Shown here: positions 1-34,461 of the stretch, in pieces
Numbering within the stretch: position 1 is the stretch's first letter
Layout of the letters: each line of letters opens with the position of its first letter
Virus genome (UHGV): UHGV-1142857
Length of the DNA: 34,461 nt
Reading direction: 5' to 3' (one strand)
DNA from: a virus
Translations under genes and position numbers: made by a program
The notes under the pieces: generated by a model
Told to the model about the DNA's origin: nothing
The model's input: only the letters and a program-made list of their open reading frames with translations
Database searches by the model: none

Positions 1-103
1 CTGCACCACTCGCCAAAGCTGCACACCTCACCAAAGCTGCACTCCTTGCCAAAGCGGCACACCTCACCAAAGCTGCACCTCTCGCCAAAGCTCTTGATCT
101 GCG
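1..103. repeat. 18-bp tandem repeat array (unit about caaagctgcacNNNNcNc), coding for the hexapeptide repeats of the junction protein
   Basis: Five or six consecutive 18-mers. Variation is confined to the x codon and synonymous ggc/ggt Gly codons. The same unit recurs at 34385..34461. Confidence 0.8.
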
Positions 104-185
104 TATAGTCGCCGCTGGGACAGATCAGCCACCCAAAATCGTCTCTCTCAAACCCTTCCAGGTCTTTTTCTGTATATACCTTCAT
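1..185 (-). CDS. N-terminal part of a Cys-rich hexapeptide-repeat protein (S/R-F-G-E/K-x-C)n; continues across the window junction into 34161..34461
   Basis: ATG at 185..183 preceded by AAGGGGAG. Minus-strand translation is MKVYTEKDLEGFERDDFGWLICPSGDYTQIK then SFGERC SFGEVC RFGKEC SFGEVC SFGEWC, running off position 1. Absent from the ORF track because it is truncated. Confidence 0.55.
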   Translation of the reverse strand, partial: MKVYTEKDLEGFERDDFGWLICPSGDYTQIKSFGERCSFGEVCRFGKECSFGEVCSFGEWC

Positions 186-323
186 CCTATCTCCCCTTCT
201 GCCGTTTCCTCTCTCGCAGATACGCCGTTCTTCTTCCCTGCACATACCCGGCAATCTCCTGGGCCTTTCTCTTCTTTTTCGCCCCCTGCTTGTCCAGGAT
301 CCGGGTTAGAAACGCCGACTTGC

Positions 324-617
324 TCAGTTTAGTCCGTCCCATAGCCCCAGCCTTTGCCCTTCCCGATACCGTTTTTTCATCTCTTCAATGTCGATGCCGG
401 CATACTGGTAAGCGGCCTTTGTGCTCACGTTGTATGGATACAATATGCCAATGCCTTCTTCTATTTGAATTTTGCGGATTTCTTTTTTGATTCGTGCCAT
501 GCTATATGAGGATTCCAATCCAAAAAGTTCCCTAAGCTGCACATTTCCGATTTCACTTGGATACTTATACCAGATTCGCAGTGCTGTCAGTGTGTCAATC
601 GGCTTGGCCATTTTCAA
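324..617 (-). CDS. early HTH-like DNA-binding protein of uncertain role (antirepressor or excisionase-like candidate)
   Basis: 97-aa ORF just downstream of the cro-like gene; TTG/ATG start with GAGGGTGA Shine-Dalgarno. Segment LTALRIWYKYPSEIGNVQLRELFGLESSYSMARIKKEI is helix-turn-helix like. Confidence 0.4.
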   Translation of the reverse strand: MKMAKPIDTLTALRIWYKYPSEIGNVQLRELFGLESSYSMARIKKEIRKIQIEEGIGILYPYNVSTKAAYQYAGIDIEEMKKRYREGQRLGLWDGLN

Positions 618-634
618 TTTGTTTCACCCTCTTC

Positions 635-856
635 CTATTGACTGTCCGACGCCTGTTTTCCCAGATCCGGGTCAAGGTCAATCACCGTGCATCCCAGCGC
701 CTCAGCGATTACTTTCAGTGTCGGATAAGGCATCACTTTTGTTCCCCGCTCGAGCTGGTAGATATATGAGCTTGTCGCCTCGATCCGCCTTGCCAGTTCT
801 GCGCCGGAAATTCCCATTTCTTCCCGTTTCTCCTTGATTCTTTCTCCTAGCGTCAT
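635..856 (-). CDS. cro: Cro/CI-type (XRE family) HTH transcriptional regulator, cro-like
   Basis: 73 aa, MTLGERIKEKREEMGISGAELARRIEATSSYIYQLERGTKVMPYPTLKVIAEALGCTVIDL is a canonical XRE HTH. Divergent from the CI-like gene across the operator region. Confidence 0.85.
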   Translation of the reverse strand: MTLGERIKEKREEMGISGAELARRIEATSSYIYQLERGTKVMPYPTLKVIAEALGCTVIDLDPDLGKQASDSQ

Positions 857-962
857 TTTTCCTTCTTCCCCTTTTTCGCCATTTTTGCTTGCTATTTCGT
901 GTTATGTAGGATATAATCCAAATAGGGCGGCGGGTTGTTATCCCGCAAACCCCATCTGGCGG

Positions 963-1052
963 TTAGCTCAGTGCCTTGATCGCTTTTTCAAGCGTTTCCT
1001 CGGCACAATCGTTGGCGTACCACACGCCGTCGATTCTTCGCAATGTATTCAT
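963..1052 (-). CDS. 29-aa micro-ORF at the 5' end of the lytic transcript (MNTLRRIDGVWYANDCAEETLEKAIKALS)
   Basis: ATG 7 nt after AGGAGGTT. Lies between the leftward promoter and cro. Followed by the hairpin GCGGG-ataacaa-CCCGC. Too short for the ORF track. Confidence 0.3.
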   Translation of the reverse strand: MNTLRRIDGVWYANDCAEETLEKAIKALS

Positions 1053-1122
1053 CGGCTAACCTCCTTTCTGCCACTCGCCCACCGAGTGGCTTTTTTTCAA
1101 GGTAATTGCTTACCTTGGTTAT

Positions 1123-1151
1123 AGTATATCTTAGGAAAATCCTAAAGTCAA
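1123..1151 (-). promoter_or_regulatory. leftward lytic promoter: TTGACT, 17-nt spacer, TATACT on the minus strand, with operator O1 occupying the spacer
   Basis: Reverse complement of 1146..1151 is TTGACT and of 1123..1128 is TATACT. The 17-nt spacer is the palindrome TTAGGAAAATCCTAA plus 2 nt. Confidence 0.6.
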
Positions 1152-1196
1152 TAAGTTTTTTAGGATTTTCCTAAATAATTTTTAGGATTTTAGGAG
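1131..1196. promoter_or_regulatory. operator cluster: 15-bp palindrome TTAGGA-AAA-TCCTAA at about 1131..1145 (O1), its inverse at about 1160..1174 (O2), a half-site at about 1182..1191 (O3) overlapping the CI-like RBS
   Basis: Direct reading of repeated palindromic sites between the divergent cro-like and CI-like genes. O1 to O2 centre spacing is about 29 bp. An extra palindrome GGTAA-ttgc-TTACC lies at about 1101..1114. Confidence 0.65.
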
Positions 1197-1204
1197 CCTG
1201 ATCT

Positions 1205-2164
1205 GTGGATATCGTTTTATCAAGAATATTAAAATTAAAATCTGAGAAGAAAATCTCAGATACCCAATTTACAAAAGATTTGCACTTTTATAGTTCGATT
1301 GTTTCCGAATGGAAAAATGGAAGTTCTAAATCTTATATGAGGCATCTACCCAAGATTGCCGATTACTTCGGCACAACGGTTGATGCAATTCTTAATGGAG
1401 AAACTAATAAACAAGAGACGTCCAGGAAAAAATCCATTACGACTATGGATACAGTAAGCCGAATTTGTGAATTGATGAATAAAAATAATATTAAAGATGC
1501 AGAGTTAGAGCGCTCCCTAGGTATTGGGAACAAAATCGTTTATGGGTGGAAAAAAGGTCGTTCAAAATCTTATATGGATTACCTTCCTCAGTTAGCAAAA
1601 ATTTTCCATGTGTCCGTTACCTATCTTTTGTGCTTAACTGATTACCCAAATGAACTTCCATCCACAATGGGAATCTTAAATGATCATATTTCAGAAGAAC
1701 CCAAATATCTTCGTGAGGAAACATTGGATCACCCACCTGGTCTTTCTTTCCAGACTTTTCCTCTTAGCGAGAGCACGGTGGCAATGATCCCCATCGTTTC
1801 CACGGTGCGCGCCGGCTGGAATGGTGTGCCGGAACCTGTCTATGATGGGATGATGGCGGTCTATGATCAGAAAAACCCCCAAGAATATGTCTGGATGAAG
1901 GTTGAGGGAGATAGTATGGAACCTTATATTATGGAGGGGGATTTTGTTCTGGTTCATATCCAGCCTACTGCCGAAAACGGGGAACTTGTCGTTGCCATGC
2001 TGGACGGCGAGGAAGGTACGGTTAAAAAATTTCAACGTAATAAAAGTGGCGTGATGTTGGTTCCTTATAATTCAAAATGCCCAACTGTCTTTGTGCCGAA
2101 TGACCGACTGGATGCTTTTTTAATCTATGGGGTTGTAAAAAAATCCATGAGAAATTATACATAA
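1205..2164 (+). CDS. CI-like phage repressor: tandem XRE-type HTH domains plus C-terminal S24 (LexA-like) peptidase domain
   Basis: GTG start 10 nt after TAGGAG. Two HTH-like blocks: ILKLKSEKKISDTQFTKDL...SIVSEWKNG and ICELMNKNNIKDAELERSLGIGNKIVYGWKKG. Ala-Gly cleavage-like site at RAGW. GDSM Ser nucleophile with Lys in TVKKF about 37 aa later. Confidence 0.85.
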   Translation: MDIVLSRILKLKSEKKISDTQFTKDLHFYSSIVSEWKNGSSKSYMRHLPKIADYFGTTVDAILNGETNKQETSRKKSITTMDTVSRICELMNKNNIKDAELERSLGIGNKIVYGWKKGRSKSYMDYLPQLAKIFHVSVTYLLCLTDYPNELPSTMGILNDHISEEPKYLREETLDHPPGLSFQTFPLSESTVAMIPIVSTVRAGWNGVPEPVYDGMMAVYDQKNPQEYVWMKVEGDSMEPYIMEGDFVLVHIQPTAENGELVVAMLDGEEGTVKKFQRNKSGVMLVPYNSKCPTVFVPNDRLDAFLIYGVVKKSMRNYT

Positions 2165-2328
2165 CAAAGATCCCAGAGAGGAATCGCTTGGTATTATTAG
2201 CCATCGAATGAGTCAGAAAAAAGTAAATACTTTGTAAGAAATACAAATTCGGCGGGATATACCTTATAAAGGATAGGAATTTCCTGTTTGTATGATTTAC
2301 GATTATATAATAAAGGAGAATCTCTAAA

Positions 2329-2904
2329 ATGAGTAAAAAAAAGAAAACCGTTGTTATTGTTGTTTCGATTATTCTGGTTTTAATTCTTGTTTATGTGATA
2401 TGTGCTCTTACTGGAAATTTGCAGCCTGCTGATGAAAATGATTCAAAGCCAGAAGCAACCACTTCTCCGTTACCGTCTGGAACGCTTGCATCGTATGGTT
2501 GGAACCCCGCTGATTCTAGTAATGAAATCGGAACAACTGCTCGAGCAGATGAAATTCAATTAAAAGGCATAAACGATGCAAAGAACATTACAAAAGATGA
2601 TGCTGCTATAGTTTGGGATCAGGGTATTCAATATTTAAAGGAGCATTCCAGCAATTTCTTTGAAAGTACAGAGATTATGGAACAATCTTTATATTATGGA
2701 AGTTTTATATGCAAATATATAGAAGAAAACGCAGCAGCCGACAACGCTTCACAGTTACCTGATTCGACCCGTGCGGCATATGACGGTGCGCAGCATTCTG
2801 TTCAAGCTATTAAGTATGTATATAGAGGTTCCCAGTCCATAGAAGATGAGGTAACTCAATTTGATCTAAAAGAAGCCCAGGAAAATCTGGCAAAATTCAA
2901 ATAG
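2329..2904 (+). CDS. membrane-anchored protein (N-terminal TM helix, extracytoplasmic domain); moron
   Basis: MSKKKKTVVIVVSIILVLILVYVICAL is a signal anchor. Markedly AT-rich compared with the rest of the window. Sits between repressor and integrase. Confidence 0.6.
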   Translation: MSKKKKTVVIVVSIILVLILVYVICALTGNLQPADENDSKPEATTSPLPSGTLASYGWNPADSSNEIGTTARADEIQLKGINDAKNITKDDAAIVWDQGIQYLKEHSSNFFESTEIMEQSLYYGSFICKYIEENAAADNASQLPDSTRAAYDGAQHSVQAIKYVYRGSQSIEDEVTQFDLKEAQENLAKFK

Positions 2905-2939
2905 CCTAGATTGTAATTATAATATAAGGGAGAATTTTT

Positions 2940-3578
2940 ATGGCCTTTTTGGATTTTTTTGCAAAAAAAGAACCGCAAAAAAAATATGGCGAAGTTAATG
3001 ATTTTTCTAATGGTGATTTTTGCTTAAAACTCATTTCAGAAAACTATGGGGTAGAAAATCCAGATCGGTATGAAATATTTGAGAAAGTACTTAACAAGTC
3101 AAAACAATATAGTGATCCGCTACATATTTTAGCTTGTGCATATGCCTGTCACTACTCTAAGGCTGAATTAAGAATGGATGCTATATCATATTTTGAAAAG
3201 TATTTAGAGAATCCAGTACCATGTAAAAATCCCCTATTCAATATTTCTCATGTGTATAGAGATTTAGGAAAAGATTATGAGGCAGAATATAATTTTAATT
3301 CTGCCGAAAAATGTTATAAAAACGCAATTTTGAAAAACGGGTATAGAAATCATGTTCATCCAATCAGCAAGCATCCCAGCTTATCTCCAGAGGAAGTTAT
3401 GCTAGGACGTCTCTATTTAAAAGTTAGTACACAAAAGGCTGTTGAATATTGGGAAAGTTTTACATGCCTCGATGTGTATAGAAGCGATGACCAATTCAGA
3501 AGACGAGTAGATATCGAGTATAAAAATGCTACTGAAAAGCATGCGAAAGGGTATGTTTATAAGCCGCGCAAAAAATAA
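2940..3578 (+). CDS. cytoplasmic TPR-like repeat protein; moron partner of 2329..2904
   Basis: 212 aa, AT-rich. TPR-like helical repeats: DPLHILACAYACHYSKAELRMDAISYFEKYLEN and NISHVYRDLGKDYEAEYNFNSAEKCYKNAILKN. No recognisable catalytic motif. Confidence 0.5.
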   Translation: MAFLDFFAKKEPQKKYGEVNDFSNGDFCLKLISENYGVENPDRYEIFEKVLNKSKQYSDPLHILACAYACHYSKAELRMDAISYFEKYLENPVPCKNPLFNISHVYRDLGKDYEAEYNFNSAEKCYKNAILKNGYRNHVHPISKHPSLSPEEVMLGRLYLKVSTQKAVEYWESFTCLDVYRSDDQFRRRVDIEYKNATEKHAKGYVYKPRKK

Positions 3579-3596
3579 TAAAGAAAATAAGTAATA

Positions 3597-3625
3597 TTGT
3601 AAATTTAAGAGATACATAGTATAAT
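3597..3625 (+). promoter_or_regulatory. consensus-like sigma-A promoter TTGTAA, 17-nt spacer, TATAAT
   Basis: TTGTAA at about 3597..3602 and TATAAT at about 3620..3625 with a 17-nt spacer. Sits 20 nt after the stop of 2940..3578 and about 170 nt before the integrase start. Confidence 0.5.
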
Positions 3626-3631
3626 ATAACC

Positions 3632-3710
3632 AACCAGAAATTCTAAACAGGCCCTTGCCAGTACGCGCCCCCAGGATCGGGGAACGCCGAGCACAAGGGC
3701 CTCATTTTAC
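3632..3710 (+). ncRNA. candidate small RNA or leader: about 17-nt single-stranded 5' region, then a long imperfect hairpin (9-bp outer stem AGGCCCTTG/CAAGGGCCT with an internal sub-hairpin), then CAUUUUAC
   Basis: Positioned just after the promoter at 3597..3625. Promoter, hairpin and U-tract together resemble a terminated short transcript of about 78 nt or an attenuator in front of int. Structure was inferred by eye. Confidence 0.3.
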
Positions 3711-3735
3711 TAAGGATAATATGGGAAATAATAAG

Positions 3736-3756
3736 ACCGTGACAGTTTGTCACGGT
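3736..3756. promoter_or_regulatory. perfect 9-3-9 palindrome ACCGTGACA-gtt-TGTCACGGT about 40 nt upstream of the integrase start
   Basis: Direct reading. No U-tract follows, so a protein-binding site is more likely than a terminator. Confidence 0.45.
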
Positions 3757-3792
3757 TTGAAAACGACCGCTTCGTGATTAAAAGGAGACGCT

Positions 3793-4923
3793 ATGCCCTT
3801 CTATAAAATGAACGGAAAACGCGACGGGAAACAAAAATACCGGGTGCGCATCAACTATCTGGACAGCGCCGGAAAGCCGCACCAGATTGACCGCGTCACC
3901 TATGGTCTGGAAGAGGCAAAGCTCCTGGAGCTTCAGCTCGCAAAGGAAGTCAAGGATGAGGCGCCTGCAAAGCGCATGACCCTTCAACAGCTCTTTGATG
4001 AATATAGTAAGGCCCGGAAAGGCAGTGTGCGGGAATCCACGCTGGATAAGTCGCAGCGAATTTTGAAAGGCCACGTTTTGCCGGATCTTGGTGGAGTGCG
4101 GCTCCATAAGCTGACTACGCCGGTTCTCATGCAGTGGAAGATGGGCATGGAGCAGAAAGGCCTTGCCATAGTAACCCGTCAAAACGCCTATGCGGAATTT
4201 CACATTCTTTTAAATTATGCCTGCCGAATGGAATATTTGCCGAAAAATCCGCTGGATAAGGTTGGAAATTTCCGGGCTTCCGGCGAGATAAAGAAGGAGA
4301 TGCAGTATTACACGGCAGACGAGTTCAAAAAGTTCATTGCCGCCGCCCGTGAGAACGCGGAAAACGCGGATAGAAACGGCGTTTTAGGTGAATGGGATTA
4401 CTATGTATTCTTTGCCATTGCTTTCTATACAGGACTGCGAAAAGGCGAAATTCACGGTCTGGAATGGCGGGATATTGATGGGGCCTATTTGTCCGTCAAG
4501 CGGAGCATCGCCCAAAAGCTCAAGGGAGACGACCGGGAAACCGCGCCGAAAAACAAAAGCTCTATCCGGACACTGCAAATCCCCGTCCCCCTTCTGCGAA
4601 TTTTGGACGAGCACAAGGCAAGATGGAAAGCGGTTCCCGGATTTACAGAAACATATAAGGTATGCGGCGGCGTCCGTCCCCTGCGGGATACCACAATCCA
4701 GCTGCACAACAAAAAGTTTGCCGATATGGCTGGGGTCAAAAAAATCCGCATCCACGACTTCCGGCACTCTCACGCCTCCCTTCTGGCAAATGCAGGGATC
4801 AATATTCAGGAAGTAGCCCGCCGTCTCGGACATTCCCGGATCGAAATGACGTGGAACACCTATTCCCATCTCTATCCAAAAGAAGAGGAAAGGGCTATCA
4901 AAGTACTGGATGAAATCGTTTAA
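3793..4923 (+). CDS. int: tyrosine site-specific integrase
   Basis: 376 aa with an N-terminal arm-binding-like region. C-terminal catalytic signature R...HDFRHSHASLLANAGINIQEVARRLGHSRIEMTWNTYSHLY (R, HxxR, Y). RBS AAAGGAG. Confidence 0.92.
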   Translation: MPFYKMNGKRDGKQKYRVRINYLDSAGKPHQIDRVTYGLEEAKLLELQLAKEVKDEAPAKRMTLQQLFDEYSKARKGSVRESTLDKSQRILKGHVLPDLGGVRLHKLTTPVLMQWKMGMEQKGLAIVTRQNAYAEFHILLNYACRMEYLPKNPLDKVGNFRASGEIKKEMQYYTADEFKKFIAAARENAENADRNGVLGEWDYYVFFAIAFYTGLRKGEIHGLEWRDIDGAYLSVKRSIAQKLKGDDRETAPKNKSSIRTLQIPVPLLRILDEHKARWKAVPGFTETYKVCGGVRPLRDTTIQLHNKKFADMAGVKKIRIHDFRHSHASLLANAGINIQEVARRLGHSRIEMTWNTYSHLYPKEEERAIKVLDEIV

Positions 4924-4972
4924 AAAATGCTTTTTCGCAAATAAATCGTGTAAAAAACGTGTAAGGCAAAAC

Positions 4973-5001
4973 AAAAACCCGCTATTTAAGCGGGTTTTTT
5001 T
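4973..5001 (+). terminator. rho-independent terminator downstream of int (AACCCGC-tatttaa-GCGGGTT plus T7)
   Basis: 7-bp GC stem followed by TTTTTTT. Confidence 0.8.
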
Positions 5002-5183
5002 GGTGTTTGGTGGAGACAGCTGGTGTTATTTTTCATTAAATTTAATATTTGCAACAATTATATAAAGCTGAAAAAGCCGATTATAAACGGGTTTTTCTTA
5101 GTTTTCGTGTGATTACAATCAATCGAAAATATGCTAAATTTGCAAAAAACGTGTAAGAAACGTGTACAGAGCCAAACAAAAAA

Positions 5184-5210
5184 AGAGCCGGATTAAATCC
5201 AGCTCTTTTA
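5184..5210. terminator. bidirectional hairpin terminator (AGAGC-CGGATtaaATCCaG-GCTCT) with T-run on plus and T7-like run on minus
   Basis: Stem with one mismatch. Plus strand is followed by TTTTA. On the minus strand the upstream A-run gives UUUUUUUGUUUGG. Confidence 0.5.
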
Positions 5211-5330
5211 AGTATGCGTCATTGATTTTTTCGACCTAACAGTATAAAATATTCATTGAAAAAGGTGCACGTTTTCGGACTGCACTGGGGGAGTCACTCG
5301 GTGGCTCTCTTTTTGTTGCTCTTTGCCAAA

Positions 5331-5358
5331 TAAAAAAGAGGGACTATGCGATCCCTCT
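5331..5358 (-). terminator. rho-independent terminator of the toxin-antitoxin operon (AGAGGGA-ctatgcga-TCCCTCT; minus strand reads stem then UUUUUUAUUU)
   Basis: The stem overlaps the toxin stop codon. A-run 5332..5337 on plus equals a U-run on the minus transcript. Confidence 0.75.
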
Positions 5359-5684
5359 CATTTTAGCCATTCTGTATCCATCATCATTTGGATTTTCATT
5401 ATATCATAGTTGTTCAGCCGCCCAATTTTCCTGATTAAATCTCTTGCTTCTAATCTAAAAATTTTAGACAGCCTGACTGTCGTTTCTTTCTCCAGCCCGG
5501 CCTCTTTCCAATATTTTATAGGATATTCACCCCATATTCCCGGCCTGGGACCCATTGTCGTTGCTGGTGCTACTGTCGCCACAACATGATCTCGCAGAAA
5601 CACTATCGGTCTTTCCTTTTTCGTATCATTTTCCTCGAATTTTACTGCGGCCCACCAGACCTCCCAGCATCGACTTTTCCCCAT
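5358..5684 (-). CDS. MazF/PemK-family toxin (endoribonuclease-like), translationally coupled to the upstream antitoxin
   Basis: 108 aa. CWEVWWAAVKFEENDTKKERPIVFLRD...VVATVAPATT...TTVRLSKIFRLEARDLIRKIGRLNNYDIMKIQ matches the PemK/MazF pattern (aromatic-rich N-terminus, ERPxLV, T-x-hydrophobic core, C-terminal IG.L...DM..I). ATG lies 0 nt after the antitoxin stop. Confidence 0.65.
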   Translation of the reverse strand: MGKSRCWEVWWAAVKFEENDTKKERPIVFLRDHVVATVAPATTMGPRPGIWGEYPIKYWKEAGLEKETTVRLSKIFRLEARDLIRKIGRLNNYDIMKIQMMMDTEWLK

Positions 5685-6224
5685 TTAATTAAACATATCC
5701 TCCGGCAACACCATACAACCGTCTTTATCTCTGCCAGGAAGAATCTCCTTTTTCGCGATCAATTCATCAAAGGACTGTAATTCACCCTCGCGGTGTGAAA
5801 AATACTCTTTCATTTCCTGCAAGTCTATTACGCTGTTATTTCCCTTTCGATACGCCCTATCCCATGGGCCGCCAGGAACATGCGTCATCGTAGATAAAGC
5901 AGGCGCCGTATACTTGCCGTATTTTCGCGCTACATCAAAAAGAAGGCTTTCCTCTTCATCAGTAAAAACATCCGGATTATAGCCGGGATCGACTTGGGTT
6001 ATTGTGTCTCTGCTATACCTGGCATACTTGCCTCTTGCCTTTTGCGGAACCGGACCATAGTCCCACGCCTGTATTTCATCATCAAACAGAGGGCGTCCCA
6101 GCTTAACTAAGCTCCATCCTTGCGCATAATATAGCATTTTATATAGCTTCATTTGTGTCATATTGTCATCAAATGCAGGTGACACTTCAATGAAAAAATT
6201 TGCCACATCAAACACACTGGCCAA
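5685..6224 (-). CDS. Panacea-domain (DUF4065, SocA/PanA-like) antitoxin
   Basis: Probable TTG start at 6224 after AAGGAGGGAG (the track's longer ORF starts at 6245). Hallmark motifs VFDVANFFIE and MKLYKMLYYAQGWSLVKLGRPLFDDEIQAWDYGPV. C-terminal extension of about 50 aa beyond the domain. Confidence 0.7.
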   Translation of the reverse strand: MASVFDVANFFIEVSPAFDDNMTQMKLYKMLYYAQGWSLVKLGRPLFDDEIQAWDYGPVPQKARGKYARYSRDTITQVDPGYNPDVFTDEEESLLFDVARKYGKYTAPALSTMTHVPGGPWDRAYRKGNNSVIDLQEMKEYFSHREGELQSFDELIAKKEILPGRDKDGCMVLPEDMFN

Positions 6225-6293
6225 TGTACTCCCTCCTTTTCTCATCTTAGTTTCACAAGGCTTTCAAATTTACCCCGGTTAATTCTTATCTAT

Positions 6294-6321
6294 AGTATAC
6301 CCCAAAAACACGTCTTTGCAA
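6294..6321 (-). promoter_or_regulatory. promoter of the antitoxin-toxin operon: TTGCAA, 16-nt spacer, TATACT on the minus strand
   Basis: Reverse complement of about 6316..6321 is TTGCAA and of about 6294..6299 is TATACT. About 60-nt leader to the TTG start. Confidence 0.5.
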
Positions 6322-6439
6322 TGATGTTTTTTTAACATTTATAATTCGTTTACATTCATTTGTATGCACTATTCGCCACTTTTGCGCAACATTCCTTCTT
6401 TTAAGTAGCTTTTTGCTCTATTTTTGTTTCTTTAAATGC

Positions 6440-6470
6440 AAAAAAGAGGGGCCTCATAGCCCCTCTTTTT
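6440..6470. terminator. bidirectional rho-independent terminator after the lysis cassette (AGAGGGGC-ctcata-GCCCCTCT with A-run and T-run flanks)
   Basis: 8-bp GC-rich stem. On the minus transcript the stop of 6470..6763 is followed by stem plus UUUUUUGCAUUU. Confidence 0.8.
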
Positions 6471-6763
6471 CAGATCAAATATGTGATGATATATGTGACG
6501 GCCCCACCGGCCAGGGCGGATAGAAGAATCTGCCATAGGGCGAAGCGCCGCCGGCTCTTTTCCCCCTCCATGGTGTCCAGGCGTTCATCTATACTGTTAA
6601 CCCGCACATTCATCAACTGTAAGGCTTCCGCCATCTCCTGTATGCTTTTTACCATCTTTTCAAAGTTCTTCTGCTGGGTAAAAAGCGTTTTCAGTTCTTC
6701 TTTGTGCGCCGCCAGAGCCGCCTCATGCTCCATCACCTTTGTCGTTAACTGATGTACATCCAT
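6470..6763 (-). CDS. XhlA-like (haemolysin XhlA family) lysis-associated protein: coiled coil plus C-terminal TM helix
   Basis: 97 aa with heptad-rich N-terminus and C-terminal WQILLSALAGGAVTYIITYLI. Sits immediately after the holin. Confidence 0.5.
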   Translation of the reverse strand: MDVHQLTTKVMEHEAALAAHKEELKTLFTQQKNFEKMVKSIQEMAEALQLMNVRVNSIDERLDTMEGEKSRRRFALWQILLSALAGGAVTYIITYLI

Positions 6764-6765
6764 GT

Positions 6766-7047
6766 CTACTCCTTCGGCTTTTCATAGGTCAATGCCTGTT
6801 CGCTGTCCCCCATGCCTTTGGTCGTCGGGTCGGTGAGCACGCCGATAAAGGACAGCACCGCCATCACCACCGTGCCGATAAGATAGGGGTTGCTGAAGAA
6901 GGCCGCAAACACCTCCCCTATGCTGCTCCAGGTGGTCAAATCCTCAAAGCCCAGCCCCAGATACGCCAGGATCGGCGACGCAATCACGCCCACTAGCCCG
7001 ATCCAAAACTGCGGGCTTTTTACCCGTACTTTCCAGTTGATTTTCAT
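6766..7047 (-). CDS. holin (phi LC3 / SPP1-type, Phage_holin_1-like)
   Basis: Start taken at MKINWKVRVKSPQFWIGLVGVIASPILAYLGLG, 13 nt after GGAGGAAAAACA (the track ORF extends 21 codons further). Two or three TM segments and a charged C-terminus. Confidence 0.75.
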   Translation of the reverse strand: MKINWKVRVKSPQFWIGLVGVIASPILAYLGLGFEDLTTWSSIGEVFAAFFSNPYLIGTVVMAVLSFIGVLTDPTTKGMGDSEQALTYEKPKE

Positions 7048-7069
7048 TGTTTTTCCTCCTTTTATCCTT

Positions 7070-8326
7070 TTACCCAAGGGGCACAAGCCACTTGCCGCCC
7101 AACGCGTCAATGGTATTCTCCCCAGCCTTGCCGTCCACGGTCAGCCCTGCCGCCTTCTGGAAGCTCTTAACCGCGCTCTCAGTGTTCTTCCCGAACTCGC
7201 CGTCCGCTCCCGTGCCGCCGCAGGAATACCCTTTAGCAATCAGCGCGCTTTGCAGATTCTTCACATCCGCCCCCTTCATTAAAGGGCTGGTTTTCCTGAG
7301 GATCCGGCTCACACTCCATGTTGTCCCGACAGCTTTCCATTCGCCGCCCAGGGCCTGGGTTGTCTTTTCCCCCACAATCCCGTCCGCCGTCAGTCCCGCG
7401 TCTTTCTGAAAGGCCGTGACTGCGGCTTCCGTGTTGCTGCCATATTCCCCATCGGCTCCGGTATTCCCGCAGGAATAACCCTTCGCAATTAGCGCAGCCT
7501 GCACGTCTCTCACGTCCTCTCCCGTCATGAGGGGGCTGGTCTTTTTCAGCAACCGCCCTACGGTGAAGGAAACCGGGGCGCCCCCGGCAATCCGCGTCAG
7601 ATCGCTCCGATTGCTGATATATCCGTCCTTCCCGTCATAGTCGATCTTGTACCACCCCGATGCGCTCACGCCCTCCAAAAGAAAACTGTCCCCTTTGTGG
7701 GCCACGCCCAGGACCGCCGTTTCCGTGTTGTCCCCGGCCCGCACGTTCACCGAGCCCCCCAGAACCTCCACCATGCCGCCTGCCGGGGAATCTCCTTCAA
7801 TCTCCTCTTTAAAGATGGAGGGCCGCCCATAGGCGTTCCAATAGCCGCTCCCGCTGGCATTCAGGCTCCGCTTGACCACACCGTCATCCCGCCCCTTGGC
7901 TTCGATGACGTTCAGGCTCTCATCCACGATATATCCGATATGATACGCTTTTCCCTTATCCTTGCCCGTCTGGTATACCCGGAACACCCAGTCGCCTTTT
8001 TTCAGTTCACTCCGGGTAAGCGCCGCGCATTTCCCCTTCAGGCCGTTGGCCGTCGTATCCCCGGAAATCCATTTCTTTACGTTATATAAATAGTAGGTAG
8101 CCAGTCCGCCGCAGTCAAAGGCCCGCAGCTTCTCTCCATAGCCCGCTTTCACCTGCTTTTTCCAAAAAGCAATGGCCCGCCGGGCGTTTGCTTCGCTGTC
8201 CTCCATTTTCTGTATCCACGCTTCCGAAATGGTCGTGTGATCCTGCCCCTGGCCGCCCCACACATAGATGCTGTGGTTGGCCGCCTGTTCTTCCAGATAC
8301 GCGATAAATTCACTCAGTTTGCCCAT
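7070..8326 (-). CDS. endolysin: N-terminal NlpC/P60-CHAP-like cysteine peptidase, bacterial SH3 domain, two C-terminal PG_binding_1 repeats
   Basis: 418 aa. Catalytic-type Cys in FDCGGLATYY and His in YHIGYIVDE. SH3b-like GGSVNVRAGDNTETAVLGVAHKGDSFLLEGVSASGWYKIDY. Duplicated LLKKTSPLM.G.DV..LQ.ALIAKGYSCG.TGADGE.G.NTE.AV..FQK.AGLT.DG..GE.T..ALGG module. Confidence 0.88.
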   Translation of the reverse strand: MGKLSEFIAYLEEQAANHSIYVWGGQGQDHTTISEAWIQKMEDSEANARRAIAFWKKQVKAGYGEKLRAFDCGGLATYYLYNVKKWISGDTTANGLKGKCAALTRSELKKGDWVFRVYQTGKDKGKAYHIGYIVDESLNVIEAKGRDDGVVKRSLNASGSGYWNAYGRPSIFKEEIEGDSPAGGMVEVLGGSVNVRAGDNTETAVLGVAHKGDSFLLEGVSASGWYKIDYDGKDGYISNRSDLTRIAGGAPVSFTVGRLLKKTSPLMTGEDVRDVQAALIAKGYSCGNTGADGEYGSNTEAAVTAFQKDAGLTADGIVGEKTTQALGGEWKAVGTTWSVSRILRKTSPLMKGADVKNLQSALIAKGYSCGGTGADGEFGKNTESAVKSFQKAAGLTVDGKAGENTIDALGGKWLVPLG

Positions 8327-8450
8327 TTTCTTTTCCTCCTGAAATCTCCTGCATTTCCTCTTCGGTAATCCATCCCTTTACCACGGCATTTTCCAGTTGT
8401 GCCACTTCGACAGACCCCGCACGATACAATCGGTTCAGTGTCTCAAACAT
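8310..8450 (-). CDS. XkdX-family small phage protein (46 aa)
   Basis: Not in the ORF track. ATG 5 nt after the preceding stop, GGAGGGTGA Shine-Dalgarno. MFETLNRLYRAGSVEVAQLENAVVKGWITEEEMQEISGGKENGQTE fits the XkdX signature (..Y..G.....Q....V.KG.IT.EEY.EI.G). Its stop overlaps the endolysin start. Confidence 0.6.
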   Translation of the reverse strand: MFETLNRLYRAGSVEVAQLENAVVKGWITEEEMQEISGGKENGQTE

Positions 8451-8455
8451 CTTTC

Positions 8456-8782
8456 TCACCCTCCCAGCGCGGAAATGACCAGCATATCCACCGTCTCCCG
8501 CAATATCTCCAGCTCGCTCCTGCCCGGGGCCGGGGCCGCCGGTTTCTCCGCCTCCGGAATCTCCTCCAGGGCCTCCCCCGTCCAGCGGTAGTTCGCCCGC
8601 CCGTATTCGTCCCGGATATCCTTTGCCAGATAGCGGCTCTGGGCATGGGCATATTTGTCCCCGTTTCCCTCGCCGATCAGCACCGCCCCTTCTCCCGGCT
8701 CCTCAAAGGCGTCCGAATAAATCCGCGTCACCTCTCCCGCCGGGTTTATCTGCGCATATACCTTCCATCCCTTTTCTTCCAT
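8456..8782 (-). CDS. XkdW-like small protein preceding XkdX
   Basis: Start taken at MEEKGWKVYAQINPAGEV after GGAGGT. Position between the fibre genes and the XkdX-like gene. Assignment is mainly by synteny. Confidence 0.35.
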   Translation of the reverse strand: MEEKGWKVYAQINPAGEVTRIYSDAFEEPGEGAVLIGEGNGDKYAHAQSRYLAKDIRDEYGRANYRWTGEALEEIPEAEKPAAPAPGRSELEILRETVDMLVISALGG

Positions 8783-8783
8783 A

Positions 8784-9716
8784 TTATGAATATACCTCCG
8801 CATCCAATGTCAGCCCCCAAAACTGCACTACGCACGGCCGGTTGCTTGTCACTCCCGGCGCTGTCGTCGTCAAATACAATGTATCCCCCGACGACTGCGA
8901 CGACGATATCCCCACCGTCTGCTGGTAAATCACGTCGCTGTCCACCGGCCGCACCGTCATGTCGTTCACATTCCCCCCGATGGTCGGCACGCTCCGCATG
9001 GGCACCGGCGGCATATATGTGAAACTCGCTCCTCCCACCGTAATATATCCCGGACAGAACACCGTCCCTGTATTCTGGTAATACCGCATGCACGCCAGCA
9101 GCTCCTCGCCATAGCTCTTTGGCACATACGGCGTCGCCTCTTCCCCCATCTCCAGTTTCGCCCAGCATACCGTCTGCCCCGCGGTAAATCCTCCCAGGCT
9201 CACCATGGCGCCCGTCACTTCCGCCGGACGTGTGATATATTTCATACTCCCGTCACTGTTCTTAACCCCTATCGACAGCGTCAGCTGTTTCCCCGCCAGC
9301 AAAGCAACATCCTGGGGCTCCATCATATATGCTATGGACACGGTGGCTCCCGAAACCAACATCCCGTCCTCTGTCCGCGATACCGTTGCGCTCTCCGCTC
9401 CTCCCGCCAGTTTCACGCAGTACCATCGATCCGCCGTATACATCCGGCTCGTTCCCACCGTGAAGCTCTCTCCGCGCTGCCATACCGTGAAGCCGCTGTT
9501 AATAAAGAAGTTGGGGTTGGAAGATATGTCCGCCCGGGCGGCGGCATTATATATGCCATCTTCGATATGATTCATCCAATCGGCAGTAAAGGGCGTCCCT
9601 GCTTGTTGTACTTCTGTCGGGGCAGAGGTAAGCGTCCACTCATTTCCGTTTTGGTCAGTAAATTTGTTAAGTCCCGTGCCGATTCTTGGGAGCCATGTGT
9701 TTTTTGTGTATGCCAT
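8784..9716 (-). CDS. tail fibre / receptor-binding protein, paralog 2
   Basis: 310 aa. N-terminal 55 aa (MAYTKNTWLPRIGTGLNKFTDQNGNEW...GTPFTADWMNHIEDGI) is about 60 percent identical to the N-terminus of 9734..10240; the C-terminal domain is unrelated. RBS GGAAAGGAG. Confidence 0.55.
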   Translation of the reverse strand: MAYTKNTWLPRIGTGLNKFTDQNGNEWTLTSAPTEVQQAGTPFTADWMNHIEDGIYNAAARADISSNPNFFINSGFTVWQRGESFTVGTSRMYTADRWYCVKLAGGAESATVSRTEDGMLVSGATVSIAYMMEPQDVALLAGKQLTLSIGVKNSDGSMKYITRPAEVTGAMVSLGGFTAGQTVCWAKLEMGEEATPYVPKSYGEELLACMRYYQNTGTVFCPGYITVGGASFTYMPPVPMRSVPTIGGNVNDMTVRPVDSDVIYQQTVGISSSQSSGDTLYLTTTAPGVTSNRPCVVQFWGLTLDAEVYS

Positions 9717-9733
9717 AGTACTCCTTTCCGGCC

Positions 9734-10240
9734 TTAGAAAAGACCGATAATTTTTAAAATGCCGTATCCATCTTGCGTGATAAAAGAACCAGAATTAAAC
9801 GAGACAATAAATCCATTGTTATATGTGATCGTATTTCCGGACACGCTGGCCGAGTATGTAACAAATGCCGGAACACCTGATAGCGCGGATGCTCCGCCAA
9901 TCCCCCTAAAAATACCATTTCCGGTTCCAGCTTCCGTCATAACCGCCGATCCGACAGCGCCAACAAATAGGAAGGCCATGTAGTCTGATATTCCGGGCAC
10001 GGTAATTGCTCCGCTGTTCCACTCTCCTTCCCATAAAACTGTCCCCACTTTGGAAGTTACCGCATCTGCATCTGCGATTCCCTGCTCGATGTGGTTCATC
10101 CACGCCGCAGAAAACGGGGTTCCTATCTGCGTGATGCTCACCGGATTGGGTGTAAATTCATATTGTTTGCCATCCTGATCAGTAAAACGGTTCAGGCCGA
10201 CCCCGGCCCGGTCAACCCATGTGTTTGGTGTATAAGCCAT
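9734..10240 (-). CDS. tail fibre / receptor-binding protein, paralog 1 (short)
   Basis: 168 aa. MAYTPNTWVDRAGVGLNRFTDQDGKQY...GTPFSAAWMNHIEQGI shares its N-terminus with 8784..9716. RBS AAGGAGGAAAT. Confidence 0.55.
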   Translation of the reverse strand: MAYTPNTWVDRAGVGLNRFTDQDGKQYEFTPNPVSITQIGTPFSAAWMNHIEQGIADADAVTSKVGTVLWEGEWNSGAITVPGISDYMAFLFVGAVGSAVMTEAGTGNGIFRGIGGASALSGVPAFVTYSASVSGNTITYNNGFIVSFNSGSFITQDGYGILKIIGLF

Positions 10241-10249
10241 ATTTCCTCC

Positions 10250-10723
10250 TTAAATTGTGCAGGTGTCTGTCCGCACGACGTTCAAGACAATGTTTGTGTT
10301 CTTGTCGATATTTACTAAAACGCGGGATAGCAGCGTCCCGCTGTCCTTTGTGGCCGTTGCATTTGGCCCGGCAAAAACGCCGATTTCCCGGATATTGTAG
10401 TTGCACTCCTGCGATCCTAGGCTTACCACGGTCTGGACGATTCCAGGATTTGGGTTAGATATCTGCGTGATCTGTTTGCGGAAAACCTCGGCATCCAGCG
10501 CAGTATCCCCCGCAGAAACGGCAGATGACCCGGTTCCAAAGGCAAAATACTTGATTTCCAGCGCATCCAGCGCCCCCGTATAATTGCCCATGAGCATTTG
10601 AACCCGCACCGTGCGGTTGATCTCCGTAAGCTGGTTGTCAAACCGCCATGCCCCCAGAACCCGCCCGGAACCTGCGTCTATACTTCTTATCAGATAATGG
10701 CCTTTCAGGCCAAATTTCTCCAT
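10250..10723 (-). CDS. tail tip / baseplate-associated structural protein (unknown family)
   Basis: Start at MEKFGLKGHYLIRS, 10 nt after AAGGAGGT. Lies between the distal tail protein and the fibre genes. Confidence 0.4.
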   Translation of the reverse strand: MEKFGLKGHYLIRSIDAGSGRVLGAWRFDNQLTEINRTVRVQMLMGNYTGALDALEIKYFAFGTGSSAVSAGDTALDAEVFRKQITQISNPNPGIVQTVVSLGSQECNYNIREIGVFAGPNATATKDSGTLLSRVLVNIDKNTNIVLNVVRTDTCTI

Positions 10724-10739
10724 CTCCAAAGCGACCTCC

Positions 10740-12248
10740 TTATACTGGGAACACTTCATTCCCTAAATCTGTAGGAGCGAAAATACTCCCGTTTTCCATC
10801 GCCTGGGCGGCGTAGAAGGATTGTCCAACGCCTCCCCTCCCGCTGTAGCTGCCGCCCGCCATGGGATAATATGTATTGTCAAACCGCACATAGATAAACG
10901 GCCCGCCAAAGGATACCTCCGGTGTAGGATAGGACGGCGTGGCATAGCTGGAAACGCTTTCTTCCTGCAAGGCAAGCACTTCATTTGTGCTGCTCTGCTG
11001 GATTACAATTTCATCCTGCCGGATAAAAAGTTGACTGATATCACGGTACAGATTGGATATTGTTTCGCCGTAGGACTTCAAGTAGTTCCGGTCCGTCAGC
11101 CGCAGGGAAATCTTATAATCTCCCGAAGAAATCGCCGCCGGTTCTATTGTTCGTTCTACAATGAGATACTCCCCGACAATTCCCAGATCCGGCAGATCAA
11201 ATGTCAGCTGGGTTAAAATTTCCGTGTCCGCGATCTCCATGTTTAATTTTGCAAGCTGGGAGGACAGCATCCAGAATGTGATCTCTCCCATATTCTGCTC
11301 AAACTGTTCCAGCAGAGAATTGGCAAGCTGCAAAGCGTCCTGGGTATTGGTGATATTGGAGGCGATATATACGTTTTCCCGCAACCCGCTGGTTCCCGTA
11401 TGCTCGGCAATCTCGTTAATTTTTGTGTTATTGTATGCCACAACCCGAATGGGGAACATGCCGATATATGCAATGCGCACGGCGTCCCCCTGGGTCAAAA
11501 AGTCCTTGTCCTTGATCGCTATGGTTTGGGAATCAAAGGAAAATGCGAAAACAATATTTTCGTCTTCATCGTCCAGACCGTTCACGCCGATCCGTTCCGG
11601 GGGAACCGGCGTGCTGTTCACCCAAATCTGCGGCTTTTGCGCCAGGGGAAAGACAGTTGTAAAAGAATCCTGCTCTCCGTCATAGGTATACGTTTCCTCC
11701 TGCTCGCTGGTGTAATCTTTCGCCCCGGTAATATACTGCACGGTGCGGGTCATATAATCCTTGGTCTTGTGCTGCAACTCCGAACCCAACAGAAAATCCT
11801 TGTTGATCGTGTGCGGGAACTGGGGAAATTCCTCTTTTACGATAAAGTAAAATTTCTTCTGGTTGTCCACGCGCCAAACCGCGCCCACAAGGTCGGCAAG
11901 CTCATTGAGCGCGTCTTGCAGGTTGAAATCCCCGGCAGTATATACCTCCATTGTGACGGGAATTTCGGATATCTTTCCCAGGGTGATGTTCTCCTGCGCG
12001 ATATACGTCGTAAAAAGAGCCTGCACGATCTCCGTGATGGTATATCCCTGAAACGCCACATTGATGATTCGGTTTGCCAGAATCGCATTTGCATTGGAAC
12101 AGGTGACCGCATACACCTTTTTTTCCAGCCCGGTTTGATATTTCGGGGAGGAAGGGATTCCGCAGGAACCCCAAAAGATGGTGTTTCCAGCATCATCCTT
12201 CAGCTCCAGGATATCCCCCGCGACAGGGAATGGCTGATCCTCTACCAC
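10740..12248 (-). CDS. distal tail protein (Dit/Sipho_tail-like), extended form
   Basis: 502 aa directly after the tape measure. The reading frame is open upstream to the tape measure stop and encodes ..YINGIEYDAQTDFSITEQTG.., but has no ATG/GTG/TTG before the GTG at 12248. Confidence 0.45.
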   Translation of the reverse strand: MVEDQPFPVAGDILELKDDAGNTIFWGSCGIPSSPKYQTGLEKKVYAVTCSNANAILANRIINVAFQGYTITEIVQALFTTYIAQENITLGKISEIPVTMEVYTAGDFNLQDALNELADLVGAVWRVDNQKKFYFIVKEEFPQFPHTINKDFLLGSELQHKTKDYMTRTVQYITGAKDYTSEQEETYTYDGEQDSFTTVFPLAQKPQIWVNSTPVPPERIGVNGLDDEDENIVFAFSFDSQTIAIKDKDFLTQGDAVRIAYIGMFPIRVVAYNNTKINEIAEHTGTSGLRENVYIASNITNTQDALQLANSLLEQFEQNMGEITFWMLSSQLAKLNMEIADTEILTQLTFDLPDLGIVGEYLIVERTIEPAAISSGDYKISLRLTDRNYLKSYGETISNLYRDISQLFIRQDEIVIQQSSTNEVLALQEESVSSYATPSYPTPEVSFGGPFIYVRFDNTYYPMAGGSYSGRGGVGQSFYAAQAMENGSIFAPTDLGNEVFPV

Positions 12249-12348
12249 AACGGATATATCCGATGCCGTCTTGTTCCCCGTCTGCTCCGTGATGGAAAAG
12301 TCGGTTTGCGCATCATATTCAATTCCATTTATATATGCTTTGATAGGA

Positions 12349-14664
12349 TTACCCCCTTAATGTGAATGCGGCGGCGTCATCCAGATTGCGAAGGAAAACC
12401 CTTCCCACCTTCAGCCCGTCCATTTCCACATTGCCCGTCAGCGTAATATCCGCATATAACGGACGATCCGAACCCATGGCATCCCCTCGCGGGGCCGCCC
12501 CATTGGCAATGGCAAAAAGCTCCGCCTGCTGCTGTTGCGTCAGGACCATTTCCCCTTTTTTCAGCATTGCAAGCCCTTCCCCTTCTTCAAAGTCCACAAT
12601 GCCGCCGGTATGGAACCGGGGAAGTTTTACCTTTGCGATCAATGGGATTTCCCCGATGCCCAGCCAGCCAATCAGGGAGTTAACGCCTTGTATTAAGCCA
12701 TTGATGATGCCAATAGCACCATTAATAATGGATTCAATGATGGTCGGAATGAGATTGAAAATGTTCCGAAAAATGTTGACAATGCCGTCCCACGCGGCTT
12801 CCCAGTTCCCGGAAAATACGTTCACCAGAAAATCAACAACGGAACTAAAGACACTCACAAGCCCTTCTATAATGGGCATGATCGCATCAATGGCGCCGCC
12901 CAGCACCCCGGTAAGTATTCCGGCCAGCTTTTCAATCACCGGCCCTAGTATTCCGCTGATGAACTCCGCTATTTCGGTGAAGATATTGAAAAGCGGCGTA
13001 AGGGCATCAAAAACACTTGTGATGATCGGGGTCAGCTCTGCAAAAAGGTCTTGCAGAATCGGCAGGATCATTTCCACAAGGCTTGTGAGCGGTTCAATTA
13101 ACGATGTTATGAGCGTAAGAATGGGTTGCAGTGCCGCGTTTATCAGAGCGGAAAGAGGCTCCATGATAGCGGTCAGCATCTCCATGATCGGCTCAAATAT
13201 CTCATTAAGAAGTTGGGTAATCGGTTCCAGGATTTGGATTAATACATCCAGAATAGGGGTTAGGGCTTCGCTCAAAAGCTGCATTGCAATCCCTAAAACC
13301 TGCCCGAGAAACTCGATCAAAACCCCGAGCGGTTCAGACAGCAAAAGAATTATTTCGCTTAGCTGCTCCAGAATCGGACTCAGGGAATCCGATATCACCT
13401 CTATAATGGGGGCGATTGTTTCGGCCAGCACATTCAATAGAGGAATGAGGGCTTCACCGATCGGAATAAGTAATAGCTCAAAAGATCGTTGCAGTCCTTC
13501 CAGCATGGAGCCTAGGTCATCATATTTGACCTTTTGTATTTCCTCCATGGCTTCCGCAGAAGAATAAGCCCCTTTTTCGATGGATGCGAGTTGGGAAACA
13601 ACTTCTGGTCCCAAGTCCTCCCACATTGTTCCAAAAAGATTGACACCTGCGGTATTTTGGGCCAATGGGTCTTTCATATTCGCCAAAGCGGATATGGTCT
13701 TGTCAAAGGCTTCCTTTGCTGAATCGCCGCCCGCGGCAAATTTTTTTGCCATTTCATCGGCATTAAGCCCAATTGCAGCAAACCCCTGTTTTGTCGTATC
13801 GGATCCATCAATTACCCGAATTGACATCTCCTTAATTGCATCGCCGATTTTGTCCAAATTCCAGGCGCCGGTTTCCGCACCTTTCTCCATGATTTTGAAC
13901 ATGTCATCGGCGTCCAGGCCCACTTTTTTAAACTGAACGCTATATTCATTGATGCTGTCCAGAAGTTCCCCGGAAAAATCCAGGCCATTTTGCGCTCCGG
14001 TCGCAATCAAGGACATCGCTTTACCACCGGAAATGCCGAACTGCGTCATTAAAGTGCTTGCCGAGCGAATAGATTCGTTTATTTCATACCCAAAGGTATC
14101 CCGCAAGGTAAAGGCATCCTCGGTTATGTTTTGCAATGTTGCTTGATCCAGCTTACCCATTTGCTGGGTAATCGTTGCCATGGCGTTTCCGATATCCTCG
14201 AAAGATTCGCCATAGTTATTGGCATAGATATTCTTAAGCGTGTCCTCATATTCAGAAAGCGCCGCATCCGCTATTCCCGTAGCCGCGGCAAATTGGTTCA
14301 TCGCCTTATCAAGATCAGTCGCCCCAGATATGGCCTTTACCCCAATCGCCGCCGCAGATGCTCCGATGGCAAAAAATGAGGTTCCCGCAATTTCGCCCAT
14401 AGCGGAAAAAGCCTCGCCAAGATTTGATACAACATCTTTTAAAGACGCAGAACTCTTTGCCGCCTCATCCGTACCTTTTTTTATCGATTCTTCGGAATTT
14501 TTTACTCCTTCCTTGATCGCTTTTTCCGATTCATTTGTACTCTTTTTTACGGAATCTTCGCCCTTTTGCGATGCTTTCTTTATTTTCTTTTCGGCATCAT
14601 CTAAATCTTTGCTAACGCCTTGTGTGTCTACCCTTACTTCATATTCGACTTTACCATCTGCCAA
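12349..14664 (-). CDS. tail tape measure protein
   Basis: 771 aa; TTG start after AGAGGTGA. Long alpha-helical repetitive core (..LIPIGEALIPLLNVLAETIAPIIEVISDSL..). TP901-type core motif GAWNLDKIGDAIKEMSIRV. Sits between the tail chaperone genes and the distal tail protein. Confidence 0.88.
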   Translation of the reverse strand: MADGKVEYEVRVDTQGVSKDLDDAEKKIKKASQKGEDSVKKSTNESEKAIKEGVKNSEESIKKGTDEAAKSSASLKDVVSNLGEAFSAMGEIAGTSFFAIGASAAAIGVKAISGATDLDKAMNQFAAATGIADAALSEYEDTLKNIYANNYGESFEDIGNAMATITQQMGKLDQATLQNITEDAFTLRDTFGYEINESIRSASTLMTQFGISGGKAMSLIATGAQNGLDFSGELLDSINEYSVQFKKVGLDADDMFKIMEKGAETGAWNLDKIGDAIKEMSIRVIDGSDTTKQGFAAIGLNADEMAKKFAAGGDSAKEAFDKTISALANMKDPLAQNTAGVNLFGTMWEDLGPEVVSQLASIEKGAYSSAEAMEEIQKVKYDDLGSMLEGLQRSFELLLIPIGEALIPLLNVLAETIAPIIEVISDSLSPILEQLSEIILLLSEPLGVLIEFLGQVLGIAMQLLSEALTPILDVLIQILEPITQLLNEIFEPIMEMLTAIMEPLSALINAALQPILTLITSLIEPLTSLVEMILPILQDLFAELTPIITSVFDALTPLFNIFTEIAEFISGILGPVIEKLAGILTGVLGGAIDAIMPIIEGLVSVFSSVVDFLVNVFSGNWEAAWDGIVNIFRNIFNLIPTIIESIINGAIGIINGLIQGVNSLIGWLGIGEIPLIAKVKLPRFHTGGIVDFEEGEGLAMLKKGEMVLTQQQQAELFAIANGAAPRGDAMGSDRPLYADITLTGNVEMDGLKVGRVFLRNLDDAAAFTLRG

Positions 14665-14670
14665 CGAAAA

Positions 14671-15291
14671 TCACCTCTCTTTTCTCTGCGCCATCGCCTC
14701 CATTGCCATTGCGATTTTGCGGAAGCCCGCCTCTCTTTGTTTGCGCTGTTCTTCTTCCGTAAGCTCTACCCGGTATAACATTTTCAAGCGCATAAGGTTC
14801 TGCCGCTCCTGCGCGTTATACTTCGTCGCCTTGGGCAGCGGCCGTGTACGGATGGAAATGATCTGCATGATCCGCGTGTTTTCCGGCAGGCCCTTAAAGA
14901 GCTGGATGAACTTCCACCAATGCAGATCGCGGTCTTTGCCCAGTAAATCGATGCCATAGCACTCCCGAAACGCCGCATAGATAAAAGGCGCGTCCTGGTC
15001 AAAATCAAAGGCTTTGGGCGCGTCTGCCTCTTTGTCGCCCGTGTTTACATACTCCCTAAAGACCGCCTCAAAAAGACCCACTTTTCGATTGCGGGATAAA
15101 AAGGGCAAAAGAAAACGGCCTCCCCGGATCAGAAGCCGCAGGCAGAAATCTATCTTGTCGGGATAGTCCAGAACCTCGTCTTTCAGCACCGCATAACTTT
15201 GTAGTACACGGCGAAAGCCGGTATTTATATGAAATCGAACCCCTGCGGCATATACCGTATGTTTCAGAGGCTCATAAAGCGTCTGTTTCAT
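14671..15291 (-). CDS. Gp15-family / tail assembly protein between chaperone and tape measure
   Basis: 206 aa, ATGA overlap with the upstream gene. Assignment by position and size. Confidence 0.4.
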   Translation of the reverse strand: MKQTLYEPLKHTVYAAGVRFHINTGFRRVLQSYAVLKDEVLDYPDKIDFCLRLLIRGGRFLLPFLSRNRKVGLFEAVFREYVNTGDKEADAPKAFDFDQDAPFIYAAFRECYGIDLLGKDRDLHWWKFIQLFKGLPENTRIMQIISIRTRPLPKATKYNAQERQNLMRLKMLYRVELTEEEQRKQREAGFRKIAMAMEAMAQRKER

Positions 15292-15680
15292 TTAAAACGC
15301 CGCTTGAACTGCGCCTTTCTCTCCTTTGCCATCTCCTGAATTTTGGGCGCTATGACGTTCTGGATATAGGGAAAAATATCCGTGAACATCGTCACATAGT
15401 CGCCGCCATAAAATTCCTGCATTTTCCGCGTGTTGTCCTCTCCAAACAGCAAGGCAATCATCCGGATTGTTGCCTCTCCAATCTCTGAAAGAGCGGCGTC
15501 GCTTCCAGGCTGTTCCTTCAGCTTCTTTTGCGCGTCAATTAACTGGATTTGTAGGCCCCGGTATTCTTTCACCAGCTGTGGCGACGTGTTCATGCGGATA
15601 TGCAAATCCAGCGTCTCGCTGTTTTCTCCGTTGATCCGCAACGTGTCCTCGAATGCCTGCGTCTTTTGTATGGTATACAT
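15288..15680 (-). CDS. tail assembly chaperone-like protein
   Basis: 130 aa acidic protein between the major tail protein and the tape measure. Confidence 0.45.
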   Translation of the reverse strand: MYTIQKTQAFEDTLRINGENSETLDLHIRMNTSPQLVKEYRGLQIQLIDAQKKLKEQPGSDAALSEIGEATIRMIALLFGEDNTRKMQEFYGGDYVTMFTDIFPYIQNVIAPKIQEMAKERKAQFKRRFK

Positions 15681-15726
15681 GATTCCCTCCTAAAAATATG
15701 GCGGGGCAAACGCCCCGCCGATTACA

Positions 15727-16197
15727 TTACGCTGCCGGTGTCGTTTTGGTTTCCGGCTTTCCGTCAAAGCGGATTTCAAAGGAAATCGCACTGTCATCCG
15801 TCGAAGCGCCCGACCATTCCTGGATATTGCAGATCGTACAGTCACAAGTCAGCTCCACCGTCGCCCCCTCGGCATTGGTGTAACTGATTTGGAAAGACGA
15901 CTGCCGTTCCGTATCAAGGGCGTATTTCGTCCCGAAGATATAGTCCTGCGCCTGGTCTCCCATTACGCGGCGCCCCGTAAGCGTGAATGCCGGGGCCATG
16001 CCCGTGACGTGGTTCCGTGCAAAGCCATCATCCGAAAGAAAAAAGTATTGTTGCACCACTTCGTTCAGGGCTTCCGCAATATTATCAATTCCGTTTCCCA
16101 ACTCCGCATACGTCCAGGCTACAGAGGGCGATTCCGTCTTGGAAACGCCGATCTTGGCCGTTAAGTTATACATGGTCATAAGACCGTATGCTGCCAT
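15727..16197 (-). CDS. major tail protein
   Basis: 156 aa. RBS AAGGGGGAG. Position after the head-tail joining genes and before the chaperones. Beta-rich composition with a basic C-terminus. Confidence 0.65.
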   Translation of the reverse strand: MAAYGLMTMYNLTAKIGVSKTESPSVAWTYAELGNGIDNIAEALNEVVQQYFFLSDDGFARNHVTGMAPAFTLTGRRVMGDQAQDYIFGTKYALDTERQSSFQISYTNAEGATVELTCDCTICNIQEWSGASTDDSAISFEIRFDGKPETKTTPAA

Positions 16198-16199
16198 TT

Positions 16200-16592
16200 T
16201 TAACTCCCCCTTACATAAAATTTGACCCTAAGGCTTGAGCCATAGAGCCACTCTTTGTTTTCTTCGCGCCCCAAATATGATGGGGCGCCCAGCGTTGATA
16301 TGTCCGTGATTTGAAAGTTTTCCGCCGCCGGGTATTCCTTTCGCATAGATAATCCCGTGTGAATCGCGCCCAGCCCATCCAATACGGTTTTCTGGTCGCT
16401 GTGCTTCCCATTCAAAACCGCCGTCATTTCCACTGCCGCGAGCTTATTAAAAAAGGGATTATATGCCGAGGATGCCCACGCAACCGAAATTCCGTCGTCC
16501 GGCGGCATCGCCCCGATGATAACGGGAGCATATGGGTTCATGCTGTTCATCAGGTCAATCACTGCCTGCAAAACATCTGTATAAACGCTCAT
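16200..16592 (-). CDS. tail terminator / tail completion protein
   Basis: 130 aa; by synteny immediately upstream of the major tail protein. Confidence 0.4.
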   Translation of the reverse strand: MSVYTDVLQAVIDLMNSMNPYAPVIIGAMPPDDGISVAWASSAYNPFFNKLAAVEMTAVLNGKHSDQKTVLDGLGAIHTGLSMRKEYPAAENFQITDISTLGAPSYLGREENKEWLYGSSLRVKFYVRGS

Positions 16593-16942
16593 TTCTTCGA
16601 CATCATCCCCTTTGTAAAAGCGTTCTGCGCGATCTGGTCAAGCTCTTTCTTATATGTCTTTACGCCTTTTTCGGCCCACATGAGTGATGCTTGCGGGTTT
16701 TTATCCTTGGAGGGCTGCCCGGTATAGTAAACCTTTTTTGCATAAGGTGTGTCCCATACGGCCACACCATCCCGCGGCCTGCTCTTTATCAGCGTGCTGT
16801 CCTTAAGCGTCCCCTGATCTTCACGCACAAAAATATTGCCGTATTCCACGACTGCTTCGGTTACGGCAATGGTGGCAAGTTCTGTTCCCGCCTCGATTTT
16901 CGCGCGAATCTGAGGCATATTTCGCGTGATTTTGATTGCCAT
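16589..16942 (-). CDS. HK97 gp10-family head-tail joining protein
   Basis: 117 aa, MAIKITRNMPQIRAKIEAGTELATIAVTEAVVEYGN, typical gp10-family length and position. Confidence 0.5.
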   Translation of the reverse strand: MAIKITRNMPQIRAKIEAGTELATIAVTEAVVEYGNIFVREDQGTLKDSTLIKSRPRDGVAVWDTPYAKKVYYTGQPSKDKNPQASLMWAEKGVKTYKKELDQIAQNAFTKGMMSKK

Positions 16943-17325
16943 TATACAAGCCCCAGCTCGATATGATGCACGCGAACCGCCGGATAGTCCGGCACGGGGT
17001 CAACCGTCAGCACCTCATAATCACCATACCTTTGTCCTTTCCGGTTATATATCTCGCAGCGCAGTGGTTTACCGGCCTTTTGTGACTGCTCTGCCAAGCT
17101 GTCATAATCCAGCACCGGGCGGGACAGTTTCCCATCAATAAAAAGCACCGAGCGCAATACAACCTCGGTGTTTTCCTTTGTTTTTTTGACTTCGTTTGTG
17201 TTTTGCAGATGAACGTTTTTTACCGTGTAGGTTTCCCATTTCGGCTTCTGCCACGCATCCATTCCCGTGCAGACCTTTATGTCCGCTATATCCCCCAAAA
17301 TGGATTTAGGTATCGGTCTGAGCAT
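16942..17325 (-). CDS. head closure / minor capsid protein (head-tail adaptor)
   Basis: 127 aa; synteny. Confidence 0.4.
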   Translation of the reverse strand: MLRPIPKSILGDIADIKVCTGMDAWQKPKWETYTVKNVHLQNTNEVKKTKENTEVVLRSVLFIDGKLSRPVLDYDSLAEQSQKAGKPLRCEIYNRKGQRYGDYEVLTVDPVPDYPAVRVHHIELGLV

Positions 17326-17717
17326 ACATGCACCCCCCTGAACATCAGGCCCGTTTGTTCCAGCAATGATTTTGCCAGCGGGCTTATCATAAGCTGCGCG
17401 CCCGTCATATTCCCGCCGGAAGAACCGCCGCCGGAGACAGAAACCTTTCCAACGGTAAAGGATTGCCCGGTCTGCCCGGTCAATACTGTTTCCATGCCCA
17501 GCTCCGAGTAATATAGCACCTGCGCCGCCGCGGCCTTTTTCACAAGTTCCTGCACCCAGGGGGCAAGGGCGGCAATGCCCCCGCCCCGCGGGATTCGGAA
17601 TTGCGTGATCGTATCGATCTGGTCAGACGCAAGACCGGCGTACACGGGAAATTCCTCCTCGGTTATGATGGGCGTTCCATAAATTGCAACATATTCATCA
17701 TAGGTTATGTACGCCAT
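17286..17717 (-). CDS. gp6-like head-tail connector protein
   Basis: 143 aa beginning MAYITYDEYVAIYGTPIITEEEF, matching the usual N-terminal motif of Phage_connect_1 proteins. Directly downstream of the capsid gene. Confidence 0.55.
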   Translation of the reverse strand: MAYITYDEYVAIYGTPIITEEEFPVYAGLASDQIDTITQFRIPRGGGIAALAPWVQELVKKAAAAQVLYYSELGMETVLTGQTGQSFTVGKVSVSGGGSSGGNMTGAQLMISPLAKSLLEQTGLMFRGVHVCSDRYLNPFWGI

Positions 17718-17728
17718 CGCATCTTCCC

Positions 17729-18919
17729 TCAGGCGCCGACAACAGCCGTTGCAGAACCGGCGGCAGTTGCAATATTGCCCTTTGTCGAGTTAACAAGCGC
17801 CACGGTAATCACCTGCGAAGCCGCCGTAGTGAAGGAATCGCCGTTCTGCACGGGCGTCCATCCGGAGGTCAATGCTTCGCCGTAATCCGGCAGATCCGCC
17901 GCTGCCGCAGATTTGGCCACATAGGCCATGCCATACGGCGCAGGAGCCAAACCGTTGATGATAGTATGGGTCGTATCTGCGCCCGCGCTGGTAGTGAATG
18001 TAATCGTGCCCAGCGTCGGCAAGGACGCAATATTGGCAAAAATACCGGGGAGGCGCTGATTCAATGCGAACACATCGTAGTAATACCGCTCATAATAGAG
18101 CCACTTGCCTTTTGTGGCCGCCGTGGGCGACGACATCATAGACGTTTCATATACCACGGGAGCGGCAATAGCCAGCGGATCAAACATCAGTAGATTGATC
18201 TGCTTTGCGCCGGTGCCAGCCGTCCAGCCCAGAGTAAAGTCATAGTCCGACAGCATCATATCGGAAGGAACCTCCTGGATGACAACGCCGTCCAGCTTGC
18301 CCACATTCCGGTCAATGTTCCGGATGCCCGTATCCGCTTCAACAAACCGGGTAATTCCCGCCGCTTCCTTCAACAGCTTATACGCATCCGGGGTCATCTT
18401 TGCCCGGATACGGTCGCGGGGCACGCGCTGGTTCACCATATAGGCAAGGTAAGTATCCCAGGTGGCCAGGATATTGTCCGCCGTAAGCGCCGTTGCGTCT
18501 ACCGACCCAAAATCAGAGGCAGCCAATGCCAGCTTAGAGGCCGCATAAGCGTCCATTTCCGGCACTTTCTGGAACTCGTTAAAGGTCTTTGTGATGTTTG
18601 CAATGTTAACAATCGGGTCCTCCCGCATGTCCATGGGGTCGACAAGCGTATCCCATTCCCTGTCCATGCGCATAGTCAAAACCTGCTGTTTGGTGTTGAA
18701 ATTCCGTGTGAAAACACCCGTAATCTGGTCGCGGTCTACAGCTCTCGCCCCGCTGACTTCCATGCTCTGAACGGCCACAGCGTTGCCGGAAATGGGCTTA
18801 TATGTGGCACTGTTCGGGCTGCCGTACAAGTCGGAAAAATACGACCAATACGGATAAGCATTAGCCATCGCTTTGCTATACTCGGTTGCATAGTTTAAAT
18901 CTAGTTGTGTAAAAGCCAT
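17729..18919 (-). CDS. major capsid protein (HK97-fold type)
   Basis: 396 aa following the scaffold gene; size and position. Confidence 0.7.
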   Translation of the reverse strand: MAFTQLDLNYATEYSKAMANAYPYWSYFSDLYGSPNSATYKPISGNAVAVQSMEVSGARAVDRDQITGVFTRNFNTKQQVLTMRMDREWDTLVDPMDMREDPIVNIANITKTFNEFQKVPEMDAYAASKLALAASDFGSVDATALTADNILATWDTYLAYMVNQRVPRDRIRAKMTPDAYKLLKEAAGITRFVEADTGIRNIDRNVGKLDGVVIQEVPSDMMLSDYDFTLGWTAGTGAKQINLLMFDPLAIAAPVVYETSMMSSPTAATKGKWLYYERYYYDVFALNQRLPGIFANIASLPTLGTITFTTSAGADTTHTIINGLAPAPYGMAYVAKSAAAADLPDYGEALTSGWTPVQNGDSFTTAASQVITVALVNSTKGNIATAAGSATAVVGA

Positions 18920-18933
18920 TTTTATTCATCCTT

Positions 18934-19422
18934 TCATTTTTTGCTTAGTCCCCACACGTCCTCAAAACTTGTGGGCTTTTGCCCACTGGGCATCTGCCCT
19001 TTGACTTGTGCGCCAAATTGCGGGCCTGTTGATGCGGACGGCGGGGTCTGCGTGTCAAAATATTCTTCGTACTGTTCCCGGATCGCGTCGAGCTGGTCCG
19101 CAGCGGGTTTCCCTTCTTCCAGGAGGGAATAGACGCTGTCAAGAAACTTCTCTTTCACTCCGCTCTTTTTCAGTTCTGCGGATACCTCGATTTTTTTCTT
19201 GTAGTTCTCATAGTCCTGCTGCAACGCCTTATAGTCGTCGCTCTCCTTAATGTTCGGTGCGGGAGCGTTTTTCTTCGCATCCGCTACTGCTGCGTCAATC
19301 TGCGTCTGTACGTCTGCTTTGGGAACAAAGTCCGCCATGCTGGTACCATGCAGGGCCATCACCTTTTCCACTTGTTCTTCCGTAAGACCATATGACGACA
19401 GCGATCTTCTTGTAAATGCCAT
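18934..19422 (-). CDS. scaffolding protein (Phage_GP20-like)
   Basis: 162 aa, coiled-coil rich (..DYKALQQDYENYKKKIEVSAELKK..), immediately upstream of the capsid gene. Confidence 0.6.
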   Translation of the reverse strand: MAFTRRSLSSYGLTEEQVEKVMALHGTSMADFVPKADVQTQIDAAVADAKKNAPAPNIKESDDYKALQQDYENYKKKIEVSAELKKSGVKEKFLDSVYSLLEEGKPAADQLDAIREQYEEYFDTQTPPSASTGPQFGAQVKGQMPSGQKPTSFEDVWGLSKK

Positions 19423-19508
19423 AAACTATACATCCTTTCCTTTAACGCCCAAGAACGACGGGCGGATTGCAGCGCAGTTTAACGCCATACTGCGGGGGCG
19501 AAATAGGT

Positions 19509-19543
19509 ATAAAAAAAGCACCCTGCAAAACAAGATGCTTTTT
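19509..19543 (-). terminator. rho-independent terminator (minus: A-tract, AGCAUC-uuguuuugcag-GGUGCU, U7)
   Basis: 6-bp stem with one G-U pair followed by TTTTTTT on the minus strand, directly after the stop of the 39-aa ORF. Confidence 0.55.
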
Positions 19544-19663
19544 TCAGCGTATTGCCTTTTTTCTCCGGCTGAAGCAGAATGCCCGGCCAAAGATGTTGAT
19601 TTGCAGCCATGCTTCTGCATAGCGAACACCGTTTTCGGTATATAAGGTAATGTAGTGGTGCAT
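19544..19663 (-). CDS. 39-aa basic/hydrophobic peptide (MHHYITLYTENGVRYAEAWLQINIFGRAFCFSRRKKAIR) with double Shine-Dalgarno
   Basis: ATG 6 nt after GGAGGAAAGGAGGA. Its stop abuts the terminator. Not in the ORF track (under 60 aa). Confidence 0.35.
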   Translation of the reverse strand: MHHYITLYTENGVRYAEAWLQINIFGRAFCFSRRKKAIR

Positions 19664-19730
19664 ACCAGTCCTCCTTTCCTCCTTCATCGCCATCTTCCTA
19701 TCTTATTCCAATAGCAGTTTCAAATTTTTA

Positions 19731-20192
19731 TCAATCATCGTCATATTCCATTTCCGGTTTTTTGCCACCCCTCATTCCGCCCTGCATCTGGGCGATCTTG
19801 TAGTCGGCTTCCTTGTTCCAGTAATACTCATATTCCTGCAATTTGTTCTGGACGCTGGCAGGCACTTCTTTTTCCGCCGCCTGCATCATTCCGGAAATGC
19901 TGCGCATAATCTCCCGGGCAGTGCCAAACGTTTCCTTGCAGTCACGCGGCTGAATATTCAGCAGTTCATTTCCGAACGATAAAACCGCGTCTTTGATGCC
20001 CGGTTCCTCGTAGCCCAGCGCCATGCCAACCTCTGTCAGATCGTCGCACTGGTCGGAAATCTGCTCGCCCCATTCGTCCAGTTCTTCATGGTTTTCAAAC
20101 CACGCATTGTCACCCGAGAGATGCCGGTGCAGCGTCCCGAAATTGTGGATTTGGATTTTTAAAAACATAATCAACCGTTGAAATTCATTCAT
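19731..20192 (-). CDS. Dps-like (ferritin-like, DNA protection during starvation family) protein
   Basis: 153 aa. LKIQIHNFGTLHRHLSGDNAWFENHEELDEWGEQISDQCDDLTEV aligns with the Dps helix A/B ferroxidase region (KIHQIHW...FFTLHEKMDDLYSEFGEQMDEVAE): His in IHNF, His in NHEEL, and an Asp-x3-Glu pair in DDLTE are conserved. Confidence 0.5.
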   Translation of the reverse strand: MNEFQRLIMFLKIQIHNFGTLHRHLSGDNAWFENHEELDEWGEQISDQCDDLTEVGMALGYEEPGIKDAVLSFGNELLNIQPRDCKETFGTAREIMRSISGMMQAAEKEVPASVQNKLQEYEYYWNKEADYKIAQMQGGMRGGKKPEMEYDDD

Positions 20193-20340
20193 CTTTAGTC
20201 ACCTTCTTTTTAGGCTGGCGCTTTGGTTTTTCTTCTTGGCTTAGCTGCTTAGCGTATTCTGACGCGCTTATATGCAGCCCGCATTTTGTGCAATGCACAC
20301 CATCAGACTTTCCAATAAACACATGTTTGCATTCTGGCAT
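20185..20340 (-). CDS. 51-aa zinc-ribbon-like, Lys-rich small protein (MPECKHVFIGKSDGVHCTKCG...)
   Basis: ATG after AGAAAGAGGTGA; C-x-H...C-x2-C. Its stop overlaps the ATG of the Dps-like gene. Not in the ORF track. Confidence 0.35.
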   Translation of the reverse strand: MPECKHVFIGKSDGVHCTKCGLHISASEYAKQLSQEEKPKRQPKKKVTKDE

Positions 20341-20355
20341 AGTATCACCTCTTTC

Positions 20356-20559
20356 TTAATAGACATTGGATGCCGCTATAATTTCCCGTGTAATTATTAT
20401 TTGGGGATCGTCTAAGGAAGGAAATGTAATGTTGATGCTTATATCATAAAGGCACGACAAGCGCCCACCCACAATTTCATCTTTGCGCATACATAATTCG
20501 CGCATCATTGCATTGTACTTGTCATTCATCACTTCTTCCGGGGATTTATTTTTATCCAT
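20356..20559 (-). CDS. hypothetical 67-aa protein, AT-rich insert
   Basis: Start at MDKNKSPEEVMNDKYNAMMRELCMRKDEIVGG. GC is much lower than flanking late genes. Preceded by a terminator. Confidence 0.4.
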   Translation of the reverse strand: MDKNKSPEEVMNDKYNAMMRELCMRKDEIVGGRLSCLYDISINITFPSLDDPQIIITREIIAASNVY

Positions 20560-20586
20560 TGTCTCACCTCTTTCTAAAAATGGGAA

Positions 20587-20620
20587 CGAAAAAACCACTC
20601 TGCCGATTTCGAGTGGTTTT
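20587..20620 (-). terminator. rho-independent terminator (AACCACTC-loop-GAGTGGTT then UUUUUCGUU on minus)
   Basis: 8-bp stem. Located right after the stop of the 53-aa ORF. Confidence 0.7.
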
Positions 20621-20625
20621 ATGGG

Positions 20626-20787
20626 TTATTCCTCAACAATTTGAAATTTCTCCGGAGGGTAAAGGTAATCTTCCCCGGAATCGTCCTGTATCCGATACCA
20701 GCCGCGTTCAATGCCAAGAACCTCATATATCCTGTTTTTTGTCAGCGTGAGAAACGAGGTTTCCCCCGTCCATTTAACTTTCATCAT
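20626..20787 (-). CDS. 53-aa protein overlapping the 3' end of the MuF gene; candidate cognate or immunity-type partner
   Basis: ATGATG start inside the last four codons of 20774..22345 in the +1 frame. MMKVKWTGETSFLTLTKNRIYEVLGIERGWYRIQDDSGEDYLYPPEKFQIVEE is non-repetitive and protein-like. Followed directly by a terminator. Confidence 0.4.
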   Translation of the reverse strand: MMKVKWTGETSFLTLTKNRIYEVLGIERGWYRIQDDSGEDYLYPPEKFQIVEE

Positions 20788-22345
20788 CCCACCTCTTTAT
20801 CTTGAATTTCACGCGGCCCACTGTCTCTTCTTCAAACCAGTGGACTTCGGCCGCCCGTTCTTCTCCGTAATACTCGACAATTCCGTGCCCTTTCATGTGG
20901 CGCCAGTTTTCCGGCTTCCCGCCTAACTGTTCGGACAGCCCTTCCGCAACGCCTTCATGCAGCGGATGTTTTGTCCCTTTGCCCGCAAAGGCATGAACAT
21001 CCCGGATGCGCGTGCCTTCGGCAAACCGGAATATCTCTCCCGTATCCGGCTCCAAAATTTCATAGTTTGCCGCCTTCGCCCCTACACTCCGCCCGATCTG
21101 GATTTCCCGCTTGGAAAGAGCTGAACGAGAACGCCCGGATACATCTTTATTATACTCGAAAACCTGCGTCCGATCAAGCCGTTTTGTGCGCCCCGTGCGC
21201 TTGCAGAAAGCATTATATTCCGCCTGTTTCTGCTTGATTTTTGCCGCTTCATTGGAAAATCCTTCTTTATCCCCGGCGGCGTCCAACATAGCCGCCTTCT
21301 GTTTGGCATACCGGATTTCTCTCTCCAGTCTCCGCTGTTCCTGGGATTCAGCATAAGCCTTGTCGTTCTCTTCCTTATTCTGTTCGGCGCGGTCCCTGGG
21401 GATGGATACCCCTGGAATCATTGTAATGGGATGATGCCCGCAGTTGATGCCGAAAAGGCCCGCCGGTTCTCCGTAGCTTGTGGAGGATATCGGCCTGTAT
21501 CGATGCCGCTTCCCTTCGCCGTCGGTAAAGGTTCCGCTGGTATTATTCCATGAGAAATATTTTCCCTGGTACGGATAACATAGAGGGCGCGCTCCGCTAT
21601 GCCGGGACACCCGGAATATTTCCACACCATAATCTTCCTGCCGCAGTTTGACCGCCTCGACCGCTGTATTGTGGACAGTCGTGCGGATGTCCATATTCAC
21701 ATACGCTTCGGGCGACCACTTTCGCCCGGCCTTATCATAAAAGCCCGTGATCCCCTCTTTATGAATCTGCCCCAGGGCTTTCCGCAGGGCCTCGCTGCGG
21801 CTTGCGGCGCCTGTAGCCACTTCGCCCGCCGCCAGATTTAGGGCCTCCTGCGTTCTCTGCATTTGGCTCTCTATGTTGATCGTGTTTACAACAAGTTTCC
21901 GATACTGCGCCAGAGTGCTTTCCAGCATGGTTGTATTTACCAGGTTGAGCTTACTTAACGCCTGTTCTTCGTATGCCGTCAAAGCCTGCACAATGCTTCT
22001 GCTCGCCAGAACCTCGGATGCTTCGGGGGCTGAAATGGCGCCGCGGGAAACGCCCTTTTTCAGCTCTGGTTCCACGTCTGCCAGCGCTCCGGCAGCGGCG
22101 CCTTCCAACGCTTCCCGGATCAGCTCCGGGTTTTGTCCGGTAAGCTCCGCGATGATGTCTATGCTTTCTTCTGTAAGCTGTCCCATCTCTGCCAGCTTCC
22201 AGATTTCCCATTGCTGGGAGGACAGCTTTTCGCCGCCCTCCAGATGCTTTGCAATATTGACAAGCAGCGCATCCACGATGTTGCTGTATACCTGCTCAAT
22301 GGGTTCGGACAGCTTCAAAATGTCCGATGGTGTAAGCCTTGCCAT
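20774..22345 (-). CDS. MuF / SPP1 gp7-like minor head (head morphogenesis) protein with a C-terminal extension of about 130 aa
   Basis: 523 aa. Core Mu F-like motifs RPLCYPYQGKYFSW ... GINCGHHPITMIPGVSIP, then a coiled-coil linker and a His-rich C-terminal domain (KGTKHPLHEGVAEGLSEQLGGKPENWRHMKGHGIVEYYGEERAAEVHWFEEETVGRVKFKIKRW). Directly after the portal. Confidence 0.75.
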   Translation of the reverse strand: MARLTPSDILKLSEPIEQVYSNIVDALLVNIAKHLEGGEKLSSQQWEIWKLAEMGQLTEESIDIIAELTGQNPELIREALEGAAAGALADVEPELKKGVSRGAISAPEASEVLASRSIVQALTAYEEQALSKLNLVNTTMLESTLAQYRKLVVNTINIESQMQRTQEALNLAAGEVATGAASRSEALRKALGQIHKEGITGFYDKAGRKWSPEAYVNMDIRTTVHNTAVEAVKLRQEDYGVEIFRVSRHSGARPLCYPYQGKYFSWNNTSGTFTDGEGKRHRYRPISSTSYGEPAGLFGINCGHHPITMIPGVSIPRDRAEQNKEENDKAYAESQEQRRLEREIRYAKQKAAMLDAAGDKEGFSNEAAKIKQKQAEYNAFCKRTGRTKRLDRTQVFEYNKDVSGRSRSALSKREIQIGRSVGAKAANYEILEPDTGEIFRFAEGTRIRDVHAFAGKGTKHPLHEGVAEGLSEQLGGKPENWRHMKGHGIVEYYGEERAAEVHWFEEETVGRVKFKIKRWDDES

Positions 22346-24018
22346 TAGCTTTCATCCTCTGCCGCTTCTTCCTCTTCTTCCCTGGCTTCGGGTTCTGCGT
22401 TGGGATCCATTCCGCCCTCTATGGCGTTGTTTTCCATCATGTCAAAAGCTGAAACTGTAACCTGGCTTTCCTTGGCGATCTCTTGCAGTTCCGCCGCCGC
22501 CTCGTCCTCCGTGTATCCCAGCTTGTCCACCATGAATTTTTTCTTGCTCATCAGGCCATTTGTCACCAGCAAAATGCCCTCGTTTACATTCGTCTGCCGA
22601 TCCTGCAAAATAGAATCATCGAAAACGACCTTCGTTTCCCATCCCTGCTCTGCAAGCCTCCGTATGCTGTAGCCATCCCACTGCATATCATAAAGGCTTG
22701 CCACCTGGATGATGCCGTCGATGATCTTTGCAATCGCCATCTTTACCTGCAACTGCTGGGCTTTGATGGTCTTGTAGGTCTTGGAATTTTCGCTTATCAC
22801 CTCGGTTGCGGTCTTTAATCCCTGCGCCCGGTCAAAGGTGAATGTCCCAGCGGAAAAACCAACCTGCAAGCATAGAGTGGATAAAAACGCGTTGATTGCC
22901 GCCTCATGTTCGTCCACACGCAGCTCAACGGAATTATCCTGTATTTTAAGTGCGTCCGTGTTGTCGGTATTTAGTGCCTCATACGCCTCATTCGTGGCGT
23001 CAAAATACCGCCGCATTTCTCCCGTTACAGGATCAACCACCGTCTCTATACATTGCGCAGGAACGATGATTCTCTTTTTCCCAAGACGGAACTCCCGGAT
23101 GAAGCTGTCATAACAGATGTCTAGGGCTTTCAGCGTCGAAAGGGCATTGGCATAAATGCTCACGCCCAACGGGCTATTGTCGTCAATGTTGTTTGCTACT
23201 GCCGTCCGGTAATAAGCAAAAAGAGATGTTGTAAGGCCCTGTAATTCTGTCTGCGGGTTCAGGAAGGGATATACTTCTTCCAGCGGATACCGGAATCCCA
23301 AAATATCCTGGGATTCAATTTGACCCGTACCCCGCTCTTTCATCTCGGACCGGAAAAGCTCGTTGCTGATCCAGTATGTAAGGCCATCCCATTTGTGCCA
23401 TTCCAGGCGCGTATAATAGTATCCGTCTTTTGCTTCGCGGCTTATGAACACACCGTCCGTCACCTGCGCATTATCCCACGCCGTAGGAACAAACTGATCC
23501 GCCATGCAGAACCCCAGCCGGATGCCGCCCGTCCCGGGAATAATATTCCCTTCGCTGTCGCGCCGTTCTTCATACCAGGTCTTGATCGCTCCGCCGCCCA
23601 GCGCGAGTACCTGTTCGATATGTTCCTGCATTTTGGTCCAGAATCCATTCTTGACCAGCACATCATGGACGAACTCTTCCAACGGCTGAAATTCGTCCTC
23701 TCCCTGGGAAACATGCACCTCGCACTGCTCCGACCACACAAGCCCCGCCAGCTCGGCACTGATCGCCTTTGGGATATCCATCCGGTCCATATCGCGTTTG
23801 GCGCGCGGGTTTTCAATCGTGGGCGCAAGAATGCGGTGCCACGGAGAATAAAACCCCTTATATAGATACTTCCATATAAAAATCCCAAAATAATAAAACT
23901 GATTGAAGGACGGAACCCCGCCCAGCTCAAATATGTCTTTAAATTCTTTGGAAAGCCCTGTTTCTGCCCCTGCTCTCTGCATCCAGCTTTTCACCTTCTC
24001 TCGGATTTTTTCCAGCAT
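22345..24018 (-). CDS. portal protein (SPP1 gp6-type)
   Basis: 557 aa following the terminase large subunit. Acidic C-terminal tail EAREEEEEAAEDES is typical of SPP1-family portals. Confidence 0.8.
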   Translation of the reverse strand: MLEKIREKVKSWMQRAGAETGLSKEFKDIFELGGVPSFNQFYYFGIFIWKYLYKGFYSPWHRILAPTIENPRAKRDMDRMDIPKAISAELAGLVWSEQCEVHVSQGEDEFQPLEEFVHDVLVKNGFWTKMQEHIEQVLALGGGAIKTWYEERRDSEGNIIPGTGGIRLGFCMADQFVPTAWDNAQVTDGVFISREAKDGYYYTRLEWHKWDGLTYWISNELFRSEMKERGTGQIESQDILGFRYPLEEVYPFLNPQTELQGLTTSLFAYYRTAVANNIDDNSPLGVSIYANALSTLKALDICYDSFIREFRLGKKRIIVPAQCIETVVDPVTGEMRRYFDATNEAYEALNTDNTDALKIQDNSVELRVDEHEAAINAFLSTLCLQVGFSAGTFTFDRAQGLKTATEVISENSKTYKTIKAQQLQVKMAIAKIIDGIIQVASLYDMQWDGYSIRRLAEQGWETKVVFDDSILQDRQTNVNEGILLVTNGLMSKKKFMVDKLGYTEDEAAAELQEIAKESQVTVSAFDMMENNAIEGGMDPNAEPEAREEEEEAAEDES

Positions 24019-24031
24019 TTTTTCACCATCC

Positions 24032-25318
24032 CTATATCCGCAGCATTTGCCGCATATATGGTTCCACCGCGTACTCCTGCGCGTCTAAACTGTCCACGTT
24101 GTATGTCCCGTCATCCAGGCGCACATCTTCCGTGATGTGCTTTGCGTCCCACACTGCCGTTTGAAACGCTTCCAGCGTGTGTCTGCATCCTGCCAGAATC
24201 TTGTGCCGCCCCTGGGCCTGCATCCGGCAGAAAAACCGAATCCGCTCGTTGATCTCGCCTTTTCGTGCGTTTCTTATACTCAGACCCACCCCGGCACGAG
24301 CACACGCCGTGCGCAGCCCCTGGATCAGTGTTTGTTCCGCGCTGTCACAATACACCCCGGCGATTGTGCAGATGCTCATGCACTCTCTGGCAAATGAAAT
24401 AAAATCCCGCTCAAGCTCGGCGGGTGACATGATTCCCTTTTTATAGTACTCATTCAGTGTGACGATTTCTTGCAGCCCTTGCGTGAATCCCGTGCAGTTA
24501 AACGCCGTTGCAGAACCGTTGCCGCCAAAGTCAACGCCGATTGTTGCAAACATCACGGGCGGCGGAGACTGCACTACATAGCTTTGTGGATGATCCACAA
24601 GACTTGTGTATATGGCCCCTTCAGCCACACACCGCTCCCCCAGAATGTCCCTTCGATACCATACGGAACCCGGTATGTATTGCAGCTCGATTTCCCTCAG
24701 CCGCTTTTCCGTGATCGTGCTGTTATCCCGAATTGTGAAGTGCTGATAGTTGTACTGTTCTCCAAGCTGCGTGGAAAACAGGTCGATATATTTTTCATAT
24801 ATCGGATGATTGGGCGCGCTTGGGTTCAAGTCCCAGAACACCCGCCGCACCTTTGCGGCGAGTTGGCGGTTGAACGCCTCCTTGATCGTATCCTCATGGT
24901 GCAGGTTTATTTCCGTAGCAATCCACATGCCATAGGAGTTCCCGCGAATCTTTTTAAAGCTGTCGGCCTTTGCCGCTCCCGCGAAAATCACAACGTATTC
25001 TTTTTTATGGGACGTAATGACCAGTGCTTCATTTCCACGGTATTTTGTCCACCGACACCTGCCGCGGAATATATGCTCAAGGCCCAGGCCGTTGCTGTCC
25101 CCGATGTTGAGCTTCGCATTCGCCGCCGTGCTTCCCGTGGCAAGATGTATGCGATCCGGCACCCCTTTGTCAATCATGTAAGCAAATGCCGCAATATTGT
25201 CCACTGTCTTGCCCGCTCTTACGGCTCCTTCGGCAACGGATATCGTGGCCCGTATCGCCCGGCGGATGTATGCCTGGTGCTTCTCACCAAACGCCGGGTT
25301 AATTCTCTGCGTTTTCAT
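24032..25318 (-). CDS. terL: terminase large subunit
   Basis: 428 aa. Walker A-like EGAVRAGKT near the N-terminus. C-terminal nuclease-type acidic residues. Upstream of the portal. Confidence 0.88.
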   Translation of the reverse strand: MKTQRINPAFGEKHQAYIRRAIRATISVAEGAVRAGKTVDNIAAFAYMIDKGVPDRIHLATGSTAANAKLNIGDSNGLGLEHIFRGRCRWTKYRGNEALVITSHKKEYVVIFAGAAKADSFKKIRGNSYGMWIATEINLHHEDTIKEAFNRQLAAKVRRVFWDLNPSAPNHPIYEKYIDLFSTQLGEQYNYQHFTIRDNSTITEKRLREIELQYIPGSVWYRRDILGERCVAEGAIYTSLVDHPQSYVVQSPPPVMFATIGVDFGGNGSATAFNCTGFTQGLQEIVTLNEYYKKGIMSPAELERDFISFARECMSICTIAGVYCDSAEQTLIQGLRTACARAGVGLSIRNARKGEINERIRFFCRMQAQGRHKILAGCRHTLEAFQTAVWDAKHITEDVRLDDGTYNVDSLDAQEYAVEPYMRQMLRI

Positions 25319-25652
25319 TTAATCCAGCCGCCTCAAAGAAAGCGTTTGCATCCTCCGTCTCTACCGTTTCTTCCGGTTCTTCTTTCTGCCCGAGGTAGTT
25401 TCTTCCCAGCCATATCGCCATAGCTGCATTTTTTTCTGCAAGCCTCCATTGGTGCCGCCGGAGGGATATTTTCCCCAAGCCGCGTTTTTGCCGGAAAACT
25501 TCGGAGAATCCCGCCTTATACGTCCTTTTGCACCAACCTTCCAGTGTCTTGTCTGTCACATCGAAAAAACCGCATATTTCTTCTTTTGTGCATTGCAATC
25601 CGCATAGACCCTCAAACTGTTTTTGATCTATCTCTTTTCGTGGCCTCGGCAT
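25299..25652 (-). CDS. terS: terminase small subunit
   Basis: Start at MPRPRKEIDQKQFEGLCGLQCTKEEICGFFDVTDKTLEGWCKR after GGAGGGAGG (the track ORF is longer upstream). HTH-like N-terminus. 20-nt overlap with terL. Confidence 0.7.
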   Translation of the reverse strand: MPRPRKEIDQKQFEGLCGLQCTKEEICGFFDVTDKTLEGWCKRTYKAGFSEVFRQKRGLGKISLRRHQWRLAEKNAAMAIWLGRNYLGQKEEPEETVETEDANAFFEAAGLNENAEN

Positions 25653-25704
25653 AAAACCGCCTCCCTCCCTTCTTTCACATTGGATCGGTTTGGCAATCCG
25701 ATCT

Positions 25705-25920
25705 TCACCTGTATTCCTTCCCCGTCTGCATATCCATGAGGACGATCCGTTCCTCAATCTTGTATCCTGCCATCTTTGCCAGCCGGTGAACCATGCCGAT
25801 AAACTCCATGGCACGCTTGTCCCGGTATCCGCTCCGATCCGCCTTCTGTATCGCCTCAGCCGCCGTCTTGTCCATGCAGTGGCTCGTGTTGTATAGGTTC
25901 ATCCCGTCACCCTTTCCCAT
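25705..25920 (-). CDS. small conserved-looking protein, first gene of the late operon (start at 25920 or at MNLYN 25902)
   Basis: 71 aa, MDKTAAEAIQKADRSGYRDKRAMEFIGMVHRLAKMAGYKIEERIVLMDMQTGKEYR. The first ATG directly abuts the upstream terminator U-tract. Confidence 0.45.
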   Translation of the reverse strand: MGKGDGMNLYNTSHCMDKTAAEAIQKADRSGYRDKRAMEFIGMVHRLAKMAGYKIEERIVLMDMQTGKEYR

Positions 25921-25960
25921 AACAAAAGCGCCTCTCCTATGGGTAGGCGCTTTCTACTTT
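25921..25960. terminator. intrinsic terminator / attenuator hairpin GCGCCT-11nt-AGGCGC with U-tracts on both strands, placed between a promoter and the first late gene
   Basis: Minus transcript reads stem, then UUUUGUU, then AUG (25920). Plus strand reads stem then TTTCTACTTTTCG. The loop contains AGGAG. Confidence 0.6.
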
Positions 25961-25981
25961 TCGATTCTTTCACACAATACA

Positions 25982-25990
25982 ATTATATCA
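25982..25990 (-). promoter_or_regulatory. extended -10 promoter element TGaTATAAT on the minus strand, about 25 nt upstream of the terminator hairpin
   Basis: Reverse complement of about 25982..25990 is TGATATAAT. No good -35 hexamer. Confidence 0.4.
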
Positions 25991-26019
25991 CCTGTTTTCG
26001 TTGCCCAGTTCACACTTTT

Positions 26020-26466
26020 TCAAATTCCCAAGATATTTTTGATTTCTAAGAGAAAGCTGTTTTTGTAATAATAAAACTTTGTTCTCTCACATGCCACCGT
26101 GCCCGCAAAAGTATCAAAGTTATGCCGCCGCCCGTTCTGGCAGGAAAGCCAGATAGCATTCCGCAGCTTCTCCCTTTCTTTCTCGTTCGGGATGTCTGCT
26201 CCGATCTGCTCTCTTGCCACGGTTATCGCCCGCACGATCCGTGCCCGCTGGTGCAGTTCCAGCTTTTCCAACGCTTCTACCGCCGCCGCGGTCATGTCCC
26301 CCGGTGTCGTTCCGTGCGGCATCCCATCTATCTGCGCCGGGCTTGGCTCCATGATCCGCTTCCGTTCTTCCGCCAGCCACGCCTTGTATTCCTCATACTT
26401 TCGAACGTATTTCAGAACAATAACGCGGCTGTCCCAGTCGATCCTGTATTTCCCTCTTTTTTCCAC
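26020..26466 (-). CDS. candidate late-gene regulator (Q-like antiterminator or RinA/ArpU-type activator)
   Basis: 148 aa, GTG start after GGGAGGCGGAG. Last early-region gene, immediately upstream of the promoter-terminator element and the packaging genes. No family-specific motif recognised. Confidence 0.35.
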   Translation of the reverse strand: MEKRGKYRIDWDSRVIVLKYVRKYEEYKAWLAEERKRIMEPSPAQIDGMPHGTTPGDMTAAAVEALEKLELHQRARIVRAITVAREQIGADIPNEKEREKLRNAIWLSCQNGRRHNFDTFAGTVACERTKFYYYKNSFLLEIKNILGI

Positions 26467-26575
26467 TATGCAGCTCCGCCTCCCTATGGTATACTAGATA
26501 TAGCATACATCATACAGAGCAGTATACCACCGGGAGCGTGGGTGCTGCTCTTTTTATGGGGTAATGTGCCCCGCT

Positions 26576-26776
26576 TTATTCCTCCTCACCATTGGCTGCG
26601 ACATCAAAAGCGTCCAATGGAACGGAGAGTTCTGCATTCTCGGTATCATCGATTGCGCCATATACCAACCCATCTGCAGGAACAATCAACTGAGAAAAAA
26701 AATCCAAGTCTTCGCCGGTGGCTTTGAAAAAACTATCACAGTCAATTTCTATCATTTCAAAGTATCGTGCCATCAT
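26576..26776 (-). CDS. small acidic hypothetical protein
   Basis: Start at MARYFEMIEIDCDSFFKATGEDLDFF (the track ORF starts 5 codons earlier). Highly acidic C-terminus. Confidence 0.4.
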   Translation of the reverse strand: MMARYFEMIEIDCDSFFKATGEDLDFFSQLIVPADGLVYGAIDDTENAELSVPLDAFDVAANGEEE

Positions 26777-27137
26777 TAGATTCCTCCCCATCCATCCTTG
26801 CTCCGCAGTTGGGGCAGTAATTTGATTTTATTGCGCTTCCCTTGCAGCATAAAGAACATGTGTAATAGCGGAAAGGCCTATAAACCTCTTTGCCGAATTT
26901 ATTCATGCCAACAAAGGTTTCATCATCCCATTCTTTCCACTTTCCATGCACCACCGGCGCAACACCAGCGGCGGGCACATACGCCAGCCTGGCACGAATA
27001 TGATTGCAAGCATCACTCCATCCCTGGTTGTAATCCGAATATTCCTCCGGCCTCTGCGAATCTTTATCATAGGGATGCTCCAGAATTGCATGATCCGCAA
27101 TGCTTACAACTGTTTCACGCTCTAAATATTCACTCAT
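26757..27137 (-). CDS. hypothetical protein with C-terminal zinc ribbon (CSLCC...CPNCG)
   Basis: 126 aa ORF from the track; two CxxC pairs near the C-terminus. Confidence 0.45.
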   Translation of the reverse strand: MSEYLERETVVSIADHAILEHPYDKDSQRPEEYSDYNQGWSDACNHIRARLAYVPAAGVAPVVHGKWKEWDDETFVGMNKFGKEVYRPFRYYTCSLCCKGSAIKSNYCPNCGARMDGEESNDGTIL

Positions 27138-27167
27138 TTTTATCTATCCTCCTTAAACACATCCGCA

Positions 27168-27410
27168 TCAATCAACCGCATCATAACCAAGCACCTCCAG
27201 TATATAAATAATTGCCCGTGCCACCGGATCCGACGCCGGATATTCAGATTTTCTATATGCCTCCAGCTTTATATCTCCCGCAATCTCAAGCGGTTTCATT
27301 CCTTCATTTTCGCATTCAGCAATGTAGTCAACCATTTTCCCATGGTATATTACTCCTCCAAACCGCAAAAACCATCTCCCTCCACGGCAACGGGTCAATC
27401 TCTTTTTCAT
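27168..27410 (-). CDS. small protein, paralog of the N-terminus of 27407..27838
   Basis: MKKRLTRCRGGRWFLRFGGVIYHGKMVDYIAECENEGMKPLEI versus MKRLTYMCGGKWRLRIGDTEYSGKAVDRLAAYEGTGLEPEEI. ATGA overlap with the upstream stop. Confidence 0.45.
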   Translation of the reverse strand: MKKRLTRCRGGRWFLRFGGVIYHGKMVDYIAECENEGMKPLEIAGDIKLEAYRKSEYPASDPVARAIIYILEVLGYDAVD

Positions 27411-27838
27411 GCTTTTTCTCCCCGGCTGCAAAAATCATCCGCCCGCATCTCCTGCCCGGTAAATCCGCATAGGTATCCGCATATTTCCAGGCTTTCTCCT
27501 TCATGCAGATGGTACGCATGCTTACAGTTTTCGCATCGGATCCGCGCATCTCCCTCCAACCTTGTCCCGCACATCTCACAATAGGGCGGAAGTATGCCCA
27601 TGTAGTAATCGTCTTTGCAAATTGTATGGAAACACTCTGAGCAATAAAGCTCTCCGCTATGCTCTTCGTCCATCAGCCATACACCCCTATGCTCTTTGTT
27701 TTTGGTAGCGTATATTTCCTCCGGTTCCAGCCCTGTCCCCTCATATGCCGCCAATCGGTCAACCGCTTTTCCGCTATACTCGGTATCCCCTATCCGCAGA
27801 CGCCATTTTCCTCCGCACATGTATGTCAGCCGTTTCAT
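27407..27838 (-). CDS. hypothetical protein: conserved N-terminal module plus Cys-rich (multi CxxC) C-terminal region
   Basis: Start at MKRLTYMC by ATGA overlap. Zinc-binding-like CSEC...CEMCG...CENCK...CGYLC. Confidence 0.45.
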   Translation of the reverse strand: MKRLTYMCGGKWRLRIGDTEYSGKAVDRLAAYEGTGLEPEEIYATKNKEHRGVWLMDEEHSGELYCSECFHTICKDDYYMGILPPYCEMCGTRLEGDARIRCENCKHAYHLHEGESLEICGYLCGFTGQEMRADDFCSRGEKA

Positions 27839-28029
27839 CTCTTTTCTCCCTCCAGTTCCCTGCCGCAGCAGGGGCAGAACTTCAGTTCCGTCCCACTGGA
27901 ATACCGAACTTCTTTCCCCCGGATTCTCTCCCACAGCGCATCATAGGCAACCGTATCCGCTTCCATTGCCGCATCCACCGGATACCTCTCCGCATGGCGG
28001 TATATCTCCAACGCTTCTTTGTCTGTCAT
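27835..28029 (-). CDS. small hypothetical protein ending in a CPCCG zinc-knuckle-like motif
   Basis: Start at MTDKEALEIY by ATGA overlap. Confidence 0.4.
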   Translation of the reverse strand: MTDKEALEIYRHAERYPVDAAMEADTVAYDALWERIRGKEVRYSSGTELKFCPCCGRELEGEKR

Positions 28030-28235
28030 TTCTTTTCCTCCATCAATTTTTCCATCGTCGTTACCTTTCTCCCGCAGTGCATACAATACACCGGGGTTGA
28101 TTTCCGCCGGTTCTCCGATACAAATTCCCCGGCATCTGTTTCTGCTCCGCCAAACGTATAATACTGAACATATCGAACACGTTCATTACTGAAAAGTCCT
28201 TCCCCGTTTCCGCAAAACGGACAACACTTCATCAC
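28026..28235 (-). CDS. zinc-ribbon protein (CPFCG ... CMHCG)
   Basis: 69 aa; two CxxC pairs about 40 aa apart. Confidence 0.5.
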   Translation of the reverse strand: MMKCCPFCGNGEGLFSNERVRYVQYYTFGGAETDAGEFVSENRRKSTPVYCMHCGRKVTTMEKLMEEKK

Positions 28236-28441
28236 TCATATCCCTCGCATAATGTTTCAATCGCCTTGTTTCTCCCTGCGTTGATATTTTTAATTGCTCG
28301 TATAACAGCATTTTTTTCCATAATTTCATCGAGCTCTTTTTCATGTTTTTCCATGATGATTTTTAGCATTAGTTCTACGACCTCAAGCTCTATCCCCTTC
28401 TCCATAACTTCCGCAAGTGTTGTATTCCAATCTATACCCAT
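28232..28441 (-). CDS. small helical hypothetical protein
   Basis: Start at MGIDWNTTLAEVMEKGIELEV after GGGAGGAAACGTG. TGATG overlap with the RusA-like stop. Confidence 0.4.
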   Translation of the reverse strand: MGIDWNTTLAEVMEKGIELEVVELMLKIIMEKHEKELDEIMEKNAVIRAIKNINAGRNKAIETLCEGYE

Positions 28442-28803
28442 CACGTTTCCTCCCTCACTCTTACCTTCACGCCCTCGCCCTGCCAAAAGCCCTGATATAT
28501 CCCTTTAACGTGCTTCCGGTCGTCGTCCTCGATCACCCAGCCCTTTAGGCCGTCTTCGATGAGCTTGGTCAAATACCCATGGTTGGAGCAGTCCAGACGC
28601 GAATTGTAGTAAAATTCCAGTATGACCGGGCCTTTCATGGGCTTCCTGGGGATTTTCTGCGCAAGCAGCTCCGCCCACACTTTCTCATGGATACGTGCCG
28701 CATCTGCATTTCTCTTTGCCCAGTGCTTCCCCGCATATACCGCGTTAAACCCATAGTCCTTCGCCGTCACCCGGATGGGCAGTATGATTTCCAGCATCCT
28801 CAT
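28441..28803 (-). CDS. rusA: RusA-like Holliday junction resolvase
   Basis: Start at MRMLEIILPIRVTAKDYGFNAVYAGKHWAKRNADAARIHEK... Fits the RusA pattern (HW..R, GPV.LE, R.D.DN...K...D.L, ..DD). ATGA overlap with the upstream gene. The track ORF is extended upstream. Confidence 0.6.
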   Translation of the reverse strand: MRMLEIILPIRVTAKDYGFNAVYAGKHWAKRNADAARIHEKVWAELLAQKIPRKPMKGPVILEFYYNSRLDCSNHGYLTKLIEDGLKGWVIEDDDRKHVKGIYQGFWQGEGVKVRVREET

Positions 28804-29168
28804 CCCTCCCGGAACAGCGGGCACTTTTTCACCCACAAGGTCTTGCCTCCTTCTACGATCATTTCCTCCGCCTCCCAGCCCGGCACCGGATCCCAGCGGA
28901 TGTCCCCGTTTTTCTTCAGCCCAACCCGCGGACATACATTTTCCGGGTTGGTGGCGTGATAACAGCTCCAGCATAGCTGCTCCCCCTGGCTTGTCTGCGG
29001 CTTGCGTACATACCGGATTCCCCGTTCCCGGGCCTGGGTCTGTATTGCCCAAACCGTCCGCCCAAGGATATATGCAATTTCACTGGCCGTGTGGGTCTTG
29101 CCCAGATTCGCAAGCCGCTCGACGTCCTTTTTCGTCCATGGTGCTCGGTGGTTTTCTGCTTTCTTCAT
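28800..29168 (-). CDS. DNA-binding protein with GcrA-like N-terminal HTH (WTKKDVERL...TASEIAYILGRT) and Cys-rich C-terminus
   Basis: 122 aa; RBS GGGGTGGA. Confidence 0.4.
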   Translation of the reverse strand: MKKAENHRAPWTKKDVERLANLGKTHTASEIAYILGRTVWAIQTQARERGIRYVRKPQTSQGEQLCWSCYHATNPENVCPRVGLKKNGDIRWDPVPGWEAEEMIVEGGKTLWVKKCPLFREG

Positions 29169-29177
29169 CGTCCACCC

Positions 29178-29564
29178 CTAGAACGGCAGGTCATCATCCG
29201 GCATGTACCCGTCGTCCGGCGCAAACATGCCGTCTTTTACTTCCCTGCTTTCCGCCCCCTTGGGCCTGGCCAGAAATTCCACATCCTCCGCCTGAATCTC
29301 GGTCACATAGCGCCGGGAACCGTCCTTTGCGTCATAGCTCCGGGTTCGAAGCTCGCCGCAAACCGCCGCCTGTTGTCCCTTCACGAGATATTTGGCGCAG
29401 TTATCCGCCAGTCCCCGCCATGCCACGACATTCAGAAAATCGCTTTCCTCTTTATTCGTCCGCCGCATCACCGCAACGGTGAACGTTGCCACCGAAATGC
29501 CGCCCGGCGTGGTTTTCAGCTCCGGCGCTTTGGTCAGCCGCCCGATAATAAATACTTTGTTCAT
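29178..29564 (-). CDS. ssb: single-stranded DNA-binding protein
   Basis: Start at MNKVFIIGRLTKAPELKTTPGGISVATFTVAV after GGAGGGAGAAGC. OB-fold pattern and acidic tail DDDLPF. ATGA overlap with the DnaC-like stop. Confidence 0.88.
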   Translation of the reverse strand: MNKVFIIGRLTKAPELKTTPGGISVATFTVAVMRRTNKEESDFLNVVAWRGLADNCAKYLVKGQQAAVCGELRTRSYDAKDGSRRYVTEIQAEDVEFLARPKGAESREVKDGMFAPDDGYMPDDDLPF

Positions 29565-30418
29565 GCTTCTCCCTCCAAAAGTCTTTTGATCGCTTCCCTG
29601 CGTTCCTTCGCCGCCTGCATGCGCAGGCTTTTCCCTGGGAACTCCACGGGATGGCACACCCCTAATATCCGATCATAGATCCGCCGGTATGCCAGCCCCG
29701 CCTCTTTAAAATCCTTCTGCGCAAGATTCGTCGTGATGATTAACGGCCTGCCGCTCTTAATACGCGTGTCCATCACCTCGAACACCTTTTCCTGCCCAAA
29801 GCTGCTCTCCCGCTCCACGCCCATGTCGTCAATCACCACCAGTTCCGCCTCTTCGATGTCTTTTAAAACCTCGCTCTGGTCGCCAAAATTGGACTGGATG
29901 CTGCTCAACAGCTTGGGCAGGCTGGTCGCCAGCACGAAAATCCCCTTGTCGATGAGAGCGTTGGCGATGCAGTAGGCCGCATAACTCTTTCCAGCTCCTA
30001 CGCCTCCGTAAAGCAGCAAGCCGATATTTTCGCTTCGCACTTTCGCCCATTGCTCCACATACCGCTGGCAAATCCGCATCTGCTCCGGGTTGTATCCCCG
30101 GTCGTTTGCAAACGTCCATGTCTGGCAGACCGTGTCGCCAATCCCCTGCCGCCGCAGTTCCCGGATGCGTCGCTGCACCTCCATCCGCCGTAGTTCTTCC
30201 TGTTCCTTCTCATGGGCTTTGCGCTTGCATGTACAGGCGACGCGAACCTTGCACATCTTTCCGCCCGGAAACGGGATGACTGCTTCTTTTGGCGTTCCGC
30301 AGCGCCCGCAGATGAGAAGGCCATTTTCATTCAAATAATCGTCGGGCTGTTCCGGGTTCGCCTCTCGGCTCTTTTGGATCATCGCGTCAAGTACCGCGTC
30401 AATCGTACCAGTCTCCAT
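29561..30418 (-). CDS. DnaC/IstB-like helicase loader ATPase with N-terminal zinc-binding region
   Basis: Start at METGTIDAV after AGGAGGAG. Walker A GGVGAGKS, Walker B VVIDDMG. N-terminal CGRCG...CTC. Confidence 0.82.
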   Translation of the reverse strand: METGTIDAVLDAMIQKSREANPEQPDDYLNENGLLICGRCGTPKEAVIPFPGGKMCKVRVACTCKRKAHEKEQEELRRMEVQRRIRELRRQGIGDTVCQTWTFANDRGYNPEQMRICQRYVEQWAKVRSENIGLLLYGGVGAGKSYAAYCIANALIDKGIFVLATSLPKLLSSIQSNFGDQSEVLKDIEEAELVVIDDMGVERESSFGQEKVFEVMDTRIKSGRPLIITTNLAQKDFKEAGLAYRRIYDRILGVCHPVEFPGKSLRMQAAKERREAIKRLLEGEA

Positions 30419-31124
30419 CGTACTTCTGCTCCTCCTTGTTTGCGTATTTCCCCTCCAGCACTTTGGCCATATTGGCGTCCCGCACCAGCCAGTCAAAGTC
30501 TGCCCGCCAGTTTCGGTCGTTCCCGCCGTTCAGAAACCGGCTCTCCCCCGCCAGCCGGAACAGCTTCTCAAAATCCTCCAGGGCATACCCCGAGGAATAC
30601 CTTGCCCTGACCGCTCTTTCCCTGGCGTCCGATATCTTCATACAGCGGTTCATTTTCGGGCAGAGATCGTTATACAGGTTTACGATTTTCTGATAAGGGA
30701 TCCCAGGCGCGCGCGCTTCTTCTGCTTCTTCTCTGTTTTCGTTTATGTTTATGTCTTTGTTTATGTTTATTAATGTTCCGGCAACTCGTCCGGAACTCGT
30801 CCGGCTACTTGTCCGGAACTCGTCCGGCAACTCGTCCAGAATATGACATATAGAAAGCATTTTAAACATTCCTGCCTGCCGGGGTTTCCCAGGAATATAT
30901 TCAATGAGACCCCGCTGTTTGAGCTTGTTTTTCGCGTCTGCAAGACTGGATCGGGAAAGACCTGTTATCTGCTGTAAAATCAGATTGCTCGCCGTAAACT
31001 CGGTTTTCCACATAGTGCTGTTGTTTATGTGCATCAAGGCATGCCATAACGCAATCTCACTTGTGGACAGTCGGTTTGCCAGCAAATAATCGTGAAAAGC
31101 ATTCAGTTCCGCTATATAGTTCAT
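30399..31124 (-). CDS. DnaD-like replication initiator / replisome organiser with internal origin repeats
   Basis: 241 aa. N-terminal winged-HTH replisome-organiser-like domain (LSTSEIALWHALMHINN...LQQITGLSRSSLADAKNKLKQRGLIEY). C-terminal DnaD-like domain (..FEKLFRLAG..). Linker encoded by iterons. Confidence 0.75.
   Translation of the reverse strand: MNYIAELNAFHDYLLANRLSTSEIALWHALMHINNSTMWKTEFTASNLILQQITGLSRSSLADAKNKLKQRGLIEYIPGKPRQAGMFKMLSICHILDELPDEFRTSSRTSSGRVAGTLININKDININENREEAEEARAPGIPYQKIVNLYNDLCPKMNRCMKISDARERAVRARYSSGYALEDFEKLFRLAGESRFLNGGNDRNWRADFDWLVRDANMAKVLEGKYANKEEQKYDGDWYD
30734..30838. repeat. putative replication origin inside the initiator gene: AT-rich (gtttatgt)x4 tract followed by about 2.5 copies of a 23-bp iteron (CCGGcAACTCGTCCGGAACTCGT)
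   Basis: Direct reading. Repeats fall in the inter-domain linker (LDELPDEFRTSSRTSSGRVAG...ININKDININ). Confidence 0.6.
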
Positions 31125-31143
31125 CTCTCTGCTTCCCTCTCTG

Positions 31144-31479
31144 TCATGCCCGGTTCCATTCCCGGTCGATCTGCTCTCGGAGGAGGTTCACCTCCAGCTT
31201 ATACACGTTAATCGCCTCCATTGACGCCTTGTATACCACCTCGGCGATATCCCTCTGCATACAAAGTTCGGCAATATCCGGACGTCCCCGGCAAATATCT
31301 GAAAGAATGGTTACCGGCGTTCCCTTTTCCCGCTCCTCCAGCATGGCCTTTCTAAGGGCGATTCGGTATTCCTTGTGGCTCATGGAATATGCCCTGCCGC
31401 GCTTTCCGCACATCTCCAGCGCCTTGTCCAAAAGCATCGTCTTTTCCTGCATCTCTTCAAAAAGTTCCTGCCCGCTCAT
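31144..31479 (-). CDS. hypothetical replication-module protein
   Basis: Start at MSGQELFEEMQEK after GGAAGGAA. ATGA overlap with the upstream gene. Confidence 0.4.
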   Translation of the reverse strand: MSGQELFEEMQEKTMLLDKALEMCGKRGRAYSMSHKEYRIALRKAMLEEREKGTPVTILSDICRGRPDIAELCMQRDIAEVVYKASMEAINVYKLEVNLLREQIDREWNRA

Positions 31480-31736
31480 AAATAATTCCTTCCAAAGGTT
31501 TCCACAAATTCGCCGCGCGTCCATCCTGCATCCTCAAGTTTTCGCTGATACCGCTCATGGAGCCGCCGGGCGAAGCACGCGTCCGAATGAACGCCATTCT
31601 TGCCAGTGTGTGCCTGCCTTGGCAGATAGATCACGCAATTATATTTCTCGCTCCATTTCCGATTCGGTCCCCCAAATACATGATGCAGTTCACAAGCATA
31701 TTCCGGACGTTCCGGCCGATTCAGAGGTTTTCTCAT
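31476..31736 (-). CDS. small HNH-like / His-Me-finger-like protein
   Basis: Start at MRKPLNRPERPEYACELHHVFGGPNRKWSEKYNCVIYLPRQAHTGKNGVH after GGAGAAG. HH...N...N...H spacing. ATGA overlap. Confidence 0.35.
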   Translation of the reverse strand: MRKPLNRPERPEYACELHHVFGGPNRKWSEKYNCVIYLPRQAHTGKNGVHSDACFARRLHERYQRKLEDAGWTRGEFVETFGRNYL

Positions 31737-32362
31737 TGCTTCTCCTGGCCCGTTTGCTTTTCCTGTTTTGCATATTCCTTCTTTCCGCAGCTCATGCACA
31801 TCGTCTTTCCAAACGTCTTTTGGCTGCTCGCCGCGATCTGCTCCGCCGTATGTCCGCCCATTGCCAAAATTCGTTTTCCGCATACCTCGCAGAAGGGCTC
31901 GCTGCCGGGCATGGAGGTGTCGGGTTCCCTCCGGGATGCGGCCCCCGGGCGGCCCGCCGGCTTTTCTTCCTCCGGCAGGTCCTCCCCGGCATAGATGTAA
32001 AGCCCCAGCCCATGCCGCGCAATCGCCTTTGTCAAACTCCGCTGAATGGCCTTGTTCACGTCAAAGCTGGTGACGCTTTCCAGGGGAATGCTCCGGTTGC
32101 GGTGATCCATCACCGGCAGATATTCAATGCACTCCTGCCCGCCGATGGTTACCCCAGTCTTGACCCAGCAGGTCCGCCCGTCCGTGTGGTAGCACCACCC
32201 CTCCCGGTTTTCATAGATGGTATATGCCGCCTCCGGATACCGCTTTTTTACCTCGCCCCAGGCCCATGCCCAGGAGAGATATGTCAGCCCGTTTTTCTTC
32301 TCGGTTTTGTCGTTGACGTTGATGGCGCTCAACGCAGCGAATACGTTCTTTTCCTCTTCCAT
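31733..32362 (-). CDS. Rad52-like single-strand annealing protein (Sak / DUF1071-type) with C-terminal C4 zinc ribbon
   Basis: 209 aa. GLTYLSWAWAWGEVKKRYPEAAYTIYEN...DVNKAIQRSLTKAIARHGLGLYIYAGEDLP matches the Sak-family core. CEVCG...CMSCG at the C-terminus. Confidence 0.45.
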   Translation of the reverse strand: MEEEKNVFAALSAINVNDKTEKKNGLTYLSWAWAWGEVKKRYPEAAYTIYENREGWCYHTDGRTCWVKTGVTIGGQECIEYLPVMDHRNRSIPLESVTSFDVNKAIQRSLTKAIARHGLGLYIYAGEDLPEEEKPAGRPGAASRREPDTSMPGSEPFCEVCGKRILAMGGHTAEQIAASSQKTFGKTMCMSCGKKEYAKQEKQTGQEKQ

Positions 32363-32363
32363 T

Positions 32364-32567
32364 TCATGCCTCCAGCTCTACCGGGCATTCCTGTCCCCGC
32401 CGCGCCCATGGGTCGGCGATCATCTCATTGGTCAGCCGGCACCAGTGCCGCCCCATCTCGTCCCGGCGGCAGAATCGGCACCACTGGCAAAATACCTGAT
32501 CCTCCGGGAAATGGACATATATCTCCGCTTTCCCTTTCGTGTAATATTTCACGCCTTTTTCAAACAT
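32364..32567 (-). CDS. small Cys-rich protein (CQWCRFC...C)
   Basis: 67-aa track ORF. Confidence 0.45.
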   Translation of the reverse strand: MFEKGVKYYTKGKAEIYVHFPEDQVFCQWCRFCRRDEMGRHWCRLTNEMIADPWARRGQECPVELEA

Positions 32568-32696
32568 GGTCTTTTTCCTTTCTTCAGCATCTTCCGCAGA
32601 AGCCGGGTCGCCTCTTCCGACGCGCTCATGGCGCCGTCCGGATCGTCCTCCGGTTCCCGCTCATACCCCCACTTTTCGCAGTTCACGATGTAGGGC

Positions 32697-32870
32697 GGAT
32701 CCCCTTCATGCGTCATGGCTGTCCTCATATTTCCGGACTTCCTCTTTCAATTCCTTATATTTTTCCTCCCATTCTTTCGCATCGCCTCGGGCCAGCCGTA
32801 GACTGATTTCCAAATCACGAATGCGCGCGCCCAGCGTGAAAAAAACCGTGGTTAAATCTCTATCTTCCAT
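32697..32870 (-). CDS. 57-aa coiled-coil small ORF
   Basis: ATG after AGGAGAGAAGGAA. Overlaps the stop of 32860..33141. Not in the track. Confidence 0.25.
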
Positions 32871-33141
32871 TTCCTTCTCTCCTCTCTACTGTCCTCCATA
32901 CCGTCACCGACCTCCCGGTCGTACCGTCAATCCGTATCCCGCAGGGTTCCACCCGCCCTGCCTTTTTAAGCTCGGTCAGCCGCGGAGCCGCAGCGTTGCG
33001 CTCATGAAACCCCAATTTCTCGGCAATCTCCCGCGCCGTCATCTCGCGGCCATCCAGCACCGCCAAAATCTCTCTCTTGCGCGTCTCCCTGTCCATCGCT
33101 TCATAGCTTTCCCGCCGTGTCTGCCGGGGAATGTCCACCAT
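32860..33141 (-). CDS. winged-helix DNA-binding protein (MarR/ArsR-like small regulator)
   Basis: 93 aa; REILAVLDGREMTAREIAEKLGFHERNAAAPRLTELKKAGRVE is wHTH-like. Confidence 0.55.
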   Translation of the reverse strand: MVDIPRQTRRESYEAMDRETRKREILAVLDGREMTAREIAEKLGFHERNAAAPRLTELKKAGRVEPCGIRIDGTTGRSVTVWRTVERREGNGR

Positions 33142-33233
33142 TTCTATTCCCTCCCTCTCTTGTATTGTTTTCGTCGGTGTGATATACTGTATTTGTAGTT
33201 TGTAGGGATTGGGCCGCGTCAGCGGCTCTTTCT

Positions 33234-33482
33234 CTATTCTTTCTCTGTTGCCGGGTCAAGGCGTATAAGGTATGTCTTTCCGTTCCGCTGGCGGGCTCTA
33301 ACCGCATTTTTTAAGCCCATTTTTTTTATGACCTCCTGGAGATTAGACGATAAGCTCTTTGACCCGTTTCCCTCTACAAGCGCACATCTGAGCTGAGAGT
33401 CCATGAACTCCCGCACAATATTCATGTTTTTTTGAGTCTTGTATTTTCTATCAGGTATGTTTTCGACTGGTATAAGCTTCAC
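33234..33482 (-). CDS. hypothetical early protein
   Basis: GTG start (MKLIPVENIP) 7 nt after AAGGAGGAG; the track ORF begins 6 codons earlier. Confidence 0.4.
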   Translation of the reverse strand: MKLIPVENIPDRKYKTQKNMNIVREFMDSQLRCALVEGNGSKSLSSNLQEVIKKMGLKNAVRARQRNGKTYLIRLDPATEKE

Positions 33483-33496
33483 TTTCCGCTCCTCCT

Positions 33497-33610
33497 TCAC
33501 TTCAATATTTTCATCAGCTTTTCCATGATCCGCTCCGGCAGCTTGTCCGCCAGAAGTGCGATTCCAAAAACGACTGCCGCCGCTGCGGTGATTCCGATGG
33601 CTAACTGCAT
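33497..33610 (-). CDS. 37-aa single-TM peptide (MQLAIGITAAAAVVFGIALLADKLPERIMEKLMKILK)
   Basis: ATG after GGAGGAAGAAAG, inside a 23-nt block duplicated at 34161..34183. Equals the C-terminal 37 codons of track ORF 33497..33817, whose upstream part is an alternate frame of the repeat region. Confidence 0.4.
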   Translation of the reverse strand: MQLAIGITAAAAVVFGIALLADKLPERIMEKLMKILK

Positions 33611-34164
33611 CTTTCTTCCTCCATGAGCATGCCTTTCAAGTACTCTGCCTGCCGCTCTCGTGCGACATACCGTGTGGCAGCCAATGCGGCATACCATGCG
33701 GCAGCCCGTGCAGTATCCCTTGCGGCAGCCCGTGCGGTAGTCAATGTGGCATACCATGCGGATGACTCTGCGGCATCCCATATGGCAGCCTCTGCGGCGT
33801 CCCGTGCGGCAGTCCATGCGGCAGCCCGTGCAGCAGATAGTTCCACATCACTCGCCTCTCCTCGAAGCCATGCCCGTTTGACTTTGATTGCGTTCCAGCT
33901 GCGTTCATCTGCATTCTCAACGTGGTTTAGAGCATCTTCCGCACACCAGCATGCAAACTCGTGCAAAGTCCGGACGTTGATCAATTCTTCCCGCAGCACC
34001 GCCCATAGCTTATTTTCTGCGTCCACATCATCCAGGGCCAGAATGTCCAGTGCCGTCCACCGCTCCTTTCGTGCTCCGATCTCTTTCAGCCGCGCCGCTC
34101 CTTCCTCTGTTTTCAGCCAGCACGGCTTAAATTTCAAAAATTCTTCATAGGTGATACTGTTCAT
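33601..34164 (-). CDS. early protein with globular N-terminal domain and Ala/Arg/Trp-rich tandem-repeat C-terminus
   Basis: Start at MNSITYEEFLKF after GGAGGAAGAAAG (the track ORF starts 13 codons earlier). C-terminal repeats SAARAAAWTAARDAAEAAIWDAAESSAWYATLTTARAAARDTARAAAWYAALAATRY are encoded by 12/24-bp periodic DNA at 33640..33840. Confidence 0.5.
   Translation of the reverse strand: MNSITYEEFLKFKPCWLKTEEGAARLKEIGARKERWTALDILALDDVDAENKLWAVLREELINVRTLHEFACWCAEDALNHVENADERSWNAIKVKRAWLRGEASDVELSAARAAAWTAARDAAEAAIWDAAESSAWYATLTTARAAARDTARAAAWYAALAATRYVARERQAEYLKGMLMEEERCS
33640..33840. repeat. 12/24-bp periodic GC-rich coding repeats (tgcggcagcccgtgc-like)
   Basis: Direct reading. They encode the Ala-rich repeats of 33601..34164. 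Confidence 0.7.
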
Positions 34165-34461
34165 CTTTCTTCCTCCATGAGCATCAGCTCCGCAAGATCG
34201 CATGCGGCAAGATACTCCTTTTCATGACGGGTTCCTTCATGCACATCCCGTACCCGTTCTTTGAAAGCGGAAAGATCGCTGAACCAGCAACCCGCGCGGA
34301 CAAAGATGTTTCCGTCCCTATCCGCGAAAAAGTATGTCTTTCGTTTCTCGCTTCCGATACGGTCGACGGCAACATATCTGCCGCCAGATACGCGTCCCCT
34401 TTCAAAGCTGCACTCCTCACCAAAGCTGCATCGCTCGCCAAAGCTGCACCACTCGCCAAAG
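34161..34461 (-). CDS. C-terminal part of the hexapeptide-repeat junction protein (continuation of 185..1)
   Basis: Frame entering at 34460 reads FGEWC SFGERC SFGEEC SFERGRVSGGRYVAVDRIGSEKRKTYFFADRDGNIFVRAGCWFSDLSAFKERVRDVHEGTRHEKEYLAACDLAELMLMEEER and stops at 34163..34161 in an ATGA overlap with the next gene. Differs from the track frame 34184..34459. Confidence 0.5.
   Translation of the reverse strand, partial: FGEWCSFGERCSFGEECSFERGRVSGGRYVAVDRIGSEKRKTYFFADRDGNIFVRAGCWFSDLSAFKERVRDVHEGTRHEKEYLAACDLAELMLMEEER
34385..34461. repeat. 18-bp tandem repeat array, same family as 1..103; the last 18 nt are identical to positions 1..18
   Basis: Units caaagctgcactcctcac, caaagctgcatcgctcgc, caaagctgcaccactcgc, caaag. 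Confidence 0.8.

Follow-up and report, generated by a model that had tools for sequence, protein, structure and literature searches.

The window analysed here, a stretch of 34,461 nucleotides, is best read as the complete, circularly closing genome of a temperate siphovirus in its excised form, broken within a variable coding repeat of 18 nt so that the two ends share one repeat unit; we put the probability of this reading at about 0.8. The genome would have been captured as a circular replicative form or as circularly permuted virion DNA, and its assembly is self-closing, yet broken inside an early gene with an in-frame repeat of 18-nt period and variable copy number, the identity of the ends arising as one repeat unit, U. 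The first-pass annotation had likewise proposed a complete, self-closing genome, and that part of it stands; its treatment of the 18 nt as an overlap that fixes genome size does not. The finding is an ordinary one that carries a useful technical caveat.

The terminal repeat and the junction gene

The terminal unit U (CTGCACCACTCGCCAAAG) is found at positions 1..18 and again at 34444..34461, and the two copies match exactly, as had been noticed before. Eighteen nucleotides is the only length at which a prefix of the window equals a suffix, the 18-mer has no further copy on either strand beyond the two ends, and no other long direct repeat is present in the window. Self-alignment of the ends, which had been suggested as a check, returned these 18 nt only, and both ends were found to lie in a tandem array of 18-nt period that the annotation had not described. 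The start-side array (1..90, minus strand) is made of units U, Y1, Y2, Y3 and Y4, which encode xFGxxC hexapeptides, and the end-side part (34408..34461, minus strand) of units X2, X1 and U. TRF reported the 18-nt period with 5.1 copies at 1..92 and 3.3 copies at 34403..34461. U itself encodes SFGEWC, the terminal identity amounts to exactly one 18-nt period, and the six further units adjoining terminal U are 72-83% identical to it. Within arrays of the junction-gene family, unit pairs were identical at the DNA level in 296 of 5761 cases (5.1%), so that a match of this kind would be expected by chance about once in 20 pairs and not with a probability of 4^-18.

Both ends fall in a single minus-strand gene, in agreement with the first-pass annotation. 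Its N-terminal half, MKVYTEKDLEGFERDDFGWLICPSGDYTQIK followed by repeats, occupies 1..185 with the ATG at 185..183, and its C-terminal half, repeats followed by a conserved alpha/beta domain (phrog_20532), occupies 34161..34461 with the stop at 34163..34161. When the ends are joined, a continuous open frame of 155 aa results, and the joined protein is identical (100%) to P0002. Downstream lies a gene for a 187-aa protein (33601..34164, minus strand) with an Ala/Trp-rich 12-nt coding repeat of its own, and contigs spanning the junction were fetched via a protein identical to this neighbour. The upstream neighbours, of 51 aa and 97 aa (187..617, minus strand), are the same in all spanning contigs. 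Looking for a longer contig had been another suggested check: spanning contigs were found for relatives, and none for the exact strain. Eight independent contigs (L001-L004, L008, L075, L076 and L078) carry the junction gene intact between the same neighbours, the gene order being Cro, 97 aa, 51 aa, junction gene, 187 aa. The three from IMG/VR (L075, L076 and L078) hold, in one continuous stretch, lysis, (toxin module), int, (CI), Cro, junction gene and replication. In several prophages, homologues of the 97-aa protein also lie immediately upstream of the integrase.

Genuine terminal repeats left by assemblers are at least 20 bp long, equal the assembler k in length, and fall at random positions (CheckV, PMC8116208). 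The window resembles the CheckV DTR contigs in being one contig with a full single set of modules, identical ends and a circular map, which a phage that is circular or replicates through concatemers should give. It differs from them in that its repeat has only 18 nt, below the 20-bp rule, matches the period of the array rather than a usual k, varies in copy number, and sits at a non-random place, with both ends in the array. The terminal 18 nt is one unit of a variable-number coding repeat and not an assembler overlap. Because it is one period of a variable array, trimming is not safe, and short terminal identities inside tandem repeats should not be removed as circularisation overlaps.

Repeat alleles and genome length

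The number of units varies among the relatives of this phage. Set against L003 (ERZ27253741 k141_153479), the two ends of the window share exactly 18 nt, giving 7 units; against L001 and L008 they abut (8 units), and L002 and L004 place 72 nt between them (12 units). The MAG contig L014 has 234 nt between the window ends, and one diverged relative has ~21 units. Unit-by-unit comparison of the DNA showed that the 7-, 8- and 12-unit alleles are assembled from one unit set, with U present in near-identical phages as a single copy, as a duplicate, or within a duplicated 72-nt block. Between L001 and L003, an alignment of 14,262 nt contains 0 mismatches, and its single gap is the 18-nt unit.

No junction-spanning contig was found for the exact strain, defined by its 319-aa CI and Sak-type replication module; all five of the contigs with an identical CI stop in the array. 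Among Logan k=31 contigs that are 100% identical to the window, L005 stops at the window end +2, and L011, L012 and L013 begin at window position 26. In a simulation at k=31, the 7-unit allele remained unbroken, the 8- and 12-unit alleles broke at U+2, and the 12-unit allele restarted at 26; no single k yielded both end positions of the window. Since copy number is variable and the breaks fall as they would for 8- and 12-unit alleles, the genome length is given by 34,443 + 18n, where n is probably at least 1. The window alone is compatible with a join at 7 units (34,443 bp), 8 units (34,461 bp) or 12 units (34,533 bp). The ending of the contig in the array on both sides, together with the breaks in the identical k=31 contigs, points to an 8- or 12-unit form, or a mixture, in the source sample, where the repeat itself would have caused the assembly to break.

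The annotation had instead let the overlap set the genome size, so that the 18 nt would be genuine redundancy between the ends of a circular contig, the source would hold only a 7-unit allele, and the genome would measure exactly 34,443 bp. Such an allele does exist in nature, L003 having precisely this 18-nt-overlap, 7-unit junction, and the perfect match of the joined protein to P0002 fits as well. Even so, we consider this account unlikely. Alleles that overlap, abut or add 72 nt all exist, and a clean 7-unit array contains no repeated k-mer at k of at least 25, so an assembly break would not be expected there; the chance that a random cut in a 34-kb circle would hit an array of 126 nt is only ~0.4%. 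The length of the overlap is that of the repeat period, identical units occur within one array at a base rate of 5%, and contigs of 100% identity break at k=31 where 8- and 12-unit alleles predict. The annotation had itself named extra repeat units, beyond a single one, at the junction as something that would refute it, and the k=31 breaks, in fitting 8- and 12-unit alleles, point to this outcome.

A break within a variable coding repeat is not peculiar to this window. The same repeat is a recurrent break point, since 12 of 54 IMG/VR relatives likewise terminate within the junction gene, as do all k=31 contigs of the strain in the array. The window can be used in catalogues as a complete temperate phage genome, with an uncertainty of multiples of 18 nt in its length and in the sequence of one gene.

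Genome anatomy, attachment site and host

Pfam and PHROG scans of ~55 proteins found each phage module in single copy, and all non-lysogeny genes share one orientation, both as first annotated. The switch region (1123..1195) contains an early promoter-like site and three copies of the operator-like palindrome TTAGGAAAATCCTAA; where a lytic promoter had been placed at about 1123..1151, we see a promoter-like TTGACT-17-TATACT at 1151..1123 on the minus strand, overlapped by the palindromes. The switch is flanked by a Cro-like HTH protein (635..856, minus strand) and a CI-type repressor with HTH and Peptidase_S24 domains (1205..2164, plus strand). A tyrosine integrase with Phage_integrase and SAM-like domains (3793..4923, plus strand) is followed by cargo, a PemK-like toxin and a SocA/Panacea-domain protein (5358..6245, minus strand). 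All remaining modules are on the minus strand: lysis (6470..8326; hemolysin-like protein, holin and endolysin), tail (8456..16197; fibres, distal tail proteins, tape measure at 12349..14664 and major tail protein at 15727..16197), head and packaging (16200..25814; adaptors, major head protein at 17729..18919, scaffold and minor capsid protein at 20774..22345), and replication and recombination (28441..32362; RusA, SSB, DnaC-like protein, DnaD-like initiator and Sak annealing protein). The packaging genes encode an SPP1-type portal (22345..24018), TerL (24032..25318) and TerS, whose start is uncertain. PF05133 (SPP1_portal) and PF06152 (minor capsid protein 2) were detected, and TerL shares 51-53% identity with terminases that carry a PBSX-family annotation; at gene level, this pairing of portal and terminase suggests headful (pac) packaging. 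Related contigs span 33.3-35.6 kb.

Beside the integrase lies an attP (4943..5166), with paired arm-type repeats (A)AACGTGTA at 4943..4963 and 5146..5166 and a core, TGGTGGAGACAGCTGG, at 5008..5023 that reads as a tRNA/tmRNA 3' end on the complementary strand. Some Firmicutes lambdoid-type temperate siphoviruses integrate at tRNA/tmRNA (ssrA) 3' ends by means of a tyrosine integrase. The window shares with them the divergent CI(S24)/Cro switch, the three operator-like palindromes, and the order of int, arm-type repeats, hairpin and core resembling a tRNA/tmRNA 3' end. It differs in that a comparison with 50,697 deposited phage genomes gave no relative at the DNA level, and a search for a host attB or matching host gene returned none. 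Relatives of the integrase (52-70% identical) have tmRNA or tRNA genes ~60-100 nt downstream on the opposite strand and are integrated beside them, including in a complete Christensenella chromosome. The core lies in the window where these integrated relatives have the tmRNA 3' end, and the window shares their layout (arm repeats, hairpin and TGGTGGAG) but runs on into phage DNA, so that nothing interrupts attP and phage DNA flanks it on either side. Phages with 90-96% identical integrases have a different core, and the 17-mer corresponding to the window's own core was found in a tRNA-like context in L129. The target gene in the host would end in CCAGCTGTCTCCACCA. The check for host flanks with attL and attR, also suggested earlier, turned up no integrated copy of this phage or its close relatives, all close contigs being of the excised form. 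The host is an uncultured member of the gut Clostridia, probably Christensenellales-like, and the phage adds an uncultured lineage that carries a tRNA/tmRNA-type attP and probably has Christensenellales as its hosts.

The halves of one gene at the two ends, the modules present once, the intact attP and the lack of host DNA together indicate a complete excised genome, and the earlier view that the window is a complete phage rather than a slice of chromosome is borne out. That it could be such a slice carrying an integrated prophage, or else a chimera or a linear molecule with ends that fall in related repeats by chance, is hardly credible: nothing speaks for it except the lack of a junction-spanning contig for the exact strain, and the ends are complementary halves of a gene that is intact in independent contigs. 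Moreover, two independent contigs of 23 kb and 27 kb, which judging by their sizes overlap one another, are 100% identical to the window, and each ends within the array. The other option that the annotation had allowed, a plasmid prophage whose circle is the lysogenic maintenance form, as in the C. difficile phiCD38-2-like phages, deserves somewhat more weight and is still improbable. The phiCD38-2 group contains the nearest cultured TerL relatives (~51% identical), and its members are reported to persist as plasmids outside the chromosome although they encode integrases (PMC10778935). All close contigs, including the MAG-binned L014, are non-integrated, and a toxin-antitoxin-like pair is present. 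With phiCD38-2, phiCD111 and phiCD146 the window has in common a PBSX-family large terminase, siphovirus morphogenesis genes, a size range (35-41 kb in those phages) and a Clostridia host, but the similarity in packaging is at the protein level only, and those plasmid prophages are reported with parA. No ParA/ParB, protelomerase or plasmid-type replication protein was found in the scans of ~55 proteins, which covered all but a few small ORFs, and the window has a well-formed, ssrA-type attP whose tRNA/tmRNA-like core lies between arm repeats. Thus the type of integrase and attP, the chromosomal relatives beside tmRNA or tRNA genes and the missing partition gene favour an integrating phage.

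The repeat protein family

The most interesting by-product of the analysis is the family of the repeat protein. More than 1,100 homologues retain the N- and C-terminal domains, their lengths rising in steps of 6 aa, and copy number ranges from 2 to ~29 units across the family and differs between near-identical phages. A Pfam scan of the 155-aa protein gave nothing above threshold, Hexapep included; the only hits, both sub-threshold, were to zf-CCCH_2 (22.9 bits, cut-off 25.8) and zf-CCCH_DUS3L (17.6, cut-off 30). Precomputed Hexapep (PF00132) hits exist on some longer homologues, and a profile gave a weak match (E=0.0015) to the beta-helix part of eIF2B-epsilon. AlphaFold2 modelled the repeat region with pLDDT <50. 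Foldseek searches with this low-pLDDT model matched viral beta-solenoid, hexapeptide and pentapeptide proteins (E 1e-4 to 1e-6, rmsd 2-2.5 A over ~70 columns) and returned no PDB match. These comparisons suggest that the xFGxxC repeat is probably a beta-solenoid whose length would be set by copy number. F-G-x-x-C-x fits the [LIV]-G-x-x-[STAV]-x pattern of the Hexapep left-handed beta-helix; unlike Hexapep proteins, the junction protein has Cys at every sixth residue and no transferase domain, and its family has short, family-specific conserved N- and C-terminal domains. Pentapeptide repeats and bactofilin were the other beta-solenoid repeat proteins compared with it.

Speculatively, and with doubt prevailing, the junction gene may define a large, uncharacterised family of early phage proteins (more than 1,100 cluster representatives, from phages of gut Clostridia), in which a Cys-laddered solenoid is resized by slippage faster than point mutations build up, and which could act as a length-tunable host-takeover or anti-defence factor. 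Such a protein could be, for example, a rod-like decoy or mimic with its length under diversifying selection, and its repeat could be what breaks short-read assemblies at a fixed point. A hypervariable repeat protein in an early operon may merit experiments.

Closure of the phage map and the repeat at its ends

When the two ends of the window were compared with each other, positions 1..18 (CTGCACCACTCGCCAAAG) and 34444..34461 matched exactly; 18 nt was the only length at which prefix and suffix coincided, and this 18-mer is absent elsewhere in the window on either strand. Both ends lie in a single minus-strand gene (the junction gene; ATG at 185..183, stop at 34163..34161), which becomes one unbroken ORF of 155 aa when the ends are joined. 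The terminal match and the shared gene were thus as the first-pass annotation had described them, and it had read the 18 nt as the overlap of a circularised contig. Tandem Repeats Finder placed both ends inside an array with an 18-nt period (5.1 copies at 1..92 on the start side, 3.3 copies at 34403..34461 on the end side), so that the proposed overlap is exactly one repeat period, and because this period is a multiple of three, in-register joins all keep the frame. Within the arrays of the junction-gene family, 296 of 5761 unit pairs (5.1%) were identical at the DNA level, so that the evidential weight of the terminal identity is about 1 in 20 and far from 4^-18.

The junction gene has a neighbour encoding a 187-aa protein, and a lookup of that protein by exact sequence returned 24 contigs. 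The junction gene is intact in L001-L004 and L008, in the order Cro (73 aa), 97 aa, 51 aa, junction gene and 187 aa, as the window predicts, and IMG/VR contigs L075, L076 and L078 (16.8-34.6 kb) run continuously through lysis, (toxin module), int, (CI), Cro, junction gene and replication genes. There is thus good support for a map that closes, but not for any one unit number at the junction. By blastn, the window ends overlap by exactly 18 nt in L003, abut in L001 and L008, and are separated by 72 nt in L002 and L004 and by 234 nt in the MAG contig L014 (JAHZDE010000019.1, "Clostridiales bacterium").

Read unit by unit, the arrays use one common set of unit sequences. The 7-unit allele (L003) reads X2 X1 U Y1 Y2 Y3 Y4, where U is the unit identical at the window ends; U is duplicated in the 8-unit allele (L001, L008), and the block U U Y1 Y2 is duplicated in the 12-unit allele (L002, L004). 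The window, with U Y1 Y2 Y3 Y4 at its start and X2 X1 U at its end, fits all three alike. A complete, circularly closing temperate phage genome is retained from the earlier reading, with the junction intact in independent contigs, and the circularisation overlap is replaced by one unit of a repeat that varies between 7, 8 and 12 units. L001 and L003, from different samples of one study (ERZ27253771 and ERZ27253741), align over 14,262 nt with 0 mismatches and a single gap, one 18-nt unit; the array lies at 9381..10001 in L001. A third contig, L002, differs by the 72-nt block and 9 substitutions. Since L001 and L003 differ by one unit only, the array changes faster than point substitutions accumulate and, judged from these sequences, is the fastest-changing site of the genome.

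Contig ends and genome length

All k=31 (Logan) contigs 100% identical to the window stop within the array: L005 (26,707 bp) ends 2 nt past window position 34461, and L011 (22,996 bp), L012 and L013 begin at window position 26. In a simulation, each array allele in turn was placed in the window and the de Bruijn unitigs were derived. The 7-unit array had no repeated k-mer at any k>=25 and gave no break; with the 8- and 12-unit arrays the body unitig ended at U+2, and with the 12-unit array it restarted at position 26. Both break positions match the observed contig ends exactly, which indicates that the strain in those samples carries at least 8 units, 12 in three samples, or a mixture of alleles. 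The end positions of the window fitted no single assembler k, the start pointing to k=25 and the end to k=29 for the 8-unit allele. Exact-pattern scans of IMG/VR and of JGI metagenomes did not recover the source contig. According to the CheckV paper (PMC8116208), a genuine terminal repeat left by an assembler measures 20 bp or more, matches the assembler's k in length and falls at a random place, whereas the one described here has 18 nt, exactly one array period, and sits inside a 126-216-nt array of a 34-kb genome, where a random cut would be expected to land ∼0.4-0.6% of the time. Among IMG/VR contigs with a relative of the junction gene, 12 of 54 end inside or beside the repeat array (L079, L093, L097, L100, L107-L109, L112, L118, L125, L126 and L128); several of these, 35-41 kb long, may each represent a complete genome that was likewise interrupted there.

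We infer that the repeat caused the contig to break there. The genome measures 34,443 + 18n bp, with n = 0, 1 and 5 documented in near-identical arrays, so that the 34,443 bp given in the first-pass annotation is one of several possible values, and probably wrong for the populations of this strain, since the k=31 contig breaks fit 8 or 12 units. The finding itself is ordinary; the technical lesson from a terminal repeat unit is useful.

Gene content, attachment site and lifestyle

Pfam and PHROG scans of about 55 ORFs confirmed that each phage module is present in one copy: a Cro-like HTH protein (635..856, minus strand), a CI-type repressor with Peptidase_S24 (1205..2164, plus strand), a tyrosine integrase (3793..4923, plus strand), lysis (holin, endolysin), tail (tail fibres, tape measure, major tail protein), head and packaging (adaptors, major head protein, scaffold, minor capsid protein 2, SPP1-type portal, TerL, TerS), and replication and recombination (RusA, SSB, DnaC-like loader, DnaD-like initiator, Sak annealing protein). 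The proposed co-orientation of the non-lysogeny genes also held, only CI, two unknown genes and int being on the plus strand, and a promoter-like TTGACT-17-TATACT is present at the suggested lytic promoter site (1151..1123, minus strand), where the palindrome TTAGGAAAATCCTAA overlaps it in three copies. The window has no further long direct repeat and thus spans at most one genome length, and a concatemer exceeding that length was rejected. ARAGORN and Rfam detected no tRNA, tmRNA or other RNA family in the window.

Several smaller features accompany these modules. Between the early promoter and cro, a 29-aa ORF (MNTLRRIDGVWYANDCAEETLEKAIKALS; about 962..1051, minus strand) has a strong ribosome-binding site, with a terminator-like hairpin at 1070..1090 on the opposite strand; a 37-aa gene is called at its place in L001-L003. 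The 97-aa early protein (324..617, minus strand) had no Pfam or PHROG match, and in several prophages (L030, L031, L036, L039 and L041) its homologues are co-oriented with the integrase gene and lie directly upstream of it; this spot is the usual place of an excisionase or directionality factor. Between CI and int, a low-GC block (2329..3578, plus strand; GC 0.37-0.38 versus about 0.50 elsewhere) encodes two proteins, one of 191 aa whose N-terminus is hydrophobic and one of 212 aa, both without a Pfam or PADLOC match, which are probably lysogeny-expressed cargo. A PemK/MazF-like toxin and a SocA/Panacea-domain protein (5358..6245, minus strand) lie between attP and the lysis genes; this pair is 100% identical in L075 and is replaced by other genes in L001 and L014. 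PADLOC found no defence-system match among the cargo genes.

Reference genomes held 61 relatives of the integrase, the closest on L014 (96% identity) and the next in Christensenella genomes (64-70%), one of which is a complete chromosome (L015). Where the relatives are integrated, int is followed within about 60-100 nt by an opposite-strand gene, a tmRNA in L015, L018, L024, L056 and L059 and a tRNA in the others, and the layout downstream of the window int is the same. There, paired arm-type repeats (AAATCGTGTAAAAAACGTGTA, 4943..4963) and a terminator hairpin precede the attP core TGGTGGAGACAGCTGG (5008..5023), which takes the place of the tmRNA 3' end in L015 (TGGTGGAG...), and a second pair of arm repeats (5146..5166) lies past the core in AT-rich phage DNA, followed by the toxin and lysis genes. 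The core is flanked on both sides by phage DNA, so that attP is intact and the window represents the excised form; a slice of an integrated prophage was rejected because the core runs on into phage DNA. The 17-mer core occurs once in IMG/VR, on an unrelated contig in a jumbo-phage tRNA cluster, where it is followed by AATCGAACC; this is uninformative on the host, and the tRNA-like context indicates that the core is tRNA/tmRNA-like. The predicted host tmRNA/tRNA 3' arm TGGTGGAGACAGCTGGNNTYGAANCCAGC was not found in JGI metagenomes, nor was a host gene with the core end, and the candidate integration target is a host tmRNA or tRNA gene ending ...CCAGCTGTCTCCACCA.

The first-pass annotation had also allowed for a plasmid prophage. 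Close relatives were seen in the excised form only, and phages of the phiCD38-2 group are reported to persist as plasmids although they encode integrases (PMC10778935), which together leave this lifestyle some room; the well-formed attP nevertheless speaks against it, as does the lack of partition genes in the Pfam and PHROG scans of about 55 ORFs, and an integrating phage is more likely. The closest cultured TerL belongs to the same C. difficile phiCD38-2 group (about 51% identity, annotated as PBSX family). Among 50,697 deposited phages, none was similar at the DNA level to the junction region or to the 25 kb of the window that were searched, the sole match being an unrelated one of low identity to the Ala/Trp repeat of the 187-aa gene.

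Integrases 90-96% identical nevertheless accompany different attP cores. The window has TGGTGGAGACAGCTGG, whereas TGGTGGAGGCGAGGGGAGT is present both in L014 (about 7785..7803) and on the reverse strand of L001 (about 6105..6123), where it closely follows int (6201..7331). On sequence comparison, the target allele or the host seems to have been switched while the integrase changed little. Several genomes (contigs L065-L072) carry only the last 40-50 codons of the integrase family (60-86% identity), which may be remnants beside attachment sites or contig-end truncations.

The junction protein and its neighbour

The 187-aa gene (33601..34164, minus strand) has a coding tandem repeat of its own (33659..33837, period 12/24/60 nt) that encodes Ala/Trp-rich AAxxAAWxAA motifs and is ∼70% identical in DNA to hypothetical genes of Burkholderia, Clavibacter and Mycobacterium phages. 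It shares the C-terminal ...MLMEEER with the junction gene, and a stretch of ∼24 nt, CATCTTTCTTCCTCCATGAGCAT, occurs at ∼34161..34185 and ∼33598..33622; it contains the stop codon together with the following gene's ribosome-binding site and ATG. The region with CATCTTTCTTCCTCCATGAGCAT is 99.6% shared between phages with differing neighbour modules, and this stretch may mark a module boundary and promote recombination there.

The junction gene belongs to the early operon, where it comes directly after cro. At E<=1e-5 its protein is matched by more than 1,100 cluster representatives, none with an assigned function, and their lengths step by 6 aa. Family members have an N-terminal part of 31 aa (MKxYTxxDxxxFExDxxGxxICPxGDYTxIK), between 2 and about 29 hexapeptides and a conserved C-terminal domain of about 75 aa. 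In the hexapeptides, position 2 is F in 98%, position 3 G in 93%, position 4 E in 67% and position 6 C in 100%, and the repeat F-G-x-x-C-x fits the left-handed beta-helix hexapeptide motif [LIV]-G-x-x-[STAV]-x. A zinc-finger reading was rejected, since zf-CCCH_2 was below threshold, the repeats contain no histidines and the hexapeptide beta-helix fits better. Precomputed Hexapep matches occur in some longer members, and a profile of the family gives a weak match (E=0.0015) to eIF2B-epsilon, in its beta-helix part. The AlphaFold2 model has a mean pLDDT of 50.8, with the repeats below 50 and only the C-terminal domain moderately confident; in Foldseek this low-confidence model matched viral beta-solenoid, hexapeptide and pentapeptide-repeat proteins, and gave no PDB match. 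These lines of evidence agree, each being not strong, and the junction protein is read as a predicted beta-solenoid whose length would track repeat number. A hypervariable repeat protein is the interesting by-product of the finding.

Follow-up and report, generated by a model that had tools for sequence, protein, structure and literature searches.

A Panacea-domain antitoxin candidate coupled to a MazF/PemK-fold toxin candidate near the attachment site of a temperate gut phage genome

Do two short genes flanked by the lysis genes and the integrase gene of a temperate siphovirus-like phage genome (~34 kb) form a toxin-antitoxin unit, to which known type would such a unit belong, and is the combination of its two protein families new? 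The window analyzed here is the entire 34,461-nucleotide stretch of UHGV virus genome UHGV-1142857. Its initial annotation, made from the letters alone, described a self-contained module of a Panacea-domain (DUF4065) antitoxin and a MazF/PemK-like toxin next to the phage attachment site. We favor, with an estimated probability of about 0.8, a type II PanAT cassette that forms an accessory transcription unit of its own (a "moron") close to the attachment site of a temperate phage infecting gut bacteria. The earlier reading was right on the identity and architecture of the pair and wrong on its novelty.

Both open reading frames are present on the minus strand as annotated, head to tail with the antitoxin gene first, and the TAA stop of panA (5685..5687) directly abuts the panT ATG at 5684, which confirms the described gene order and stop-to-start abutment. 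For panA, a TTG start at 6224 was adopted; the in-frame alternative ATG at 6245 is without a ribosome-binding site, and the alignment of homologues, which begin 1-3 residues from the TTG start, supports this choice, the resulting 179-aa form being also the one selected by most gene callers on related contigs. The cassette and its signals are as follows.

5685..6224 (TAA included), minus strand: panA, 179-aa Panacea (DUF4065) antitoxin candidate
5358..5684, minus strand: panT, 108-aa MazF/PemK-fold toxin candidate, predicted endoribonuclease
6231..6236, minus strand: Shine-Dalgarno sequence GGAGGG, 6 nt 5' of the panA TTG start, read from the sequence
6294..6321, minus strand: promoter-like site, -35 TTGCAA (6321..6316), 16-nt spacer, -10 TATACT (6299..6294)
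6304..6333: imperfect palindrome with 18-nt arms, overlapping the -35 of the panA promoter-like site
6440..6471, minus strand: upstream terminator hairpin with U-run, -22.1 kcal/mol, z = -5.4, ending the lysis operon
5328..5359 (hairpin 5336..5359), minus strand: cassette intrinsic terminator, 9-bp stem and U-run, -13.1 kcal/mol, z = -2.8
5181..5209, minus strand: second strong hairpin with U-run, -17.1 kcal/mol, z = -6.7, 3' of the cassette, within the arm next to att

The claim that the pair has its own promoter stands in part: the hexamers TTGCAA and TATACT are indeed present with a 16-nt spacer, match 9 of 12 consensus positions in a consensus scan and are invariant in seven related phage contigs, but promoter-type sites are not enriched in this region (five found vs. 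3.9 expected from shuffled sequence). Because such sites are as common in shuffled sequence, the element at 6294..6321 is a plausible, unproven promoter of the cassette. An operator search 5' of panA returned the single imperfect palindrome over the -35 and nothing else. The terminators reported on both sides of the cassette are real (hairpins 6440..6471 and 5336..5359). The upstream one, whose U-run pairs as part of the stem and for this reason escaped the consensus scan, shields the cassette from late transcription, and the downstream one overlaps the panT stop codon. An Rfam search of positions 4800..6600 yielded sub-threshold matches only, driven by the terminator hairpins.

The surrounding phage genes and the attachment site place this unit within the genome.

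7070..8326: endolysin (NlpC/P60-SH3-PG_binding), transcribed ahead of the cassette
6766..7110: holin, transcribed ahead of the cassette
6470..6763: 97-aa coiled-coil "hemolysin"-type protein, transcribed ahead of the cassette
3793..4923, opposite strand to the cassette: tyrosine integrase, on the downstream side
1205..2164: HTH-S24 repressor, on the downstream side of the cassette
5008..5016, minus strand: approximate attP crossover TCTCCACCA, the last sequence in common with the integrated prophage before the host flank

The attP position was derived by aligning the window and contigs of the phage form to a 90-kb contig (L002) that carries an integrated prophage and provides one junction, at which similarity to the phage form stops and beyond which host genes are found. 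As similarity ends at 5008..5016, the cassette lies ~340 nt from the inferred crossover, and this one integrated copy supports the description of the pair as "next to attP". No tRNA was found at the attachment site.

The second gene of the cassette encodes a protein whose fold is assigned by sequence profiles and a structural model. PanT matches Pfam PemK_toxin (PF02452) over residues 7-99 of 108 with a modest score of 30.1 bits (gathering cut-off 23.1), and it matches phrog_1936, a "MazF-like growth inhibitor", at E = 1.6e-11. A single-sequence search of the PDB found no chain. An exhaustive search defined a PanT family of 379 cluster representatives, and a profile of 91 PanT relatives retrieved from the PDB full-length MazF/EndoA/PemK chains only (E from 1.4e-6), with no other match below E = 0.1. 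The AlphaFold model (pLDDT 87.5) contains six strands and a helix at residues 92-106, and each of the 50 matches listed by Foldseek against the PDB was a MazF-family chain (probability 1.00, TM 0.66-0.76). Among the 91 relatives, residues R25, P26, and T42 vary little or not at all; in an alignment with MazF of S. aureus and M. tuberculosis, R25-P26 falls on the RP motif and T42 on the catalytic Thr in (I)T(S/G). We take R25 and T42 to correspond to the catalytic R25 and T48 of B. subtilis MazF. The MazF/PemK fold annotated at 5358..5684 is thus upheld by the Pfam and PHROG matches, by the profile of relatives and by the structural model, and profile searches, named in the annotation as a possible source of a non-MazF assignment, lead to MazF/EndoA/PemK only. 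PanT is a predicted endoribonuclease of this fold, whose RNase activity and toxicity we infer from sequence and model. An identical protein is already present in GenBank as "MAG TPA: endoribonuclease [Caudoviricetes sp.]", and no defence-system model of PADLOC matches either PanA or PanT.

For the upstream gene, the two strings annotated as SocA/PanA hallmarks, VFDVANFF and KLYKMLYYAQGW, were confirmed in the translation of 5685..6224, and its assignment to the Panacea family is supported by a score of 70.3 bits against Pfam SocA_Panacea (PF13274; curated cut-off 25.7). PanA also matches phrog_1281, an uncharacterised PHROG, at E = 3.6e-43, and the same sequence is deposited in GenBank under the label "hypothetical protein". 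The AlphaFold model has a mean pLDDT of 91.7 and is confident to about residue 150. A single-sequence PDB search gave chance matches only, and the fold search with the model gave no significant match among solved structures; as no solved Panacea-like structure was recovered in the fold search, the Panacea assignment therefore rests on sequence. The protein matches Panacea only and has no N-terminal DNA-binding domain. Since its core is Panacea and not an AbrB/SpoVT or RHH DNA-binding domain, no autorepressor is evident. As a separate observation, PanA, without a DNA-binding domain, offers no explanation for an autoregulation of the cassette.

The initial annotation considered a MazF-type partner of Panacea to be undescribed. 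Such partners were published and validated in 2022: PemK is named among the known toxin domains adjoining DUF4065/Panacea, and clusters T5, T6, and T25 of Dataset S1 are of the EndoA/PemK/MazF type, in antitoxin-then-toxin order (Kurata et al. 2022, PNAS 119:e2102212119, PMC8832971). Two of these pairs, from Bifidobacterium ruminantium (T25) and P. moraviensis (T6), were validated as protein-synthesis-inhibiting toxin-antitoxin systems, the T25 toxin being toxic and neutralised (PMC8832971). In a related PanA-mRNase pair, from C. cadaveris, the toxin was toxic and no neutralisation was obtained in E. coli (PMC8832971). The T25 listing also includes Megasphaera micronuciformis F0359, with an 8-nt gene overlap (PMC8832971). 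The locus from M. micronuciformis F0359 in our set (L017) has the same 8-nt overlap if its second gene is taken to start at the ATG at 3042, so it is most likely the listed pair, and it aligns with the window pair over the full length, tail included, at 37% identity for the toxin and 41% for PanA. Being homologous to this locus, the window pair would probably belong to T25, a published cluster with a verified representative, a placement made via homology to L017. Members of T25 including the B. ruminantium pair share with the window a standalone Panacea protein, lacking an N-terminal domain, encoded upstream of a PemK/MazF toxin with abutting or overlapping genes; they differ in that identity is only 30-45% and that the window copy is phage-borne, the validated B. 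ruminantium pair being flagged "NotPhage" (PMC8832971).

A comparison with canonical MazEF, PemIK, and EndoA-EndoAI systems reveals a common toxin fold, common catalytic Arg/Thr positions and the same antitoxin-first order. MazEF-type antitoxins also resemble PanA in that their C-terminal part is flexible and has many acidic and hydrophobic residues; in MazE, this part blocks the groove of MazF. The core of the window antitoxin, in contrast, is Panacea and not an AbrB/SpoVT or RHH domain. A canonical MazEF identity was ruled out, since the upstream protein matches only Panacea, which leaves the pair without a MazE-type DNA-binding antitoxin, and since the profile of the PanA tail described below finds no MazE chain.

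What distinguishes the PanA proteins linked to this toxin family is an extension that follows the Panacea core.

5688..5786 (residues ~147-179), minus strand: PanA C-terminal tail, ...ELQSFDELIAKKEILPGRDKDGCMVLPEDMFN, proposed toxin-specific neutralising element

The extension had been annotated as about 50 aa long; it is corrected here to ~32 aa based on two lines of evidence, namely the ends of tail-less PanAs, which stop ~3 residues past the position matching residue 146 (the last core helix), and the AlphaFold confidence, which drops from >93 to 82, 66, and 61 over the last three 10-residue blocks. In PanAs linked to the PanT family, the tail carries a conserved motif, F…G-x-RD-x-x-G-x-x-VLP-x-E-W-D-D, with the last part also occurring as [DE]D; the window version reads …SFDELIAKKEILPGRDKDGCMVLPEDMFN and ends in EDMFN, EWDD being the commoner ending. 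A set of 80 genome loci was gathered by PanA alignment, PanT-family toxins were detected by profile HMM, and the association was tested in the direction from PanA to toxin. A member of the PanT family lies next to PanA in 14 of 17 tailed loci vs. none of 63 tail-less loci, which corresponds to a Fisher p of 4.5e-13 with toxin fragments included and 1.2e-9 for intact toxins only, these loci being not phylogenetically independent. This co-occurrence suggests that the tail is probably a toxin-specific neutralising element, and it points, together with the flexible and acidic/hydrophobic-rich character of the tail, to the part of PanA that would contact the toxin.

A search of the PDB with the tail profile gave no meaningful match to MazE or any solved chain, and there is therefore no sequence-level link to MazE. 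A published analogy is offered by the C. doosanense PanA(Phd-C)-Doc pair, in which the appended Phd-C alone neutralises the toxin (NetFlax; Ernits et al. 2023, PMC10440598). With other toxins, Panacea carries an appended Phd-C, PAD1, or ZBD element; neutralisation by linear elements attached to Panacea was demonstrated for such toxins, and the Panacea core of these modular PanAs was proposed as a sensor (PMC10440598). Both the C. doosanense and the window PanA combine a Panacea core with a short appended element specific to one toxin type, although the toxin is a Doc kinase in the former and a MazF RNase in the latter, the appended elements differ, and the role of the window tail is a predicted one. 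A term search of the main text of PMC8832971 and of PMC10440598 found no discussion of the PemK-linked PanA tail. A natural "tail-only antitoxin" in Geobacillus phage GR1 was considered and rejected, as the 41-aa ORF upstream of its toxin is unlike the PanA tail.

The initial annotation suggested a search for the same pairing elsewhere, and this search was successful: the pairing was found at 11 intact and three degraded genome loci, at 30-45% identity, and is conserved beyond this phage group. Within the group, the exact PanT sequence is intact beside panA on 24 of 24 contigs read (the protein index gives 51 contigs), and in each of the eight places shown the pair has the lysis genes on one side and the integrase or att end on the other. 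The cassette with its upstream region is ~98% identical or better across contigs with differing tail-fibre and immunity modules; on one contig (L005), the integrase module also differs and the cassette is kept. In IMG/VR, it was found on a single contig, identical to L001. The closest non-identical relatives of the window pair are at 40-50% identity. Across more distant loci, PanT homologues at 30-42% identity come after PanA relatives at 33-45% identity, the genes overlapping or abutting.

The hosts of tailed-PanA loci include Lachnospiraceae, Oscillospiraceae, Christensenellales, Veillonellaceae, Bulleidia, a spirochaete, and gut methanogens; the pairing is seen in Bacillota, in a spirochaete and in methanogens. 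An intact toxin follows PanA directly at 11 of the 17 tailed genome loci, while three have truncated or frameshifted remnants and three have none; three further distinct metagenome pairs have an intact toxin and one has a truncated toxin. Toxin fragments beside an intact tailed PanA are found at L015, L018, L020, and L028, and the toxin is missing at L023, L024, and L029. Among the archaea, the Methanomassiliicoccus toxin is intact and those of Methanocorpusculum and of a Methanomassiliicoccaceae genome are degraded. Searches of a cultured-phage collection (50,697 deposited phage records) gave neither a nucleotide match to the cassette nor an equivalent pair. In these records, PanT has one weak match only, in Geobacillus phage GR1, where the small upstream gene is a different one; 162 of the records carry Panacea proteins, and those listed match PanA over the core only.

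The frequent truncation, frameshifting or loss of the toxin beside an intact tailed PanA at other loci is what could be expected if the cassette were decaying or neutral cargo without current toxin-antitoxin activity. We consider this improbable for the window, given that both genes are intact on all 24 contigs read of this phage group and that the cassette and its regulatory flanks remain ~98% identical or better where other modules differ. A marginally less probable alternative concerns the mode of action of PanA, which could serve as a SocA-like adaptor handing PanT over to a protease such as ClpXP, and not as a stoichiometric inhibitor. Panacea is the SocA domain, shared with the type VI SocAB system of Caulobacter, and PanA has a partial match to NCBIfam SocA_antitoxin (NF047745; 63.1 bits, E = 2.6e-17). 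This score is, however, far under the equivalog cut-off of 190, and PanT has a MazF fold and is unrelated to SocB, so that identity with SocAB itself was ruled out. Moreover, published PanAs form stable complexes with their toxins, as expected of type II systems (PMC8832971), and a toxin-specific tail fits direct binding, which is probably the mechanism in the window.

The least probable of these alternatives, to which we attach very little weight, retains the MazF/CcdB fold of PanT and replaces its activity: as MazF and CcdB share one fold, and as CcdB appears below the MazF matches in the HHpred lists for related clusters (PMC8832971 dataset), PanT could poison gyrase as CcdB does, or be a binding protein without catalytic activity. 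The profile search and all 50 listed fold matches nevertheless lead to RNases of the MazF type and never to CcdB, the 91 relatives show hardly any variation at the catalytic Arg and Thr positions, and the validated T25 representative inhibits translation.

In the favored type II reading, panA and panT would be expressed on one transcript whose promoter follows the terminator of the lysis operon, and their translation would probably be coupled, as the panA stop abuts the panT ATG. Free PanT would act as a MazF/PemK-fold endoribonuclease that cleaves RNA and stops translation, and PanA would bind and neutralise it. Neutralisation would most likely occur via insertion of the flexible acidic/hydrophobic tail into the substrate groove of the PanT dimer, by analogy with MazE tails and with the Phd-C of C. 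doosanense PanA, while the globular Panacea core would serve as a scaffold or as a sensor. The pair may act in a lysogen upon loss or inactivation of PanA, a role in superinfection defence or prophage stabilisation that would suit a terminator-insulated accessory unit located at the att end and expressed in the lysogen. A more far-reaching version, which we regard as tentative and rather doubtful as a whole, would treat the tail as an undescribed linear anti-PemK/MazF element, with a function like that of Phd-C or the C-terminus of MazE, and the core as a sensor that frees the RNase on superinfection, the cassette then representing an abortive-infection system spreading among gut bacteria and methanogenic archaea.

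Overall, the published PanA-PemK/MazF group gains with the window pair a member that is carried by a phage and divergent in sequence. By itself, the cassette is an ordinary accessory unit of a temperate gut phage, and the new points are modest ones: a phage-borne divergent version and the rule that links tail and toxin. This rule is testable in the form that presence of the tail predicts the presence of a PemK-type partner. If the tail indeed neutralises the toxin, the model of a Panacea core plus a swappable linear neutraliser would reach the commonest RNase toxin fold, and the pair would offer a way to study which signal the Panacea core senses.

The repressor-integrase slot of the phage genome under study and the surroundings of its panAT cassette (encoding the candidate Panacea antitoxin PanA and its candidate PemK/MazF-type toxin partner) contain the following features:

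2329..2904 (+), ORF of 191 aa, between repressor and integrase
2940..3578 (+), ORF of 212 aa, between repressor and integrase
6304..6333, imperfect palindrome (18-nt arms, 83% complementary), overlapping the -35 element of the panAT promoter candidate
6470..6763 (-), 97-aa protein, between holin and panAT cassette

Searches of Pfam, PHROGs and PADLOC returned zero matches for the two ORFs between repressor and integrase. A comparison of related phages revealed a SNIPE/T5orf172 nuclease in the same position in two contigs (L001 and L003), HicA with a partner in L005, an HSDR_N protein in L008 and still other cargo in L004 and L007. In this phage group the position resembles a slot for exchangeable accessory or defence genes.

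Upstream of the cassette, the 97-aa product combines a coiled coil at its N-terminal end with a hydrophobic C-terminus and has hits to PHROG families annotated as "hemolysin" (phrog_937, E = 2e-7). It probably acts in lysis as an XhlA-like accessory protein. The palindrome could serve as an operator, although a domain search of PanA revealed no recognisable DNA-binding domain.

In the attachment-site region, the att-proximal arm (~5040..5140, read on the minus strand) is wholly unlike those of L001, L002 and L004 for ~120 nt, with near-identical flanks (alignment A5, columns 225-345); as judged from this alignment, the divergent stretch is a small replacement within the attP arm. A second sequence resembling the terminator beside the integrase of the phage under study (…AAACCCACTGTTAAGCGGGTTTTTGTTTTGCCTTACACG…) is observed at 7040..7100 of L002, ~370 nt past the point where the integrated prophage of this contig meets host DNA, and may be left over from a prophage that was inserted there earlier or in tandem.

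In Moraxella osloensis and Psychrobacter, PanA bears a C-terminal extension of ~40 aa, unlike the tail of the phage protein, and is followed by a conserved protein that differs from the phage toxin family:

L032 3065..3454 and L090 3053..3427, ~125-130-aa protein (…LWHYHIGIP…), after PanA

This pair is another tail-and-toxin combination, with a putative toxin role for the conserved protein.

The clade to which the phage panA belongs also has tailed members in methanogenic archaea of the gut (Methanocorpusculum, Methanomassiliicoccaceae and Methanomassiliicoccus), where the adjacent toxin is either intact (L026) or truncated or frameshifted (L018, L020 and L028), a pattern suggestive of transfer between domains of life and subsequent decay of the toxin. 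Among bacterial loci, an intact tailed PanA is accompanied by a truncated toxin in L015, and the toxin is lost in L023, L024 and L029. Such orphan tailed PanAs could serve as anti-addiction or anti-defence genes.
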